Source of the DNA: Octopus sinensis
Taxonomy: Eukaryota
DNA length: 64,000 nucleotides
Reading direction: 5' to 3'
Assembly (NCBI RefSeq): GCF_006345805.1
Contig: NC_043000.1
Location: 93,062,001-93,126,000 of the forward strand
Part shown: positions 1 through 64,000 of the stretch, piece after piece
Numbering within the stretch: position 1 is the stretch's first letter
Layout: each line of letters starts with the position of its first letter
Translations under genes and position numbers: made by a program
The notes under the pieces: model-generated
The model's input: the letters and a program-made list of their open reading frames with translations, nothing else
Database searches by the model: none
What the model was told of the DNA's origin: nothing

Positions 1-129
1 ATACACACACACACACACATATGTATGTATTTTTGTACATAGCCTGAACACTCTGTATGTATATATATTTATGTGAGGTGGGACTGAAAGCTCCTGACTT
101 TAAGAGTATTGCAAAAGGCTCGATAGGAG

Positions 130-1290
130 GCCCAAAATTTGAAATCATTATTATATAAAAATTCACAGTTTATTTTACTGGGTATGATGGAAAGTGTCAG
201 CTTCCCACAGCCATCAGACTATGGTGACACTTGTTCACTGGTCATGCTTCAAGAACCCTGCAAAGAATTCTTGTAATTCCAAGCAAAGCTGATCTTTCTA
301 TGCGTCCTACTTTCACACTTGCACCAGTCTTTTCCAGCGATGTTGGTACATGAGTGCTGATACTTCCAAGTGCACCAATTACCATTGGTATCATCTCTAC
401 TCTCCTCATTGACCACAACCTTTGTATTTCCCACTTTAAATCATCATTGTTTATTTTTTCTTCTGTTACATTGATGCTGTTGTCACTGGGACATGCTATG
501 TCGATGATCATACATGTTCTTTCTTTTTTATTCACCGCAACAATGTCCCATTTCCGATGTCTGGTCAGGTGATTGCACTGGGTCATTGCATCCCACAGGA
601 TTTTGCAATTCTCATTTTCAGTGACTCTTTCTGGAGTTTGCTCATACCATGTTTTTGCTCTTTGTAGGCCGTGCTTTCCACAGAGCTCCCAATGGATCAT
701 TCTTGCCACATTGTCATGGCATCTTTTGTATTTGAATTATGCTAATTTCAGGCATTCACTAATGATGTGCTATACCACTTCAACTCTCTCACCACACATT
801 CTGCATTTGTCGCTATCGGTAGTGTTGTCTATTCCACACTTCATATAATTGTTCCTTAATGCTTGTTCCTGAGCTGTGCATATGAGTGCTTCTGTCTCTA
901 TCTTCAGGTCACAACCTCCTCATCCATAGCCACCGGTCCTCTGTATCTGTCTTGGTGTTCACATCTCTTGCAAACTGACCGTACATTATCCTTTCATTCC
1001 ATGCTTTTTCTTTTTTTTTTGTTCATTTCTTATTTAAATTTTTCTTTACTCATGCAATTTTCAGTTTTGATGATGCCGGCCTTCTTCGTGTGTTTCAACA
1101 GCGACTCCACAGTATTTTTTATATACCACCCTAAGCCATTTTCCTCTGCTTCGATACAGTCCTGGTAACTGATAAAACCTCTCCCACTCCTTCTTTTGGA
1201 CAAGTACAGTCTATTATTTTTTCAAATTTTCTTCCATTTCTCACCAAGTATTTTCTGTACACCTAGGGCAGAGAAGCTCATTGTATGCAT
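130..1290 (-). mobile_element. Decayed R4/Dong-like non-LTR retrotransposon, 3' part (post-RT region, CCHC knuckle, restriction-like endonuclease)
   Basis: Minus strand reads LYLSKRRSGRGF, KIETEALICTAQEQALRNNY, KCRMCGE..HIISEC, R(C)HDNVAR, then ORF 242-709 ILWD..DIVAVNKKERTCMIIDIACP..IPMVIGALG. Several stops and frameshifts. Confidence 0.85.
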
Positions 1291-1384
1291 TCCTAGATTA
1301 CACACGCAAATTCACAGGTAAAATCTGTATTTAAAAAAATTAATAAACAAATAAATTCATGAATGGATGTTGTTTTCACAGCGA

Positions 1385-1696
1385 TAATGCTCTTCTCAGT
1401 ACATGAGTCAGCCCAGTTAACACAATTTTTTGCACTTCCTGTAGGGATGGTAAGCCTGGTATCATTTTCAAATAGGTTTCAGTACCTTTTTTTATTATTC
1501 CTAGAGATCCTACAATCATTAGTACTGTAGTGGCCTTGAGATGTCATATTTTTCAATTTCTATTAGCAAGTCTTTATATTTACTGATCTTGTCAAATTCT
1601 TTCGCTGCTATATTGTGATCGCAAGGAACACTCATGTCAATAAACACACCTTTTTTGTCTGATCTTTTATAATAATATCCGGTTTATTAGCTTTTA
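1385..1696 (-). mobile_element. Second R4/Dong-like LINE fragment, RLE C-terminus, 5'-truncated
   Basis: Minus strand ANKPDIIIKDQTKKVC/LIDMSVPCDHNIAAKEFDKISKYKDLLIEIEK..IVGSLGIIKKG..QKIVLTGLTHVLRRALS. Confidence 0.8.
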
Positions 1697-1767
1697 TTCA
1701 TTATTATTAAAAGCTAATAAAATTATTATAAAAGCTAATAAAATTATTATAAAAGCTAATAAACCGA

Positions 1768-1768
<1 letters not shown>

Positions 1769-1839
<71 letters not shown>

Positions 1840-1844
1840 CATCA

Positions 1845-1918
<74 letters not shown>

Positions 1919-1920
1919 TT
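1769..1920. repeat. (ATT)n microsatellite
   Basis: Direct reading. Confidence 0.95.
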
Positions 1921-2088
1921 AGCAGCATTTCATCTGTCTTTACATTCTGAGTACAAATTCCAGAAATTGACTTTGTGTTCCATCCTTTCTGAGTTGATAA
2001 ACTTAGTACCAATTATGCACTGGGATCGATGTAATCGGCTTAATACCTTTCTCCAAATTTGAGGCCCTGTGCTTCCAGCAGAAAGAAT
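1920..2088 (+). mobile_element. SINE family A (tRNA-derived, ATT-flanked), partial copy
   Basis: ttctgagtacaaattcc..ctttgtgttccatcctttc..agtaccaattatgcactgggatcgatgtaatc matches the intact copies at 20051 and 63755. Confidence 0.75.
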
Positions 2089-2100
2089 TATTATTATTAT

Positions 2101-2992
2101 TTACTTTTAATCTGCATGCTTGTTACAAATCACTTACCGAGACAAACCCAGCGTCCTAGGGTGAGTGAAGGATAAGAGATGTTACAGTATGCCTGAAAGT
2201 TTGGGGAGAGGAAGTGGCAAGGGCAGTAGCAAAATATTTTCATGTAATACAATGCAGACATTTAAATTGACAAAGTTTTTCTAAAGATGTGGGCAGTACT
2301 GGTCAGCACAACCATTTGGATTTCTCTTAGATATGGTTCTCTTAGGATATTATCCCGATATATCTCACATCCCTTTCTTATCATGCCTAAGGTACACACA
2401 ATAACAGGAACAGTTCTCGATTTAAGATGCCACATCTTTTGTATTTCAATTTCCATGTCCTTATATTTAATTTGTCAAATTCCTTTACAGATATATTTTT
2501 ATCAGTGGGTACACTTACATCTATTAGTCTACAAGTATTTTCTTCCCTGTCTTTAATAACTATGTCTGGTCGATTAGCCTGGATCATTCTGTTAGTGTTG
2601 ACTGGAAAATCCCAGAGGATAGTGACACATTTACCTTCAATGACTAGCTCAGGATGATGTTCATACCAGTAAGCAGGAATGCTGATTTTGTAGTGTTTAC
2701 ATATTTTCCTAAGTAAATACTGTCCTGCCCTATCATGGGGATTTTTGAATTCATTTGCTGTCAGCACGACATCTCAAGATGAGATGGTTTATTGTGTCAT
2801 TAAATTTATCGCAGAATCTGCATTTAGAGTCAGAGCTGTTTTGAAGAATATTAGCCTGGTAGATTTTCGTAACCAAGCTTTGATCTTGTGCCACTAATAG
2901 GAAACCTTCACTCTCTGCTTCCAGCCTTGAACTTCTCAGCCACTGATGGGTTGTTGCTTGGTCTACATCAGCATTTTGGATTCAAAGGATAA
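2101..2992 (-). mobile_element. Third R4/Dong-like LINE, 5'-truncated, with 3' UTR ending in (TAA)n
   Basis: HQWLRSS..EGFLLVAQDQSL..KCRFCDK..HLILRC; ORF 2387-2767 has HDRAG, ILWDF, NRPDIVI, IDVSVP; frameshifted ORF 2262-2456 gives the C-terminus. (ATT)n on the plus strand at both ends. Confidence 0.9.
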
Positions 2993-3005
2993 ATTATTAT
3001 TATTA

Positions 3006-4271
3006 TCAGGTCATTAAGAATGAAATGTCTGATTTTGAACTGAAAGTTTATTTTACTTTATCTCAACAAAAAGCATTGCAGTTAATCAAAGTATGCACCT
3101 AAATTATCAACATAATCTTGCCATTTTATGGGTAGCTTATTTATGCAAGCAGCAAAGAATTCTGGAGAGCAAGGGGTGATGAAATCACGAAAGGCTGTAA
3201 TTGCATCTTCTTCAGATTCAAAGTTTTTTCCTTGCAAAAAGTTGTCTAATGCCTGGAAAACATGATACTCAGTTGGTGCAACGTCTGGGGAATATGGTAG
3301 ATGACAGAGTACTTCCAGGTTCAGTTCCTGTAACTTGAGTAGCGTTCTTTGTGCAACATGTGGTGAAGCATTGTCTTGCAAGAGAATTGGCCTGTCTCTA
3401 TAAACCAATTTTGGTTGCTTAATTGCAAGTTCACTCATCATTTCATCCAGTTGGTTGATGTATATATCCACTATAATTGACTTACCAGGTCTCATGAAGC
3501 AGTAATGGATGACACCAGCATTGGACCACTAAATAGGCACCATTAGCTTATTTTGGTGAATATTCTTTTCTGGATTGTGCTTTGGTACTTTGTCTCTATC
3601 CAACCACCATGCAAAACGTTTGCTGTTGTTGAAAAGAACACATTTTTCAACACACATAACATGATGCAAAAAGAGTTCGCTTTTATGCCATGACAGCAAA
3701 GATCAGCAAGTTTCAAGATAACGTGCTCATTAAGTTTGTGTGATACCTACATGTCCAGCTTCTTTACCTTGCTAATTTGTTTCAGATGGTTCAATACTGT
3801 TGGAATTGAAACATCTAACCTTGCTATAACTCACACGTAGTTTGAGATGTATTCACTTACACTACAGTTTTCAGCTCATCATTATCCACCTTGGTCTCAG
3901 GTCTACCACGGGGATGATTTTCAAGAGTAAAGTCACCAGACCAGAACTTCTCAAAACATTGATATACAGTGCACTCATTCACCACATCTTCACCAATTAC
4001 CTCGTTGATGTTTCAAGCTGTCTGGGATGCATTGGTTCCACAACAGAACTCATATTCATAAACAACACAAATCTTTTATCTATCCATGGGTTCACAAAAA
4101 CTGATTTACAAGAGAAAACTCACAATACAATCAGACACCATAAAATGCATTTTGAAAAGTGATGTAAGCTCTTCAATGTTGTAAAACAAAGAATTGTCAG
4201 CATAAAACGTTAGAGTTGTCTGTCAAACTTGGTGCATAAGAAAATTGGACATTTCATCCTTAATGACCTGA
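3006..4271 (-). mobile_element. Full-length decayed mariner (DD34D-type) transposon, 1266 bp
   Basis: TIRs tcaggtcattaagaatgaaatgtc (3006) and gacatttcatccttaatgacctga (ends 4271), each flanked by TA. ORF 3082-3495 has LLQDNASPH and PYSPDVAPTEYHVF and ends GAYFD. Confidence 0.95.
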
Positions 4272-4284
4272 TATTATAATTATA

Positions 4285-4337
<53 letters not shown>

Positions 4338-4349
4338 CATTATTATTAT

Positions 4350-4543
4350 TAAGACTGCAAACTGTCAGAATCTTTAGTGTGCTGACCAAAATGCTTAGGA
4401 GCATTTTACCTGTCTTTACATTCAATTTCTGCTGTAGTCCTTCTGGGGTTGATAAAATAAGTACCGGTCACATACTAGGCTTGATGTAATTCACTTTCCC
4501 CTCCCCTTACAAATAATAGACCCTGTGCCAAAATTTGAAACCA
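4350..4543 (+). mobile_element. SINE family A, diverged copy between (ATT)n and (CAT/ATT)n
   Basis: aagactgcaaactgtcagaatc..gataaaataagtacc..aatttgaaacc. Confidence 0.7.
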
Positions 4544-4673
4544 TCATCATCATCATCATCATCATTATCATTATTATTATTATAATTATTCCTTCACCCT
4601 TGTGACAAATAAATGAAATCATCATCCTCATCATTATTATTGTTGTTGTTATTATTATTATTATTATTATTAA

Positions 4674-4755
<82 letters not shown>

Positions 4756-5369
4756 GTTTTAATTTCTATTCCATCAGCATCTACATCAGAACTGCATGAT
4801 ATCGATAAAAGAAATTCTAGCAATCCAGAGTCTACCGCGCACACACACACTCATACAAACATACACACACACACACACATACACATGCACATGCAAACAC
4901 ACACACACATACAAACACACACACACTCACACACACACACACATACACACACACACAGGGATTTGTTTTGAAAAGTAAGTGACATTGTTTTGATAAGCTG
5001 CCTGATCAAGAAAATTGGCAAAACTTAACTAAACCAGTTATTCCAGCAACTTTGGTTTTTTTCTTTTCTTTTCCATTTTGTTTTGCTTTCATTCTTCATT
5101 TTTTTGTTCATTTTTCTCTTTCTTTTGTTTTCATTATTTTCATTAATTCTTTTATTTATCATTTTTGTTTTTATTTTTATACTTTTTATTAGCTTGTGTA
5201 TTTTCATAACACATTTCTTAGTTTTTTTTATAAGTTCAAACACAGTGGTAGCCAGAGCCAGAGGTAGCTTAGGCTGCTGCAAAAAGAGCTAACTTACTAC
5301 ATGGAGACTGATTGTCAATGTTTATAATGTGGGTTAATGGCATGCGATAAAGAGAGTTGGTAGGTGCAT

Positions 5370-5760
5370 GGTTAATGAGTAACCGGGTGGCTGGGTTGAT
5401 GGATGCAGGTTGACATTGATGAATGGCAAGCTGGATGAATGAATGGAGAGATGGAGGGATGTGTCGGAGGATGGCTGGCTGGATACGTTGAGGAGTGATT
5501 GCGTGGATAGTTAGATGGATGGAGGGAGGGAAGGAAGGAGGGATGGAGGGCTAGATGAATGGCTGGATGGATGGATGGAAGGATGGATGGATGGATGGAT
5601 GGATGGATGGATGGATGGATGGATGGATGGAGAGATGACTGGATCTGTGGCTGGATAGTGGGGTGGATGGATTGGATAGATGGATGGATTTGTGAATGGC
5701 TGAATGAGTACATGTATTGATGGGTGGATGGATATATGGATGGCGGGATGGATAGAAAGA
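5370..5760. repeat. Imperfect (GGAT)n microsatellite
   Basis: Direct reading; explains the SIHP-repeat ORFs. Confidence 0.9.
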
Positions 5761-6439
5761 GGGCAAATCACTAAGTTGATGGATAACAGCTTATTGTATA
5801 TAAAGATAGATGAAAGATTGAAGGGTAGCTTGATTGACTTACGACAATTTCTGCATTAGAGAGTCATATATCATATTCTATCACTCAAAATGTTAAGATG
5901 CAAAAGCAAGAGAAATTTAGTTGCTATTTCTAGCTAGATGAGAGACCACATAGATGCTACCTCACTGGCTCAAAGAAGTAGCAGTTGTGAGATTGTCATT
6001 GATGTTTGTAGGCTTTTTTAATGGTCAGCACTGACAGAAAGAATTGTGTCCATAATCTGCATAGACTCTTCTAAAAGAGTGAGAGCAGCATGGTTACTGT
6101 TCCATAAGTTGAAACATTAACAGGGAAAAAGGAATCTTGGAGAAGGATTTCAAGGAAGCCAAGTCTGGAAGAGAATGATTGGATATTGAATTATGATGAT
6201 GATGAAGCATGCTGGTGGAATTGTTTGCACATTGGATAAAACACTTAGCAGTAGTTCTTCCAAATCATTATGTTCTGAGGTCCAAATCCTGCCAAGGTCA
6301 AATTTAATTTTCATCTTTCAGGGTCAATAATATAATTACCAGACAAGAGCTATGGGTGATGTAAGTGACTTGTACTGTCCCTTCAAAATTTCTTGGTAAG
6401 AGTGGAAGCAATACTGGTGATGAGAGTGAGAGACAAATG

Positions 6440-6800
6440 AATCAGGTAAGTCTGAAAAAAGGGTAACACAAGACCAGCTGGTTCCAAGGTGAGAGCCAGT
6501 CATAGTTGCCATAGGAAAGACAAAGTGAGGAAACAGCTTGTTTGTGAGTCAGAGATTTAAACATGTTGGCAAACCACTTTATACTAATTAGCTGAACAGC
6601 TCTTTATCATTAGAAGATATGTCTTAAGATGTCTGTGTGCAGCACCAGTACTGGACCAGATGAGGGAGCAGCAATCCATGTGAGTCTCAGCTAAGCTTTT
6701 GTTGTGAAGAAGGTTAGCAGGAGACTGAAGTAATTTCTAGCTCTGAAAGGGAAGACCAGCTTTTGTTATTCTGAGCAGGTGAGACTACTTGGAAAGATCC
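6440..6800 (-). mobile_element. Highly decayed CR1/Jockey-group LINE fragment (RT C-terminal region)
   Basis: Minus strand, across frames, ARNYFS-PANLL..THMDCCSLIWSSTGAAH, resembling the RPxMEYCSHIW region. Confidence 0.55.
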
Positions 6801-6819
6801 TCATTGATGGTGAGATCTG

Positions 6820-7215
6820 CCTTACTCTTTTACTTGTTTCAGTCATGTGGCTGTGGCCATGCTGGAGCACTACCTTTAGTCGAGCAAATCGACCGCAGGA
6901 CTTATTCTTTGTAAACCTAGTATTTATTCTATCAGTCTCTTTTGCCGAACCGCTAAGTTACGAGGATGTAAACACACCAGCATCAGTTGTCAAGCGATAC
7001 TGGGGGGACAAACACAGACACACAAAAATATACACACACTTACATACATACACATATATATGCATATATACCACAAGCTTCTTTCATTTTCTGGCTACCA
7101 AATCCACTCACAAGGCTTTGGTTGGCCCAAGACACTTGCCCAAGATGCCACACAGTGGGACTGAACCTGGAAACATGTGGCTCATAAGCAAGCTACTTAC
7201 CACACAGCTACTCCA
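6820..7215 (-). mobile_element. SINE family B (tRNA-derived), near full length
   Basis: Reverse complement of the copy at 47280: ccgaaccgctaagttacgaggatgtaaacac..aaatccactcacaaggctttgg..gggactgaacctggaaacatgtgg. Confidence 0.85.
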
Positions 7216-7419
7216 ATGCCTTCTGCAGAGTCTTTCAAGGTAATCACTATGATCATCGTAATTAAACATCTATTTTCCATGCTGCCATGGATTGGATGGC
7301 TAGACAAGAACTGGTGGTGGTAGTGGTGATGCCCATAGGCTCTCTATAGGTTTGGTGTGAGGGACCAAGGCTGCTGGTAACTGATATTAGGTTTATCCTT
7401 TACTTGTTTCCACCATGAG

Positions 7420-7690
7420 ACCGTGGTCATGCTGGGGCACTGCCTTGAAGAAGCTTTAATCAGATGAATCAACCCCAGTTCTTATTTTCCCTTTTTCCTT
7501 AAGCCTGGTATCTATTCTATAGGTCATTTTGCCGAACTACTATGATGGTCTTCTTTGGGTTTCCATTTGCCAAATTCACCCACAAAGCTTTGGTCAGCCA
7601 AGGATATAGAATAAGATGCATTCCCAAGATGCTATGCAGTGGGACTGAACCTGGAAACATATGTTTGGAAAGCAATCTTTTTACAACACA
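7420..7690 (-). mobile_element. SINE family B, internally deleted copy
   Basis: gtggtcatgctggggcactgcc..aaattcacccacaaagctttgg..gggactgaacctgg. Confidence 0.7.
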
Positions 7691-8550
7691 GCAATGTTTG
7701 CAGAAAGTTAGAGAAGAATCAATGTTGGTACCATTTGTCTAGAGTATTGTTGGAGAGCGGGAAACTGTATACAGGACAAAACTGTTCCTTTACCCTGACC
7801 TGCCCCACAATCTTTGACATTTCCTAGACGAGAAAGTAATTCCTTTTCTTCCACTTAAATTCCATTCTATTCAAACCTCACTTCACAGATTATAAAAAAG
7901 AAAAGAAACAGAAATACTAGTCGTACCGGTATAAATCATGATGGTGTTTGAGCTTATTGAGGTTAATGACAACACTTTCTAGTGCTGAACTAATTAGACG
8001 ATAAACAATAGACTGCCTGTCATATTTTCTTAGTCTACGGTGTGTTGTGGGGGACAATGGTGGTGGCGGTAGTGATTAAGAAATAAATATACACAAAATG
8101 CATTAAATAACATATGATCAAAGACTATTTAAGCTTTTTGTTTTTATGCTTTTTATGAGTTTTCCCATCAATTTTGTTATTTGACCAATGACTCCCACAA
8201 CTTGGTTTGCTGTGGGAGTACTAACTGTCTCACTTCTCACCTTTTGTTAATCACCTCTCCACCAAGGAATGCAATAAAGTTTTATCGAGCCAATGAAATA
8301 GTCTCCTCAATGTGGCAGTCTGAATTGCTGGAAATAGCTGCTAAATCTCTCTGAAACCAACACCCTGACATCTTAAACAAGGAAAGAATGCACTGGATAA
8401 TGTACTTTTATGCATCTTGTAAAAAAAAACAGTTGGGATATTTGTGGAACATTCTTTAGAGTTGAATGCCCTGAAGAACTAGGAAAGCCTTGAGTGGCCA
8501 AAGCTTTGTGAGTGGATTTGGTAGACAGGAACTGAAATAAGAATGTCATA

Positions 8551-8610
<60 letters not shown>

Positions 8611-9663
8611 TGTGTGTGTGTGCATGTGTATTGCTGGTGCTTTGCCTTGATATTGCATCATAGTTGTGAATGTCACCATAAGGTAGGCAGTATCTTTCAT
8701 TTCCAGTTTCCTTTGAAGTCATGCCTGGTCAAAAGAAAACATTACTTTACTTGGAAACAGGTGAGGGTTGATGAACAGAAGGGCATCTACCTCAACAAAT
8801 TCTGTCCAAGTCATTCAAGAATGGAAAAGTAAAATTGTTGATGATGATGATGAAAATGAAATGTGTATATATTGCACTCATGCTGATGCCATGGGAAAGC
8901 GCTCATGGGCCCGGTTTCCTGGTTTCAATGGCGTATGTGTTCTTCAGCTGGACAGGATGCCACTCCATCGCAGCATTATGTTATATTATATTGTAATATA
9001 AATAAATTGATAGATCGTCACTTGTATTTCTTTTTTTAATATATATATATATATTAATGATTTGTAGGGACAAGGTATTTTGTTAGGCAACCATAATATT
9101 ACTATAAAGTATATTAAATGTTTTATAAGTCAATACCATATTCTACTATGTTAGCAGTGTGCTTCCCATCACTTGTTAAGGTTATCTTTACGGATATTCT
9201 ATAGAAATTATAGCCAGCACTAATTTTTCTTATGTCTTGGATACAAAACATCGTAAAAAAATGAGGGCTGGCTATAATTTCTATATAGTATTTGTAAAGA
9301 TAGCCTTAACAATTGATATATATATATATGCATGTATGTATGTATGTATGTATGTATGTATGTATGTATGTATGTATGTATATGAAATATTCAAGTTCCA
9401 ACCAGATTTTATACGTATTCTCTTTGCTTTTCAAGTGCATGATGGACATCCATCACTCACGCTAAATTGACCAGACAGAGAATGACATGGAACCACAAGT
9501 GTAAAGTATAATGTAATCTTGAGCACACAATATTCCTACATGTCAGTAATGATTTTCCTAGGTCATGAGTGGACGGCCATCATGTATATAAATATATATA
9601 TCGTTTGTTGAAATACATAAATCTGGAGGAGAAGCACACTCTTAGATGTAGAGCAGTTAATAT

Positions 9664-9829
9664 TATAGTAGAGTAGGCAGGTTTATGGAGTTACCCTAAG
9701 TTTCTTGCTCATAAGGGCATTAGCTTTATGGCGCATCTTCAAGCCCCAAACAGGGGTCTGAAAGTATGCTGTAAGGCTAAACCCCTTATGAGCAAGAAAC
9801 ACAGGGTAACCCCCAAAACTGACTTACCC

Positions 9830-9836
<7 letters not shown>
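9664..9836. mobile_element. Small MITE with ~55-bp TIRs in TA context
   Basis: gttaccctaagtttcttgctcataaggg pairs with cccttatgagcaagaaacacagggtaac; termini tatagt..actata. Confidence 0.75.
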
Positions 9837-9867
<31 letters not shown>

Positions 9868-10122
9868 TAGCAAATGAAAGATGGAAGATGGAATATACGA
9901 GAATTTATTGATAATCACGACAATTGTTTCGACACATCTAGCATCAATCCCTCACGAGTGGGACACTCAGCAACTGGTTCTGTAGTATCCAGTGGTGCAG
10001 ATGTATCTCGTTGGATAATAAATACAACTCATTAAAATAACTGTTCCACAATGCAACTTCTCGTTTTGTATGTATGTATATATATATATGTATGTATGTA
10101 TATATATATATGTGTGTGTGTG

Positions 10123-10167
<45 letters not shown>

Positions 10168-11248
10168 GTATGTATGTATATATATGTATTTATATAGACA
10201 CATATATGTGTATAACACACACACACACACATATATATATATATGTATATGTGTATGTATATATTTCAGTTTTATTTGTAAAATACACTAGCTCAAGGTT
10301 TCACACAGTGGGACTGAACCTGAAATCTCATGGTTGCAAACCAAATTTATTAAATACATGCACAAAGTATATTTTATCGCATTATATTACATTATATTAT
10401 ATTGTATTATATTTGTATCTACATATGTATATATATATATATATCTTTTACATTTATTTAATAGAACTCACATTTCATGTAACATCTTCAGAGTAAAAAT
10501 CTTTGTCGATACTCCAGCTTCACAGCTGATATTATATTCATTTCCATATTTTAAAAATAACAATAAATAACAATAATTGGTGGAAGCAAATAACAACAAA
10601 AATTTTGCCAGAAGCCCTAAGTAGTTTAGACCGAGTCACCTCTTTGGTATAGAGAATGCTTTATGTTGTAACCAAATAATGGATTTCTTTCCTTGTTTCA
10701 TGCGCAGAAGTTTAATTAAAACAAAAATGATTTATTATGATTTTAATGAGAAATATAAAAAAAATAAAGAACATATATATATATTATATATATATATATA
10801 TATACATATAGATAGATAGATATTTATGTATATTTATATATATATATATACATATCTATGTATATAATTGTGTGTGTGTGTGTATGTATAGATGTTTGTG
10901 TGTATATGTATATATTTGTGTATGTATGTATATATATATATATATATATAGATCTAGATATAGATAGATAGATAGACACACACACACACACATATATATG
11001 TATGTATAAATGTATGTATCTACATGGATATATGCATATGTGTGTGTGTATTTGTGTGTAGGTATTTGCTTGCTTGTGAGCATTATAATGCTTAATATAC
11101 ATGCACATTCACTACATACACACATGCATATACATATAAAGAAATATATTTACAAATATATAAGTCTGCATGTGTATATATATATATATTTATGCATATA
11201 TATATGTGTGTGTTTGTATGTGTATATATGTATATATACATATATGTT

Positions 11249-11328
<80 letters not shown>

Positions 11329-13140
11329 GGGACAAACATATAGAGATATGAACACGAACACAAATGGATGATTCATAATGTTTCGATTTGACTAATAGCA
11401 AGTCTTAAGAACAATAAGTGGGTGCATGTTTTGTGTTTTATTTTTTTAGAAATTATTTTTGTTCTATTTCATTTCATTTTATCCCCCACTCGTCCCTCTT
11501 GTTTTCTTTTTGCTTTTGTTGTTGTTGTTGTCACATTTTATTTATTAAGACTTTAAAATTCATTTATTTCCATGATTTATTTTTATCTCAATTGAAATTT
11601 CAATCTAACAAATAGGATGATAATGTTGATAATAATATTGATGATGATGATGATGATGAGGAGGAGGAGGATGATGATGATGATGATGATAAAGTATAAA
11701 AGAAGGGACTCTTCTACTTCTCATAATTCAAGACTGCATAAGTAGGGAGAAATTTCCATGCATTATGGGATAGGGAAAATGTCCTTTGAAGGTGATAAAA
11801 TTATCGCAGTAAAAGATGGTATTGTCATACCCATTACATTCTGTTACCTTTAGAAGAGACTGGCTGAGCTTCGATAGAAAATTGGAAATTATTTTAATCT
11901 TTTTACGATTTTCTGTAACTGTTGATTACATAATGTTTACCAAAGGAGGAGAATCATCTTCTGAAGGAGAGAAAGCTTTATATCACAGGTTAAACTTTCT
12001 TCCTTCTTCAAGTGGCTCCAACTGAGATGCCTTTCACCATACTGCTCCAGGATTCATTTCCCCCACCCAGCACATAAACTTTAGGTGGTCCTCAATTTTT
12101 TATGCTGTGTGTCTCTGCTGAAAACTTCAATGTATTTGAAATGTATTTGACTTGTATTCTGGTGCAGAATCTTCCAAAATATAACATCTGTTAAGGCCTG
12201 GTTAAACAGTTCAGTACAAAATGTGAGAGTATGTCAATATGATCCATAGACAAGATGGGTAAAATACATGAATACTAACATACATAAATATATAAGTATA
12301 TATGAACATGTCTAGATATGCAACTATATGCCTGAGAATGCCTACATAAAACAAAACATACGATTCTGCATATATACATACGTACATGCAAAAATACCCT
12401 GTTGATATTGAAATTCCAATGAAGGAACCTTTGATCTAGGTTAGAAACTGGCTCTTTTTCTATTGGTAAGAAACCTTGAAATAAAACTCAATCATGACAA
12501 ACATACATACATACATACATACATACATACATACATACATACATAAATACATACATACATACAAACAAACAATATATAACATCTGTTATGGTCTAGTGTT
12601 CAACGTAATAGCAGTGGGCAACAGAGCCCACCCTATATTGAGCAACAGGAGCAGAGAACAGTGAAATATATCCCTAAATCTAGTATTTTATACTGTACAC
12701 AAACCATGAAATATTTTGAGCCATCAGTACCATCAAGGTGTTTCTGAAGTATCTTCTTTATTGTCCAAATATTAGCTCCATTGTGGAATTTCTCTATACA
12801 TGTCCTGAAGAAAGCCAGCCTTAACAGCTTTAAAATATTTGATTTCCAGATATTTTGAAATTTGTTACAGGTACTCTAGGCTTTAAAGATTGTTCCTATT
12901 ATTGCAAGTCTCAGAAAACCAAGGCTCAACTGCCTACTAAAGCAGTCCCCTTGCTTATAGACCAACCTAATGCTCTTAGATTCAAATGCAAAACTTGGTA
13001 CAAAACTGTGGCACAAGAACTGAGCCACATACTATAAAGTATGTTGCTGAGAGAGAGGGAGACAACAGATCTGCTTAGAGGCTGTAAGTTTATCATCCTT
13101 GATCAGTTACTGCTATGTCTTCAGCAACAAAACCCTTATA

Positions 13141-13705
13141 TTGGGTTGTCCAGAAAGTTCATGCCAATTTATAGTTGCTTACCTTTCAACTTACTTTAGA
13201 ACATGGTTGAGTCCATAAAATAGGATTTGACTACACCTCCATTTAGAGCACAGTTTAAGCTATCTTTTCATGGAAGAAGGTTTATGTTCCTATAACCTGT
13301 CTTAATTCTGTAACCCTTTAAAATGGAAGATAAGAAAGTTCATTTTCAGCACTTGATGCTTTGGGAACCAGACAAAATTTGTTGCAGCTCGACTGGGATG
13401 TGTTACCCCACCCTCCATATTGACCAGATATTGCTCCTTTGGATTTCCACTTATTCAGGTCTCTGCAGAATAGTCTTAATTGTAAAAATTTCAATTCCTT
13501 GGATGACGTAAAAAGATAACTTGATGAATTCTTTGCCATGAATCCACCTCAATTCTGGGAAGAGGGTATTTAAAGTTAAAGGAAAGATGGAGACACATTG
13601 TGCAACAAAATGGTTCATATTTGGTTGATTAAAAATGTAATGGCATGCATTTATTGACCTTTTTCTTTCCTTTAAAAATTGGCATGAACTTTCCAGACAA
13701 CCCAA
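13141..13705 (+). mobile_element. Internally deleted mariner (MITE-like) retaining the transposase C-terminus
   Basis: TIRs ttgggttgtccagaaagttcatgccaatt / aattggcatgaactttccagacaacccaa with TA on both sides; internal WDVLPHPPY*PDIAPLDFHLFRSLQN..WRHIVQQNGSYLVD. Confidence 0.9.
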
Positions 13706-13966
13706 TACATTACAGTTCCACTAATTTGGTACCTTTGAGATCTATATAATGCTAGATGATAAAATTTAACAACATATTAAAACTCTGTATTGAACAACAA
13801 AATATTTTGTTAGCACCAGGTCATCATTTATGCATCTATATATTTCTGTAGCCACAATATCTACCAACATTTTTGAACTGGACAAATTAAGTTTACGAAT
13901 AATATATAATATTTTGAAATTTCTGAGACAACAAACTGGACACACAAAGACTTTGTATTGATCATA

Positions 13967-14746
13967 CAAAGTCTGATCAATAAGTATCCAGACTGTTGCT
14001 ATAGTAACAAAGCTAAAGGATGCAGAGTGACGTCGCTTGGCACAGATTGACGTTGAACTCTGCTAGATATGTGCATTATGTTTTAACATTCTAGCTCCCT
14101 TCTGTTTACAGCAGTGCATGGAGAGGAGTGTATGAGATGCACACAAGTGTACAAGTGGCTCAGACGGTTTCAAGGTGACTGATAAAATGTCAATAGTGAC
14201 AAAAAATCTGGGAGACCCACAACCAGCAAAACTGAGAAAAACATTGCAGATGTGCATGCTGCTGTGAGCAGAAATCATCAAACCACCATTTGTGAGTTAT
14301 CAGAGGATGTGCAAATTAGTTACAGTTCAGTTCAATCCATTATCAAAGAAGATTTGGGTATGAAACACATGTCTGCCAAGTTTGTGCCAAAACTATTTTC
14401 AGCTGACTAAAAAGACACTTGGGTTTCAGTTGCACAAAATCTCCTTGATTGTGTCAAGAATGATGGAAACACTTCGAAAACTTTGCATAGGCCTCTGAGC
14501 ATTTATCACCAAGCTTTTGACAAAATTTGATGCAGATTCTCTGCTCAACTTTCTCTGTCATGGTCAATGAGATGATCACATGCTATAAATGTTCTTTCCA
14601 AACACTGCTGTAAACAGTAGAAGTCAGCTGGAACTTTAAAACATGCACAACAGAGTTTAAGGCCAATCTGTGCCAAGCACCTCCACTCTGTGTGCTCTAG
14701 CTTTGTTACTATGGCAACAGTCCAGATACTTATTAATCAAACCACA
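13967..14746 (+). mobile_element. Internally deleted mariner with ~100-bp imperfect TIRs, retaining the N-terminal HTH region
   Basis: VYKWLRRF..SGRPTTS..EDLGMKHMSAKFVPKL; left ctgatcaataagtatccagactgttgctatagtaacaaagcta mirrors right tagctttgttactatggcaacagtccagatacttattaatc; TA flanks. Confidence 0.85.
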
Positions 14747-15002
14747 TATGTCTTTCATATGCTTGCTGTTTTCACTTACCATCTGTCCTGAAATTGACAT
14801 ACTCTCTTATCATTCTGCATTGAACCATTTAACGAACCACTTAAATAAAACAGCAAGTAATTAAAGAATATTTTTTTCGTTTTATTCGTTACCTTTGTTA
14901 GATTTTTAGAAAACCATGGAAAAAGCTTTATTTCAACAATCGCATTTTAAATTATAACATTTAAATAAAAAGAAACAGAAAAAGATAAAAAATGAAAAGA
15001 AA

Positions 15003-15195
15003 GGTGGAGGTGCATGGCTGGGTGGAGGTGCATAGCTGGGTGGAGGTACATGGCTGGGTGGAGGTGCATAGCTGGGTGGAGGTGCATGGCTGGGTGGAGG
15101 AACGTAGCTGGGTGGAGGTTCATGACTGGATGAAGGCATGTGGCTGGGTGGAAGTGCTTTGGTGGGTAGAGGTGCATGGCTGGGTGGAGGCATGT
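15003..15195 (+). repeat. 18-bp minisatellite (ggtggaggtgcatggctg), about 10 copies
   Basis: Direct reading; runs straight into a SINE C head. Confidence 0.9.
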
Positions 15196-15325
15196 GGCTT
15201 AGTGGTTAGAGTGCTGGACTCATGATCATAAGATTGTGGTTTCATTTCCTGACCAGGCAATCCATTATGTTCCTGAGCAAAACACTTCATCTCCTATTGC
15301 TCTGGTCCATTCACCTGTAGAAATG
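15183..15325 (+). mobile_element. SINE family C, 5' part
   Basis: ggtggaggcatgtggcttagtggttagagtgctggactcatgatc..ctgagcaaaacacttcat. Confidence 0.75.
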
Positions 15326-16039
15326 AGTTTAACCTGGGGAGGGATGGGCTCTGCTAGGTTTTCTGACTCTAGATATGCTGCATGGCTGCAGCACCCCAAT
15401 GACCCCTAAGGGGTTAAGGGACTTGTCATTGTCATTGTCAAAGAAGCAGAAGAATGGTGTTCATTACAATTGAAATAAAAATACACCATGAAAGTCTCCA
15501 TCTTTGGGATGTAGTTAACACAGACAAGTTCACATTTGAAACTTGAGAAAAGTCTTGCATATTTTTACTGTTCCACTCACAGATTGGACTTATAATGTAT
15601 GAATCAGCCGATTGATTTCTCTTTCTGAAAATCCTAGTTTATCCAGATTCTCCTTTAAGCATTTAATAACAAACCTAGTGCTCCAATTATTATTAGTATG
15701 AATATCAATTCATAGCCTGGATATAGAAGCTGGAGGTTTCAAAGCAGCTGTCCATAGGTATCCTCTTTTTCTGTCTATCTATCTATCTATCTATCTATCT
15801 ATATCTAGCTAGCTAGCTAGCTATGTGTGTATGTATGTGTGTATATATGTACGTGGATGGATGTATATATGTATGTGTTTAGCATGCATTTATATGTGTA
15901 TGTGTGTGTGTGTGTCTAGGTGGGTGTATATTCTTTCTTGTCTTCAAATCACATAATGTTTCAAGCACATATCAATCACACAACGCATTTCCAATCTTCT
16001 GTAACAAAAAATAGTCAAGCTGTGGAAAGATATAGATTT

Positions 16040-16470
16040 CCAATTTTAGCACAATGCCATCAAGTTCAGGGCAAGTAATTTTGACCCCAGTGCTCAACTG
16101 GTACTTATTTTATTGACACCAAATGGACGAAACATATAACTGACCTTGGTGGAATTTGAACTCAAAATGTGAAAACAGATGAAAAGCCACTAAGCATTTT
16201 GCCCAAGTTGCTAACAATTCTGCCATCACCTTAGGCGCTGGAAAAATACTGATTTCAAATTTTGGCACAATGCTAGAAAATTCAGGGGAAGGTTTAACTC
16301 GATTACTTCGACCCAAGTACTACGCTGGTACTTATTTTATTGACCCCAAAAAAAGATGAAAGGCAAAGTTGACATTGGTGGAATTTGAAGTCAGAATGCA
16401 AAGATGGACAAGATGCTGCTAAGAATTTTGTCCAGAATGCTAACGAATCTGTCAACTCATCGCTTTAGGG
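16040..16470 (-). mobile_element. Two adjacent SINE A copies
   Basis: Twice ctggtacttattttattgac..ggaatttgaa(c/g)tca..gctaac. Confidence 0.75.
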
Positions 16471-16604
16471 TGTGGAAAAATATTACCACGTGGGAAAGGT
16501 GAGTATTGGTGACAAGAAGGGCATCCAGGCATAAAATATCTGCCTCAATGAATTCCATCTGACCCATGGCATCATAGAAAAATGGACGTTAAACCGAAGA
16601 TGTT

Positions 16605-16800
16605 GATGCGCATGATGATAATGATGATGATGATAATGATGATGACGATGATGACAATGGTGATGACAACAATGACAATAACAACAACGAAGATGATGAT
16701 GATGATGACAACAATGATAATGATGATGATGATGATGATGATGACAACAATGACGACAATGATGATGATGACGACGATGATGATGACGATGATTATGATA
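16605..16800. repeat. (GAT)/(GAC)/(AAC) trinucleotide tract
   Basis: Direct reading; explains the poly-Met ORF. Confidence 0.9.
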
Positions 16801-17461
16801 TTACATTCACTTTAATGTTAATCTCAGTTAAAACAGTACATATTATCTTTTGTCTTTTACATTCCGTTTTGATTTTTGTTTCGTTTTTTTTTTCCATTTT
16901 TCATTTTTACTTTTAAATAAACCATTGAGAAATTAAATGCAGTGGTTGTTTTGATGTTCTGCCTTTGAAGAAACTATATAAAGATAAAAACAGACAGTTG
17001 TTTACAATTGTCTAGTGTATTTAATTTACTTTAATTACACATGAAGTATCAGTTAAAAAACATAGATTTAGTCTAAAGTACATGAACTTAAATCTTTATA
17101 AAATTTCTATATTACATACATCATAAGTGCAATCGTAGCTGCATGGTTTAGATATTTGCTTCACTACCACATTGATTTGAATGCCATCATACTTGTGGAG
17201 GATTGAAGGGAGACGTCAGGACCAGAAGTAAAGTAGGTTTCCTTATAGACTACTCATAGGACCAGTTTCCCAGTTTCTGTGAAATATATATAACCCCTGG
17301 ATAGGATGCCAGTCTATTGCAGGATGACTCATTTTTGTCAGCTGAGTGGTGGACTGGAACAATGTGAAATGAAGTGTGTTGCTCAGAATACAATTTTTAT
17401 TATAAGGAGAGTCTGAAAATGAAAATAGTTTCCCTGCCTACAATGCACCATTTTGAAGTAG

Positions 17462-17847
17462 GGGGAAGCACTCCGTCGGTTACGACAATGAGGGTTCTGG
17501 TTGATCCGAATCAACGGAACAGCCTGCTCGTGAAATTAACATGTAAGTGGCTGAGCACTCCACAGACGCGTGCACCCTTAACGTAGTTCTCGGGGATATT
17601 CAGCATGACACAGAGAGTGACAAGGCCGGCCCCTTGAAATACAGGTACAACAGAAACAGGAAGTAAGAGTGAGAGAAAGTTGTGGTGAAAGAGTACAGCA
17701 GGGATCACCACCATCCCCTGCCGGAGCCTCGTGAAGAAATTAGGTGTTTTCGCTCAATAAACACTCACAACGCCCGGTCTGGGAATCGAAACCGTGATCC
17801 TATGACCACGAGTCCGCTGCCCTAACCACTGGGCCATTGCGCCTCCA
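17462..17847 (-). mobile_element. Intact SINE family C with 15-bp target-site duplication
   Basis: TSD accattttgaagtag at 17447-17461 and 17848-17862; minus-strand head has A box TGGCCCAGTGG and B box GTTTCGATTCC. Confidence 0.92.
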
Positions 17848-17879
17848 ACCATTTTGAAGTAGTTATTAAGACACAAGAA

Positions 17880-18200
17880 ACGTACATATAACTATAACTT
17901 TGGAGCTCATCTTCCAACGATTTCATCAAGTAAGGTCTATTCCAGCTGTCAACGTTGAGATAAAAGTCGAAATTCTTTTTTAAAGTTTGGAAGAAAATTT
18001 GACATTCATAAACTCCTGAGGCTGATTGAGAGAGTACCAAATTAAGTGAATGTGTATAACAATGTACAACTTCTGTCAGTGATGCAGCTTCTTACGCTTT
18101 ACACACAAAAGATCCATTAAACCTTTCTTGAAGTCTTTCCATCTGATCAACAAATATGTGACAGATAAGATTTCATTTTAAGGTCAGTAGTCTCACCAAA
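17880..18200 (-). mobile_element. Decayed hAT transposase fragment (ZMYM1/THAP12-like group)
   Basis: Minus frame VVHCYTHSLNLVLSQSASGVYECQIFFQTL = the hAT CxxH-x-LNL motif; in-frame stop upstream. Confidence 0.75.
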
Positions 18201-18351
18201 CATAAAAAAAAAGATGCGCCCTTTTAAAGTCTAGCCAGGCTCGTAGGCCCGGTTTCCTGGTTTCTATGGTGTATGTGTTCCCCAGCTATGTATATGTATA
18301 TATGTATATGTAGATACTTATGTATCTATATGTATATATATATATATTCAT

Positions 18352-18666
18352 ATGTGGGCACAGGACGTCATGAAACATGTACAACAAAAATACGAAGTAC
18401 GAGTACATGGAATATGAACTAATTTTTTTAACAATGAAAGACAAATGAAAAACAAGACAAACAACATAAAGAAAGCCCCTTCATCAGTTGTTGGCTTGTT
18501 TTTCTACTCTCGTATTTCGAGCATTTAACAACAATATACACTTTCTTTATATTGTTTGTCTTGTTTTCCATTTGTGTCTTTCGTTTTCCCCCAAAATAAT
18601 TCATATTCCATGTGCTTGTACTTCATATTTTTTGTTGTACACGTTTCATGGTGCCCTGTGCCACAT
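18352..18666. mobile_element. Foldback element: ~120-bp inverted arms around a ~65-bp loop, in (TA)n
   Basis: gtgggcacaggacgtcatgaaacatgtacaacaaaaa.. mirrors ..ttttttgttgtacacgtttcatggtgccctgtgccac. Confidence 0.85.
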
Positions 18667-18667
18667 A

Positions 18668-18699
<32 letters not shown>

Positions 18700-19232
18700 C
18701 GTATAGATGTAAGTATGTACACATATGTATGTATATATGCGCTTATATATATATATATATATTACATAAAGTCTGTTCTGTCTGTCTGTCTGTGTATCTT
18801 TTGGGATCTCAGGCATCCTCCATCTGATTGCGCTCAAATTTGCTCTCTTTATCATAATCTCTACTAATTCACTCTCCTTTCTCTTCCAATTGGAGTATCC
18901 ATGTATCTACTCTATATCATGATACCTATCTCTGTCCCTCTATACCATTAGTCTCTCATCAACTGACACAAAGACACCCCTTCCCAGTTGAGGGGATCTG
19001 TTCTGAAAGTAATTTGCTGGTCTTCTTACTGGTGCCACATGAAAAGCATTGGTACTGGTGTCACATAAAAACACCAAGTAAATTCTTAAAATGTTTGATA
19101 TCAGGAAGGACATGCAGCTGTAGAAACCATGCCAAAACAGGTATTGGATTTGGAGTGGCTCCTGGCCATGCCAACCTCTGTCAAACTATCTAATCAATGC
19201 TTGCACGTGAAATGGACATTAAATGATGTTGA

Positions 19233-19278
<46 letters not shown>

Positions 19279-19459
19279 ATGTATGTATGTATATATGTAT
19301 ATGTATGTATTTATATACATACATATATATATATATATATATTTATATACATACATATGCATATATATATATATATATATATTGATAGATATACAGATAT
19401 GCATCCACATATATATATATATATGTGTGTGTATGTATGTATTTGTGTGTCTGTTTTTG

Positions 19460-19650
19460 TCTCCCTCCCCACCATATCTTGACAACCGATGTTGGTGTGT
19501 TTACATCCCCATGACTTAGTGGTTCAGCAAAAGAGACTGATAGAATAAGTACTGCGCTTACAAAGAATAAGTCCTGGGGTCAATTTGTGCAACTAAAGGC
19601 AGTACTCCAGCCTAGCCACAGCCAAATGACTGAAATAAGTAAAAGAACAC
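19460..19650 (+). mobile_element. SINE family B, 3' half
   Basis: ttgacaaccgatgttggtgtgtttacatcccc..agaataagtcctggggtc..aaatgactgaaataagtaaaag. Confidence 0.8.
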
Positions 19651-19670
19651 AAATATATATATATATATAT

Positions 19671-19720
<50 letters not shown>

Positions 19721-20050
19721 CACACACACACATAAAAATGAAAAGAAAATGGACATATACAATTGTCAATTCAAAAATTAAAATTTATTAACATAATATC
19801 ATATAATGTTATAGTCATATAATAATATAATAAATATTAAATACAAATTACATAGAATTGTTTCGATTCTTACCCATAATAAACTAATATAAATCCATGT
19901 TTGTGGGTAAGACTCTCTTCAATGTAATATTTGATATATGAGGAGTTACAGATCCAAGTTATATATATAAGAATGTTGCAGTTTGCTTCAAGCATTGTTA
20001 CATCGAAGAAGATAAAAAGCAAGAAAATGTACCTATTGTTCAAGATATTC

Positions 20051-20284
20051 TTATTTCTTTATTGTCCACAAGGAACTAAACATAGAGGGGACAAACAAGG
20101 ACAGACAAAGGGATTAAATCGATTACATCAGCCCCAGAGTGTAACTGGTACTTAATTTATCGTCTCCAAAGGGATGAAAGGTAAAGTCGACCTCAGTGAA
20201 ATTTGAACTCAGAACGTCACAGCAGATAAAATACCGCTAAGCATTTTGCCCGGCATGCTAATGTTTCTGCCAGCTCACCGCCTT
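20051..20284 (-). mobile_element. Well-preserved SINE family A
   Basis: Minus head aaggcggtgagctggcagaaacattagc..ctgagttcaaatttc (B box). Confidence 0.9.
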
Positions 20285-20679
20285 ATTTTCGAAGATATTC
20301 CTATGAATGAATTTGTTTCAAGTGTATAAGGCACTACACAGCAGTGAACACACTTTTCGGTGCAACCAGCTATAAAACAACAGGCAAACAAAAATCAACT
20401 GTATTTCAGGGCTTTTTGACTTTTTATTAAAGTTTACCTTCTCCTTGAAGGAAGTTTTAACTGAGATCTTTCACGCCCAGTAGTTCCTATGCAAATGAAC
20501 TAAAAGCTGGGACCCTGACAGGTGCTACTATTCTAGGTTAGAATAAAATTGGGAACAATAGTAGCTAAAGGCTGGATCTACAATCCTTAAAACCCTGGAA
20601 CTCTTATATCATGACTCCCACTACTAGCTGCAATTTAAGTTCATACCCAAAATAAAACTGAGCAGGAATCACATTGTAT

Positions 20680-21004
20680 CTATGCATACATATCTATCAA
20701 TCTATCTATCTGTCTGTCTGTCTGTCTATCTGTCTATTTATCTATTTATCGATCTATCCGTCTGCCTGCCTATCAATCAATCTCTCTATCCATTCTTCTA
20801 GCCACCTACCTATCTATCTATTTATCTATCCATCCATCCATCCATGTATGTATGTATGTATGTATGTATGTATGTATGTATGTATGTATGTATGTATGTA
20901 TGTATGTATGTATGTATGCATGTATGTATGCATGCATGCATTTATCTGTCTGTCTGTCCGTCTACCTATTTATCCATCTATCTATCTATTTATCTGCCTG
21001 TCTG

Positions 21005-21079
<75 letters not shown>

Positions 21080-21105
21080 GTTTATCTATCTATCTATCTA
21101 TCTAT
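20680..21105. repeat. Compound (TATC)/(TATG)/(TCCA) microsatellite
   Basis: Direct reading. Confidence 0.95.
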
Positions 21106-22286
21106 TTCGCGAGTGTCGCGTTGCTCTCAAGCAACTCTGCCGTCCCGGGTCGACCTTGAGTGACTTCAACTCAACCAAAGCATTCTATAGGGGATTAGTG
21201 GAGGGGAGGTACGACGACGAGCTCGGGGCGAACCTGGACGTCGACGAGGAGTACCTGACCCGCCTGTTCAGGACGACTTTTGGCCCAGGGCCCATGGACA
21301 ACTTCCAGAGATCCCTGGCCTGGCAGTGCTACCGAGAAGCGCTACCCGTTCGAGATAAGCTCTACAGACACGGCTCGAGAAACACGGGGCCGACCTGCCC
21401 GAGATGCGGTCAGAGCGATGAAACTGTTCTGCACGCACTCGTGCAGTGTCCAACAATTTCCGACCTGTGGGCTTATGTCGAACAACTGCTGTCACGTGTG
21501 GGACGAGTCGGTTTATCAGCTGAGTCTATCGTCAATATTGTCACGCCTCCTTCCTTCAAACGGGAAGGAAGAGCTATTTTCATCATCCTTGTGGCTATGA
21601 CGAAAGAATGTATCTGGTGGACGCATCTGAAAGGATTGGAGACAAACACTTTCCTCTCTGGTCAATCTCTCATCAACTTCTTCAAGTACCACTTGAAAAG
21701 GAAAGTGAGAGTAGAGAGGCAAGTTTTGTCTAGCGAATGTTTTAAAAAAAGATGGGTGAATGTAGCAAGGATGGCATGTATGAATGACAAAGCCACCTTG
21801 AGCATAATCCTATGAACCCAGAAATTGAAAACAGAGGGTTACCCACTTGCAAACAGATGTGGTAACATATAACAATATTGACCAAGGTCACCGTGGTCTT
21901 TTTCATAGGCTTTTCTTCCCACGGATAAACCTTACTTGCTTTCCCCTTTACACCATATATCATAACACTGTGATACACGATCCCTATTGATCGTTCTATT
22001 TTTTCCTCTTCCCCTTTTTTTCCCCTTTTTTCTTCTTTTTTCAGTTCTCTTTCCTTTTGTTCCCTTTCCTTTTTTTTTTCTTTTTATTTTTATTTTATTC
22101 AATTTTTTTATTATTTTTTTTTGTTCTTGTTCTTTTCTTCCCTTTTACGATCCCTCTTGATCGAAAACCTATGCCACCCCCTTTTTTTTTTCTTTTGTTT
22201 TTTGTTCTCTTCATCCCCCAAAAGAAAAGCTCTACCTTGTAACTTGTCCCATCTGTGTGCAGCCCTGTGTGGCCAATAAAGAAACT
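21106..22286 (+). mobile_element. 5'-truncated Tx1/L1-clade LINE: intact ORF2 C-terminus with CCHC zinc knuckle, T-rich 3' UTR
   Basis: Stop-free to 21815: LAWQCYREALPVRDKL..CPRCGQSDETVLHALVQCP..LW..IW (zf-RVT-like). Visibly more GC-rich than its flanks; AATAAA at 22275-22280; (TATC)n on both sides. Confidence 0.88.
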
Positions 22287-22446
22287 TATCTATCTATCTA
22301 TCTATCTATCTACCTATCTATCTATCTATCTATGTATCTCTACACACAAACGTATGCATGCACACACACACATGCACTCACATACACATGCATACACGCA
22401 TGCAAGCACACACAGACAAACACATAAACACACACACACACACACA

Positions 22447-22478
<32 letters not shown>

Positions 22479-22884
22479 TGCAAGCAAACACAGTGGACTT
22501 GGTTTTGGTCAGGATATGTGGCTATAGCAGAAGAAGATACTAACCTGAAAATGAAATAAATTGTATTATTTTTTAAAAACCATTTTTTGTTTTCCAATTT
22601 CATTAACCAAAATTTGTTTTACCATTTCACCTTTACAGTTTAAACAAAATCAATCACATATCATAAATCATGATGTCTTCTGCTCAGAAATACAGGTAAT
22701 TCAATGTTCATCTGCACTTCAGCTTTTTTTATATTTTAATTTTTTTAATTTCTGCACCTTTTGTCTCCTATTAATTTTCTTGAGATTAGATATAATACCT
22801 TAAAAAAATGAAATAAATAAAAAATGAAATGACATTTTCTTTCTTTCTTCCATCTGTTGACTATAAAATATATATGTCCTTTTA

Positions 22885-22900
22885 TCGCCATCAACATCAC

Positions 22901-22941
<41 letters not shown>

Positions 22942-23230
22942 CTGCCACATTACCACTCTCACCACCTTCATCATCATCAACACTACTGCATTATCCCTCT
23001 CGCCACCATCATGTTCTTCAATGATACTGACATCACCATCATCATCATCATCATCAACTTCATCACCATCGCCATCATCACTATCATCATCATCACCAGT
23101 TCCACCACCACCACCACCACCACCACCATCACCCTCAAAATCAAATCCACCACCCCCACCTCCACCTCCACCACCAGCACTACATACCACAACTGCAACC
23201 ACCATCACCATCACTATTATTTTCATTTAT
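22885..23230. repeat. (CAT)/(CAC) trinucleotide tract
   Basis: Direct reading; explains the poly-H/P/T/G ORFs. Confidence 0.9.
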
Positions 23231-23585
23231 ATTATTATTCGTTATCACTGTTCTTCTTGAGCTTATTGTTATGGGATTTCTTGTTTAACATTTTCTGTTT
23301 TTTTTTTTATTTTTGGTTTTGTATTTTTTCTATTATTATTATTATTTAAATTTATGCAACAAAGTCAACACCAGAGGCAAAATAGTTTAGGTGTGGGTGA
23401 TTTGAAATGATGCTTAATTGTAATACATAACTTCTCCTAAAATCTCAAAAGAAATTGGTAAACAAAACATCATTTGAAAATTGTGTGCAGGGGGTGAGAG
23501 AGAGGTGTGAAAGAAAAATAACATAAATAATGTTTTTTTGCACTATTATTATGTATGAGAGGGTGTGTATATGTATATGTGCGTA

Positions 23586-23636
<51 letters not shown>

Positions 23637-24048
23637 TCACATATATATATATATATATAGACATATATATATACATATATATATGTGCATATATATATAT
23701 ATACAATATATATGCACATATAGACACACACATACAAATATATATATATATACATATGTATATGTATGTATATGCATTTTCCTTTTTCCTTTTTAATGTT
23801 TTATATTTTTCCTTAGTAAAAAAAATCAAAGACCAAAAGGTATTTTCATTGAGACCATCACAATTCCCTTTTCAATTGCTTCCCTAATATTCCTTCTTAA
23901 CTTTAATCTATTGACAACTTCTCATGGATTTGTTTTCTAAGTCATCGGATTATAAAAGGATTTTAAAAATTTTTTCTATTTCAGAAATTCCATTTTTGTT
24001 TTTTTGGTTTCTGCTTTACTTTTGTGTCTTTTTTCTATGTGCATATGT

Positions 24049-24090
<42 letters not shown>

Positions 24091-24709
24091 TTGTATGTAT
24101 GAATCTATGTGACTTTGTGCAAATATGAGTACATCTCAATGGTGTGGGAGTTCTGTAAATATTTAGGTGCATTTTTTCCCTTTTTCTTCTGTTTCCATGT
24201 TGACTTTATTATTAGTAATATTATTATTATTATCATCATCATCATCATCATCATCATCATCGTCGTCGTCAACATCATCATCATCATCAATTCCATCATT
24301 TCTTTTTTCCTTTCTTGCGCAAAGGTTTATTTCGTGCAGAACATTCCGGGGCTTTACCTAATGAAAGCCTCATACAGACAATTAAATCATTGCTTCAAGA
24401 TTTTGGTCATTGTTCTTTGAAATTATGACAAATCTTTTTTTCTGTGTTTTTTGGGGTTTTTTTGCATTTCTCAGACATTTTCATTTGTATTTAATTTTCT
24501 ATTATTTTTAATCTGTTTTCCTTTTCAAATTTCATTTCATTTTTTTTTCCATTTCATTCTAAAATGGATAAAATCATTGTAAAAGATTTTGTATTGATGC
24601 ATAATTTGGTTGATTGGTTTCGTATTTTAATTCTGTTGCCCCTCTTCTTGAAAGTCACAAAGCATTCAATATTGAGGTCTAGAGTTCAGATCATAGCACA
24701 ACTGACATT

Positions 24710-25120
24710 TTTTAAATTCTTTTACTTGTTTCAGTCATTTGATTACAGCAATATTGGAGCACCACCTAAAAGGGATTTTCAGTTGAAGAACTTGACCCCA
24801 GGACTTATTCTTTGTAAGCATAGTACTTATTCTATTGCTCTATTTTGCCAAACTGCTAAGTTACGGAGATGTAAACACCCAAACATCGGTTGTCAAGCAA
24901 TGGTGATGACAAACATTGACTCAAAGACATACACACACATAAATATATACATATCTGTATACCTTGGGCTTCTTTCAGTTTCCATCTACCAAATCCACTC
25001 ACAAGGCTTTAATCGGTCTGTGGCTATAGTAGAAGATACTTGCCCAAGGTGCCAGGCAGTGGGGCTGAACCCAGAATCATGTGGTTGAAAAGCAAGCATC
25101 TTACCATACAGCCATGCTGT
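24710..25120 (-). mobile_element. SINE family B, near full length, diverged
   Basis: gtttcagtcatttg..tggagcacc..aaatccactcacaaggc..gggctgaacccagaatcatgtgg. Confidence 0.8.
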
Positions 25121-25343
25121 GATACACCTGGACACATCATCATTGATGTTTTCTGCAGTCATTGGCTGTTTAAGGCCTTTCAGTCATCAGTCATCCTCAC
25201 CAAGGTGATGCAAACAGTTATGATCAAGCTTTTTCTTGTGTCTAGTTTGTACAAACCCTAGTAGCTCTACTCTTTTCAGAGGTCACACTTCTTGATCCAA
25301 AGCTACTTTAAAGCAAACACTGTTGTTTCCCTTGCCAACTTAA

Positions 25344-25559
25344 CCTTTTCAACCCAGCTGAAACTGCCTCTGGCTCTGTAGTACAAATGTCTTGTTTTCA
25401 TAAGTTTTGAATTAAAATCTTCCACCAAACCTTAGTCGCAATTTATGTTCCTAAAACTAGCTAAATAATAACTAAGTCATTTTACTAAATTCTTTGTTAT
25501 ATTTAAAATTAATTGAAAGAAACACAGAGCATCTCAAAATAGATACGGTAATGAAAGGG
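25344..25559. mobile_element. TTAA-flanked MITE (piggyBac-like termini)
   Basis: ttaa|ccttttc ... gaaaggg|ttaa. Confidence 0.55.
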
Positions 25560-25569
25560 TTAATGGCCT

Positions 25570-26760
25570 TCCACCTACAGGTCTCTGTCAAGCCCAAAAT
25601 GTTTTAGGTTCTGCAGAAGGGCCTGACCTGCAAACTCTCTGCATGTCACATTAACGGGATCACATCATGCTTGCCATCCATTGTTTCAGTATAACTCCAC
25701 CACCTCAGTATATTTCACTCTCCTTCTCTCATTCACCTCCTCAGTGCAGTCCTCCCAAGAAATGGAAAGTTCTAACAAAACTATGCTGTTGGATACTTGC
25801 AAGATGAACGCTATGTCTGGCGGCCTTCGTAATGTTGCAGTGATAGTTTCTTGGAACTTCAGTTGCTTTTCTAGGTTGACTCTTAACTCCCAGCCTTGTG
25901 CTGTTGCTCATAAACTTGGGAGATGGACTTTGCAACTGATGTCAACTGATACCAAGATTGGAAAAATAGTGATAATCTTCTTCATTTGGTGGAAGTGTCA
26001 GCAACAGCTAATCCCACTGCAGATACAGTTTGTTATAGCCTTTAAAACCTGGTCATGCTACTGGTGCTAGTATCTCTTCACCTGGGGCACTTGGATAGCT
26101 ACAGAGGGTATACAAATGTGCTTTGTATAGGGAAAAGTTGGCGACTCCAACTCCCATACAAGGACAAACACCATCTATTGATCTTCTCACTAATCAGATT
26201 TGCAACTCAAAAATAATCCTGATGAGTAAAATCCATGACACACCATCATCGACATAATCCTTTCCCACACCAGAATAAATCATGTCCTTAATTCTGCCAA
26301 TATAAATTTTCTCCAGCAAAAAAAAACACTGGTCAGATCAGCCACTTATCATTAAACTACTTGAAACAAGAATTTTCTCTCATGAGGCTCCACTTGGTAA
26401 AGCTTAGACATTAAGATTTTGCACACAACCACTTACTTCACTGCTGGGGGTTGACTCACTAGTGCCACATCCCAACACTCTTCTTGGCTCCCTGATCCTC
26501 AATCAATGCTCACAAGTCTTTCTAGATCAGCAGTTTCCTGTTCATTCCTTGCACTCTGTCATAGTAAGATATTGTACTGATATCCAGGCCAACCCTTCCA
26601 TGAAGTATAATACCTGCCAATACACTATAACTGTAATACAGCTCTGTAGCCTCAAAAGCTTCCATTGGTTCTGTCTCATCTTTATCTCAATACAACCTTC
26701 AGGGATTTCTGGGTAAACCTTCGAATTTCTCTATCCATTTTAGCAATGGTAACAACATAG
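25570..26760 (-). mobile_element. Decayed HERO-like RLE non-LTR retrotransposon, 3' part
   Basis: Across frames: HGRVGL, HDQVLKAI, WELRVNLEKQLKF, RPPDI, LLELSISWED..ERRRVKY..NGWQA*CDPVNVTCREFAG. Confidence 0.7.
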
Positions 26761-26804
26761 AAATCTCATTGGACTGTCAAGTCTACAGGAAGTATATATA
26801 TATT

Positions 26805-26848
<44 letters not shown>

Positions 26849-27126
26849 ATCCAAACATAAAAGCACAAAAAAACACAACAACGCGAGGACGTGGAACAAA
26901 TATAGTATTATTGGATACTCAGGAAAGAAGGATATATATATATATATATGTATGTATGTATGTATGTGTATATGTATGTATATATATATTTATGCATGTG
27001 TGTATGTATGTATGTATGTTTTAAAGTAATTATTTGTTAGGTAACCTAAACTGTGCCGGTGTTTTACTCATCATCTATTTATGCATTTTGTGTAATTTTT
27101 CCATGATATATATATATATATATATA

Positions 27127-28436
27127 GGAGATAATAAAAATATATGCATACATACAAACATATATGTACGTACCTACATCTACATGTATATATACATGCA
27201 TATATAAATAATTATACGGAAGTACAGGACATCACAATAAGACGTAGAAACAGAAAAAGCCAAAAAACAAAAAACAAGAAAACGGAAAACGAAAACCAAA
27301 TACAGGACAGGTTACACAAGGACAAAACCCCCGTCATCAGCTGTCGCTAGAGGAGTCAGGCATGTTTCGAAGCATACAGACACTAATCCAATAGGCCTTC
27401 CTGCGAGAGAATTAAAATAAAATTTCAAGCAGCGGGACAATGAGTACGAACACAAACGACGTAACAATAAGACTGCAAAATTAAAATACATGTACAAAAA
27501 AACAACACAAGAGGATGAACGAAAAAGCCTTTTTCTGGCATAGACAAACAATAAAACTGCAAAAATAAAAATACATGTACAAAAAGTACAATTAGTTACA
27601 AAACGAGAAAATAACAAGAATACTATACAGGAAATTAACCACACAAGGGGACGAACGAAGAAGCCTTTTTGCTGGCAAGGACGAAAGTTAGTAGCAGCGC
27701 GTGGAGGCAGTCTTTTCAATAGTGGTAACCACGTGTAAAGGAATTTTGTTTTATAGGCAAGGAAGAGGGAAGGAGGAGGGGACACGCGGCGAAGAGAGAG
27801 GAGGAGGGGGAGGGAGAAAGATTGAAAGGTTAAAGCAAGGGAGAGAGTACCGCATCTTCATATATAATATTAATATAAAAAAGGGGACCAAGAAGTGGAT
27901 CGAAACGACGAATCGGAACGAACCTGATGCGGGGCGCTGTCAGACAATAGGAGATAAATAAAAATATATGCATACATACAACATATATGTACGTACCTAC
28001 ATCTACATGTATATATACATGCATATATAAATAATTATACGGAAGTACAGGACATCACAATAACGTAGAAACAGAAAAAGCCAAAAAACAAAAAACAAGA
28101 AAACGGAAAACGAAAACCCAATACAGGACAGGTTACACAAGGACAAAACCCCGTCATCAGCTGTCGCTAGAGGAGTCAGGCATGTTTCGAAGGCATAACA
28201 GAACACTAATCCAATAGGCCTTCCTGCGAGAGAATAAAATAAAATTTCAAGCAGCGGGGCACAATGAGTACGAACACAAACAAGACGTAACAATAAGACT
28301 GCAAAATTAAAATACATGTACAAAAACAACACAAGAGGATGAACGAAAAAGCCTTTTTCTGGCATAGACAAACAATAAAACTGCAAAAATAAAAAACATG
28401 TACAAAAAGTACATTAGTTACAAAACGAGAATAACA
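27127..28436. mobile_element. Partial tandem (1.6 copies) of an ~823-bp non-coding repeat, Penelope pseudo-LTR-like
   Basis: Unit starts ggagat..aaaatatatgcatacatac at 27127 and 27950; second copy truncated at (TA)n; related copy at 51245. The class assignment is inference. Confidence 0.7.
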
Positions 28437-28448
28437 ATAATATATATA

Positions 28449-28478
<30 letters not shown>

Positions 28479-28480
<2 letters not shown>

Positions 28481-29000
28481 TACATGGAAAGATGTGAGCA
28501 TGAGAAGTAATATTCTTAAGCTTATAAACCTGGAAAAGTACAGGACAAATTATTACACCTGAAAAAGTATAGGACAAGCTATTACTTCTAGTAAAGTAAA
28601 GAATAAGAAACTATTTTACTTAAAATATTGCAGCAAAGAATGCCAGTTCTTCTAATTTAATACTCTTTACAGTTCTCATCTTTTTAATTTATTGTACAAA
28701 ACTCTTCAGCTAATTTGTAAGTTTGTCTAATTAGTCACTCTTTCCTATATTTAAGATAGTAAATTAGCCAAATTCTACTTAAATAAGTAAAGTGTTATTT
28801 GTAAACTATAATAAAATAATTTTTAATATTCAAATTTTAATTTTAGCTGCAATATTTTAAGTAAAATGTTTCTTATTCTTTACTTTACTAGAAGTAATAG
28901 CTTGTCCTATACTTTTACAGGTGTAATAACTTGCCCTGTACTTTTCCGGGTTTATAATCTTAAGAATATTACTTTTCATGTTCACATTTTTCCATATAAT
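28479..29000. mobile_element. Foldback/MITE with ~175-bp TIRs
   Basis: attacatggaaagatgtgagcatgagaagtaatattcttaag.. mirrors ..cttaagaatattacttttcatgttcacatttttccatataat. Confidence 0.85.
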
Positions 29001-29789
29001 CCATGATTTTTCCAGGCATTGCTGTTATAAGATAATTAATGATGTATCAATTAATAATTGAAGATTTTACCTTATAAAACACTGAAAGATAATATTTCAA
29101 TCTTTCCATGTAAGTGATGATAATATTTCAATTTTTTTTCATGTTTAATTTAAGTATATGTTGTGATTGAATTATTTGATATTACCCATCCACACCAAAT
29201 TAATGGCAGGGATTTTTACCATGCTGGTTGCACCATGGCTCACCAAAAATTACAAACAACAACACTCCAAAACCATCAGTTACCAGACACACCTTAAGTA
29301 ACCTAGATTTTAAGTTAGTGATAATAACACTGACTGCTGCTAATCTAGATCTATCAATAATTATTCAATACAAAAGTAATTATAAAAGCATATCAGATAT
29401 ACACAAGTTAAAATCATCTACATCCCATTAATATAAATTTGATTAATGAATAATCCATTTTAATTAATTTTGAAATTTATAAAGTAAATTTAGAATACAA
29501 GCACTTTTAACCAACGCCTTTTCTGGACAGCCTTACTACATGCCTTCAGGTATGCCCATAGAGACTCAGCCAAAATGACTATATTCCTGCCCCAATAAAT
29601 TTAGATGCATATATCGGAAGTATATAATGCATTAATGAACTAGCCTGATTAAATAATTAACTAAAAAGAAAAGGAAAGCAACTAAAAAGGAAAACCAAAA
29701 AAAAAAAAAGCAGAAAGCAAGTTAATTAAAGCTGAAAGAGAAAATTAATAATAAAAGTTAAACTTAACCTAATTCAGCAACATATTAAA

Positions 29790-30165
29790 AATAACTTTAT
29801 TAAATATTTCATTAAAAAAATTAAATGTACGAAAGGGAATGTTAACCTCAGCAGAATTTGAACTCAGGACATAAAGATAACAAAATATCACTAAGTATTT
29901 CATCCAGCATGCTAGCAGTTCTTCCAGCACACCACCTTAGAACATAAGCATTCATTTTAGAAATATATTCTTAATTAATAACTTTATTAAATATTTAATT
30001 AAAAATAATTAAATATACGAAAGGCAAATCTGACTTAGGCAGAATTTGAACTCAGAATGTAAAGACAGACAAAGTACTGCTAAGCATATTGCACGGTGCG
30101 CTAACGTCTCTGTTAGATTGTCGCCTTAGAATGTGAACATTCATTTTAGAAATATATTCTTAAAA
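29790..30165 (-). mobile_element. Two SINE A 5' halves within an old ~190-bp tandem duplication
   Basis: cagaatttgaactcag and cattcattttagaaatatattctt each occur twice. Confidence 0.65.
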
Positions 30166-30602
30166 TTATTGCTTGGGCTTTACTCTCTCACTTACATCCT
30201 TACTCACTTATTTTCCATTTCATGACATTTTACCTCATAACTCTTTTTCTACTAATTTTTGTTGAATGGGACTAATGATTCTGAATTCCTCATGCGTTTT
30301 TCTATTATTTAAGCCCAAGAAAAGTATACTTTTATTTTAAAATTTAAAAAATTATGTTAATTGAAGATGAACATCTGCCTTATTTCCCACCTTGAGGTCT
30401 CACATATTTTGATGCAACGTTTTTTTCTACTGAACCAAATTTCAAACTATTTAAGCCAAAGTGTAGCTGAGGAGGCATCCGCTTTAAAACTTTAACAGTT
30501 TGCAATTTTATTGAGAACTGAATTAGTAGTGAAGCTTGGAAGCTTCTACAATTGACAAAATGGCGGACTTAAGAATAACATCAAACACTACCATGGTTGA
30601 AT

Positions 30603-30642
<40 letters not shown>

Positions 30643-30941
30643 TATATGCATATAAATATATGCATATATATATATATGTGTGTGTGTGTGTACATATATA
30701 TATAACATGCATACTTATATTTATTAATTTGGGAACAGAATGGAGTAAAGGGAGCAAGAACACACATGAAAATGAAAAGTGTCACTAAAGAGGTCACGGA
30801 TGTGTGACGAAAAAATTTCCAGACAATGGACATGAGTTAAAATAATAAAATAAGAAAGTACTAAACGAATGAAGAAAAATATATGCATAGTACATGCGTT
30901 TATTTGCCAAAAGGAAAACCATCTCATACTTATATATATAT

Positions 30942-32338
30942 CATCATCATCATCATCATCATCATCATTTAGCATCCGCTTTCCATGCTAGCATGGGTTG
31001 GACGGTTCAACTGGGGTCTGGGAAGCCAGAAGGCTGCACCAGGCCCAGTCTGATCTGGCAATGTTTCTACGGCTGGATGCCCTTTCTAATGCCAACCACT
31101 CCGTGAGTGTAATGGGTGCTTTTTACGTGGCAGACGAGGCTGGCAAACGGCCACGATCAGATGGTGCTTTTTACGTTCCACCGGCACGGGGGCCAGGTGA
31201 GGCTGGCAATAGCCACGATCAGATGGTGCTTTTTACGTGCATGGTTCTCTTACATACCACCAGCACTGATATCACAGCTGCAATTTCCATTGATATTGAT
31301 TGATTTCGATTTTCACTTGCCTCAACAGGTCTTGACAAGCAGAGTTTTGTGTCCCAAGAAGGAAAGGTATGCATAAGTGGACTGGCTACATCCCATGTAG
31401 AGGCCACAGGTTATTGTCTCACTTGTCCTGCCGGGTCTTCTCACGTACAGCATACTTCCAAAGGTCTCAGTCTCTAGTCATTGCCTCGGTGAGGCCTAAA
31501 GTTCGAAGGTCGTGCTTCACCACCGCATCCCAGGTTTTCCTGGGTCTACCTCTTCCACGGGTTCCCTCAACTGCTAGAGTTTGGCACTTTTTCACACACC
31601 TATCTTCATCCATTCTTGCCACATGACCATACCAGTGCAATCGTCTCTCTTGCACACCACAGCTGATGCTTCTTAGGTCCAGCTTTTCTCTCAAGGTACT
31701 TACACTCTGTCGAGTGTGTACACTGACATTACACATCCATCGGAGCATACTGGCTTCCTTCCTCATAAGCTAACGCATGTCCTCAGCAGTCACAGCCCAT
31801 GTTTCACTGCCATGTAGCATGGCTGTTTGTACACATGCATCATACAGTCTGCCTTTTACTCTGAGTGAGAGGCTTTTAGTCACCAGCAGAGGTAAGAGCT
31901 GCCTGAACTTTGCCCAGGCTATTTTTACTCGAGTAGTTACACCTTCAGCACACCCACCCCCACTACTGACTTGGTCACCTGGATAATGGAAGCTATCAAC
32001 TACTTCTAGTTTTTCCCCCCAGAAAGTGACAGAAGTTGTTTTCTGCAGATTTTCAGTGTCTATTGCTCCTGAGCATCTGCCACATACAAAAACTATCTTC
32101 CCAGTTAGCCTTCCTTTGACATTGCTGCACTTTTTATGTGTCCATAGCTTACACTGGGTACATCATATAGAGTTTCAACCTATGCCTTTTCTACAGATCG
32201 TGCAGGGCCATCTACCTGTAGGCGTTTGTGGTTCGTCTACCTTCCTACTTATTAGGACTTTGGTTTTAGCTAGGTTGACTCTAAGGCCCTTCGATTCTAA
32301 TCCTTCCTTCCACACCTGAAACTTCTCCTCCAGTTCTG
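30942..32338 (-). mobile_element. 5'-truncated RTE-clade LINE (end of RT, C-terminus, 3' UTR, (GAT)n tail)
   Basis: [81 protein letters not shown]; (CAT)n on plus at 30942; TA repeats at both ends. Confidence 0.92.
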
Positions 32339-32391
32339 ATATATATATATGTATGTATATATATGTATATATAAATGTATGTATATATATG

Positions 32392-32422
<31 letters not shown>

Positions 32423-32752
32423 ATATATATATGTATATATATATATGTATGTATATATATATGTATGTATATATATATGTATATATGTATGTATATATAT
32501 ATATATGTATGCATATATGTATATGTATGTATATATGTATGTATGTATATATATATGTATATATATATATGTATGTATATATATATGCATATATATATAT
32601 ATATGTATGTATATATATATGTATATATGTATGTATATATATATGTATGTATATATATGTATATATATGTATACACACAATAAACACATGTACATAAAGG
32701 TATACATATATAGATATACAATACTTATATATGTATATTATATCTATATGTG

Positions 32753-32806
<54 letters not shown>

Positions 32807-32870
32807 GTATCATATATATAAACATATAGATACACATATATAAATATATACTTACATATAGAGATATGCA
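32339..32870. repeat. Long imperfect (TA)/(TATG) tract
   Basis: Direct reading. Confidence 0.95.
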
Positions 32871-33369
32871 TATATAGACCCATTGGTATATTTGTTAATT
32901 TCCTTCGCACAATTATTTTAAACATCAAACTTATTTTACTAGTTTGTTTCTAACTCAAAATTTCATTATATTTTAATTTATTTCATTATACCTCACATCA
33001 ATATCACTGATCAAACCAACATGATGATGATAAGAGATACACTAGGTTTTCTAAGACTGGCGCCAGATCAGATGGTTTGATATTGTTATGCCATACACTG
33101 CTCTGTGGTGCTCTGAAATGGCTCAGTGAAGAATGACAAAGTAGGCCATCTGAATAAATAATATCAAGAGAAAAAGTGAAAATGTAACAAATATAAAAAT
33201 GATTCAGGGAACAAAATTAATGACAAAATGTAACATAAGCAGACAGATGCATACACATACAAACACATTCACACACATGCTTATATACACATGCATTTAT
33301 AAATGTATGTGGGAGTATATATGTTTGCACTTATGTACTATGTACGTCTATCTCACTCTCTCTCTCTCC

Positions 33370-33415
<46 letters not shown>

Positions 33416-33764
33416 TATGGAGAAAGAGAGAGAGATAGGCTGTCTACTTTACCATGCTTGCAAGGTCTTGATGGAGTTTTAAAGAAGCATGTGTAGATTT
33501 TCTATAGCCAGATGCCCTCCCAGTTATCAACCCTCACCTGTTTCCAAGTAAGGTAATATTTCTCCATGACTAGACATTTTCTTGCAGAATGTTGAAAACG
33601 ATTGGCATTGCTTGTATGACAGGGACGTTCAATTACAATTATTGAGCTATGTCAAGTCAAAATGACATAAATATACACACACTCACACACATGCCAAAAT
33701 TGATCAAAGTCCATCCAAAGCCACAGACTTATAAGGCTGCTTCCTTAGATTCTGTGGCATCATC

Positions 33765-34330
33765 ATTATCATCATCGTTGTTTAACATCCACTTTCCATG
33801 ATGGCATGGGTTGGATGATTTGACTGTGGACTGGCAAGCCGGAAGGTTGTACCAGGCTCCAATCTGATCTGGTAAGATATCTACTGCTGGATACCCTTTC
33901 TAATACCAACCACTCCAAGAGTGTAGTGGGTGCTTTTTACGTGACACCAGTATGAGGGCCAGTCAGGTGGTACTAGCATTAACCATGCTTAAATAATCTG
34001 AATACTAAAGGATCAATTAAATATTTGTAAAAAAAGAAAAGAAGTTAAAGACCCCCTTCATTTATGAATGACCTTGGGATCGCACTTAGAAAATTCCACT
34101 TTGTGCCACAAGTCCAGAAGGCTGTATCAGGCTCCAGTCTTATCTGGCAAGATTTCTACAGCTGGATGCCCTTTCTAATGCCAACCACTCTGAGAGTGTG
34201 ATGGGTGCTTTTTAGGTGACACCAGCATGGGAGCCAGTCAGGCAGCACTGGCGATGATGATGCTCAAATGGTGCATTTTACGAGTCACCAGCATGGGAGC
34301 CAGTCAGGCGGCACTGGCAATGACCTATAT
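33765..34330 (-). mobile_element. Older RTE 3' UTR remnants, rearranged
   Basis: catcatcgttgtttaacatccactttccatg..ctggatgccctttctaatgccaaccactc, with the segment repeated. Confidence 0.7.
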
Positions 34331-34589
34331 ATATATTCCTCACCTTGACAGGATGCTGGTCCATTACAGGATTACTTAGTTTTTGCAAGCTGAGTGGCCT
34401 GGAGCAACATGAAGAAGCCAATAGATTAAGTACCAGGCTTAAAAAGAAAATAGTTAGCCCTGGGCTGCAATTTAAAAACTAAAACAAATAAAAGATATAT
34501 GAATGTACATGCATGTGTTTGTCTATGTATTGGATTACATTTGTACACTCTGAAAGATGATCTCTTCAGGTGGTATTGCTGTTGTCACT

Positions 34590-34930
34590 TTTCATCATCA
34601 TCATCATCATCATCGTTTAATGTCTGTTTTCCATGCTGGCATGGGTTGGATGGTTTTGACTGAGATCTAGAGAGCCAGCAGCTGCCCCAGGCTTCAATCT
34701 GACCTGGCAATGTTTCTACAGCTGGATGCTCTTCCTAATTCCAACCACTCCTAGGGTGTAGTAGGTGATTTCTATGTGTCACTAGCACAGGAGCCAATCA
34801 GGGTATTGGCTTCAGCCACATTCAGATGGTGCTTTTTATGTGGCACTAGCACAGGAGCCAGTCAGGCAGCCCCGGCATCGATCATGCTCAGATAGTACTT
34901 TTTACATGCCACCAGCATGGGAGCCAGTCA
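34590..34930 (-). mobile_element. Older RTE 3' UTR remnant
   Basis: (cat)n cgtttaatgtctgttttccatgctggcatgggttgg..ctacagctggatgc. Confidence 0.75.
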
Positions 34931-34988
34931 GAGGTACTTGTATGAGCCAACAAATTCTCAGTTCATTCCATGCTCTCAAACACATTTG

Positions 34989-35336
34989 AAGCAAGAGCAA
35001 TACCAACGTCCTCTCAACAATTAGCCAAAGATGTTTTTTTAATGAGAATATCTGAAATAAACTCAACTGCTCTCACAAACAAGATTACTAAAAATGAACC
35101 TGACCACTCTCAAAAATTAAATAAAAAAAGAAAAAAAACGGAAAAATAATCTAGAATCCTTGTCCAGAACCAGATTGATTCCGAAATCTAATAAGTTTGT
35201 GCCAGTCATGAGGCCAAACATCCCTGAAAGTTTCATCTGAATCCATCCAGCGGTTCTTGAGATATCTTGTCCACGGACAAACAAACAAACAAACATGACT
35301 GAAAACAATACTTCCGCCTTTGCTAAGGCAAAGGTA
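34989..35336 (+). mobile_element. Helentron-associated (HINE-like) non-autonomous element, copy 1
   Basis: (ACAA)n tract followed by a terminal hairpin cttccgcctttgctaaggcaaaggtaa; homologous to 57933 and 63198. Confidence 0.6.
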
Positions 35337-35744
35337 ATAAAAGATTTCTTGCTTGAAAACAGAAAAGTATATGTGACAGAAAGGGCATCTATGTCTCAAT
35401 ATTACTCATGCCAACATTTCGTACTAAGACAGACCTAAAATGAACAAATGTATGTGGAAAAGCATTGAATATAAGAAACGCTCCCAGAAACTTGACTATA
35501 AGACATTGTCAAGGTTATAGAATTGTAATTGTCACAAGGTGTTGTTAACTATTGTCATGACAGATATGAGATGCTGGTGGTAGAGCTGAGTTCAAGCTGC
35601 ATATAATTAATGCACAAATCTTATGAACAATCTACAGAATTTTATTTCACTGCACAAATATTTTCCATGATGGTTAAGAATTAAAGATGTGACAACAAAG
35701 TTTATACACTGGAAGAACAATTCTGTAGCTGTTACGTGTACAAG

Positions 35745-36070
35745 GTGCATGGCTCAGTGGTTAAAGCATTGGGTTCACAGTCATCAAGCAATGAGTTCGA
35801 TTCCTGGACCAAGCTGTATGTTCTATTCTTGAGCAAGGCATTTTATTTCATGTTACTCCAGTTCACTCAGCTGAAGAAATGAGTTGCAACATCACTGGTG
35901 CCAAGCTGTATCGGCCTTTGCGTAACATCAGTGGCATGGAGAGGAGAGGCTGCTATGTATGGGCGACTGCTGGTCTTCCAAAGACAACCTTGCCTGGACT
36001 TGTGCCACAAAGTGGAATTTTCTAGGTGCAATCCCAAGGTCATTCATGACTGAAGGGGGTCTTTACCCTC
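35745..36070 (+). mobile_element. SINE C-related element
   Basis: ggtgcatggctcagtggttaaagc..gagttcgattcctgg (A and B boxes). Confidence 0.75.
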
Positions 36071-36096
36071 TTTTTATTTTACAAATAGTTAATTAA

Positions 36097-36318
36097 TCCT
36101 TTAGTATTCAGATTACTCTGTCAAATGCAATGCTTATTTACTCACATTGTTTTGAATTAATCATGCATCATCTCGCAGCTTTGAGATATCAGTGATGTGA
36201 TTCTTTTTAAAATGACATTGTAGAGCAGGTGTGAGAGGCCAGACGTGTGGTCAGTTTCTTTGCTCATGAAACAGGTTGAATATTAGACCCATATATGACC
36301 AGATTAAATGTTAAAGGG
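36097..36318. mobile_element. TTAA-flanked MITE
   Basis: ttaa|tcctttagtatt ... aatgttaaaggg|ttaa. Confidence 0.55.
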
Positions 36319-37346
36319 TTAAGAAAGCTCTGTAATTAAGTTGCCGAGACAGGAGAAAGTATCCACACTAGGTTCCTGTCAGCGAACTTAGCTGCTGTCC
36401 AGGTTGTGTAAATAACTATTAAAAGCAGTACAATGAGGATGTGGTTAGCTTAGTTGAGGGTGATCCCAAACTGAAGTTTGGCACTCAAAGTGTGTCTATC
36501 TATTAGATTTGTAAAGAGATCTTCTAGCAGTTTCTAGAACGATACATCAATGATGATTCAATGCTGGTTGGCCCATAAATCAGCCGATCACATGAAAAAG
36601 CTGTTGCTAAGCCGTGATTTTAACTTGACAATTTGTCACCTTGGTTTCTTATTTTGCTACAGTAGAAAAGGATTTAAGGATGGACACACGGACACATTCA
36701 GAAAATGTATGTCAGAAGACAGAGGAAAAATGCATTCAGAATGTATCTAAGAGAACTCCATTTATCACAAAAATAACAAAGAAAAAAACCAAAAAACTTC
36801 AGACAGACAAACAAGCAAAAAAGAAGGGGATGATAATAAAAAAAATACAGGAAAGGTGTATTGGATAGATTTGAATAATTGGGGTCTAAGCACCCGAAAG
36901 TCAGGAATTAGGGAGGAAACAGAGGAAAGCCTTTAACCAGGAGTGGAAAGGAAATAACCTTTACTCAAGATTAGGAGGGCATTGACAGACATAATTGATT
37001 TATTGGTCATACAGGAATATATATCTGTAAACACATATGCAAAATCACACATAGAAAGAAGTACTTGTGCATGCAAAAATTCATACACTTATACACATAA
37101 TCATATCAATACATACATACATCCTTACACATATTTATACATACATATGTGTGTGTGTTTGCAAGTATGTATACCAATGTACATATATTCAGGCATACAT
37201 GCAAGCATGTACACACTCATGTATATGCACATGTATAAACACATAGAATTCTACATACCAACACATAGAAATATGTAGAACAAGGATAAAATACAAAAAT
37301 CCCACATACACACACACTCTGTCTCTCACACACACATATATATATC

Positions 37347-37377
<31 letters not shown>

Positions 37378-37838
37378 CTGCAAAAAAATAAAACTATGTA
37401 TGTGTAGGTATGTGTGTGTATGTATATATATATATATCCCTAGACAGATACATACATACACACATGCATACACAAAGGCAGGCATGCATGTATGGCTTGG
37501 CAATAAAGGCTGGAGTAATTAGGAATCATGCAAGATTGCGTGTAAGACTCTGTGCAAAGGACTAGGGTTATTGAGGTAATATAACACTTGTGCGGTTTGA
37601 CTGTCTCTTAAGATAATGCTCTGATTAGGGCCAACAGTTCATTATAAATACAGCAAGTATTTCACTTCACTACTGATGTTCCTGACAGGCAAGGGGTGTA
37701 GACTGGTGGATGAGGGTGTGAAGAAAAAGACATATGGGAAGATATATGCATTTATACAGACATGTATATATATATTTGTATGTGAACATGTGTATACATA
37801 TAGCTATATAAGTAGTATATGCATGTGTGTGCGTATAC

Positions 37839-37869
<31 letters not shown>

Positions 37870-38749
37870 TATATGGATACACTTGTATATGCATGTATGT
37901 GTATAGATATATAGATATATATACATGCACACATACTTACAGATACATATGTAAGCATATATGTGTGTGTACACACACAAACACATAAACACAAAACATA
38001 CACATATACAGAGAGAGGAAAGAGAGAGTGAGAGAGAGCAGAAGGGAGTAAGAAAAGAGACAGATGGAGATACATCTGTGTGTGTGTACACGTATGCTTG
38101 TTCATATATATATGTGTGTGTCTTTGTATGCAAATATATCTATATCTATATATATATATACATATACACACACATTTGTATGTATCTATGTATATGTATC
38201 CTTATTTGTGGATATGTGTGTTAGTTATATATCTTGGGTTTGTTTGGAGGTGTGTTTAAGGGCAGGTGGTTAGGGTATGCTTAGGTCTGGTGCAGTGTTG
38301 TCTGGTCATGCAGTGTAGCCGTTATTGCAGTGTACTCTAGTGTCATGTGGTATGTTATTAGAGGTGAGCAAATTGGTTCAATGTGGTGTGGGATGGTATG
38401 ATATGCTGTAATGTGGCATATGGTATGGTATCGCATGGTGCTAAGTTATTTCACTGTGAAGATGTGAGCTGTAAGGTGGAGGTGGGGGGGTGCAGCAGTA
38501 ATGGCAGTGGTGGCGGTGACAGGCTGTGTGATGTAGAATAAGACTGAGTGATGTTATGTAAAGCAGTATTTGAGTGTGTTACTGTGTGGTACTCTGGAAG
38601 TGCTTTGCTTTGTATGAATAAGATTAGAATTTAGATAGACTTAAACTGTAAAGATTTATATGTGCGTGTGTTATATATATATATATATATATATATACAT
38701 ACATACATATATAAATATATATATATATATGGATGTATGTATGTATGTA

Positions 38750-38930
38750 TTGAGGGTATTAGAGGTAATGGTGTCAAGAAGACCCAAAGGAGACAGGTGA
38801 TGCTGAGTAAGTTCTATGGACAGACTATAGTTAAGCTTCACATTTGATGATTATACGAATGAGGAGTCCAACATAGGTTGTGTATTAGCATGCATATAAA
38901 TAAAAAATTTACAGAATGAGATGCTATGTG
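38750..38930. mobile_element. Copy of the repeat at 44040 (Penelope-like), truncated before the ribozyme motif
   Basis: gaggtaatggtgtcaagaagaccca..cagactatagttaagct shared with 44050-44210. Confidence 0.6.
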
Positions 38931-39032
38931 TTTATTTATTTTGGTAGTTTTGACTTTAAGAGTCCCTCCTAGCATGTGGCATTTATGTATAGCAATGCCC
39001 TCTATATAATATGTATATATATATATATATAT

Positions 39033-39034
<2 letters not shown>

Positions 39035-39069
<35 letters not shown>

Positions 39070-39356
39070 CATCATCATCATCGTTTAGTGTCCGCTTTCC
39101 ATGCTGGCATGGGTTGCATGGTGCGACTGGGGTCTGGGAAGCCAGAAGGCTGCAACAGGCCCAGTCCAATCTGGCAATGTTTCTACGGCTGGATGCCCTT
39201 CCTAACGCCAACCACTCCATAAGTGTAATGGGTGCTTTTTACGTACCACCGGCACAGGTGCCAGACGAGGCTGGCAAACGGCCACGGTCGGATGGTGCTT
39301 TTTACGTGCCACCGGCACGGAGGCCAGGCAAGGCTGGCAGACAGCCATGATCGGAT
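39035..39356 (-). mobile_element. RTE 3' UTR-only copy
   Basis: (CAT)n tail next to (TA)n; TA-rich sequence at the 5' junction. Confidence 0.85.
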
Positions 39357-39380
39357 ATTTATGTATATATTTATGTATAT

Positions 39381-40416
39381 CATCATCATCATTTAATGTC
39401 CATTCTCCATGCTAGCATGGGTTGGACGGTTCGACCGTGAACTGGGAAGCCAGAAGGGTGCACCAAGCTCCAGTCTGATCTGGCAGTGTTTCTACAGCTG
39501 GATGCCCTTCCTAACGCCAACCACTCTGTGAGTGTAGTTGGTGCTTTTTACATGCCAGGCGAGGCTGGCAACAGCCATGATTGGATTGGTGCTTTTTAAG
39601 TGCCATCGGCACAGAAGCCAGTCAAGGCGGCACTGGCATCGACCACGTTCGAATGGTACTTTTTAAGTGCCACTGGCACAGGGATCACAACTATAATTTC
39701 CATTGATTTTTGATGTTTGTGTACTTGACTCAATAGGTCTCCTCAAGCACAGGGTCGAAACAGTGTTTCTTTACTTGCCACCTGCACAGGAGACAGTCCA
39801 GCGACACTGGCAACTGCCAGGTGCCAGTCATAGGATTGGTTCAATTTTGATTCTGATTTCACTTGCCCTAACAGGTCTTCACAAGCAGAGTTTAGTGTCC
39901 TATGAAGGGAGATTGGCATGGGTGCCAGTCGTCGGATGAGGTTCGATTTCAAATTCAATTTCGACTTCACTTGCCTCAACAGATCTTCACGTGTCCAGGG
40001 AAGGAAAGGCATGCTTAAATAGGCTGGCTACATCCCTGGCAAGGGACACGGGATGGACTCACTTGTCCTGCCAGGTCTTCTCACACACAGCATATTTCCA
40101 AAGATCTCGGTCACTAGTCATTGCCTGGGTGAGGCCTAATGTTCGAAGGTCGTGCTTCACCATCTTGTCCCAGCTTTTCCTGGGTCTACCTCTTCCATGG
40201 GTTCCCTCAACCGCTAGGCATTGGCACTTTTTCACACACCTACCTTCATCCATTCTCATGACATGACCATACCAGCGCAATCATCTCCCTTGCACACCAC
40301 AGCTGATGCTTCTTAGATCCAACTTTTCTTTCAAGGTACTTACACTCTGTCGAGTAAGTACACTGACATTACACATCCATCGGAGAGCATACTGGCTTCA
40401 TTCCTCGTGAGCTTAC
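39381..40416 (-). mobile_element. 5'-truncated RTE LINE (ORF C-terminus plus 3' UTR)
   Basis: ORF 40059-40280 RWYGHVMRMDEGRCVKKC..RGRPRKSW; (TA)n at 5' junction. Confidence 0.9.
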
Positions 40417-40425
40417 ATATATTTA

Positions 40426-40488
<63 letters not shown>

Positions 40489-40507
40489 AATATATATATA
40501 TAATATA

Positions 40508-40573
<66 letters not shown>

Positions 40574-40598
40574 ATACACATGCATATACACATACATA

Positions 40599-41135
40599 CA
40601 GGGTGTGGTAGAAGCAATAACCTTTTATTTAGGAATTTTTATAGTACAAAATTTCTTTTATTTCGTAATATTTTATTGAACAAAAATTTTTTACAGTAAA
40701 GAAATAAAGAAAACCAATTAATGAAAATAAATTTCAGTAGTTTTAAGAAATGTATTAAGTATTGCTCTATCAAAGTAACATAATTCATTATGATAAATTT
40801 AATTAACATGTTCAAAGTGCCCCCTTTCGTTTTCAGTACCATACTGAACCCTACCAGCAACACATCTACAAACCTTCTGACACATTTCCACGTTAATTGC
40901 AGAAAATGTATCAGAAATAATTGCTTGTTTTAATTCACAAATTGTTTTTGGTTTGAAGGAGTAAACAAGATCTTTCAATACAGCCACAAGAAAAAGTCAG
41001 GTGGTGTTAGGTATCAAGATCATGATGACCGCTCAATTGCTCCACGTTGTCCAATCCACGTCACCTCAAAATTAAGATTTAACCATTCCTGAATGTTTTA
41101 CCCATAGTGAGGTGGTACACCATCTTGTTGAAAGT
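40599..41135 (-). mobile_element. Tc1/mariner-superfamily transposon, 3' fragment
   Basis: FQQDGVPPHY..WIGQRGA..TPPDFFL..LKDLVY..KPKTICELK..GHFEHV; terminus ta|cagggtg. Confidence 0.8.
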
Positions 41136-41502
41136 AGAAAAGTAAAGAAATTAAAGAGAGGCAGCACAGAATTTTGTCTGTGAACAGGTCACGGTCTCAA
41201 AGAGACGAAAATATTTTACCAAATTAAATCTAAATGTTGAAGTGAATCTAACGGTTTTTGTGTTTCTTAAACAAAAACCCATCATACATATATATACACA
41301 CACACATATACATATATATATATACACACACACACATATACACATATATATATACATATACATATATATATACATATATATATATACACATATATATATA
41401 TACACACACATATATATATACACATATATATACATATATATATATACACATATATATACATATATACACATATATATATATATACATATATATACATTAT
41501 AA

Positions 41503-41552
<50 letters not shown>

Positions 41553-41555
<3 letters not shown>

Positions 41556-41866
41556 CTCCAGGCAATAACGGAGGAATTCAAGACGGGATGCCCCTGGAGC
41601 TCCTCTATGCTGATGACCTTGCTCTAATTGCTGAGTCTCTATCAGCACTGGAGGAGAAGTTTCAGGTGTGGAGCAAGTTTAGAATCAAAGGCCTTAGAAT
41701 CAACCTAGCCAAAACCAAAGTCCTAATAAGTAGGAAGGTAATAAGTAGGAAGGTAATAAGTAGGAAGGGGCCTGATGAAGTCTTCCGGCTTCACAGACCC
41801 CAGTTGAACCGTCCAACCCATGCTAGCATGGAAAACGGACGCTAAATGATGATGATGATGATGATG

Positions 41867-41868
<2 letters not shown>
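41553..41868 (+). mobile_element. Internally deleted RTE copy: YADD segment joined to the extreme 3' end
   Basis: [34 protein letters not shown], then 3x taataagtaggaagg, then the terminal 3' UTR and (GAT)n; (TA)n on both sides. Confidence 0.88.
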
Positions 41869-41899
<31 letters not shown>

Positions 41900-41901
<2 letters not shown>

Positions 41902-42050
41902 ACATGACAGGCTTCTTTCAGTTTCTGTCAACCAAATTCACTCACAAGGATTTGGTCAGCCCAAGGCTATATAGAAGACACTTGCCCAACAGGTCACACA
42001 ATGGGACTGAACCAGGAACCATGTAGTTGGGAAGCAAAATTCTTGCCACA
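41900..42050 (-). mobile_element. SINE family B, 5' half
   Basis: ttctttcagtttctg..aaattcactcacaagg..gggactgaaccaggaaccatgt. Confidence 0.8.
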
Positions 42051-42389
42051 CTCAACATGTATACATGTTTATGTATGTGTTAGTGCCTGGTGCTGGTAGA
42101 AACATATTCACTCATAGATTAAACACATAAAAGAAGTTCTGTCTTTCCATAAACCACCAACGTTGATTTCAATATATTCTGGCATAAGGAGAACAGCAAC
42201 AAAAACACGAACAATGACAGCTGGAAGTCCAGATGATTTGTCAATTTAAAGGACTCATAATTTCTGATTTTAACACTAGCCATCTTTATATCCAGCAGCC
42301 TTGCTTGTCTATCAAAGGAAAAGTGGAGCAAAAGAATAAGAAAAACTTAATAAATATTAAAAAAAACCAGAAAAGTATTAACCATTCAC

Positions 42390-42467
42390 TCCAAGACAAT
42401 GGAGAAGTTATATCAGGATTTTCCGGGTACTTCAAATCAAATGGGACACACCCTTTGTTGTAGTCTC
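42390..42467 (-). CDS. Candidate 78-nt phase 1-1 coding exon of an unidentified host gene
   Basis: Acceptor gtatttttgtag, donor a|gtgaat; only one open frame, (G)DYNKGCVPFDLKYPENPDITSPLSW; not recognised as a repeat. No homology known to me. Confidence 0.35.
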
Positions 42468-42792
42468 CTACAAAAATACACACACAACACACACTTATAT
42501 AAAACATTTCCCTTACCCTATATATATATATATATATACATATATATATGCATACACACAATCACACATAAATATACATTAGTTTATGTGTGACTGGATA
42601 CACACCCTCACACACACATATAGATGATATATATGCATATAAACATATATATGGTATATATATAAATATATATATACTCATACAGATATATACATGTATA
42701 TATATATATATATATTTATATGTATATATATATATATATTTATATATACAAGTGTTTCTACTATATACATATATATATACATGTATATATAT

Positions 42793-42833
<41 letters not shown>

Positions 42834-42998
42834 CACATGTATACATACATTGTCATATATATATATATATAGTGAGAGAGAGACAGACAGACAGACAGAC
42901 ATATATACATATATTTGTATGCCTGTCTGTATGTGAGTGTGTATGCATGTAGTACTTATGTATATATATGTATCTCTTCCCCCCTCTCTCTCTCTCTC

Positions 42999-43070
<72 letters not shown>

Positions 43071-43429
43071 TATATATATATATTTAAACCCTCTGACACT
43101 ATCTACCCACTGACTGAATTCTGAATTCCGTTACACATGTCTAATTTCCCCTGTGTATGTTGATTGCTTGCTTGATTGTGTGTTTATCTGTATGTCTATC
43201 AATTTATGTCTGAGTGTTTGTTTGTCTAACTGTATATCTATATGCATGCAACGAAAACAAACTCCATATGTGCTCCTACATATGTATCCTCTTCCAGAGA
43301 TTTTATATTAATCACATAAAGTTTTAACTACACCATCATCATCACAACATCAACTATTAACAAGGCTCCTTTATTGGAATTTTGATAATATCAACTCAGC
43401 ACTCATTTATGTATGGTTGTAATTGTATA

Positions 43430-43648
43430 TGAGGGGGTGCCAAAGAGTTTCTGGCTTTGGGGAAAAGAAAATACAGGAGGATCAGTTAATTATGATTTTA
43501 TTCAACACATTTCCCTCTTTGATTTACACATTTACTGCAGTAATTCTTCATTTTTCCTAAGCCCTGTAAAAGAACTCGGAAGGTTGGACTTGCAGTTAGA
43601 TCTTTCATGGTACCCTTAAAGCCAGGAACTTTTTAGTACCTCCTTGAG
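43430..43648. mobile_element. TA-flanked mariner-type MITE
   Basis: tgagggggtgccaaagagtttctggcttt mirrors aaagccaggaactttttagtacctcctt. Confidence 0.65.
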
Positions 43649-43673
43649 TATACACATATATATATATATATAT

Positions 43674-44026
43674 CATCATCATCATCATCATCGTTTAGTG
43701 TCCGCTTTCCATGCTAGCATGGGTTGGACGGTTCAACTGGGGTCTGGGAAGCCAGAAGGCTGTGCCAGGCCCAGTCTGATCTGGCAATGTTTCTATGGCT
43801 GGATGCCCTTCCTAACGCCAACCAGTCCGAGAGTGTAGTGGGTGCTTTTTACATGCCAGTCGAGGCTGGCAACAGCCATGATCGGATGGTGCTTTTTACA
43901 TGCCACTGGCACAGAGGCCAGTCTGGGCGGCGCTGGCAATGGCCACGATCGGATGGCTCTCTTATGTGCCACCGGCACGGGTATCACAGCTACAAGTTCC
44001 ATTGATGTTGATTAATTTCGATTTTG
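43674..44026 (-). mobile_element. RTE 3' UTR-only copy
   Basis: (CAT)n tail; (TA)n on both sides. Confidence 0.88.
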
Positions 44027-44039
44027 ATATATATATATG

Positions 44040-44402
44040 TAGACTTTATGAGAGGTAATGGTGTCAAGAAGACCCAGATGTGTTAGGTAATGCTGAGTAA
44101 GTGCTATGAACAGACTATAGTTAAGCTCCAGGTTCGGTGATTATGCGAATAAGGAGTCAAACGTAGGTCATATATCAGCATGCGTATATATAAAAAATCT
44201 AACAGAATGTGATAAAAATCCAAGGCTGTGAAAGATTTCACTGTCTATTTCATATCTCATCTAGAATAACTATTGCTTAACCATTTTCTCACACCGTCTC
44301 TGATGAAGGGACATGTAAAATATCCCGGAAACAGCTGTAAGACCTTCTCTTTATAAATGTTCTGAAATTTTTCATGGCCTTGGATTTTTATTTCATTCTG
44401 TT
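44040..44402. mobile_element. Penelope-like pseudo-LTR fragment carrying a hammerhead motif
   Basis: TA-flanked repeat shared with 38750; contains the ribozyme motif at 44296. Confidence 0.6.
44296..44343 (+). ncRNA. Minimal type I hammerhead ribozyme motif
   Basis: gtct-CTGATGA-a-ggga(11 nt)tccc-g-GAAAC-agct-GTA-agac: stem I GTCT/AGAC, stem II GGGA/TCCC, palindromic stem III loop. An A/G apposition precedes stem II. Confidence 0.7.
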
Positions 44403-44497
44403 AATTTATATATATATATATAATCACCATGATAGATCGTTAGCCACTACACACATTTTTTTCTCTCTTTGTTTCTCTCCTTGTTTTTTCTGTGTCC

Positions 44498-44533
44498 CTT
44501 TCTGTAGAAGAGCATAGGCTTGAAACGTAGAAG
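44498..44533 (+). ncRNA. Degenerate minimal hammerhead motif in a second Penelope-like repeat
   Basis: cttt-CTGtAGA-a-gagc(atag)gctt-GAAAC-GTA-gaag; A6 and C11.1 are substituted. Confidence 0.4.
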
Positions 44534-44645
44534 ACTTTTTCAATTCCTGAGCGTTATACTAATACTGTTTGTTTTGTACACCACCTGTCTTCGTCTTTTG
44601 TTTTTTTCGTAAACTCTCCCAATATATAATATATATATATATATA

Positions 44646-45006
44646 TACAAAAATTCTATAATTATGAGTATAATTATAATTAGGGTTCAGCAAAAATTTG
44701 CTTCACCACATACCGAAATTTAGAAATAGCAGTTAAATCTACTATTTCACAGCCATAAGAAAATCTCCCAGACAGCAATACTCAACAACTCACACAGGTA
44801 AAGAGAGAAAAAAAAATTGAAGCTGGCTGAATTCATTGTTTTTTCTGTCTTTAACTGTGTGAGTTGTTGAGTATTGCTGTCTGGGAGATTTTCTTATGGT
44901 AGTGAAATAATAGTTTTAACAGCTATTTCTAAATTTTGGTATGTGGTGAAGCAAATATTTGCTGAACACTAATTATAATTATACTCATAATTATAGAATT
45001 TTTGTA
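44646..45006. mobile_element. Near-perfect 361-bp foldback element
   Basis: tacaaaaattctataattatgagtataattataattag..actcacacag mirrors ctgtgtgagt..ctaattataattatactcataattatagaatttttgta. Confidence 0.9.
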
Positions 45007-45095
45007 TAAGTTTACCGATAACGGTTCTTTTAACATACCAAACTACTTGGTATAATTATTGATTAATTCATTCATTTTACCCTTTATTATTATTG

Positions 45096-45130
<35 letters not shown>

Positions 45131-45939
45131 TAAACTAAAAAGGAAAAAGCAAAGCGTTTGGCATAGAATATACGTGTATTATCTCTCTACATAGTACTGT
45201 ATTATTCATCATAATTAAATGTTCTTTTCAAGTGACACCAAACGTTTTCCTTTCCCAACTCTACTTTAATCTATAGCTATCTGCTCAAGGAGAAACCACT
45301 TCTAGCCACCTGTGATAGGTAACCTCAACACTTTCAGTAGCAGTTCAAACCAGAGTTTTAGTGGTTATCATAACTGAGCACATACAGTACATTCCTTTTA
45401 CTTAATGCCAGTTGACAAACACTCCTTATATAACTGTGTATATATAAGTCTGCATTTATACATCTATGTTTGTATGCTTGCACTTTTGTACATATGTATG
45501 TATGTTCTTTGATATGTATTTGCGTACATATATGTAAATATATCTGTATGCCTGTACATATGTTTACATATCTATATGTATGTGTTTGTGTATGCATGGA
45601 TGTACGTATGTGCTTATGCATGTATGTATGCATGACTGCATTTATTTAAGTAAGTGTGCATGCATATGCATGTTTATATATGCACGTATGCATTTGCTGA
45701 TAAATAATACAAATAATTAACGCTCTAATGATGATGGATTATTATCATCATCGCCATGTATTAGAGAATTAGGAAATGAAAATTGCCATAATTAAAATAA
45801 CGACAGCAACAGAAATAACAATAACAAAACCAACAGCCACAAGAATAAGGAAAACCACAACAAAACCAATTTACCGAACAAGTGACAGTGTTGGTGATGT
45901 GAAGACATAATGTTTTCAATAAGAAAAAGAAAAATGATT

Positions 45940-46340
45940 GAGGAGGATGAGGGATAGGGTGAAGAGAAGGAGGAGAAGTAGGGTGGGGTAAGGAAGAGGG
46001 GTGGGTGAGGAGGAGGGTGGGTGGGTGAGGAAGGAGGTTGGGTGAGGAAGAGGAGGTTGGGTGAGAAGGTGAAGGGTGGGTGAGGAGGTGAAGGAGGGTA
46101 GGGTGAGGAGGAGGAGGGGTGGGTAGGATGAGGAGGAGAAGGGTAGGGTGAAGAGAAGGAGGAGCTGATGGTGGAGATAATGATTATAGTAGTTGTAGTG
46201 GCAGTGATGGTGATGATGGCAGCAGTGGTGGATGTGGTTTAAGTGATGGTGGTGTTAGGGATGATGATGGTGGTCATTGTGTTGTTAGGGGTGGTAGTGG
46301 TGATCGTGGTGGTGATAATAGTTATTACAGCAATGAGGAT
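45940..46340. repeat. Purine/G-rich low-complexity tract (GAG/GGT/GAT)
   Basis: Direct reading. Confidence 0.85.
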
Positions 46341-46394
46341 GACAAACAACAACTTCATTGACCACAGCAACATTAGCAACAACAAAACAAATAA

Positions 46395-46950
46395 GCCTCC
46401 AAATGGTCAATTTGTAGTTGATGATTTTGCATACCTCGGTTCTGAGACAGCCTCAACTGAAAAGGATGTAAAAATTCAGATAGCCCAAGCATAGTCACCC
46501 CAAAACAAACTGAAGGTTGTCTGGGAATCAGCCCTGTCAGACAACCTTAAGAGGAATTTTTTCCTGCAAAGGTAAAGTCAGTCCTTCAATTTTATGGAGC
46601 AACAGTTTGGATGCTTACCAAAAAAGTGGAATCCAAGATTGGTGAAGCCGACATCCAAATGTAAAGAGCAGTCTTAAACATATCTCATCCCACTAAGAAA
46701 CAGCTGAATGGACATCTCCTGCCTGTTTCCACCATAATAAGAGAATGGTGCTTATGTTTTGCCGGACATTGCTGGTAGGATATACAAGAGTTGGCAAGTG
46801 ACCTACTACTACGGATGGCAAAATCATGGCCACACACAAACAGGTTATCCAAACACAACGTTTATAGATCAACTCCTAACAGACACCCAATGCCACCCTG
46901 AAGACCTCCCTCAATTAATACAGGACAAATATGGATGGCCTATGTAGGTC
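46395..46950 (+). mobile_element. Decayed RTE/RTE-X-like LINE fragment from a different family
   Basis: VVDDFAYLGS..DVKIQIAQA..KVVWES..YGATVWMLTKK..CFAGHCW. Confidence 0.75.
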
Positions 46951-46995
46951 AAAAATGTACTTATAGTGAGTTTTATCAAGTTTAAGCTGGAACAG

Positions 46996-47028
<33 letters not shown>

Positions 47029-47134
47029 AGTCTAGCACACATCTAAAACCTCTTTCAGTGCAAATTACACAGTTGATGACATTCTGTACCCATATATGCA
47101 TACATATATATATACACATATATATACATATATA

Positions 47135-47180
<46 letters not shown>

Positions 47181-47279
47181 TATATATATTATATAAATAT
47201 ATATATATATATATACACACATATATATATTATATATAAATATATATATATACACACATATATATATTATATATAAATA

Positions 47280-47688
47280 GGCGCAGGAGTGGCTGTGTGG
47301 TAAGTAGATTGTTTACCAACCACATGGTTCCGGGTTCAGTCCCACTGCATGGCACCTTGGGCAAGTGTCTTCTACTATAGCTTCAGGCCGACCAAAGCCT
47401 TGTGAGTGGATTTGGTAGACAGAAACTGAAAGAAGCCCATCGTATATATGTATATATATATATGTATGTGTATATGTTTGTGTGTCTGTGTTTGTCCCCC
47501 TAGCATTGCTTGACAACCGATGCTGGTATGTTTATGTCCCCGTCACTTAGTGGTTCAGCAAAAAGAGACCGATAGAATAAGTACTGGGCTTACAAAGAAT
47601 AAGTCCAGGGGTCGAGTTGCTCAATTAAAGTTGGTGCTCCAGCATGGCCGCAGTCAAATAACTGAAACAAGTAAAAGAGTAAAGAGTA
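47280..47688 (+). mobile_element. Intact SINE family B, in (TA)n
   Basis: A box TGGCTGTGTGG, B box GGTTCAGTCCC, internal TA/TG tract, 3' aaaagagtaaagag. Confidence 0.92.
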
Positions 47689-47697
47689 TATATATGT

Positions 47698-48520
47698 ACT
47701 AGCAGTATTGCCCGGCTTGTGCGCTCGTGCATTCTATGCATGCGCGAATTAAGCTAAACTTGGATGAAGTTCAATCAAAATTCAATTATTTTGGTTTTAA
47801 AATCAAGCATTTAATGCCCTCTATTTTTGCACTTATGTGTTCCATTTCCTCAATAGGAAGTACGTAGAAGCATTTCATAAATTTTTGTTGATCAAATAAT
47901 TGCATTGTTGAATTATTCTTTTAGATCAGTATTTCTCAATGGGGATTTCAGGGGAGAGTTTCAGGGAGTCGCTGGCGATGTATCGTGATGATCAAAAATC
48001 CGGCCTGCTAAAATTTGGTTAAAGTGATTCAAACTGCAGACTCAACGCAAAATGGTAATATTTAATTCAAAGTGTTAAAAATGTTATGGAAACAATTGGT
48101 ATATGTTCACAAAGTCCAAACGATTAATACGAAAAAGCCCTCCAGGCTACATCCCGAAAATTCATTTCTTTGCCGAATTTCTACAATGTTTACGGCAATT
48201 CGTTTTTATATCTTGATTTTTTATTTTTCATGCAATTTACACATGCTTGCATGCATGGTGAACACAGTTCACGTCAAACAGCTGACTGAGTAAAGTTCAC
48301 TATTCAATGCATGGGATAAGGCCTAAACAAATACATTATCGATTTTTGCACTTGCGAGATGAATTTCGGAACAGAAATAGGGCAGTTCAATTTTCATTCG
48401 CCTAAACTTTAAATGATCCATTTTTGGTGGTTCTACGATTTGTTGGCTAGGAGGTGTGCCGGGAAGTTAAATACAAAGACACACACACAGATACACAAGT
48501 TGAGTTTTATATATATAGAT
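47698..48520 (+). mobile_element. Helitron/Helentron-like non-autonomous element (Lep1/DINE-1-like termini)
   Basis: Starts actagcagtattgcccggc; ends (AC)n..gagttttatatatatagat. Confidence 0.5.
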
Positions 48521-49799
48521 GTATTAGTATTACCATCAGCAGCAGTAACCCCATCATCACCCCAATATTAGCATCCTTATTGGATATGTAGAAGATATTT
48601 TGAAAATACCTCACATAGTGATGACTATGATTATGGGCTGCCCTTGAATACAGCAAAGTCCTAGGATTGCAGCATGGTGGATTGTTAAGAGGTAACAGTA
48701 AAGCTCAACTGAGCCAATGGTGCTTTTTACATTGATGCTGAGCAGAGGAATTCTGGAAGACCAATAGTCAGGACCAACAACCCCTATCAGGAGAGTAACT
48801 GCAGTGCATCCATAGGAGCAGCGTTCATGGTTGTGTAATCAGCTAATGAAAGAGTCACTATGATTCCAACTCCCAATTCAAATCCTTAATAATGGAATTG
48901 GATGGCAACAGAGAATCATGGGAATCCATGAATGTAGCAATAAAGCTAAAGAGCATCATTATTACCATCATCACTACTGCCACGAAGAACAAAATCAACA
49001 GAAAGTGACAATGGAGTATGTGTGGTCACTTAGCCAGCTAGAAGTAGCAGCCAAATCTTTCTCTAATCATCATCCAGCAGTTTTAGGAAAAAAACACATA
49101 AAATAGACGTGGTGATCATGGCTGGATTACCTATGATCAGAATGTCTGTCTGAAGAGGGCTGACTTGGGACTAAATGACATCAGTGTAATAAACAGCTAA
49201 ATAAATAAATACATAAATAAATAAGTAAATAGGGCAATAAGAATGCCTCTATACCTCTACGTCATGCTAGAAATGGTAGCTAAATCTTCCTCACATTACT
49301 AACTTGAAAGTAAAAGGTCATTAGGAGATATTGTATAGACATCTTTATCATAGGGCTAATCCCTCAAAGCCGACCAGGGAATAGACAACTACAACAGCAA
49401 CTACTAATACTACTACAAGGACAGGACAAAAATAAAAAGCAACAGCTAAGCAATATGGATTATGATAAAGCAAAATAAGAGAGAAGTAGGGTCCTACAAT
49501 GCTAAAATGAGTAAAAGGAGGATAAAAAGAAAATGCAAGGTATTTTTTTTATATATGTGTTTTTAATTTACTTCTTTATTTCATATATCTATGTGAAGTG
49601 GGTACTTAGAAAGGAGACCTCCCACAATTTTTCGAACAGATACCCAGATAGCCCTTTTAATCTCCACCCCTTTTATCAGCTCTATGAAAAAAATTTGGCA
49701 GGCTTAACATGGTAGAAACAGCTGTTATCATTTTCAACATTTTTTGCACCCTGCTCTCATTTGGCTGCATGTATATGCTTATTTGCATCTATCTATCTT

Positions 49800-49858
<59 letters not shown>

Positions 49859-50007
49859 GTCTGTCTGTTTTTTATCCATCTCTCTATCTTTATCTGTCTA
49901 TCTATCTTTCTATCTATCTATCTATCTTATCTATCTATCTATCTATCTAATATAAATAATATATATTATAGGTAGATAAAATGTGTATGTATATATATAT
50001 ATATATA

Positions 50008-50689
50008 GGTGTAGGCATGGCTGTGTGGCAAGAAGCTTGTTTCTCAACCACATGGTACTGGGTTCAGTCTCACTGCGTGGCCCCTTGGGTGAGTATCTTC
50101 TACTAAAGCCTCGGGCCAACCAAAGCCTTGTGAGTGGATTTGGTTGATGGAAACTGAAAGAAGTATGTATATATTTGTGTTTGTCCCCTGTAACTTAGCA
50201 GTTCGGCAAAAGAGACCAATAGAGTAAGTACTAGGCTTACAAAGAATAAGTCCTAGAGTTGATTTTTTCGACTAAAGGCGCTGCTCCAGCATGGCCACAG
50301 TCAAATGACTAAAACAAGTCAAAGAATAAAAGAATGTATATATATATATTATATATATATATAGGTGTAGGCATGGCTGTGTGGCAAGAAGCTTGTTTCT
50401 CAACCACATGGTACTGGGTTCAGTCTCACTGCGTGGCCCCTTGGGTGAGTATCTTCTACTAAAGCCTCGGGCCAACCAAAGCCTTGTGAGTGGATTTGGT
50501 TGATGGAAACTGAAAGAAGTATGTATATATTTGTGTTTGTCCCCTGTAACTTAGCAGTTCGGCAAAAGAGACCAATAGAGTAAGTACTAGGCTTACAAAG
50601 AATAAGTCCTAGAGTTGATTTTTTCGACTAAAGGCGCTGCTCCAGCATGGCCACAGTCAAATGACTAAAACAAGTCAAAGAATAAAAGA

Positions 50690-50691
<2 letters not shown>
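50008..50691 (+). mobile_element. Two essentially identical tandem SINE B copies, period 356 bp
   Basis: Starts at 50008 and 50364; both share the same private substitutions and internal deletion. Confidence 0.92.
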
Positions 50692-50725
<34 letters not shown>

Positions 50726-50753
50726 GCATGTGTATGTTTGTGTATATATATAT

Positions 50754-51170
50754 CATCATCATCATCATTTAATGTCCGCTTTCCATGCGTTGCATAGTTT
50801 GACTGAGGACTGGAAAGCCAGGTGGCTGCACCATGCTCCAATCTGATCTGGCAGAGTTTCTACAGCTGGATGCCCTTCCTAACACCAACCACTTTGAGAG
50901 TGTAGTGGGTGCTTTTATGTGCCACCTGCATGAAGGCCAGTCAGGCGGTACTGGCAACAGCCATGCTCAAATGGTATTTTTTACATGCTGACTGCACATG
51001 AGCCAGTCCAGCAGCACTGGCAATGACCTCGCTCGAATGTTGTTTTTCACTTGCCAGTAAGGCGATGCTAGTAGCGATCATGCTCAAATGGTGCTTTTTA
51101 CATGCCACTGGCACATGAGCCAGTCAGCGGCCCTGGCAATGATCATGCTCGGATGGTTCTCTTAATGTTC
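50754..51170 (-). mobile_element. RTE-type 3' UTR remnant
   Basis: (cat)n ttaatgtccgctttccatgc..ctacagctggatgcccttcctaac. Confidence 0.8.
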
Positions 51171-51244
51171 CACAAGTTTCCTACACAGAGATCAGAACTT
51201 TTTACACAGCTGTCCTCGTCCATGTATATATTATATAGTGTAAT

Positions 51245-51850
51245 AAATAAAATATATGCATACATACAAACATATATGTACGTACCGACATCTACATGTA
51301 TATATACATGCATATATAAATATATATACGAACAGGACACCACAAGAGGACGTAAAAATCAACAGAAATGAAAACGGAAATGCCATTTTGTTACAACAGA
51401 AGGACAGAGACGTGGAACAAGACGAAACGAAAATGGGAAAAACAATTATGTACAGCAGAAAAACGAAGTACAGGACATGCTGCACAAGGAAAAATCCCCT
51501 TCATCAGCTGTCGCTAGCAGACATAGCGTGTTTCGAAGGCAAGACAGGACACGTCTGTCATGCTAGGCCTTCCTACGAGAGAATTAAAATAAAATAACCT
51601 CGTAGAGGGGTAAAACAAGCAAGAAAAAAATGTAACACAAAGAGGGACGTAACAAAGAACTGCAGAAAAAAATACAAGAAAAAATACAAAATTAAAGATA
51701 CATGTACAAGAAAATACAAAATGAGAATTAAATTACAATACGAGAGATCAAAATAAACAAGAGAACAAATGAAAAAGACGAACAAAGGCCTTTGTTCTGG
51801 CGGGGACGAGAAGGTAACTGGCGAGCGCTGGGAAACATGACCTTAGGGCC
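51245..51850. mobile_element. Relative of the 27127 tandem unit
   Basis: Shares aaaatatatgcatacatacaaacatatatgtacgtacc, catcagctgtcgctag and aggccttcct.cgagagaattaaaataaaat. Confidence 0.75.
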
Positions 51851-51949
51851 TGAATGCAACATATATATATATATACACCATATGTTACATATATATTATA
51901 TCATACCTTGAAATTTTATAAAAATTCAGGCACATTCTTAATAAACTTT

Positions 51950-52900
51950 CTGATAAGAATACACTCTGAATCTGCTTTCACTTTCAATGACTGTTTTAAT
52001 GTGGGTCTGGAAACATTGGAATGCCTGCACTAAATGGTCTTTGTTTATATAAAACATCACCTGGACAATAGCAACCTTCAGTGATACTATGGTATTGCGA
52101 GGATGTTGATTACTCACCTTTTCAACAACTACCTAAATGTAGTAGTTCATGGGATTTAAATCTGGCAAGTTTAGAGGTCATGAGTTTAGTGTTACATGAT
52201 CATAAAGATTGTCTGATACCCAATTTGGGGTTATATGGATCTTGTGAGAATGTGCTGAGTTTTGTTGAAATGTGTGTTACCTTCCACTGTATATCTCATC
52301 CATTCAGGGCATAACAACTGACTCCAACACTTCAATGTAACCAGTAGCATTAATTTTAAGAACCCATGGAAAGATGTGAGGTAACATCATATGACTTTTG
52401 CTACTTAACACTCCTAAAACCATTACAGTTTCTGGGAACTTAGTGTGCATCACTCTGGAGACATCAGTAGCTCTACACGTAATCATCTATCATTTCTTCT
52501 ATTAGACTTTTAGTCTTGGTCAAACTTTTTCTCATCTAAGAAGAACCAAAGCCCACCATGTTAGTGAGGGCTTTTAACCTTGTTAAGTAACCACTTGGTA
52601 ATGATCAAACAGTTTTCTTGTGACTTTGCAGATATAATTTGGCCCCATCTCAGTACATACAATGTGTATCAGATATCCTTGTGTGCGTACAGTGCTAATA
52701 ACTCACTGTCACCTGAAGTCCATTGATTTCTCAGAATCGTCATCAATGATGTTTTGAACCTATTGGATAAATTGAAGTGTCCTTGTGGTGTTCAAATATT
52801 TAGAAGATGCTTTGCTCTTTGAGGTAGTTGAAACATTCCAATCAGAAGCTTTCAGTTTCAACCCAAACTCTGTGTACAAAAGATCTTATAACATTTTGAA
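51950..52900 (-). mobile_element. Decayed maT (DD37D-like) Tc1/mariner transposase
   Basis: TKFPETVMVLGVLSSKSHMMLPHIF..INATGYIEVLE..FQQNSAHSHK..PDLNPMNYY. Confidence 0.8.
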
Positions 52901-54630
52901 ATTATGCAATGATCACATTTCTTTTCATTTCTCTTATTAGCATTTTATCTACCATGAAAGATTTCATAGAAATAAAAATCTTTTAAATGGGCTCAAGAGA
53001 GCAACACACTGACAATTAAACATCCTCAAATACACCTCACAGGTTTTATATACATATATACATTCATATACTGAAATAGGCTTACTTATTCAGAAAAATA
53101 ACCATGGATTAAAAAAGAACTCAATACTGGTAAATAAGAGCTGAGTATGATATAAAAATTTTTTTTTTATTTTAGTGAAAAACTAAATAACATTTTTTTT
53201 AAATCGATCTTTTCATCTTGTGAATTGTCATATTATTCTAACAATTCATAAATCTTTCATAAGTAATTTACTTTTAAGCAAACTATAAACTCACGTGTGT
53301 GTGTGTATATGTGTGTGTGCGTGTGTGTGTGTGTGTGTGGTGTGTGTGTGTGTGTGTGTACTGTATGCGTGCTTACTTCTTAGTGTGCAAGTATGTATGT
53401 CTGTGATATATGTTAAATATATTTGCAGACATACTTCATTAAATACTCAAGTGAACTAGATTTATGTATTTATAAGTTTTACATGTTGTGTACATGTATG
53501 TATGTGTGTACCTATATATGTGTGTGTGTGAGTGTGTATATATATGTATATAAATATATATATTTATATATGTATATGTAAATAGATATATATATGTACA
53601 TGTATATATTTGCATGGTGGTATATATACATACGTATGTATGTATCTATGTATGTATAAGTATATACATATATACACATACATACATGCATGCAGTAAAA
53701 TTAAATTTAGATATGAAAGAGCTAATGGAATGGAGGAAGTGGTCAGGGTTAGTTATTAATATGTCTATATGACAATCTTTGACTGCATATATAGATGTCT
53801 AAAAATAGGTATGTGTATATATGTATGTATGCATGTATGTATGTATATGTGTATATACATATAGAGATAAACCTATGTGTTGGTGAACTACATATCTGTG
53901 TGTGTGCAAATATATATGGTATATGTAACTATTTCATAACTCTATATTTCATATGCATATACATATAGTGTGTATATGTGAGCATTAGTGTGTGTGTGTG
54001 TAGACATATGCTCTTTGTTTCATGATAGGTGCAGCATTTGAAATAATGGTTTTTATATTTTTTCATATCAACTCACGTTTCATGTTCAAGCGAAGATATC
54101 TAAATTTGTTTAGGATAAAAGCAAAGTCTAATCGTCTTGTTCAGTCATCAAACAGTGTCAGTGAGTACCAAGAATGGGACTGACAGTAATTTATGAGATA
54201 TCACGAGGAAATGCCATATCTGAAAGTAAGTATAAATTTTTGGTAGGTGAGGTAACTAAGATTTAGAGTAAGTTATGTCCTTTGCAAAATCTATAAAGAT
54301 TGATATTAAAATTATATCTAAATTTCAATGTTGATGTATTTGTAGGGTTTGGGGGATGTGGAGACAAAAACAGTAATTTTGTAAATAGTTATATGAATTT
54401 TCTAAAATATTTTGTATAGCTCCAGAAATAATAATGTTACTATATTATGATATTGGGATGGTACTCATTTGTGTGGAATGATGTCTAAGTGCTGAAGATT
54501 TTAAGACAGGAAAGTAAAACGTGCAGGCTGTATCCTCCCAGATCTATGGTGTGTGGTACTGCTAATTTGGTGTGGGGAGGTAGGATTTACCAGATGGATA
54601 GAATTAATTCATCTGCATAAATACACCTGA

Positions 54631-55131
54631 TGAATTGTTAAGACCAAGTATTCAAAATGGTGTTGATAGTATGCAAAATTGAAGATACCTCAAACAAGCA
54701 AAGTTAGTTGAAATCAAGAAAAAGATATACATAGGCATGTACAAGGGAGTGTTCAAAGGAAGACTTTATAACTGCTTTGTAATGTAGACAATTTCCATGC
54801 CTCTTTGAATTAAATAGAAAGTGTATTCTTTCTATTTTGCAATGACCAAATTTTCTTGGTTTATTTACATATCACTTCGATTTTCAATGACGTTTTAAAC
54901 CCTTTACTCAACGTTCCAGTTTAGCATTTAGCAAATTTTACTTACTAGTGATTGGAATTTGTTTTATTTGTGTCTAAAAGTGGCTCATAGTTATAAAGTC
55001 TTTCTTTGAACATTCCCTTGTACATGCCTATGTATATCTTTTTCTTGATTTCAACTAGCTTTGCTTGTTTGAGGTATCTTCATTTTCGCATACTATCAAC
55101 ACTATTTTGAATACTTGGTCTTAACAATTCA
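54631..55131. mobile_element. MITE with ~150-bp TIRs
   Basis: tgaattgttaagaccaagtattcaaaat..gactttataact mirrors agttataaagtc..ttttgaatacttggtcttaacaattca. Confidence 0.88.
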
Positions 55132-56265
55132 GATAAAATAGACAATGCATATGATATCGTATTTCTGGTTCATTCCTTGACTATAACTGTCTAATATGTG
55201 TGATGTATGAATTTTTTCCCTCAAGAATACTATCTATTATGGATGTATTGAAGTAACATATTTTTGGAAGAGAAGAGATCACAAATTTTCATGGCCGCGG
55301 CCTTCGGGCTAAAACATTTTTAAGGATTTAAGGATGATATAAGAGTTTTAATACTATAAACTTTATATAAAAAATCTTAAAATAGTATGATAACAAAACT
55401 GTATGTTTACATACATGTATGAGACTGAAGCCCATTTACAACCATTACATGATGTCAGAACAGGAGTACATAAGCCCACACAGTCACATACATACACACA
55501 CATGCACACACACACACACACACACACACAAACATTCATATATGATAGCCTTCTTTTAGTTTCTGTCCCACTAAACTCACTCACAAAGAAGACACTTGAT
55601 CAAAGTTCCCATGGTAGAATTGAACTTGAGGCAACATGGATAGGTAACAAGCTTCTTAGCCACCCATCCATTCCTTCACCTACATATATATATATATATA
55701 TATATACTAGCAGCTAAGCCCAGTTTCACCCGGTTGGTTTGGATGATGTGGCTGTAAAATCCTGCTTTGTGTAAGCATTTGACTTGTTTGGGCATGATTA
55801 CATTAAAAAACAATTTTAGAATAACTTTTTCTGACAAAGCGCTAAAAATAACTGACCAACAAAAAAAAAACAACCAAGATTCAACCAAATCAATAAATAA
55901 ACCCAAATACTAAGCGAACAAAGATGAACTATTCCACTTCCATTGCATGTGCACTCACACACATACAAACACACACATTCACATACCCCCTTTTACATAC
56001 ACACATATATTCACACAGAGTTGAAACGCTGTTTGATTTATTTTTTCAGCATACTATTTTCATCATCCCACTACCAAGTATGATATCACCCTTCCTTCCT
56101 TGTTCATCTATCACCCCTTCCTTTCTCATTCATAAATACAAAAGTATTATTATAACCATGGGAGCCATGAAAAAGTACAAAGGATCATTCTACACATATG
56201 TGTAATTTTTTGTGCAATTCCTTCCAGCTGTGAAACCCAAGACAAGAAAAAATCACCCATGTATA

Positions 56266-56352
<87 letters not shown>

Positions 56353-56519
56353 GATTTATATATATGTATATGTGTGTGTGTGTATATATATATATACATA
56401 TATATACAGAGAGACAGACAGATACAGGTACACATAATTACAAATATGGATATAGATATACATATATTCATATATATTATACATGTAGGTATGTGTGTGT
56501 ATCTGTGTGTGTGTGTGTG

Positions 56520-56665
56520 TGTGGAAATCTTCAAATATCACCTGGACAAATTTCTATCAGAAATCCCAGATGAGCCCACATTGCAGCAAGAAGCACAGAG
56601 AAGTACAGCTCCATCCAACTTGCTTCTTCACCAAAAACAGTACAGAATGGAAACTCCAAAACATT
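56520..56665 (+). mobile_element. CR1-group LINE, extreme 3' coding end
   Basis: EIFKYHLDKFLSEIPDEP..PSNLLLHQ, the usual FKxxLDxFLxxIPDEP terminus. Confidence 0.7.
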
Positions 56666-56734
56666 GAAAGGCAGTGCTCCAGCATGGTCCCAGTCTTTAG
56701 CTGAAACCGGTAAAAGAATAAAAGAAAAGAATTG

Positions 56735-57125
56735 CTGTGTGGTAAGTAGCTTGCTTACCAACCACATGGTTCCGGGTTCATTCCCACTATGTGGCACTTT
56801 AGACAAGTGTCTTCTACTATAGCCTCTTGCTGACCAAAGCCTTGTGAGTGGATTTGGTAGACAGAAACTGAAAGAAGCCTGTCGTATAATTGTATATATA
56901 CATATGAATGTGTATGTATATGTTTGTGTGTCTGTGTTTATCCCCCCAACATCGCTTGACAACCGATGCTGGTGTGTTTACGTCTCCGTATCATAACGGT
57001 TCGGCAAAAGAGAATGATAGAATAAATACTAGGCTTACAAAGAATAAGTCCTGGGGTCGATTTGCTCGACTAAAGGCGGTACTCCAGCATGGCCACAGTC
57101 AAATTACTGAAGCAAGTAAAAGAGA
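56735..57125 (+). mobile_element. SINE family B, near full length
   Basis: gctgtgtggtaagtagcttgc..gggttcattccc..aagtaaaagagag. Confidence 0.9.
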
Positions 57126-57459
57126 GTAAATGTATATGTATATCTCTGTAAGTAAGTATGTATGTATGTATGCATGTATAGTGCAGCTATTATGCAAATA
57201 ACATGCAAGAAGGAAATTAAATTGCACATGCAAAAATTGAATATATTTCATTTCAAATCAGGTGCATAGCCCCTGCATAGAACTTTATTCAATGCCAAAA
57301 TATATCCAGTTATATAGATTTAAAAAGAAAAATGCCAATAGCTCTTTGTCTCTGCAAGATAACTTTTTGGTTTACTTGCATTCAAGAATTCAGTACATTT
57401 CAATGTCTTACCATGATGAAATCATCATCATCATTATCATCATTATTATCATTATTATT

Positions 57460-57672
57460 AAGGTAGCGAGCTGGCTGAATCATTAGCATGCTGAGCAAAA
57501 TGCTCAGAAGAATTTCATCTGTCTTTACCTTCTGAGTTCAAATTCTGCTTAGGTCAACTTAGCCTTTTATCATTTCTGGGTCGATAAATTAAGTTCCAGT
57601 TATGCACTGGAGCTGATGTATCTGACGCATTCCTTCTCCCAAAATTTCTGGTCTTGTGCTAAAATTTGAAAC
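57460..57672 (+). mobile_element. SINE family A between ATT repeats
   Basis: attattaaggtagcgagctggc..ctgagttcaaattc..aatttgaaactattatta. Confidence 0.85.
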
Positions 57673-57932
57673 TATTATTACCTCTGCCTTGTGGAGGCAC
57701 GTGGCTTAGTGGTTAGGGTGTTGAACTCATGATCAAAAGGTTGGGATTTCGCTTCCTGGACCGGGCGATGAATTGTGTTCTTGAGCAAAACACTTCATTT
57801 CATGTTGCTCGAGTCCACTCAGCTGGCAAAAATTAGTAATCCTGCAATGGATCCTGTCCAGGTGGAGAATTTCTACACCACTGAAACCAAAAAACTGGCC
57901 CTTATGAGCCTGGCATGGCTCGAGAAGGAACA

Positions 57933-58295
57933 TTACCTCTACCTTAGCGAAGATGGAGGTATTGTTTCAGTTGTTTGTTTGTTTGTCTGTGGACAAGATA
58001 TCTCAAGAACCACTGGATAGATTCGAATGAAACTTTTAGGGTTGTTTGGCTTCATGACTAGCACAAACTGATTAGATTTTGGGATCAATCTGGTACCAGA
58101 CAAGGATTCTGGATTATTTTTCCAGTTTTTTAACTTAATTTTTGAGAGCAGTCAGGTTCATCTTTAGTATTCTCATTTGTGAGAACAGTTGAGTTTATAT
58201 CAGATATTCTCATTTTAAAAATCATCTTCGGCTAATCGTTGAGAGGATGTTAGCATTGCCTTGGCGGAGAATTGCCCTCTCTGAGTGCTCTTGTT
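57933..58295 (-). mobile_element. HINE-like element, copy 2
   Basis: Reverse complement of the 63198 copy; ends ctcttgtt|attatt. Confidence 0.65.
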
Positions 58296-58448
58296 ATTAT
58301 TATTATTATTATCACATTTTTCATTTATTGTTTTACTTTTTTAAATCCTCTTCTTCAAACACTCATATAACAAAATCAACCAGAGTGACCACCCTCCTCC
58401 TCCTCCTCCTCATCATCATTATCATAATTATCATTATTATTGTTATTG

Positions 58449-58483
<35 letters not shown>

Positions 58484-58485
<2 letters not shown>

Positions 58486-58700
58486 GGTGACGAGGTGGCA
58501 GAATTGTTAACATGCCAAGCAAAATGCTTAGCAGAATTTCATCCATCTTTACATTCTGAGTTCAAATTCCATTGAGATCAACTTCGCCTTTCATCCTTTC
58601 AAGGTCGATAAATTAAGTACCAGTGAAACACAGGGGTCGATTTAATCGACTAGTCTCTTCCCCAAAACTTTCAGGCTTTGTACCTATAGCAGGACATATT
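58484..58700 (+). mobile_element. SINE family A between ATT repeats
   Basis: attattaaggtgacgaggtggcag..ctgagttcaaattcc. Confidence 0.85.
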
Positions 58701-58721
58701 ATTATTATTGTTATTATTATT

Positions 58722-59279
58722 GAATGAGAGATCAGTGCATGCCATCAAAGTGACACTGCGGTACAAATATACGAAGTCCAGTATACCCATCATGACTACT
58801 CGTCTGATAAGGGTACACCAGGCACATGCATCACAACCATATGTGCACGACATGGTGATCTCATATCAAGATAAACAGCACATGACCTTGCAGGTGGGGC
58901 CCAGTTAGAATTTTCTTCAGGTTGAGTAGCCCATCCTGCTCAAAAGATCCCTAAATAAGAGTTGTTTAAGGATGTTGAACGAAACACCTATGTTTCCAAA
59001 GGTGAATTATCCAAACCTCTAAGAATTCCTTTTAACACACAGCTCTGATGCTCCCCAACTACTTCTGCTCATGATCAGAGATGCACATATCATCGGCCGT
59101 TAGGGGACATGCTTAACTGGTTAAGTTCAAACAACTAACAAGCAAATCTGTGGTACTGAGCAGAATATTTGCTGTAACCCATCTTTTATAGCAAGACAAA
59201 ACAATGTACATGATAACACATCCAATCAGTTAAGATCAGCAGCCATGAGAGCCACTGCCTGGTACTGCATCAGGGCATT
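58722..59279 (-). mobile_element. Unclassified ~550-bp non-coding interspersed element in (AAT)n, copy 1
   Basis: Inverted homologue at 62092-62615; (ATT)n on plus at both ends. Confidence 0.8.
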
Positions 59280-59323
59280 TATTATTATTGTTATTATTCA
59301 GTAGTTTTATTTTATAGCGTGCT

Positions 59324-59394
59324 TTCATTTCACTACCGAGCGCAGCTCTGTGTGCCTTGGGTATGTGCTGTGCTGCGCTCGGTAGTGAAGTGAA
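59324..59394. other. Hairpin with 23-bp arms (1 mismatch) and a 25-nt loop
   Basis: ttcatttcactaccgagcgcagc ... gctgcgctcggtagtgaagtgaa. Confidence 0.9.
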
Positions 59395-59395
59395 C

Positions 59396-59451
<56 letters not shown>

Positions 59452-59466
59452 ATTATTATTATTATT

Positions 59467-59500
<34 letters not shown>

Positions 59501-60059
59501 TTGTTAATATTATTATTATTCAGGTAGTCACCTGGCAGAATTGTTAGCACACCAGACAAAATGCTTCGAGGCATTTCATCTGTCTTTACATTCTGAGTTC
59601 AAATACCGCTGAGGTCAGCTTTACTTTTAATCCTTTTGGATAAGATATAGTCTCTGGAGGAGAGACAGTGCTCACAGACTTTACAAAATCCTGTGTCCAA
59701 GATTGGTGACAAAACAGCAGATGTACAAATCCCTTCTAATCACTTCTAATTGCTTCTAATCACTGCATTGATGGTAAAAAATTAGCCTTGCTAAAACTCA
59801 GCAGCTATGGATAGGCTTGGTAGCATATGAAACAGTCTACAGAGGAGAAATTCTGGGAATAAAATCCTTGTCATACCTATTAGTGGGCTCCCACAGGAAC
59901 AAAATAAAATGGTAGAAATAATGAAAATAATCAAAACTCCATGCAGGGTAGATGCAATAGAAAGCAAATCCTCAAGATATCTATCATCCTCGCATAAAGA
60001 ACAGATCTCAAACATTGCATGGATTCTTGAGTGGGTATTTCTGAGGGAATTTAAGATTT

Positions 60060-60490
60060 AGATGGTGATGGTGGTGATTGTGTTGATGGTCCTGGTGGCA
60101 ATGATGGTCATGCTGATGGTCAGGGTGGTGGTCATGATTGTCCTCATGCTCATCATGATGTTAGTAGTGGTGAGGTGATGACAGCCATCATAGTTGTCAT
60201 GGTGATGGTGTTGTTGGTGGTGAGGTGGTGGTGATGGTATTTGTACTTTTGATGTTGTTGTCGTTGGTGGTGTTGGTGTTGGTGGTGTTGGTGATAATGT
60301 TTGTGATAGTGTTGAGGGATGATGATGCAGTGGTAGTAGTCATTGAGGTTGTGTTGGTGTTGCTGTTCTTGGTAGTGGTGGAGGTGGTGGTGAAGTGGTG
60401 TTCACAGTGGTGTTGGTCATAGTAGTCATGGTGGTTGTGGTGGTAGTTGCGGTGGTGATGGTCATTGTGTTGGCGTTGGTGGTGGTGTTG
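60060..60490. repeat. Degenerate (GGT)/(GAT)/(GTT) trinucleotide tract
   Basis: Direct reading. Confidence 0.85.
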
Positions 60491-61997
60491 TTAAACCAAG
60501 AATCAGAGTAAAAGCTCATTAGCACCATTCCTTATAACATCCTCTTAACGAATTCCATTGTCTCTAATTGAGCTTTCTAATTTATAAGTGTAAAGCCAGC
60601 AATTTAGGGGCTAAGTTAATACTATCAACCCTAGTGCATGACTGGTACTTTATTTTGGTGTCTAAATTAGAGACAAGGCAAGAAATATTATGCCCCAGGG
60701 GCACAACCAAGAGCTCATTGATTACATTGGTTAACTGGTACTTTATTTTGTTGACCCCTGGAAGGATGAAAGGCCAAGTTTATCTCAACAAGATTTGAAC
60801 TCAGAATGTAGTGTCAGAAAAAAATACCACAATGCACTTTTACTGTTTCTCTAATAATTCTTCAACTCATTGCCATGTAGTGTTCTTCTAATGATATTGA
60901 TATGATTAATTACTTTATTACAAACCCTGCTCAAATCAGATGTGTTTGCAGCTAGCCATGTGATGACCTCACTTGTTTTTGGAGGTCACCTAAAAGTCCT
61001 GCAAAGACCTCAAAAAACTCAAACAAAATATAATAATAATAATATAATGATAATAAACAAAAGGAAGGAAGTTCCAGGAAGGATATCCAGCAAGAACTTA
61101 GCACACCTTATTGTTAGAAATAAGGAATGATTAAGTCTAAAAGAGACAATCGTTGGTTACATGTTAATCTCAACCAAAATGGAAAATTGTAATTGATTCT
61201 TGCCAACTTTGACCATTAATGAATCTCCTTGAATTCTTCTGATTATTATCTTTGGTTGCAAGCATAAATATAGTATAAGCAAAGTAGATAAATAAATAAA
61301 TAAATACATAAACAATCTCTTTACTCCTATGCTCTACATATTCATCTCAGCCTCTGCTCTGCCGTCTCTACCACCACCCTAAGCATTACTCCCACCAATC
61401 CATTCTATCACAGTTATTACCATTCTTGCTTCCTTTCACCACCAACACCACCACTATCGCCATTGCATCGCCTTTGCCACCACCATTGTTACCAACAGCT
61501 CTGCTGCCACTTCCACCACCGCCACCACTTCCACCACCGGCGCCTCTGTCACCACCACTACCTCTACTGCAACAATGCACTGCTATCTCCTAGGACATTC
61601 CTGCCGGAATAACTGAGCTAAGCCAGACTATCAACAACAACGACAACAACAATAACGAAAGCAAACAACAGTAAGAACAAAACGGTGGCAAAGGAGGGTG
61701 GTGATGGTGGAGGGGGATGGGCGGCTTGAAAATCAGAAGTTAGCAAAAATAAAAACAAAAATAAAAATAAAAATAAGGATAAAAATAAATGCAATAAGCA
61801 GAAAAAGAGGAAAAAAGATAAAAAAAGATAGCGGAAAGTAAAACTGAGAAGGCTACTTAGAGAAGTAGGCCAATAATCATAACAACATCCCAGAAACTGG
61901 ACAGACAGGAGAACATTGTTCTATGGATCGTATTGATCCAGGCTGGTACCACTACTGCTGCTGTTATTACCACCACTACTGCTGTTCCTGCTACAAT

Positions 61998-62070
<73 letters not shown>

Positions 62071-62091
62071 TAATAATAATGAATATGATGA

Positions 62092-62615
62092 TGATGTAGT
62101 ACCAGACAGTGGCTCTCATGGCTTCTGATCTTAACAAGTGTTATCATGTACATTGTTTTGTCTTGGTATAAAAGATGGGTTACAGCAAATATTCTGCTCA
62201 ATACCACAGATTTACTTGTCAGTTGTTTGACCTTAACCAGTTGACCATGTCTCTTAGTGGCTGACAATATGTGCATCTCTGATCACGAGCTGAAGTTGTT
62301 GGGGAGCATCATAGCCATGTGTTGAGGGGGATCCTTTGGGGTTTGAATAATTCACCTCTGGAAACATGGGTGGTTCGTTCAACATCCTTAAACAGCCCTT
62401 ATTCAGAGACCTTTTGAGCGGGATGGGTTACTCGACCAGAAGAAAATTCTAACTGGGCCCCACCTGCAAGGTCATGCACTGTTTATCTTGATATGAGATC
62501 ACCATGTTGTGCACATATGGTTGTGATGCCTGTGCCCAGTGTACCCTTATCAGACGAGTAGTCATGATGGGTATGCTGGGCTTTGTATATTTTACCCCAG
62601 TGTCATTTTGATGTC
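62092..62615 (+). mobile_element. Unclassified non-coding element in (AAT)n, copy 2
   Basis: gtagtaccagacagtggctctcatgg..gtcattttgatgtc|aataataat. Confidence 0.8.
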
Positions 62616-62639
62616 AATAATAATAATAAGAAGAAAAAT

Positions 62640-63175
62640 AATAATTTCTACTATAAGCACAAGGCTTGAAATTTTGGAGGAGAGGGCTAGTCGATTAGAT
62701 CAACCCCAGTACACAACTGCTTCTTAATTTATCGACTCTGAAAGGATGAAAGGGAAAGTCAACCCCAGCGGAATTTTAGCAGGCAAAATACCGCTAAGCA
62801 TTTTGTCCAGCATGCTAATGATTCTGCCACCTCAACACCTTGGTGAGGAATTTGAACTCAGAATGTAAGGACAGACGATATGCTGCTAAGCATTTTGCCT
62901 AGTGTGTTAATGATTCTGCCAGCTTGCCACCTTAATAATAATAATAATGATAATAATAATCCTTTCTACTATAGGCACAAGGCCTGAGAATTTGGGAGAG
63001 TGGGTGAGTTGATTACATCGACCCCAGTATTTCACTGGTACTTATACTATCGATCCTGAAAGGATGAAAGGTAAAGTCAACCTCGGTGGAATTTGAACTC
63101 AGGATGTAGTGACTGGCAAAATACCACTTAACATTTTGTTCAGTGCACTAATGATTCTGCCAGCTCACCACCTAA
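62640..63175 (-). mobile_element. Cluster of SINE A copies separated by (AAT)n
   Basis: Repeated gaaaggatgaaagg..aagtcaac..ggaatttgaactcag..atgattctgcca. Confidence 0.85.
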
Positions 63176-63197
63176 TAATAATAATGATAATAATAAC

Positions 63198-63536
63198 AAC
63201 AAGAGCATTCAGAAAGTGCAAAACTCTGCCAAGGCAACACCAACATCCTCTTAATGATTAGCTGGAGATGATTTTTAAGACAAGAATATCTGAAATAAAA
63301 ACTTGACTCCTCTCACAAATGAGAATACTAAAAATGAACCCGACCGCTCTCAAAAATTAAGTAAAAAAACCAGAAAAATAATCCAGAATCGTTGTCTGGT
63401 ACTGGATCAATCCCAAAATCTAATCGGTTCATGCCAGTTATGAATGCATTCAACGGTTCTTGAGATATCTTGTCCATGGACAAACAAACAAATTTGACTG
63501 AAAACAATACCTCCGCCTTCGCTAAAGCGGAGGTAA
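63198..63536 (+). mobile_element. HINE-like element, copy 3, best preserved
   Basis: 5' aacaagagc..ctctgccaaggc; 3' hairpin acctccgc(cttcgctaaa)gcggaggt then aa; AAT flanks. Confidence 0.65.
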
Positions 63537-63754
63537 TAATCATGATAATAATAATATAGTTATCAAGGTGGCAAAATGGTGCAATATCTAGCACACTGGA
63601 CAAAATACTTAGCAGTATTTCGTCAGTCTTCACATACTAAATTCCAGTTCCACCAAGGTTGACTTAGCCTTTCATACTTCCAGAGTTGATAAAATAAGTA
63701 CTGAATTATCCCCTGTCCTGAAATTGCTGGCATTGTGCTAAAATTTGAAACCAT

Positions 63755-64000
63755 TATTATTATTAATATACCTATTTCTTTACTACCCACAAGGGGCTAA
63801 ACACAGAAGGGACGAACAAGGACAGACAAATGGATTAAGTCGATTACATAGACTCCAGTGCGTAACTGGTACTTATTTAATCAACCCTGAAAGGATGAAA
63901 GGCAAAGTCGACCTCGGCGGAATTTGAACTCAGAACGTAGCGGCAGACGAAATACTGCTAAGCATTTCGCCCGGCATGCTAATGTTTCTGCCAGCTTGCC
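63755..64000 (-). mobile_element. Well-preserved SINE family A, running to the window edge
   Basis: ggcaagctggcagaaacattagcatgccgggcgaaatgc..ctgagttcaaattccgccgaggtcgac. Confidence 0.9.

Follow-up and report, generated by a model that had tools for sequence, protein, structure and literature searches.

Shared simple repeats as insertion sites of retroelement families in a 64-kb stretch of octopod DNA

Do the retroelement families of an octopod genome divide the microsatellites among themselves as separate insertion niches, or do several families use the same repeats? The question arose from a 64-kb stretch of DNA, referred to here as the window, in which microsatellites detected with TRF account for 11.6% of the sequence, at one locus per ~780 bp. 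Homology searches with the LINEs of the window place the DNA among octopods. An earlier note had proposed a partition of the simple repeats by a community of sequence-specific endonucleases; our analysis partly supported that reading.

Element annotation covered families present in repeated copies inside the window, where the Tx1-like family has a single copy and the Dong-like family a single well-preserved one. Comparison DNA consisted of ~37 kb of other octopod sequence and two loci (L002 and L003) of another animal. The clade names Tx1, Dong/R4, and RTE are putative assignments from domains, motifs, and homologues rather than from an RT phylogeny.

Results

Elements in (ATT)n and (AAT)n

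A large (ATT)n locus at positions 1768 to 4755 (sequence and TRF) comprises ~430 bp of repeat, which four insertions, namely two copies of SINE A, a Dong-like LINE, and a mariner, separate into pieces at 1768-1916, 2087-2101, 2993-2996, 4272-4351, and 4542-4755. The LINE, Dong-like fragment 1 (2102-2992, minus strand; motifs, tblastn, and flank analysis), is a 3' fragment with a CCHC knuckle and an RPDIVI...D motif of the restriction-like-endonuclease type. Homology searches showed its family to be widespread across metazoans. It has sense (AAT)n on both sides, as the earlier note had stated, and its relatives in the other animal are likewise embedded, lying in (AAT)n or in tandem at L002 and L003. 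The mariner-like DNA transposon (2997-4272; Transposase_1 match) has the TIR CAGGTCATTAAGAATGAAATGTC and a TA duplication and is located within the same tract. Two further Dong-like coding fragments were identified on the minus strand by tblastn and sequence. The 5' end of the older fragment 2 (1355-1697) is ~70 bp from the (ATT)50 tract, with a 21-bp tandem repeat (1700-1763) between them. The 3' untranslated region (UTR) of fragment 3 (215-958) terminates close to position 165, within a short run of AAT that abuts a probable SINE A 3' fragment tail to tail.

Dong is known to target TAA, also in a snail (PMC3812793). The (TAA)n-specific Dong elements of the R4 clade (Bombyx Dong, DongAg, and snail DongBg) resemble the octopod copies in the C-terminal CCHC and restriction-like-endonuclease-type motifs, in 5'-truncated copies within sense (AAT)n on both sides, and in tandem arrays. 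In contrast, the window holds only 3' fragments, in which the RT domain is absent and whose clade placement is provisional, and its tracts also contain a SINE in the opposite orientation. In O. vulgaris, Dong-R4 is the most abundant recently active annotated LINE group (PMC13282606).

That SINE is SINE A, a 212-bp family. Of 14 copies, 6 carried sense (ATT)n at their 5' junction, compared with a background of 0.45% (binomial P = 2e-11, which, like our other binomial values, overstates independence because copies cluster spatially, for example at 57.4 to 64 kb), and the flank orientation was ATT:AAT = 8:0. In the large locus, the copy at 1919-2086 (plus strand), 5' truncated at consensus position 44, has (ATT)50 flush upstream and (ATT)5 downstream and lies tail to tail with Dong-like fragment 1; the second copy (4352-4541, plus) is located in (ATT)n/(CAT)n(ATT)n. 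Two full-length copies on the plus strand are preceded by (ATC/ATT)n (57460-57672) and by (ATT)22 (58484-58696), the latter also being followed by (ATT)n. A 5' part at 59521-59647 (plus) has (TTA)42 switching to (ATT)n ahead of it. Three copies or fragments on the minus strand (62645-62850, 62837-62933, and 62963-63173) form a cluster at 62645-63173, with sense-orientation (ATT)n between them and the outer copy within the tail of another repeat, Fam4. The copy at 63565-63751 (plus) carries an (ATT)4 tail and lies tail to tail with a SINE of the A2 subtype. An array with (ATT)n spacers is also found in O. vulgaris (locus L004, 8136-8770), where SINE A occurs in unique DNA with 17- to 19-bp TSDs as well. 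The family thus favors sense (ATT)n with a strict strand bias, but it is not confined to it.

A 550-bp orphan element is present in two copies, at 58724-59276 and, inverted relative to the first, at 62092-62616. They are 89% identical, and both lie within imperfect AAT/ATT repeats. These flanks agree with the earlier placement of the element; its "sense-strand" (AAT)n was an assumption, since the polarity cannot be fixed. Their SINE A neighbors, of which the copy at 58484-58696 meets copy 1 tail to tail, are only 78% identical, and because of this difference the SINE A insertions look independent.

SINE C (57689-57929, plus) has an ordinary duplication of 14 to 15 bp (ATTACCTCTRCCTT), as previously described. 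Its target, however, was not unique DNA but the 5' end of a Fam4 repeat (57930-58295, plus; (ATT)6 3' tail), next to (ATT)n. A second copy of Fam4 (63198-63537, minus) likewise ends in an (ATT)n tail, and its 5' flank is ATT-like.

At 2087-2101, 58697-58723, and 62617-62644, SINE A meets a Dong-type or 550-bp element tail to tail, and it probably does so near position 165 as well. A single duplex has (AAT)n on one strand and (ATT)n on the other, so that Dong-type elements share their niche with SINE A, each in opposite orientation to the other. The (ATT)n upstream of an element is often the tail of the previous one.

Tx1-like fragment in (TATC)n

The Tx1/L1-like LINE (21106-22286, plus; Pfam zf-RVT, E = 2e-8; homologues; tblastn) is a 5'-truncated 3' end consisting of the ORF2 C terminus with zf-RVT and ~470 bp of 3' UTR with the terminus GTGGCCAATAAAGAAAC. 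Both junctions are flush with (TATC)n, which extends over 20691-21105 on the 5' side, including a (TATG)n stretch, and over 22287-22339 on the 3' side (TRF and sequence); the background for this flank class is 0.22% per side. Octopod homologues (Argonauta and Octopus) are 80% identical. A full-length relative from Argonauta contains APE, RVT_1, and zf-RVT domains, and its RT is closest to human LINE-1 ORF2p. The repeat at the end of this relative is (ATT)n instead of (TATC)n; the Argonauta series runs from a Tx1 fragment through (ATT)18, three SINEs, and the full-length Tx1-like element to (ATT)4. The assignment of Tx1 to (TATC)n therefore describes the window copy correctly, but as a pairing it is that of a single copy and differs from the ending in Argonauta.

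The last ~50 nucleotides of SINE A2 match the 3' end of this LINE (0 of 300 shuffles reached the score), whereas the 3'-end comparison gave no match to Dong or RTE ends. For the main subtype of SINE A (A1), similarity to the Tx1-like 3' end was weak (shuffle P = 0.003 to 0.3). One A2 copy (20045-20285, minus; sequence comparison) lies outside microsatellites and has an imperfect duplication of ~9 to 11 bp (GAATATCTT); another (63775-64000, minus; sequence comparison) is cut by the window end. ARAGORN and Rfam gave no match for the SINE heads, which may be of tRNA origin, as judged from an A/B-box resemblance by eye.

Kibi, Koshi, Mino, and Waldo target other microsatellites (PMC3812793), with Kibi in (TC)n and Koshi in (TTC)n being Tx1-clade members and Mino in (AC)n counted among the APE-type microsatellite-specific elements. 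The octopod elements are like the Tx1-clade specialists in the APE, RT, and zinc knuckle of the full-length relative, in having a single repeat type on both sides, and in a 3' box common to the LINE and a SINE passenger. They differ in that the targets given for Tx1-clade families in a review include neither the (TATC)n of the window nor the (ATT)n of Argonauta, that the (TATC)n specificity derives from one copy, and that the passenger, SINE A2, lies outside repeats.

RTE and SINE B in (TA)n

Homologues of the RTE-like elements carry RVT_1 and PHD. The 5' junctions of 4 of 10 copies were flush with (TA)n (background, 3.4%; binomial P = 2.5e-4), and scoring by eye placed (TA)n after the (GAT)n tail of 6 copies out of 9. 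The 5'-truncated copy at 30969-32338 (minus; homologues, tblastn, and flank analysis) comprises an RT C terminus with a PHD-like insert, a 3' UTR with ~60-bp internal repeats, and its own (GAT)9 tail; (TA)n extends for 538 bp (32339-32876) from its flush 5' junction. In the pair at 39083-40416 (39083-39354 and 39392-40416, minus), (GAT)n tails are followed by (TA)n or TA-rich sequence, and (AT)n (40417-40576) directly adjoins the 5' junction at 40416. A copy with an internal deletion (41553-41845, plus; sequence and tblastn) has (AT)135 flush upstream, and its (GAT)8 tail leads into a SINE B 5' half (41898-42051) at the internal (TA)n of the latter. On the minus strand, the 3' copy at 43693-44025 has a (GAT)7 tail, then (TA)9, and its 5' junction shows a short (TA)5; the (GAT)5 tail of the one at 50769-51176 abuts the (TA)n tail of a SINE B; and in three older 3' fragments (33780-33994, 34114-34326, and 34615-34931; together spanning 33780-34931) the (GAT)n tails are followed by unique DNA.

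None of five copies of the same subfamily in O. vulgaris L004 touched (TA)n. All five have (GAT)3-5 tails, and two are closely similar to the young copies of the window. The (GAT)n is clearly RTE's own tail, and the preference of younger copies for (TA)n, which the earlier note had reported, is real at the four flush junctions but facultative given the L004 copies.

RTE tails are simple repeats that generate microsatellites (PMC2887409, PMC9115989), and a correlation between their tail repeats and the target site has been described (PMC6007223). Like the RTE microsatellite progenitors of Lepidoptera and octopus RTE-2_OV, the copies described here have a very short terminal repeat, with (GAT)n on every copy, as well as frequent 3' partial copies and an association with microsatellite loci. 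Unlike in those systems, the repeat around the element, (TA)n, is not that of its tail. The copies with flush 5' junctions argue for insertion of RTE into existing (TA)n, a preference lost where (TA)n is rare.

The full-length SINE B (~403 bp; 47278-47683, plus), with (AT)n (47092-47279) upstream, has an A/B-box-like head, judged by eye, and internal (TA)n(TG)n, a repeat kept in the L004 copy. Two copies with (TA)n at 50008-50692 (plus) are 100% identical and therefore represent a tandem duplication, not two insertions. Within 56269-57140 (plus), a 3' half follows a 138-bp (TA)n located where the internal repeat would be, and a second, full-length copy (56731-57124) comes directly after it. 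Similarly, a composite at 19052-19647 (plus) joins an RTE 3' end (19052-19234), 190 bp of (TA)n where SINE B has its internal repeat (19235-19424), and a SINE B 3' half (19425-19647), followed by (AT)n. The association of SINE B with (TA)n was marginal (P = 0.03) and came from ~2 independent copies. As it carries an internal proto-microsatellite, SINE B is more a repeat source than the guest in (TA)n that it had been taken for.

Part of the repeat association is thus element-borne, through the (GAT)n of RTE and the internal and tail repeats of SINE B. Could elements have made all of their flanking repeats, through slippage tails, duplicated short targets, and later expansion, with no pre-existing targets? 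RTE elements are documented microsatellite progenitors (PMC2887409), the internal repeat of SINE B has grown in two copies, the 3' tails of SINE A consist of short (ATT)n, and 17- to 19-bp TSDs could duplicate a short repeat, so that individual flanks may have grown in this way. However, flush 5' junctions on 5'-truncated copies (Tx1-like, 21106; Dong-like, 2992; RTE, 32338, 40416, and 41553; SINE A, 1919) indicate that the repeat was upstream of the insertion point and not only a tail. The upstream tracts are long (415 bp of (TATC)n at 21106, besides the (ATT)50 and 538-bp (TA)n), the (TA)n around RTE is unlike its tail, and one (ATT)n tract took up four unrelated insertions, a DNA transposon included. 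We therefore consider such an origin for the whole pattern improbable.

Sharing of repeats and the repeat load

A model in which each family has or borrows a strict sequence-specific endonuclease, families split the microsatellite types, and the guild largely explains the repeat load would account for the family- and strand-specific flanks and for the Tx1-like and Dong-like copies embedded on both sides. Dong and some Tx1-clade families are, moreover, established microsatellite specialists (PMC3812793, PMC4640811). Yet the AAT/ATT duplex is common to Dong-like elements, the 550-bp element, SINE A, Fam4, and the mariner, and (TA)n is common to RTE, SINE B, and TIR/foldback elements (e.g., 18349-18669), which contradicts a partition. 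Obligate endonucleases do not fit the SINE A and RTE copies in nonrepeat DNA of O. vulgaris, nor does strict specificity fit the (ATT)n ending in Argonauta. A recognized element end adjoined 27 of the 82 microsatellite loci in the window (38% of microsatellite bases); for the other 55, including all six (AC)n loci, there was no recognized element end nearby. Adjacency was found for 1 of 7 (ACAT)n and 10 of 34 (TA)n loci. That the elements explain the repeat load is not supported by these counts, and we regard the strict model as unlikely.

The 27 adjacent loci compare with a rough inferred expectation of ~15, and a repeat- and transposon-rich window, perhaps of low recombination, would by itself predict adjacency. 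The density of one locus per ~780 bp and the marginal SINE B value are in line with such passive co-accumulation, which has been put forward for the Drosophila element Waldo and its proximity to CA repeats (PMC3812793). It would not, however, predict the 8:0 strand bias of SINE A; the junctions are flush, the class-specific tests for SINE A in ATT and RTE in TA place the association far above background, and both a repeat-poor O. vulgaris locus and Argonauta show the pattern again. Chance is, in our view, a very improbable explanation.

Discussion

The reading that we favor, and consider reasonably probable, is that non-LTR elements with repeat-tailed RNAs integrate preferentially, but not exclusively, in matching simple repeats, and that their tails become the next targets. 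What was observed directly are the junctions, the bias in orientation, the enrichment, the tails borne by the elements, and the insertions at unique sites. From these we infer the annealing mechanism, the endonuclease preferences, and the causal direction of repeat growth. A Dong-type LINE with its restriction-like endonuclease would home to (TAA)n, and an (ATT)n-tailed SINE family and Tx1/L1-like LINEs to (ATT)n or (TATC)n. Following a nick in an AT-rich repeat, the RNA repeat tail would likely anneal to the nicked strand in target-primed reverse transcription, which would account for the strict orientation. RTE with its (GAT)n tail, and SINE B with its internal (TA)n(TG)n and TA-rich tail, bring repeats of their own, and those of SINE B would expand in place. 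The preference of RTE is facultative, with ~10- to 20-fold enrichment in (TA)n and insertion elsewhere where (TA)n is scarce.

Stringent-type LINE/SINE pairs with repeat tails are represented by eel UnaL2/UnaSINE1. These pairs, and RTE-related SINEs with target-correlated tails (PMC6007223), resemble the octopus elements in that LINE and SINE share a 3' box, behind which a short tandem repeat follows. For the repeat tail the same priming role is proposed, although the octopus elements are known from sequence alone. To our knowledge, neither UnaL2/UnaSINE1-type nor RTE-related SINE systems have been reported as arrays inside matching genomic microsatellites. Among other elements, rice Micron MITEs insert into (TA)n and MINE-1 Helitrons into (GAAA)n. 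The TIR/foldback elements of the window, which like the Microns are found in (TA)n, are DNA-type and unrelated to the retroelements, and they show this repeat to be a shared target.

The pattern is therefore mostly a local case of known behavior, that of repeat-homing elements and of elements with repeat tails of their own. Lying tail to tail, Dong-type elements and SINE A may seed targets for each other, and the outcome would be nests and arrays within a few tracts rather than a clean partition.

Repeat content of the window

Since the closest homologues of the LINE fragments belong to Argonauta hians, Octopus bimaculoides, and Octopus vulgaris, the window is octopod nuclear DNA. Microsatellite loci, defined by a TRF period of ≤6 and a score of ≥40, number 82 and cover 7,437 bp, corresponding to 11.6% of the window. 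At the identical TRF setting, a 20.9-kb O. vulgaris locus (chromosome OX597814.1) had a microsatellite content of 1.1%, despite harboring the same SINE and RTE families. Judged from these two stretches, the genome varies greatly in repeat density from region to region.

Masked self-comparison and alignments within the window defined the repeat families: SINE A (212 bp), SINE B (~403 bp), SINE C, the 3' end of an RTE-like LINE, Fam4, and a 550-bp element. A- and B-box-like motifs of a tRNA-like head were recognized by eye in the consensus sequences of SINE A, B, and C; searches of the window and of its 56.7- to 59.7-kb region yielded no tRNA genes with ARAGORN and no tRNA match for the SINE heads in Rfam. 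None of the 139 stop-to-stop ORFs of at least 70 amino acids in the whole window matched a Pfam RT or endonuclease domain, and all LINEs are 3' fragments. Their identities were therefore taken from C-terminal fragments and from relatives outside the window. The material consisted of this one window and ~37 kb of octopod DNA from elsewhere, and the spatial clustering of element copies means that the enrichment tests are not independent.

Several other structures were recorded. Two elements are bounded by long inverted repeats, one at 13971 to 14742 (repeats of ~155 bp, 77% identity) and the other at 54631 to 55131 (143 bp, 96% identity), and are probably nonautonomous DNA transposons. A 450-bp direct duplicate (27127 to 27576 and 27950 to 28399, ~820 bp apart, 95.6% identity) includes one copy that begins directly after (TA)n. 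A hairpin with a perfect 21-bp stem (CATTTCACTACCGAGCGCAGC … GCTGCGCTCGGTAGTGAAGTG) lies between two (ATT)n tracts at 59324 to 59394; its matches to miRNA models were weak and below threshold.

SINE A and sense-strand (ATT)n

According to the earlier note, the retroelement families divide the simple repeats among themselves, and SINE A usually sits in sense-strand (ATT)n. For SINE A, this holds as a preference. Sense (ATT)n was present at the 5' junction of 6 of the 14 copies, compared to a background of 0.45% (P = 2e-11, with copies being clustered), and the orientation of the flanking repeat was ATT in eight cases and AAT in none. The junction almost always reads …ATTATTA followed directly by AGGTGG. 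In many cases, the upstream (ATT)n is a tail left by an element inserted earlier, either another SINE A or Fam4. In the O. vulgaris locus, two SINE A copies reside in unique DNA with duplications of 17 to 19 bp, and three further copies form a tandem array with (ATT)n between them. As Kojima and Fujiwara use the term, a microsatellite-specific element has one and the same repeat on either side of essentially every copy; SINE A, with 6 to 8 of 14, is not such an element. The counts from the window and from O. vulgaris demonstrate that the repeat associations of SINE A and of the RTE-like LINE are preferences rather than strict specificity.

Tx1-like LINE and its passenger

The Tx1-like fragment at 21106 to 22286 (+) comprises the C terminus of an L1/Tx1-type ORF2 (zf-RVT) and the 3' UTR. 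As proposed, it lies in (TATC)n, against which the single copy in the window is flush at both ends. A full-length Argonauta relative carries APE (Exo_endo_phos), RVT_1, and zf-RVT domains, the architecture of the Tx1 clade, and the solved structure nearest to its RT is that of human LINE-1 ORF2p. In Table 1 of PMC13282606, L1-Tx1 is the sole L1-type group among recently active O. vulgaris LINE families; going by that family list, the element would belong to Tx1 rather than to L1 proper.

The target spectrum of this lineage comprises one copy in (TATC)n, two Argonauta 3' ends followed by (ATT)n, and one passenger of the SINE A2 subtype in unique DNA. The Argonauta hians locus (positions 2790 to 9205) contains, in series, a Tx1-like 3' fragment, (ATT)18, three SINEs, a full-length Tx1-like element, and (ATT)4, and we conclude from this array that the Argonauta lineage ends in (ATT)n and not in (TATC)n. 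The three SINEs are arranged head to tail, have clear A and B boxes, and share a 3' box with the LINE. Logan contigs with Tx1-like relatives end at or before the 3' box, which makes their flanks unreadable.

The last ~50 nt of SINE A2 (20045 to 20285 and 63775 to 64000) match the Tx1-like 3' ends of both octopods with a score that was reached in 0 of 300 shuffles; the same segment showed no match to Dong or RTE ends. The common subtype, A1, ends in …GTGCYAAAATTTGAAAC followed by (ATT)n and keeps a weak version of the same 3' box, GCCTTGTGC-AAWA-GAAA (shuffle P of 0.003 to 0.3). Dong was considered as the partner of SINE A and rejected, because the two have no 3'-end similarity and the Dong tail is on the opposite strand. 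Twenty metagenome loci sharing the 3' box CCYTGTGGNNAATAAAGAAAY are similar to no family in the window and were dismissed as chance.

Dong-like LINE and 550-bp element

Dong is known for a sequence-specific, restriction-like endonuclease. The best-preserved Dong-like fragment, at 2102 to 2992 (−), contains a CCHC knuckle and an RPDIVI..D motif and has sense (AAT)n on both sides, which confirms its suggested location in this repeat for the only well-preserved copy in the window. It thereby shows the Dong/R4 arrangement of (TAA)n on both sides in the sense orientation. Older Dong-like fragments are found at 215 to 958 and 1355 to 1697. Relatives at two loci from another animal lie within (AAT)n or head to tail across (AAT)7. 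The C-terminal motifs, CRFC...H...C and RPDIVIKD...IDVSVP, were identified by eye, and the zf-RVT match was below the cutoff. A PDB sequence search with this C terminus, solved R2 proteins included, gave no match, so the endonuclease assignment is one made by eye.

The 550-bp element is present in two copies (58724 to 59276 and, inverted, 62092 to 62616; 89% identity) surrounded by imperfect AAT/ATT repeats. Its reported association with this duplex stands; its placement in the sense strand is an assumption about the polarity of the element.

RTE-like LINE, SINE B, and SINE C

All copies of the RTE-like LINE, in which the RT C terminus is present, carry their own (GAT)n tail. Their 5' junctions were flush with (TA)n in 4 of 10 cases against a background of 3.4% (P = 2.5e-4, with copies being clustered), and on visual inspection six of nine copies have (TA)n after the tail. 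Each of the five RTE copies in the O. vulgaris locus has a (GAT)3-5 tail that gives way to unique DNA, and none is flanked by (TA)n, implying that (GAT)n is borne by the element and that (TA)n is not required. The claim that younger RTE copies sit in (TA)n thus survives as an association of the window that is not obligate. (TA)n covers 5.8% of the window and ~0.5% of the O. vulgaris locus, and a roughly 10- to 20-fold preference for (TA)n would fit both. Two of the five O. vulgaris copies are closely similar to the young copies of the window; the possibility that (TA)n forms part of the tail of a young subfamily was rejected, since in these highly similar copies the terminal (GAT)n is followed by unique DNA.

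The RTE homologues contain RVT_1 with a PHD insert, and the RTE-like 3' UTR, at ~500 bp, is not short. Pfam detected no endonuclease domain in the region upstream of the O. vulgaris RTE copy. In the RTE-like RT (30969 to 32338; homologues P0132 and P0156), the PHD-type zinc finger (PF00628) is an insert that separates the RT core from the C-terminal region, and it was found in the RTE homologues as well as in the O. vulgaris copy.

For SINE B, the proposed residence in (TA)n is weakly backed by about two independent copies (P = 0.03). One pair is a tandem duplicate, and a (TA)n(TG)n stretch is built into the element itself, in addition to a TA-rich tail. The internal repeat has grown to 190 bp at 19235 to 19424 and to 138 bp at 56269 to 56406. 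The duplicate pair is a 329-bp unit of SINE B and (TA)n in tandem (50008 to 50336 and 50364 to 50692); its 100% identity marks a very recent duplication and not two insertions. SINE C, described as having an ordinary 15-bp target site duplication in unique DNA, does show a 14- to 15-bp duplication at 57689 to 57929, but its target is the 5' end of Fam4. An 18-bp minisatellite, GGTGGAGGTGCATGGCTG, with ~10 copies at 15003 to 15190, abuts the 5' end of another SINE C copy (15184 to 15317) and may be derived from the SINE head.

Shared tracts and contribution to repeat load

A partition of the repeats into separate niches was not observed. The word is wrong because (AAT)n and (ATT)n are one repeat read from opposite strands, and both this duplex and (TA)n are used by several families. 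A single (ATT)n locus with ~430 bp of repeat, at 1768 to 4755, hosts the Dong-like LINE, two SINE A copies oriented opposite to it, and a mariner-like transposon. The latter (2997 to 4272) contains a decayed transposase (Transposase_1) and has 23-bp TIRs (CAGGTCATTAAGAATGAAATGTC) as well as a TA duplication. Dong-type or 550-bp elements meet SINE A tail to tail at 2087 to 2101, 58697 to 58723, and 62617 to 62644, and a fourth Dong/SINE A pair is probably located near position 165. The two composites of SINE A and the 550-bp element could in principle be one duplicated block; the 550-bp parts are 89% identical, but the SINE A copies beside them are only 78% identical, no closer than random SINE A pairs. 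We therefore rejected a block duplication as the simplest reading, and the insertions look independent.

(TA)n is common to RTE, SINE B, and TIR/foldback elements. RTE tails run directly into the internal or tail (TA)n of SINE B at 19234, 41845, and 50769. The palindromic TIR/foldback elements, of 140 to 520 bp, are located at 18349 to 18669, 28481 to 28998, 9681 to 9819, 9168 to 9317, and 44685 to 44967. The first has (TA)n on both sides and the next three have it on or near one side, which suggests that DNA-type elements also use this repeat.

It had further been suggested that the elements may help explain the repeat load. Overall, this was not supported: a recognized element ends no more than 15 bp away from only 27 of the 82 loci (2,847 of 7,437 bp), a count that unrecognized families could raise. 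Adjacency was seen for AAT/ATT in seven of nine loci, ATC/GAT in 7 of 11, TATC in two of four, TA in 10 of 34, ACAT in one of seven, and AC in none of six. As it stands, elements account for some repeat classes and not for the dominant (TA)n or (AC)n load.

Discussion

Junctions, orientation biases, tails, and insertions at unique sites can be read directly from the DNA. The most likely route to them is target-primed reverse transcription of element RNAs that carry a short tandem repeat at their end. An endonuclease with a putative preference for such sites would nick a matching AT-rich repeat, and the RNA tail would anneal to the nicked strand. This annealing, which we infer, would account for the strict orientation, for the junctions being flush, and for earlier tails being used again. 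RTE and SINE B additionally deliver repeats of their own that are able to expand.

The ingredients are already established elsewhere. Dong is found in (TAA)n, including in a snail, and the APE-type elements Kibi, Koshi, and Mino are microsatellite specific (PMC3812793); target-specific families have been noted in the Tx1 and R1 clades (PMC4640811). RTE repeat tails have been connected with microsatellite genesis (PMC2887409), also for octopus RTE (PMC9115989), and with target sites (PMC6007223). RTE, Dong-R4, CR1, and L1-Tx1 are annotated as recently active O. vulgaris LINE groups in PMC13282606, in the available text of which microsatellites appear only as a repeat category. In the literature, we found no description of SINE A/(ATT)n arrays or of tail-to-tail Dong/SINE pairing in cephalopods. 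These features represent a modest twist, a further example of known behavior.

It is conceivable, though we think it rather doubtful, that octopods harbor a self-propagating system in which the tail becomes the target. Elements with complementary tails, Dong-type (AAT)n and Tx1-driven SINE (ATT)n, would each create integration sites for the other on the opposite strand of the shared duplex, and RTE and SINE B would do something similar at (TA)n, building nested arrays and possibly driving microsatellite-dense islands such as this window (11.6% versus 1.1% in the O. vulgaris locus).

For practical work, cephalopod microsatellite markers will often lie beside SINE A, RTE, or Dong ends, leading to multilocus amplification, and repeat annotation should treat composites as nests and not as new families. 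If the pattern is genome-wide, it would offer a concrete mechanism for the combination of very high SINE/LINE content with extreme microsatellite patches in octopus genomes, and it would show that repeat tails can be both product and target of retrotransposition.
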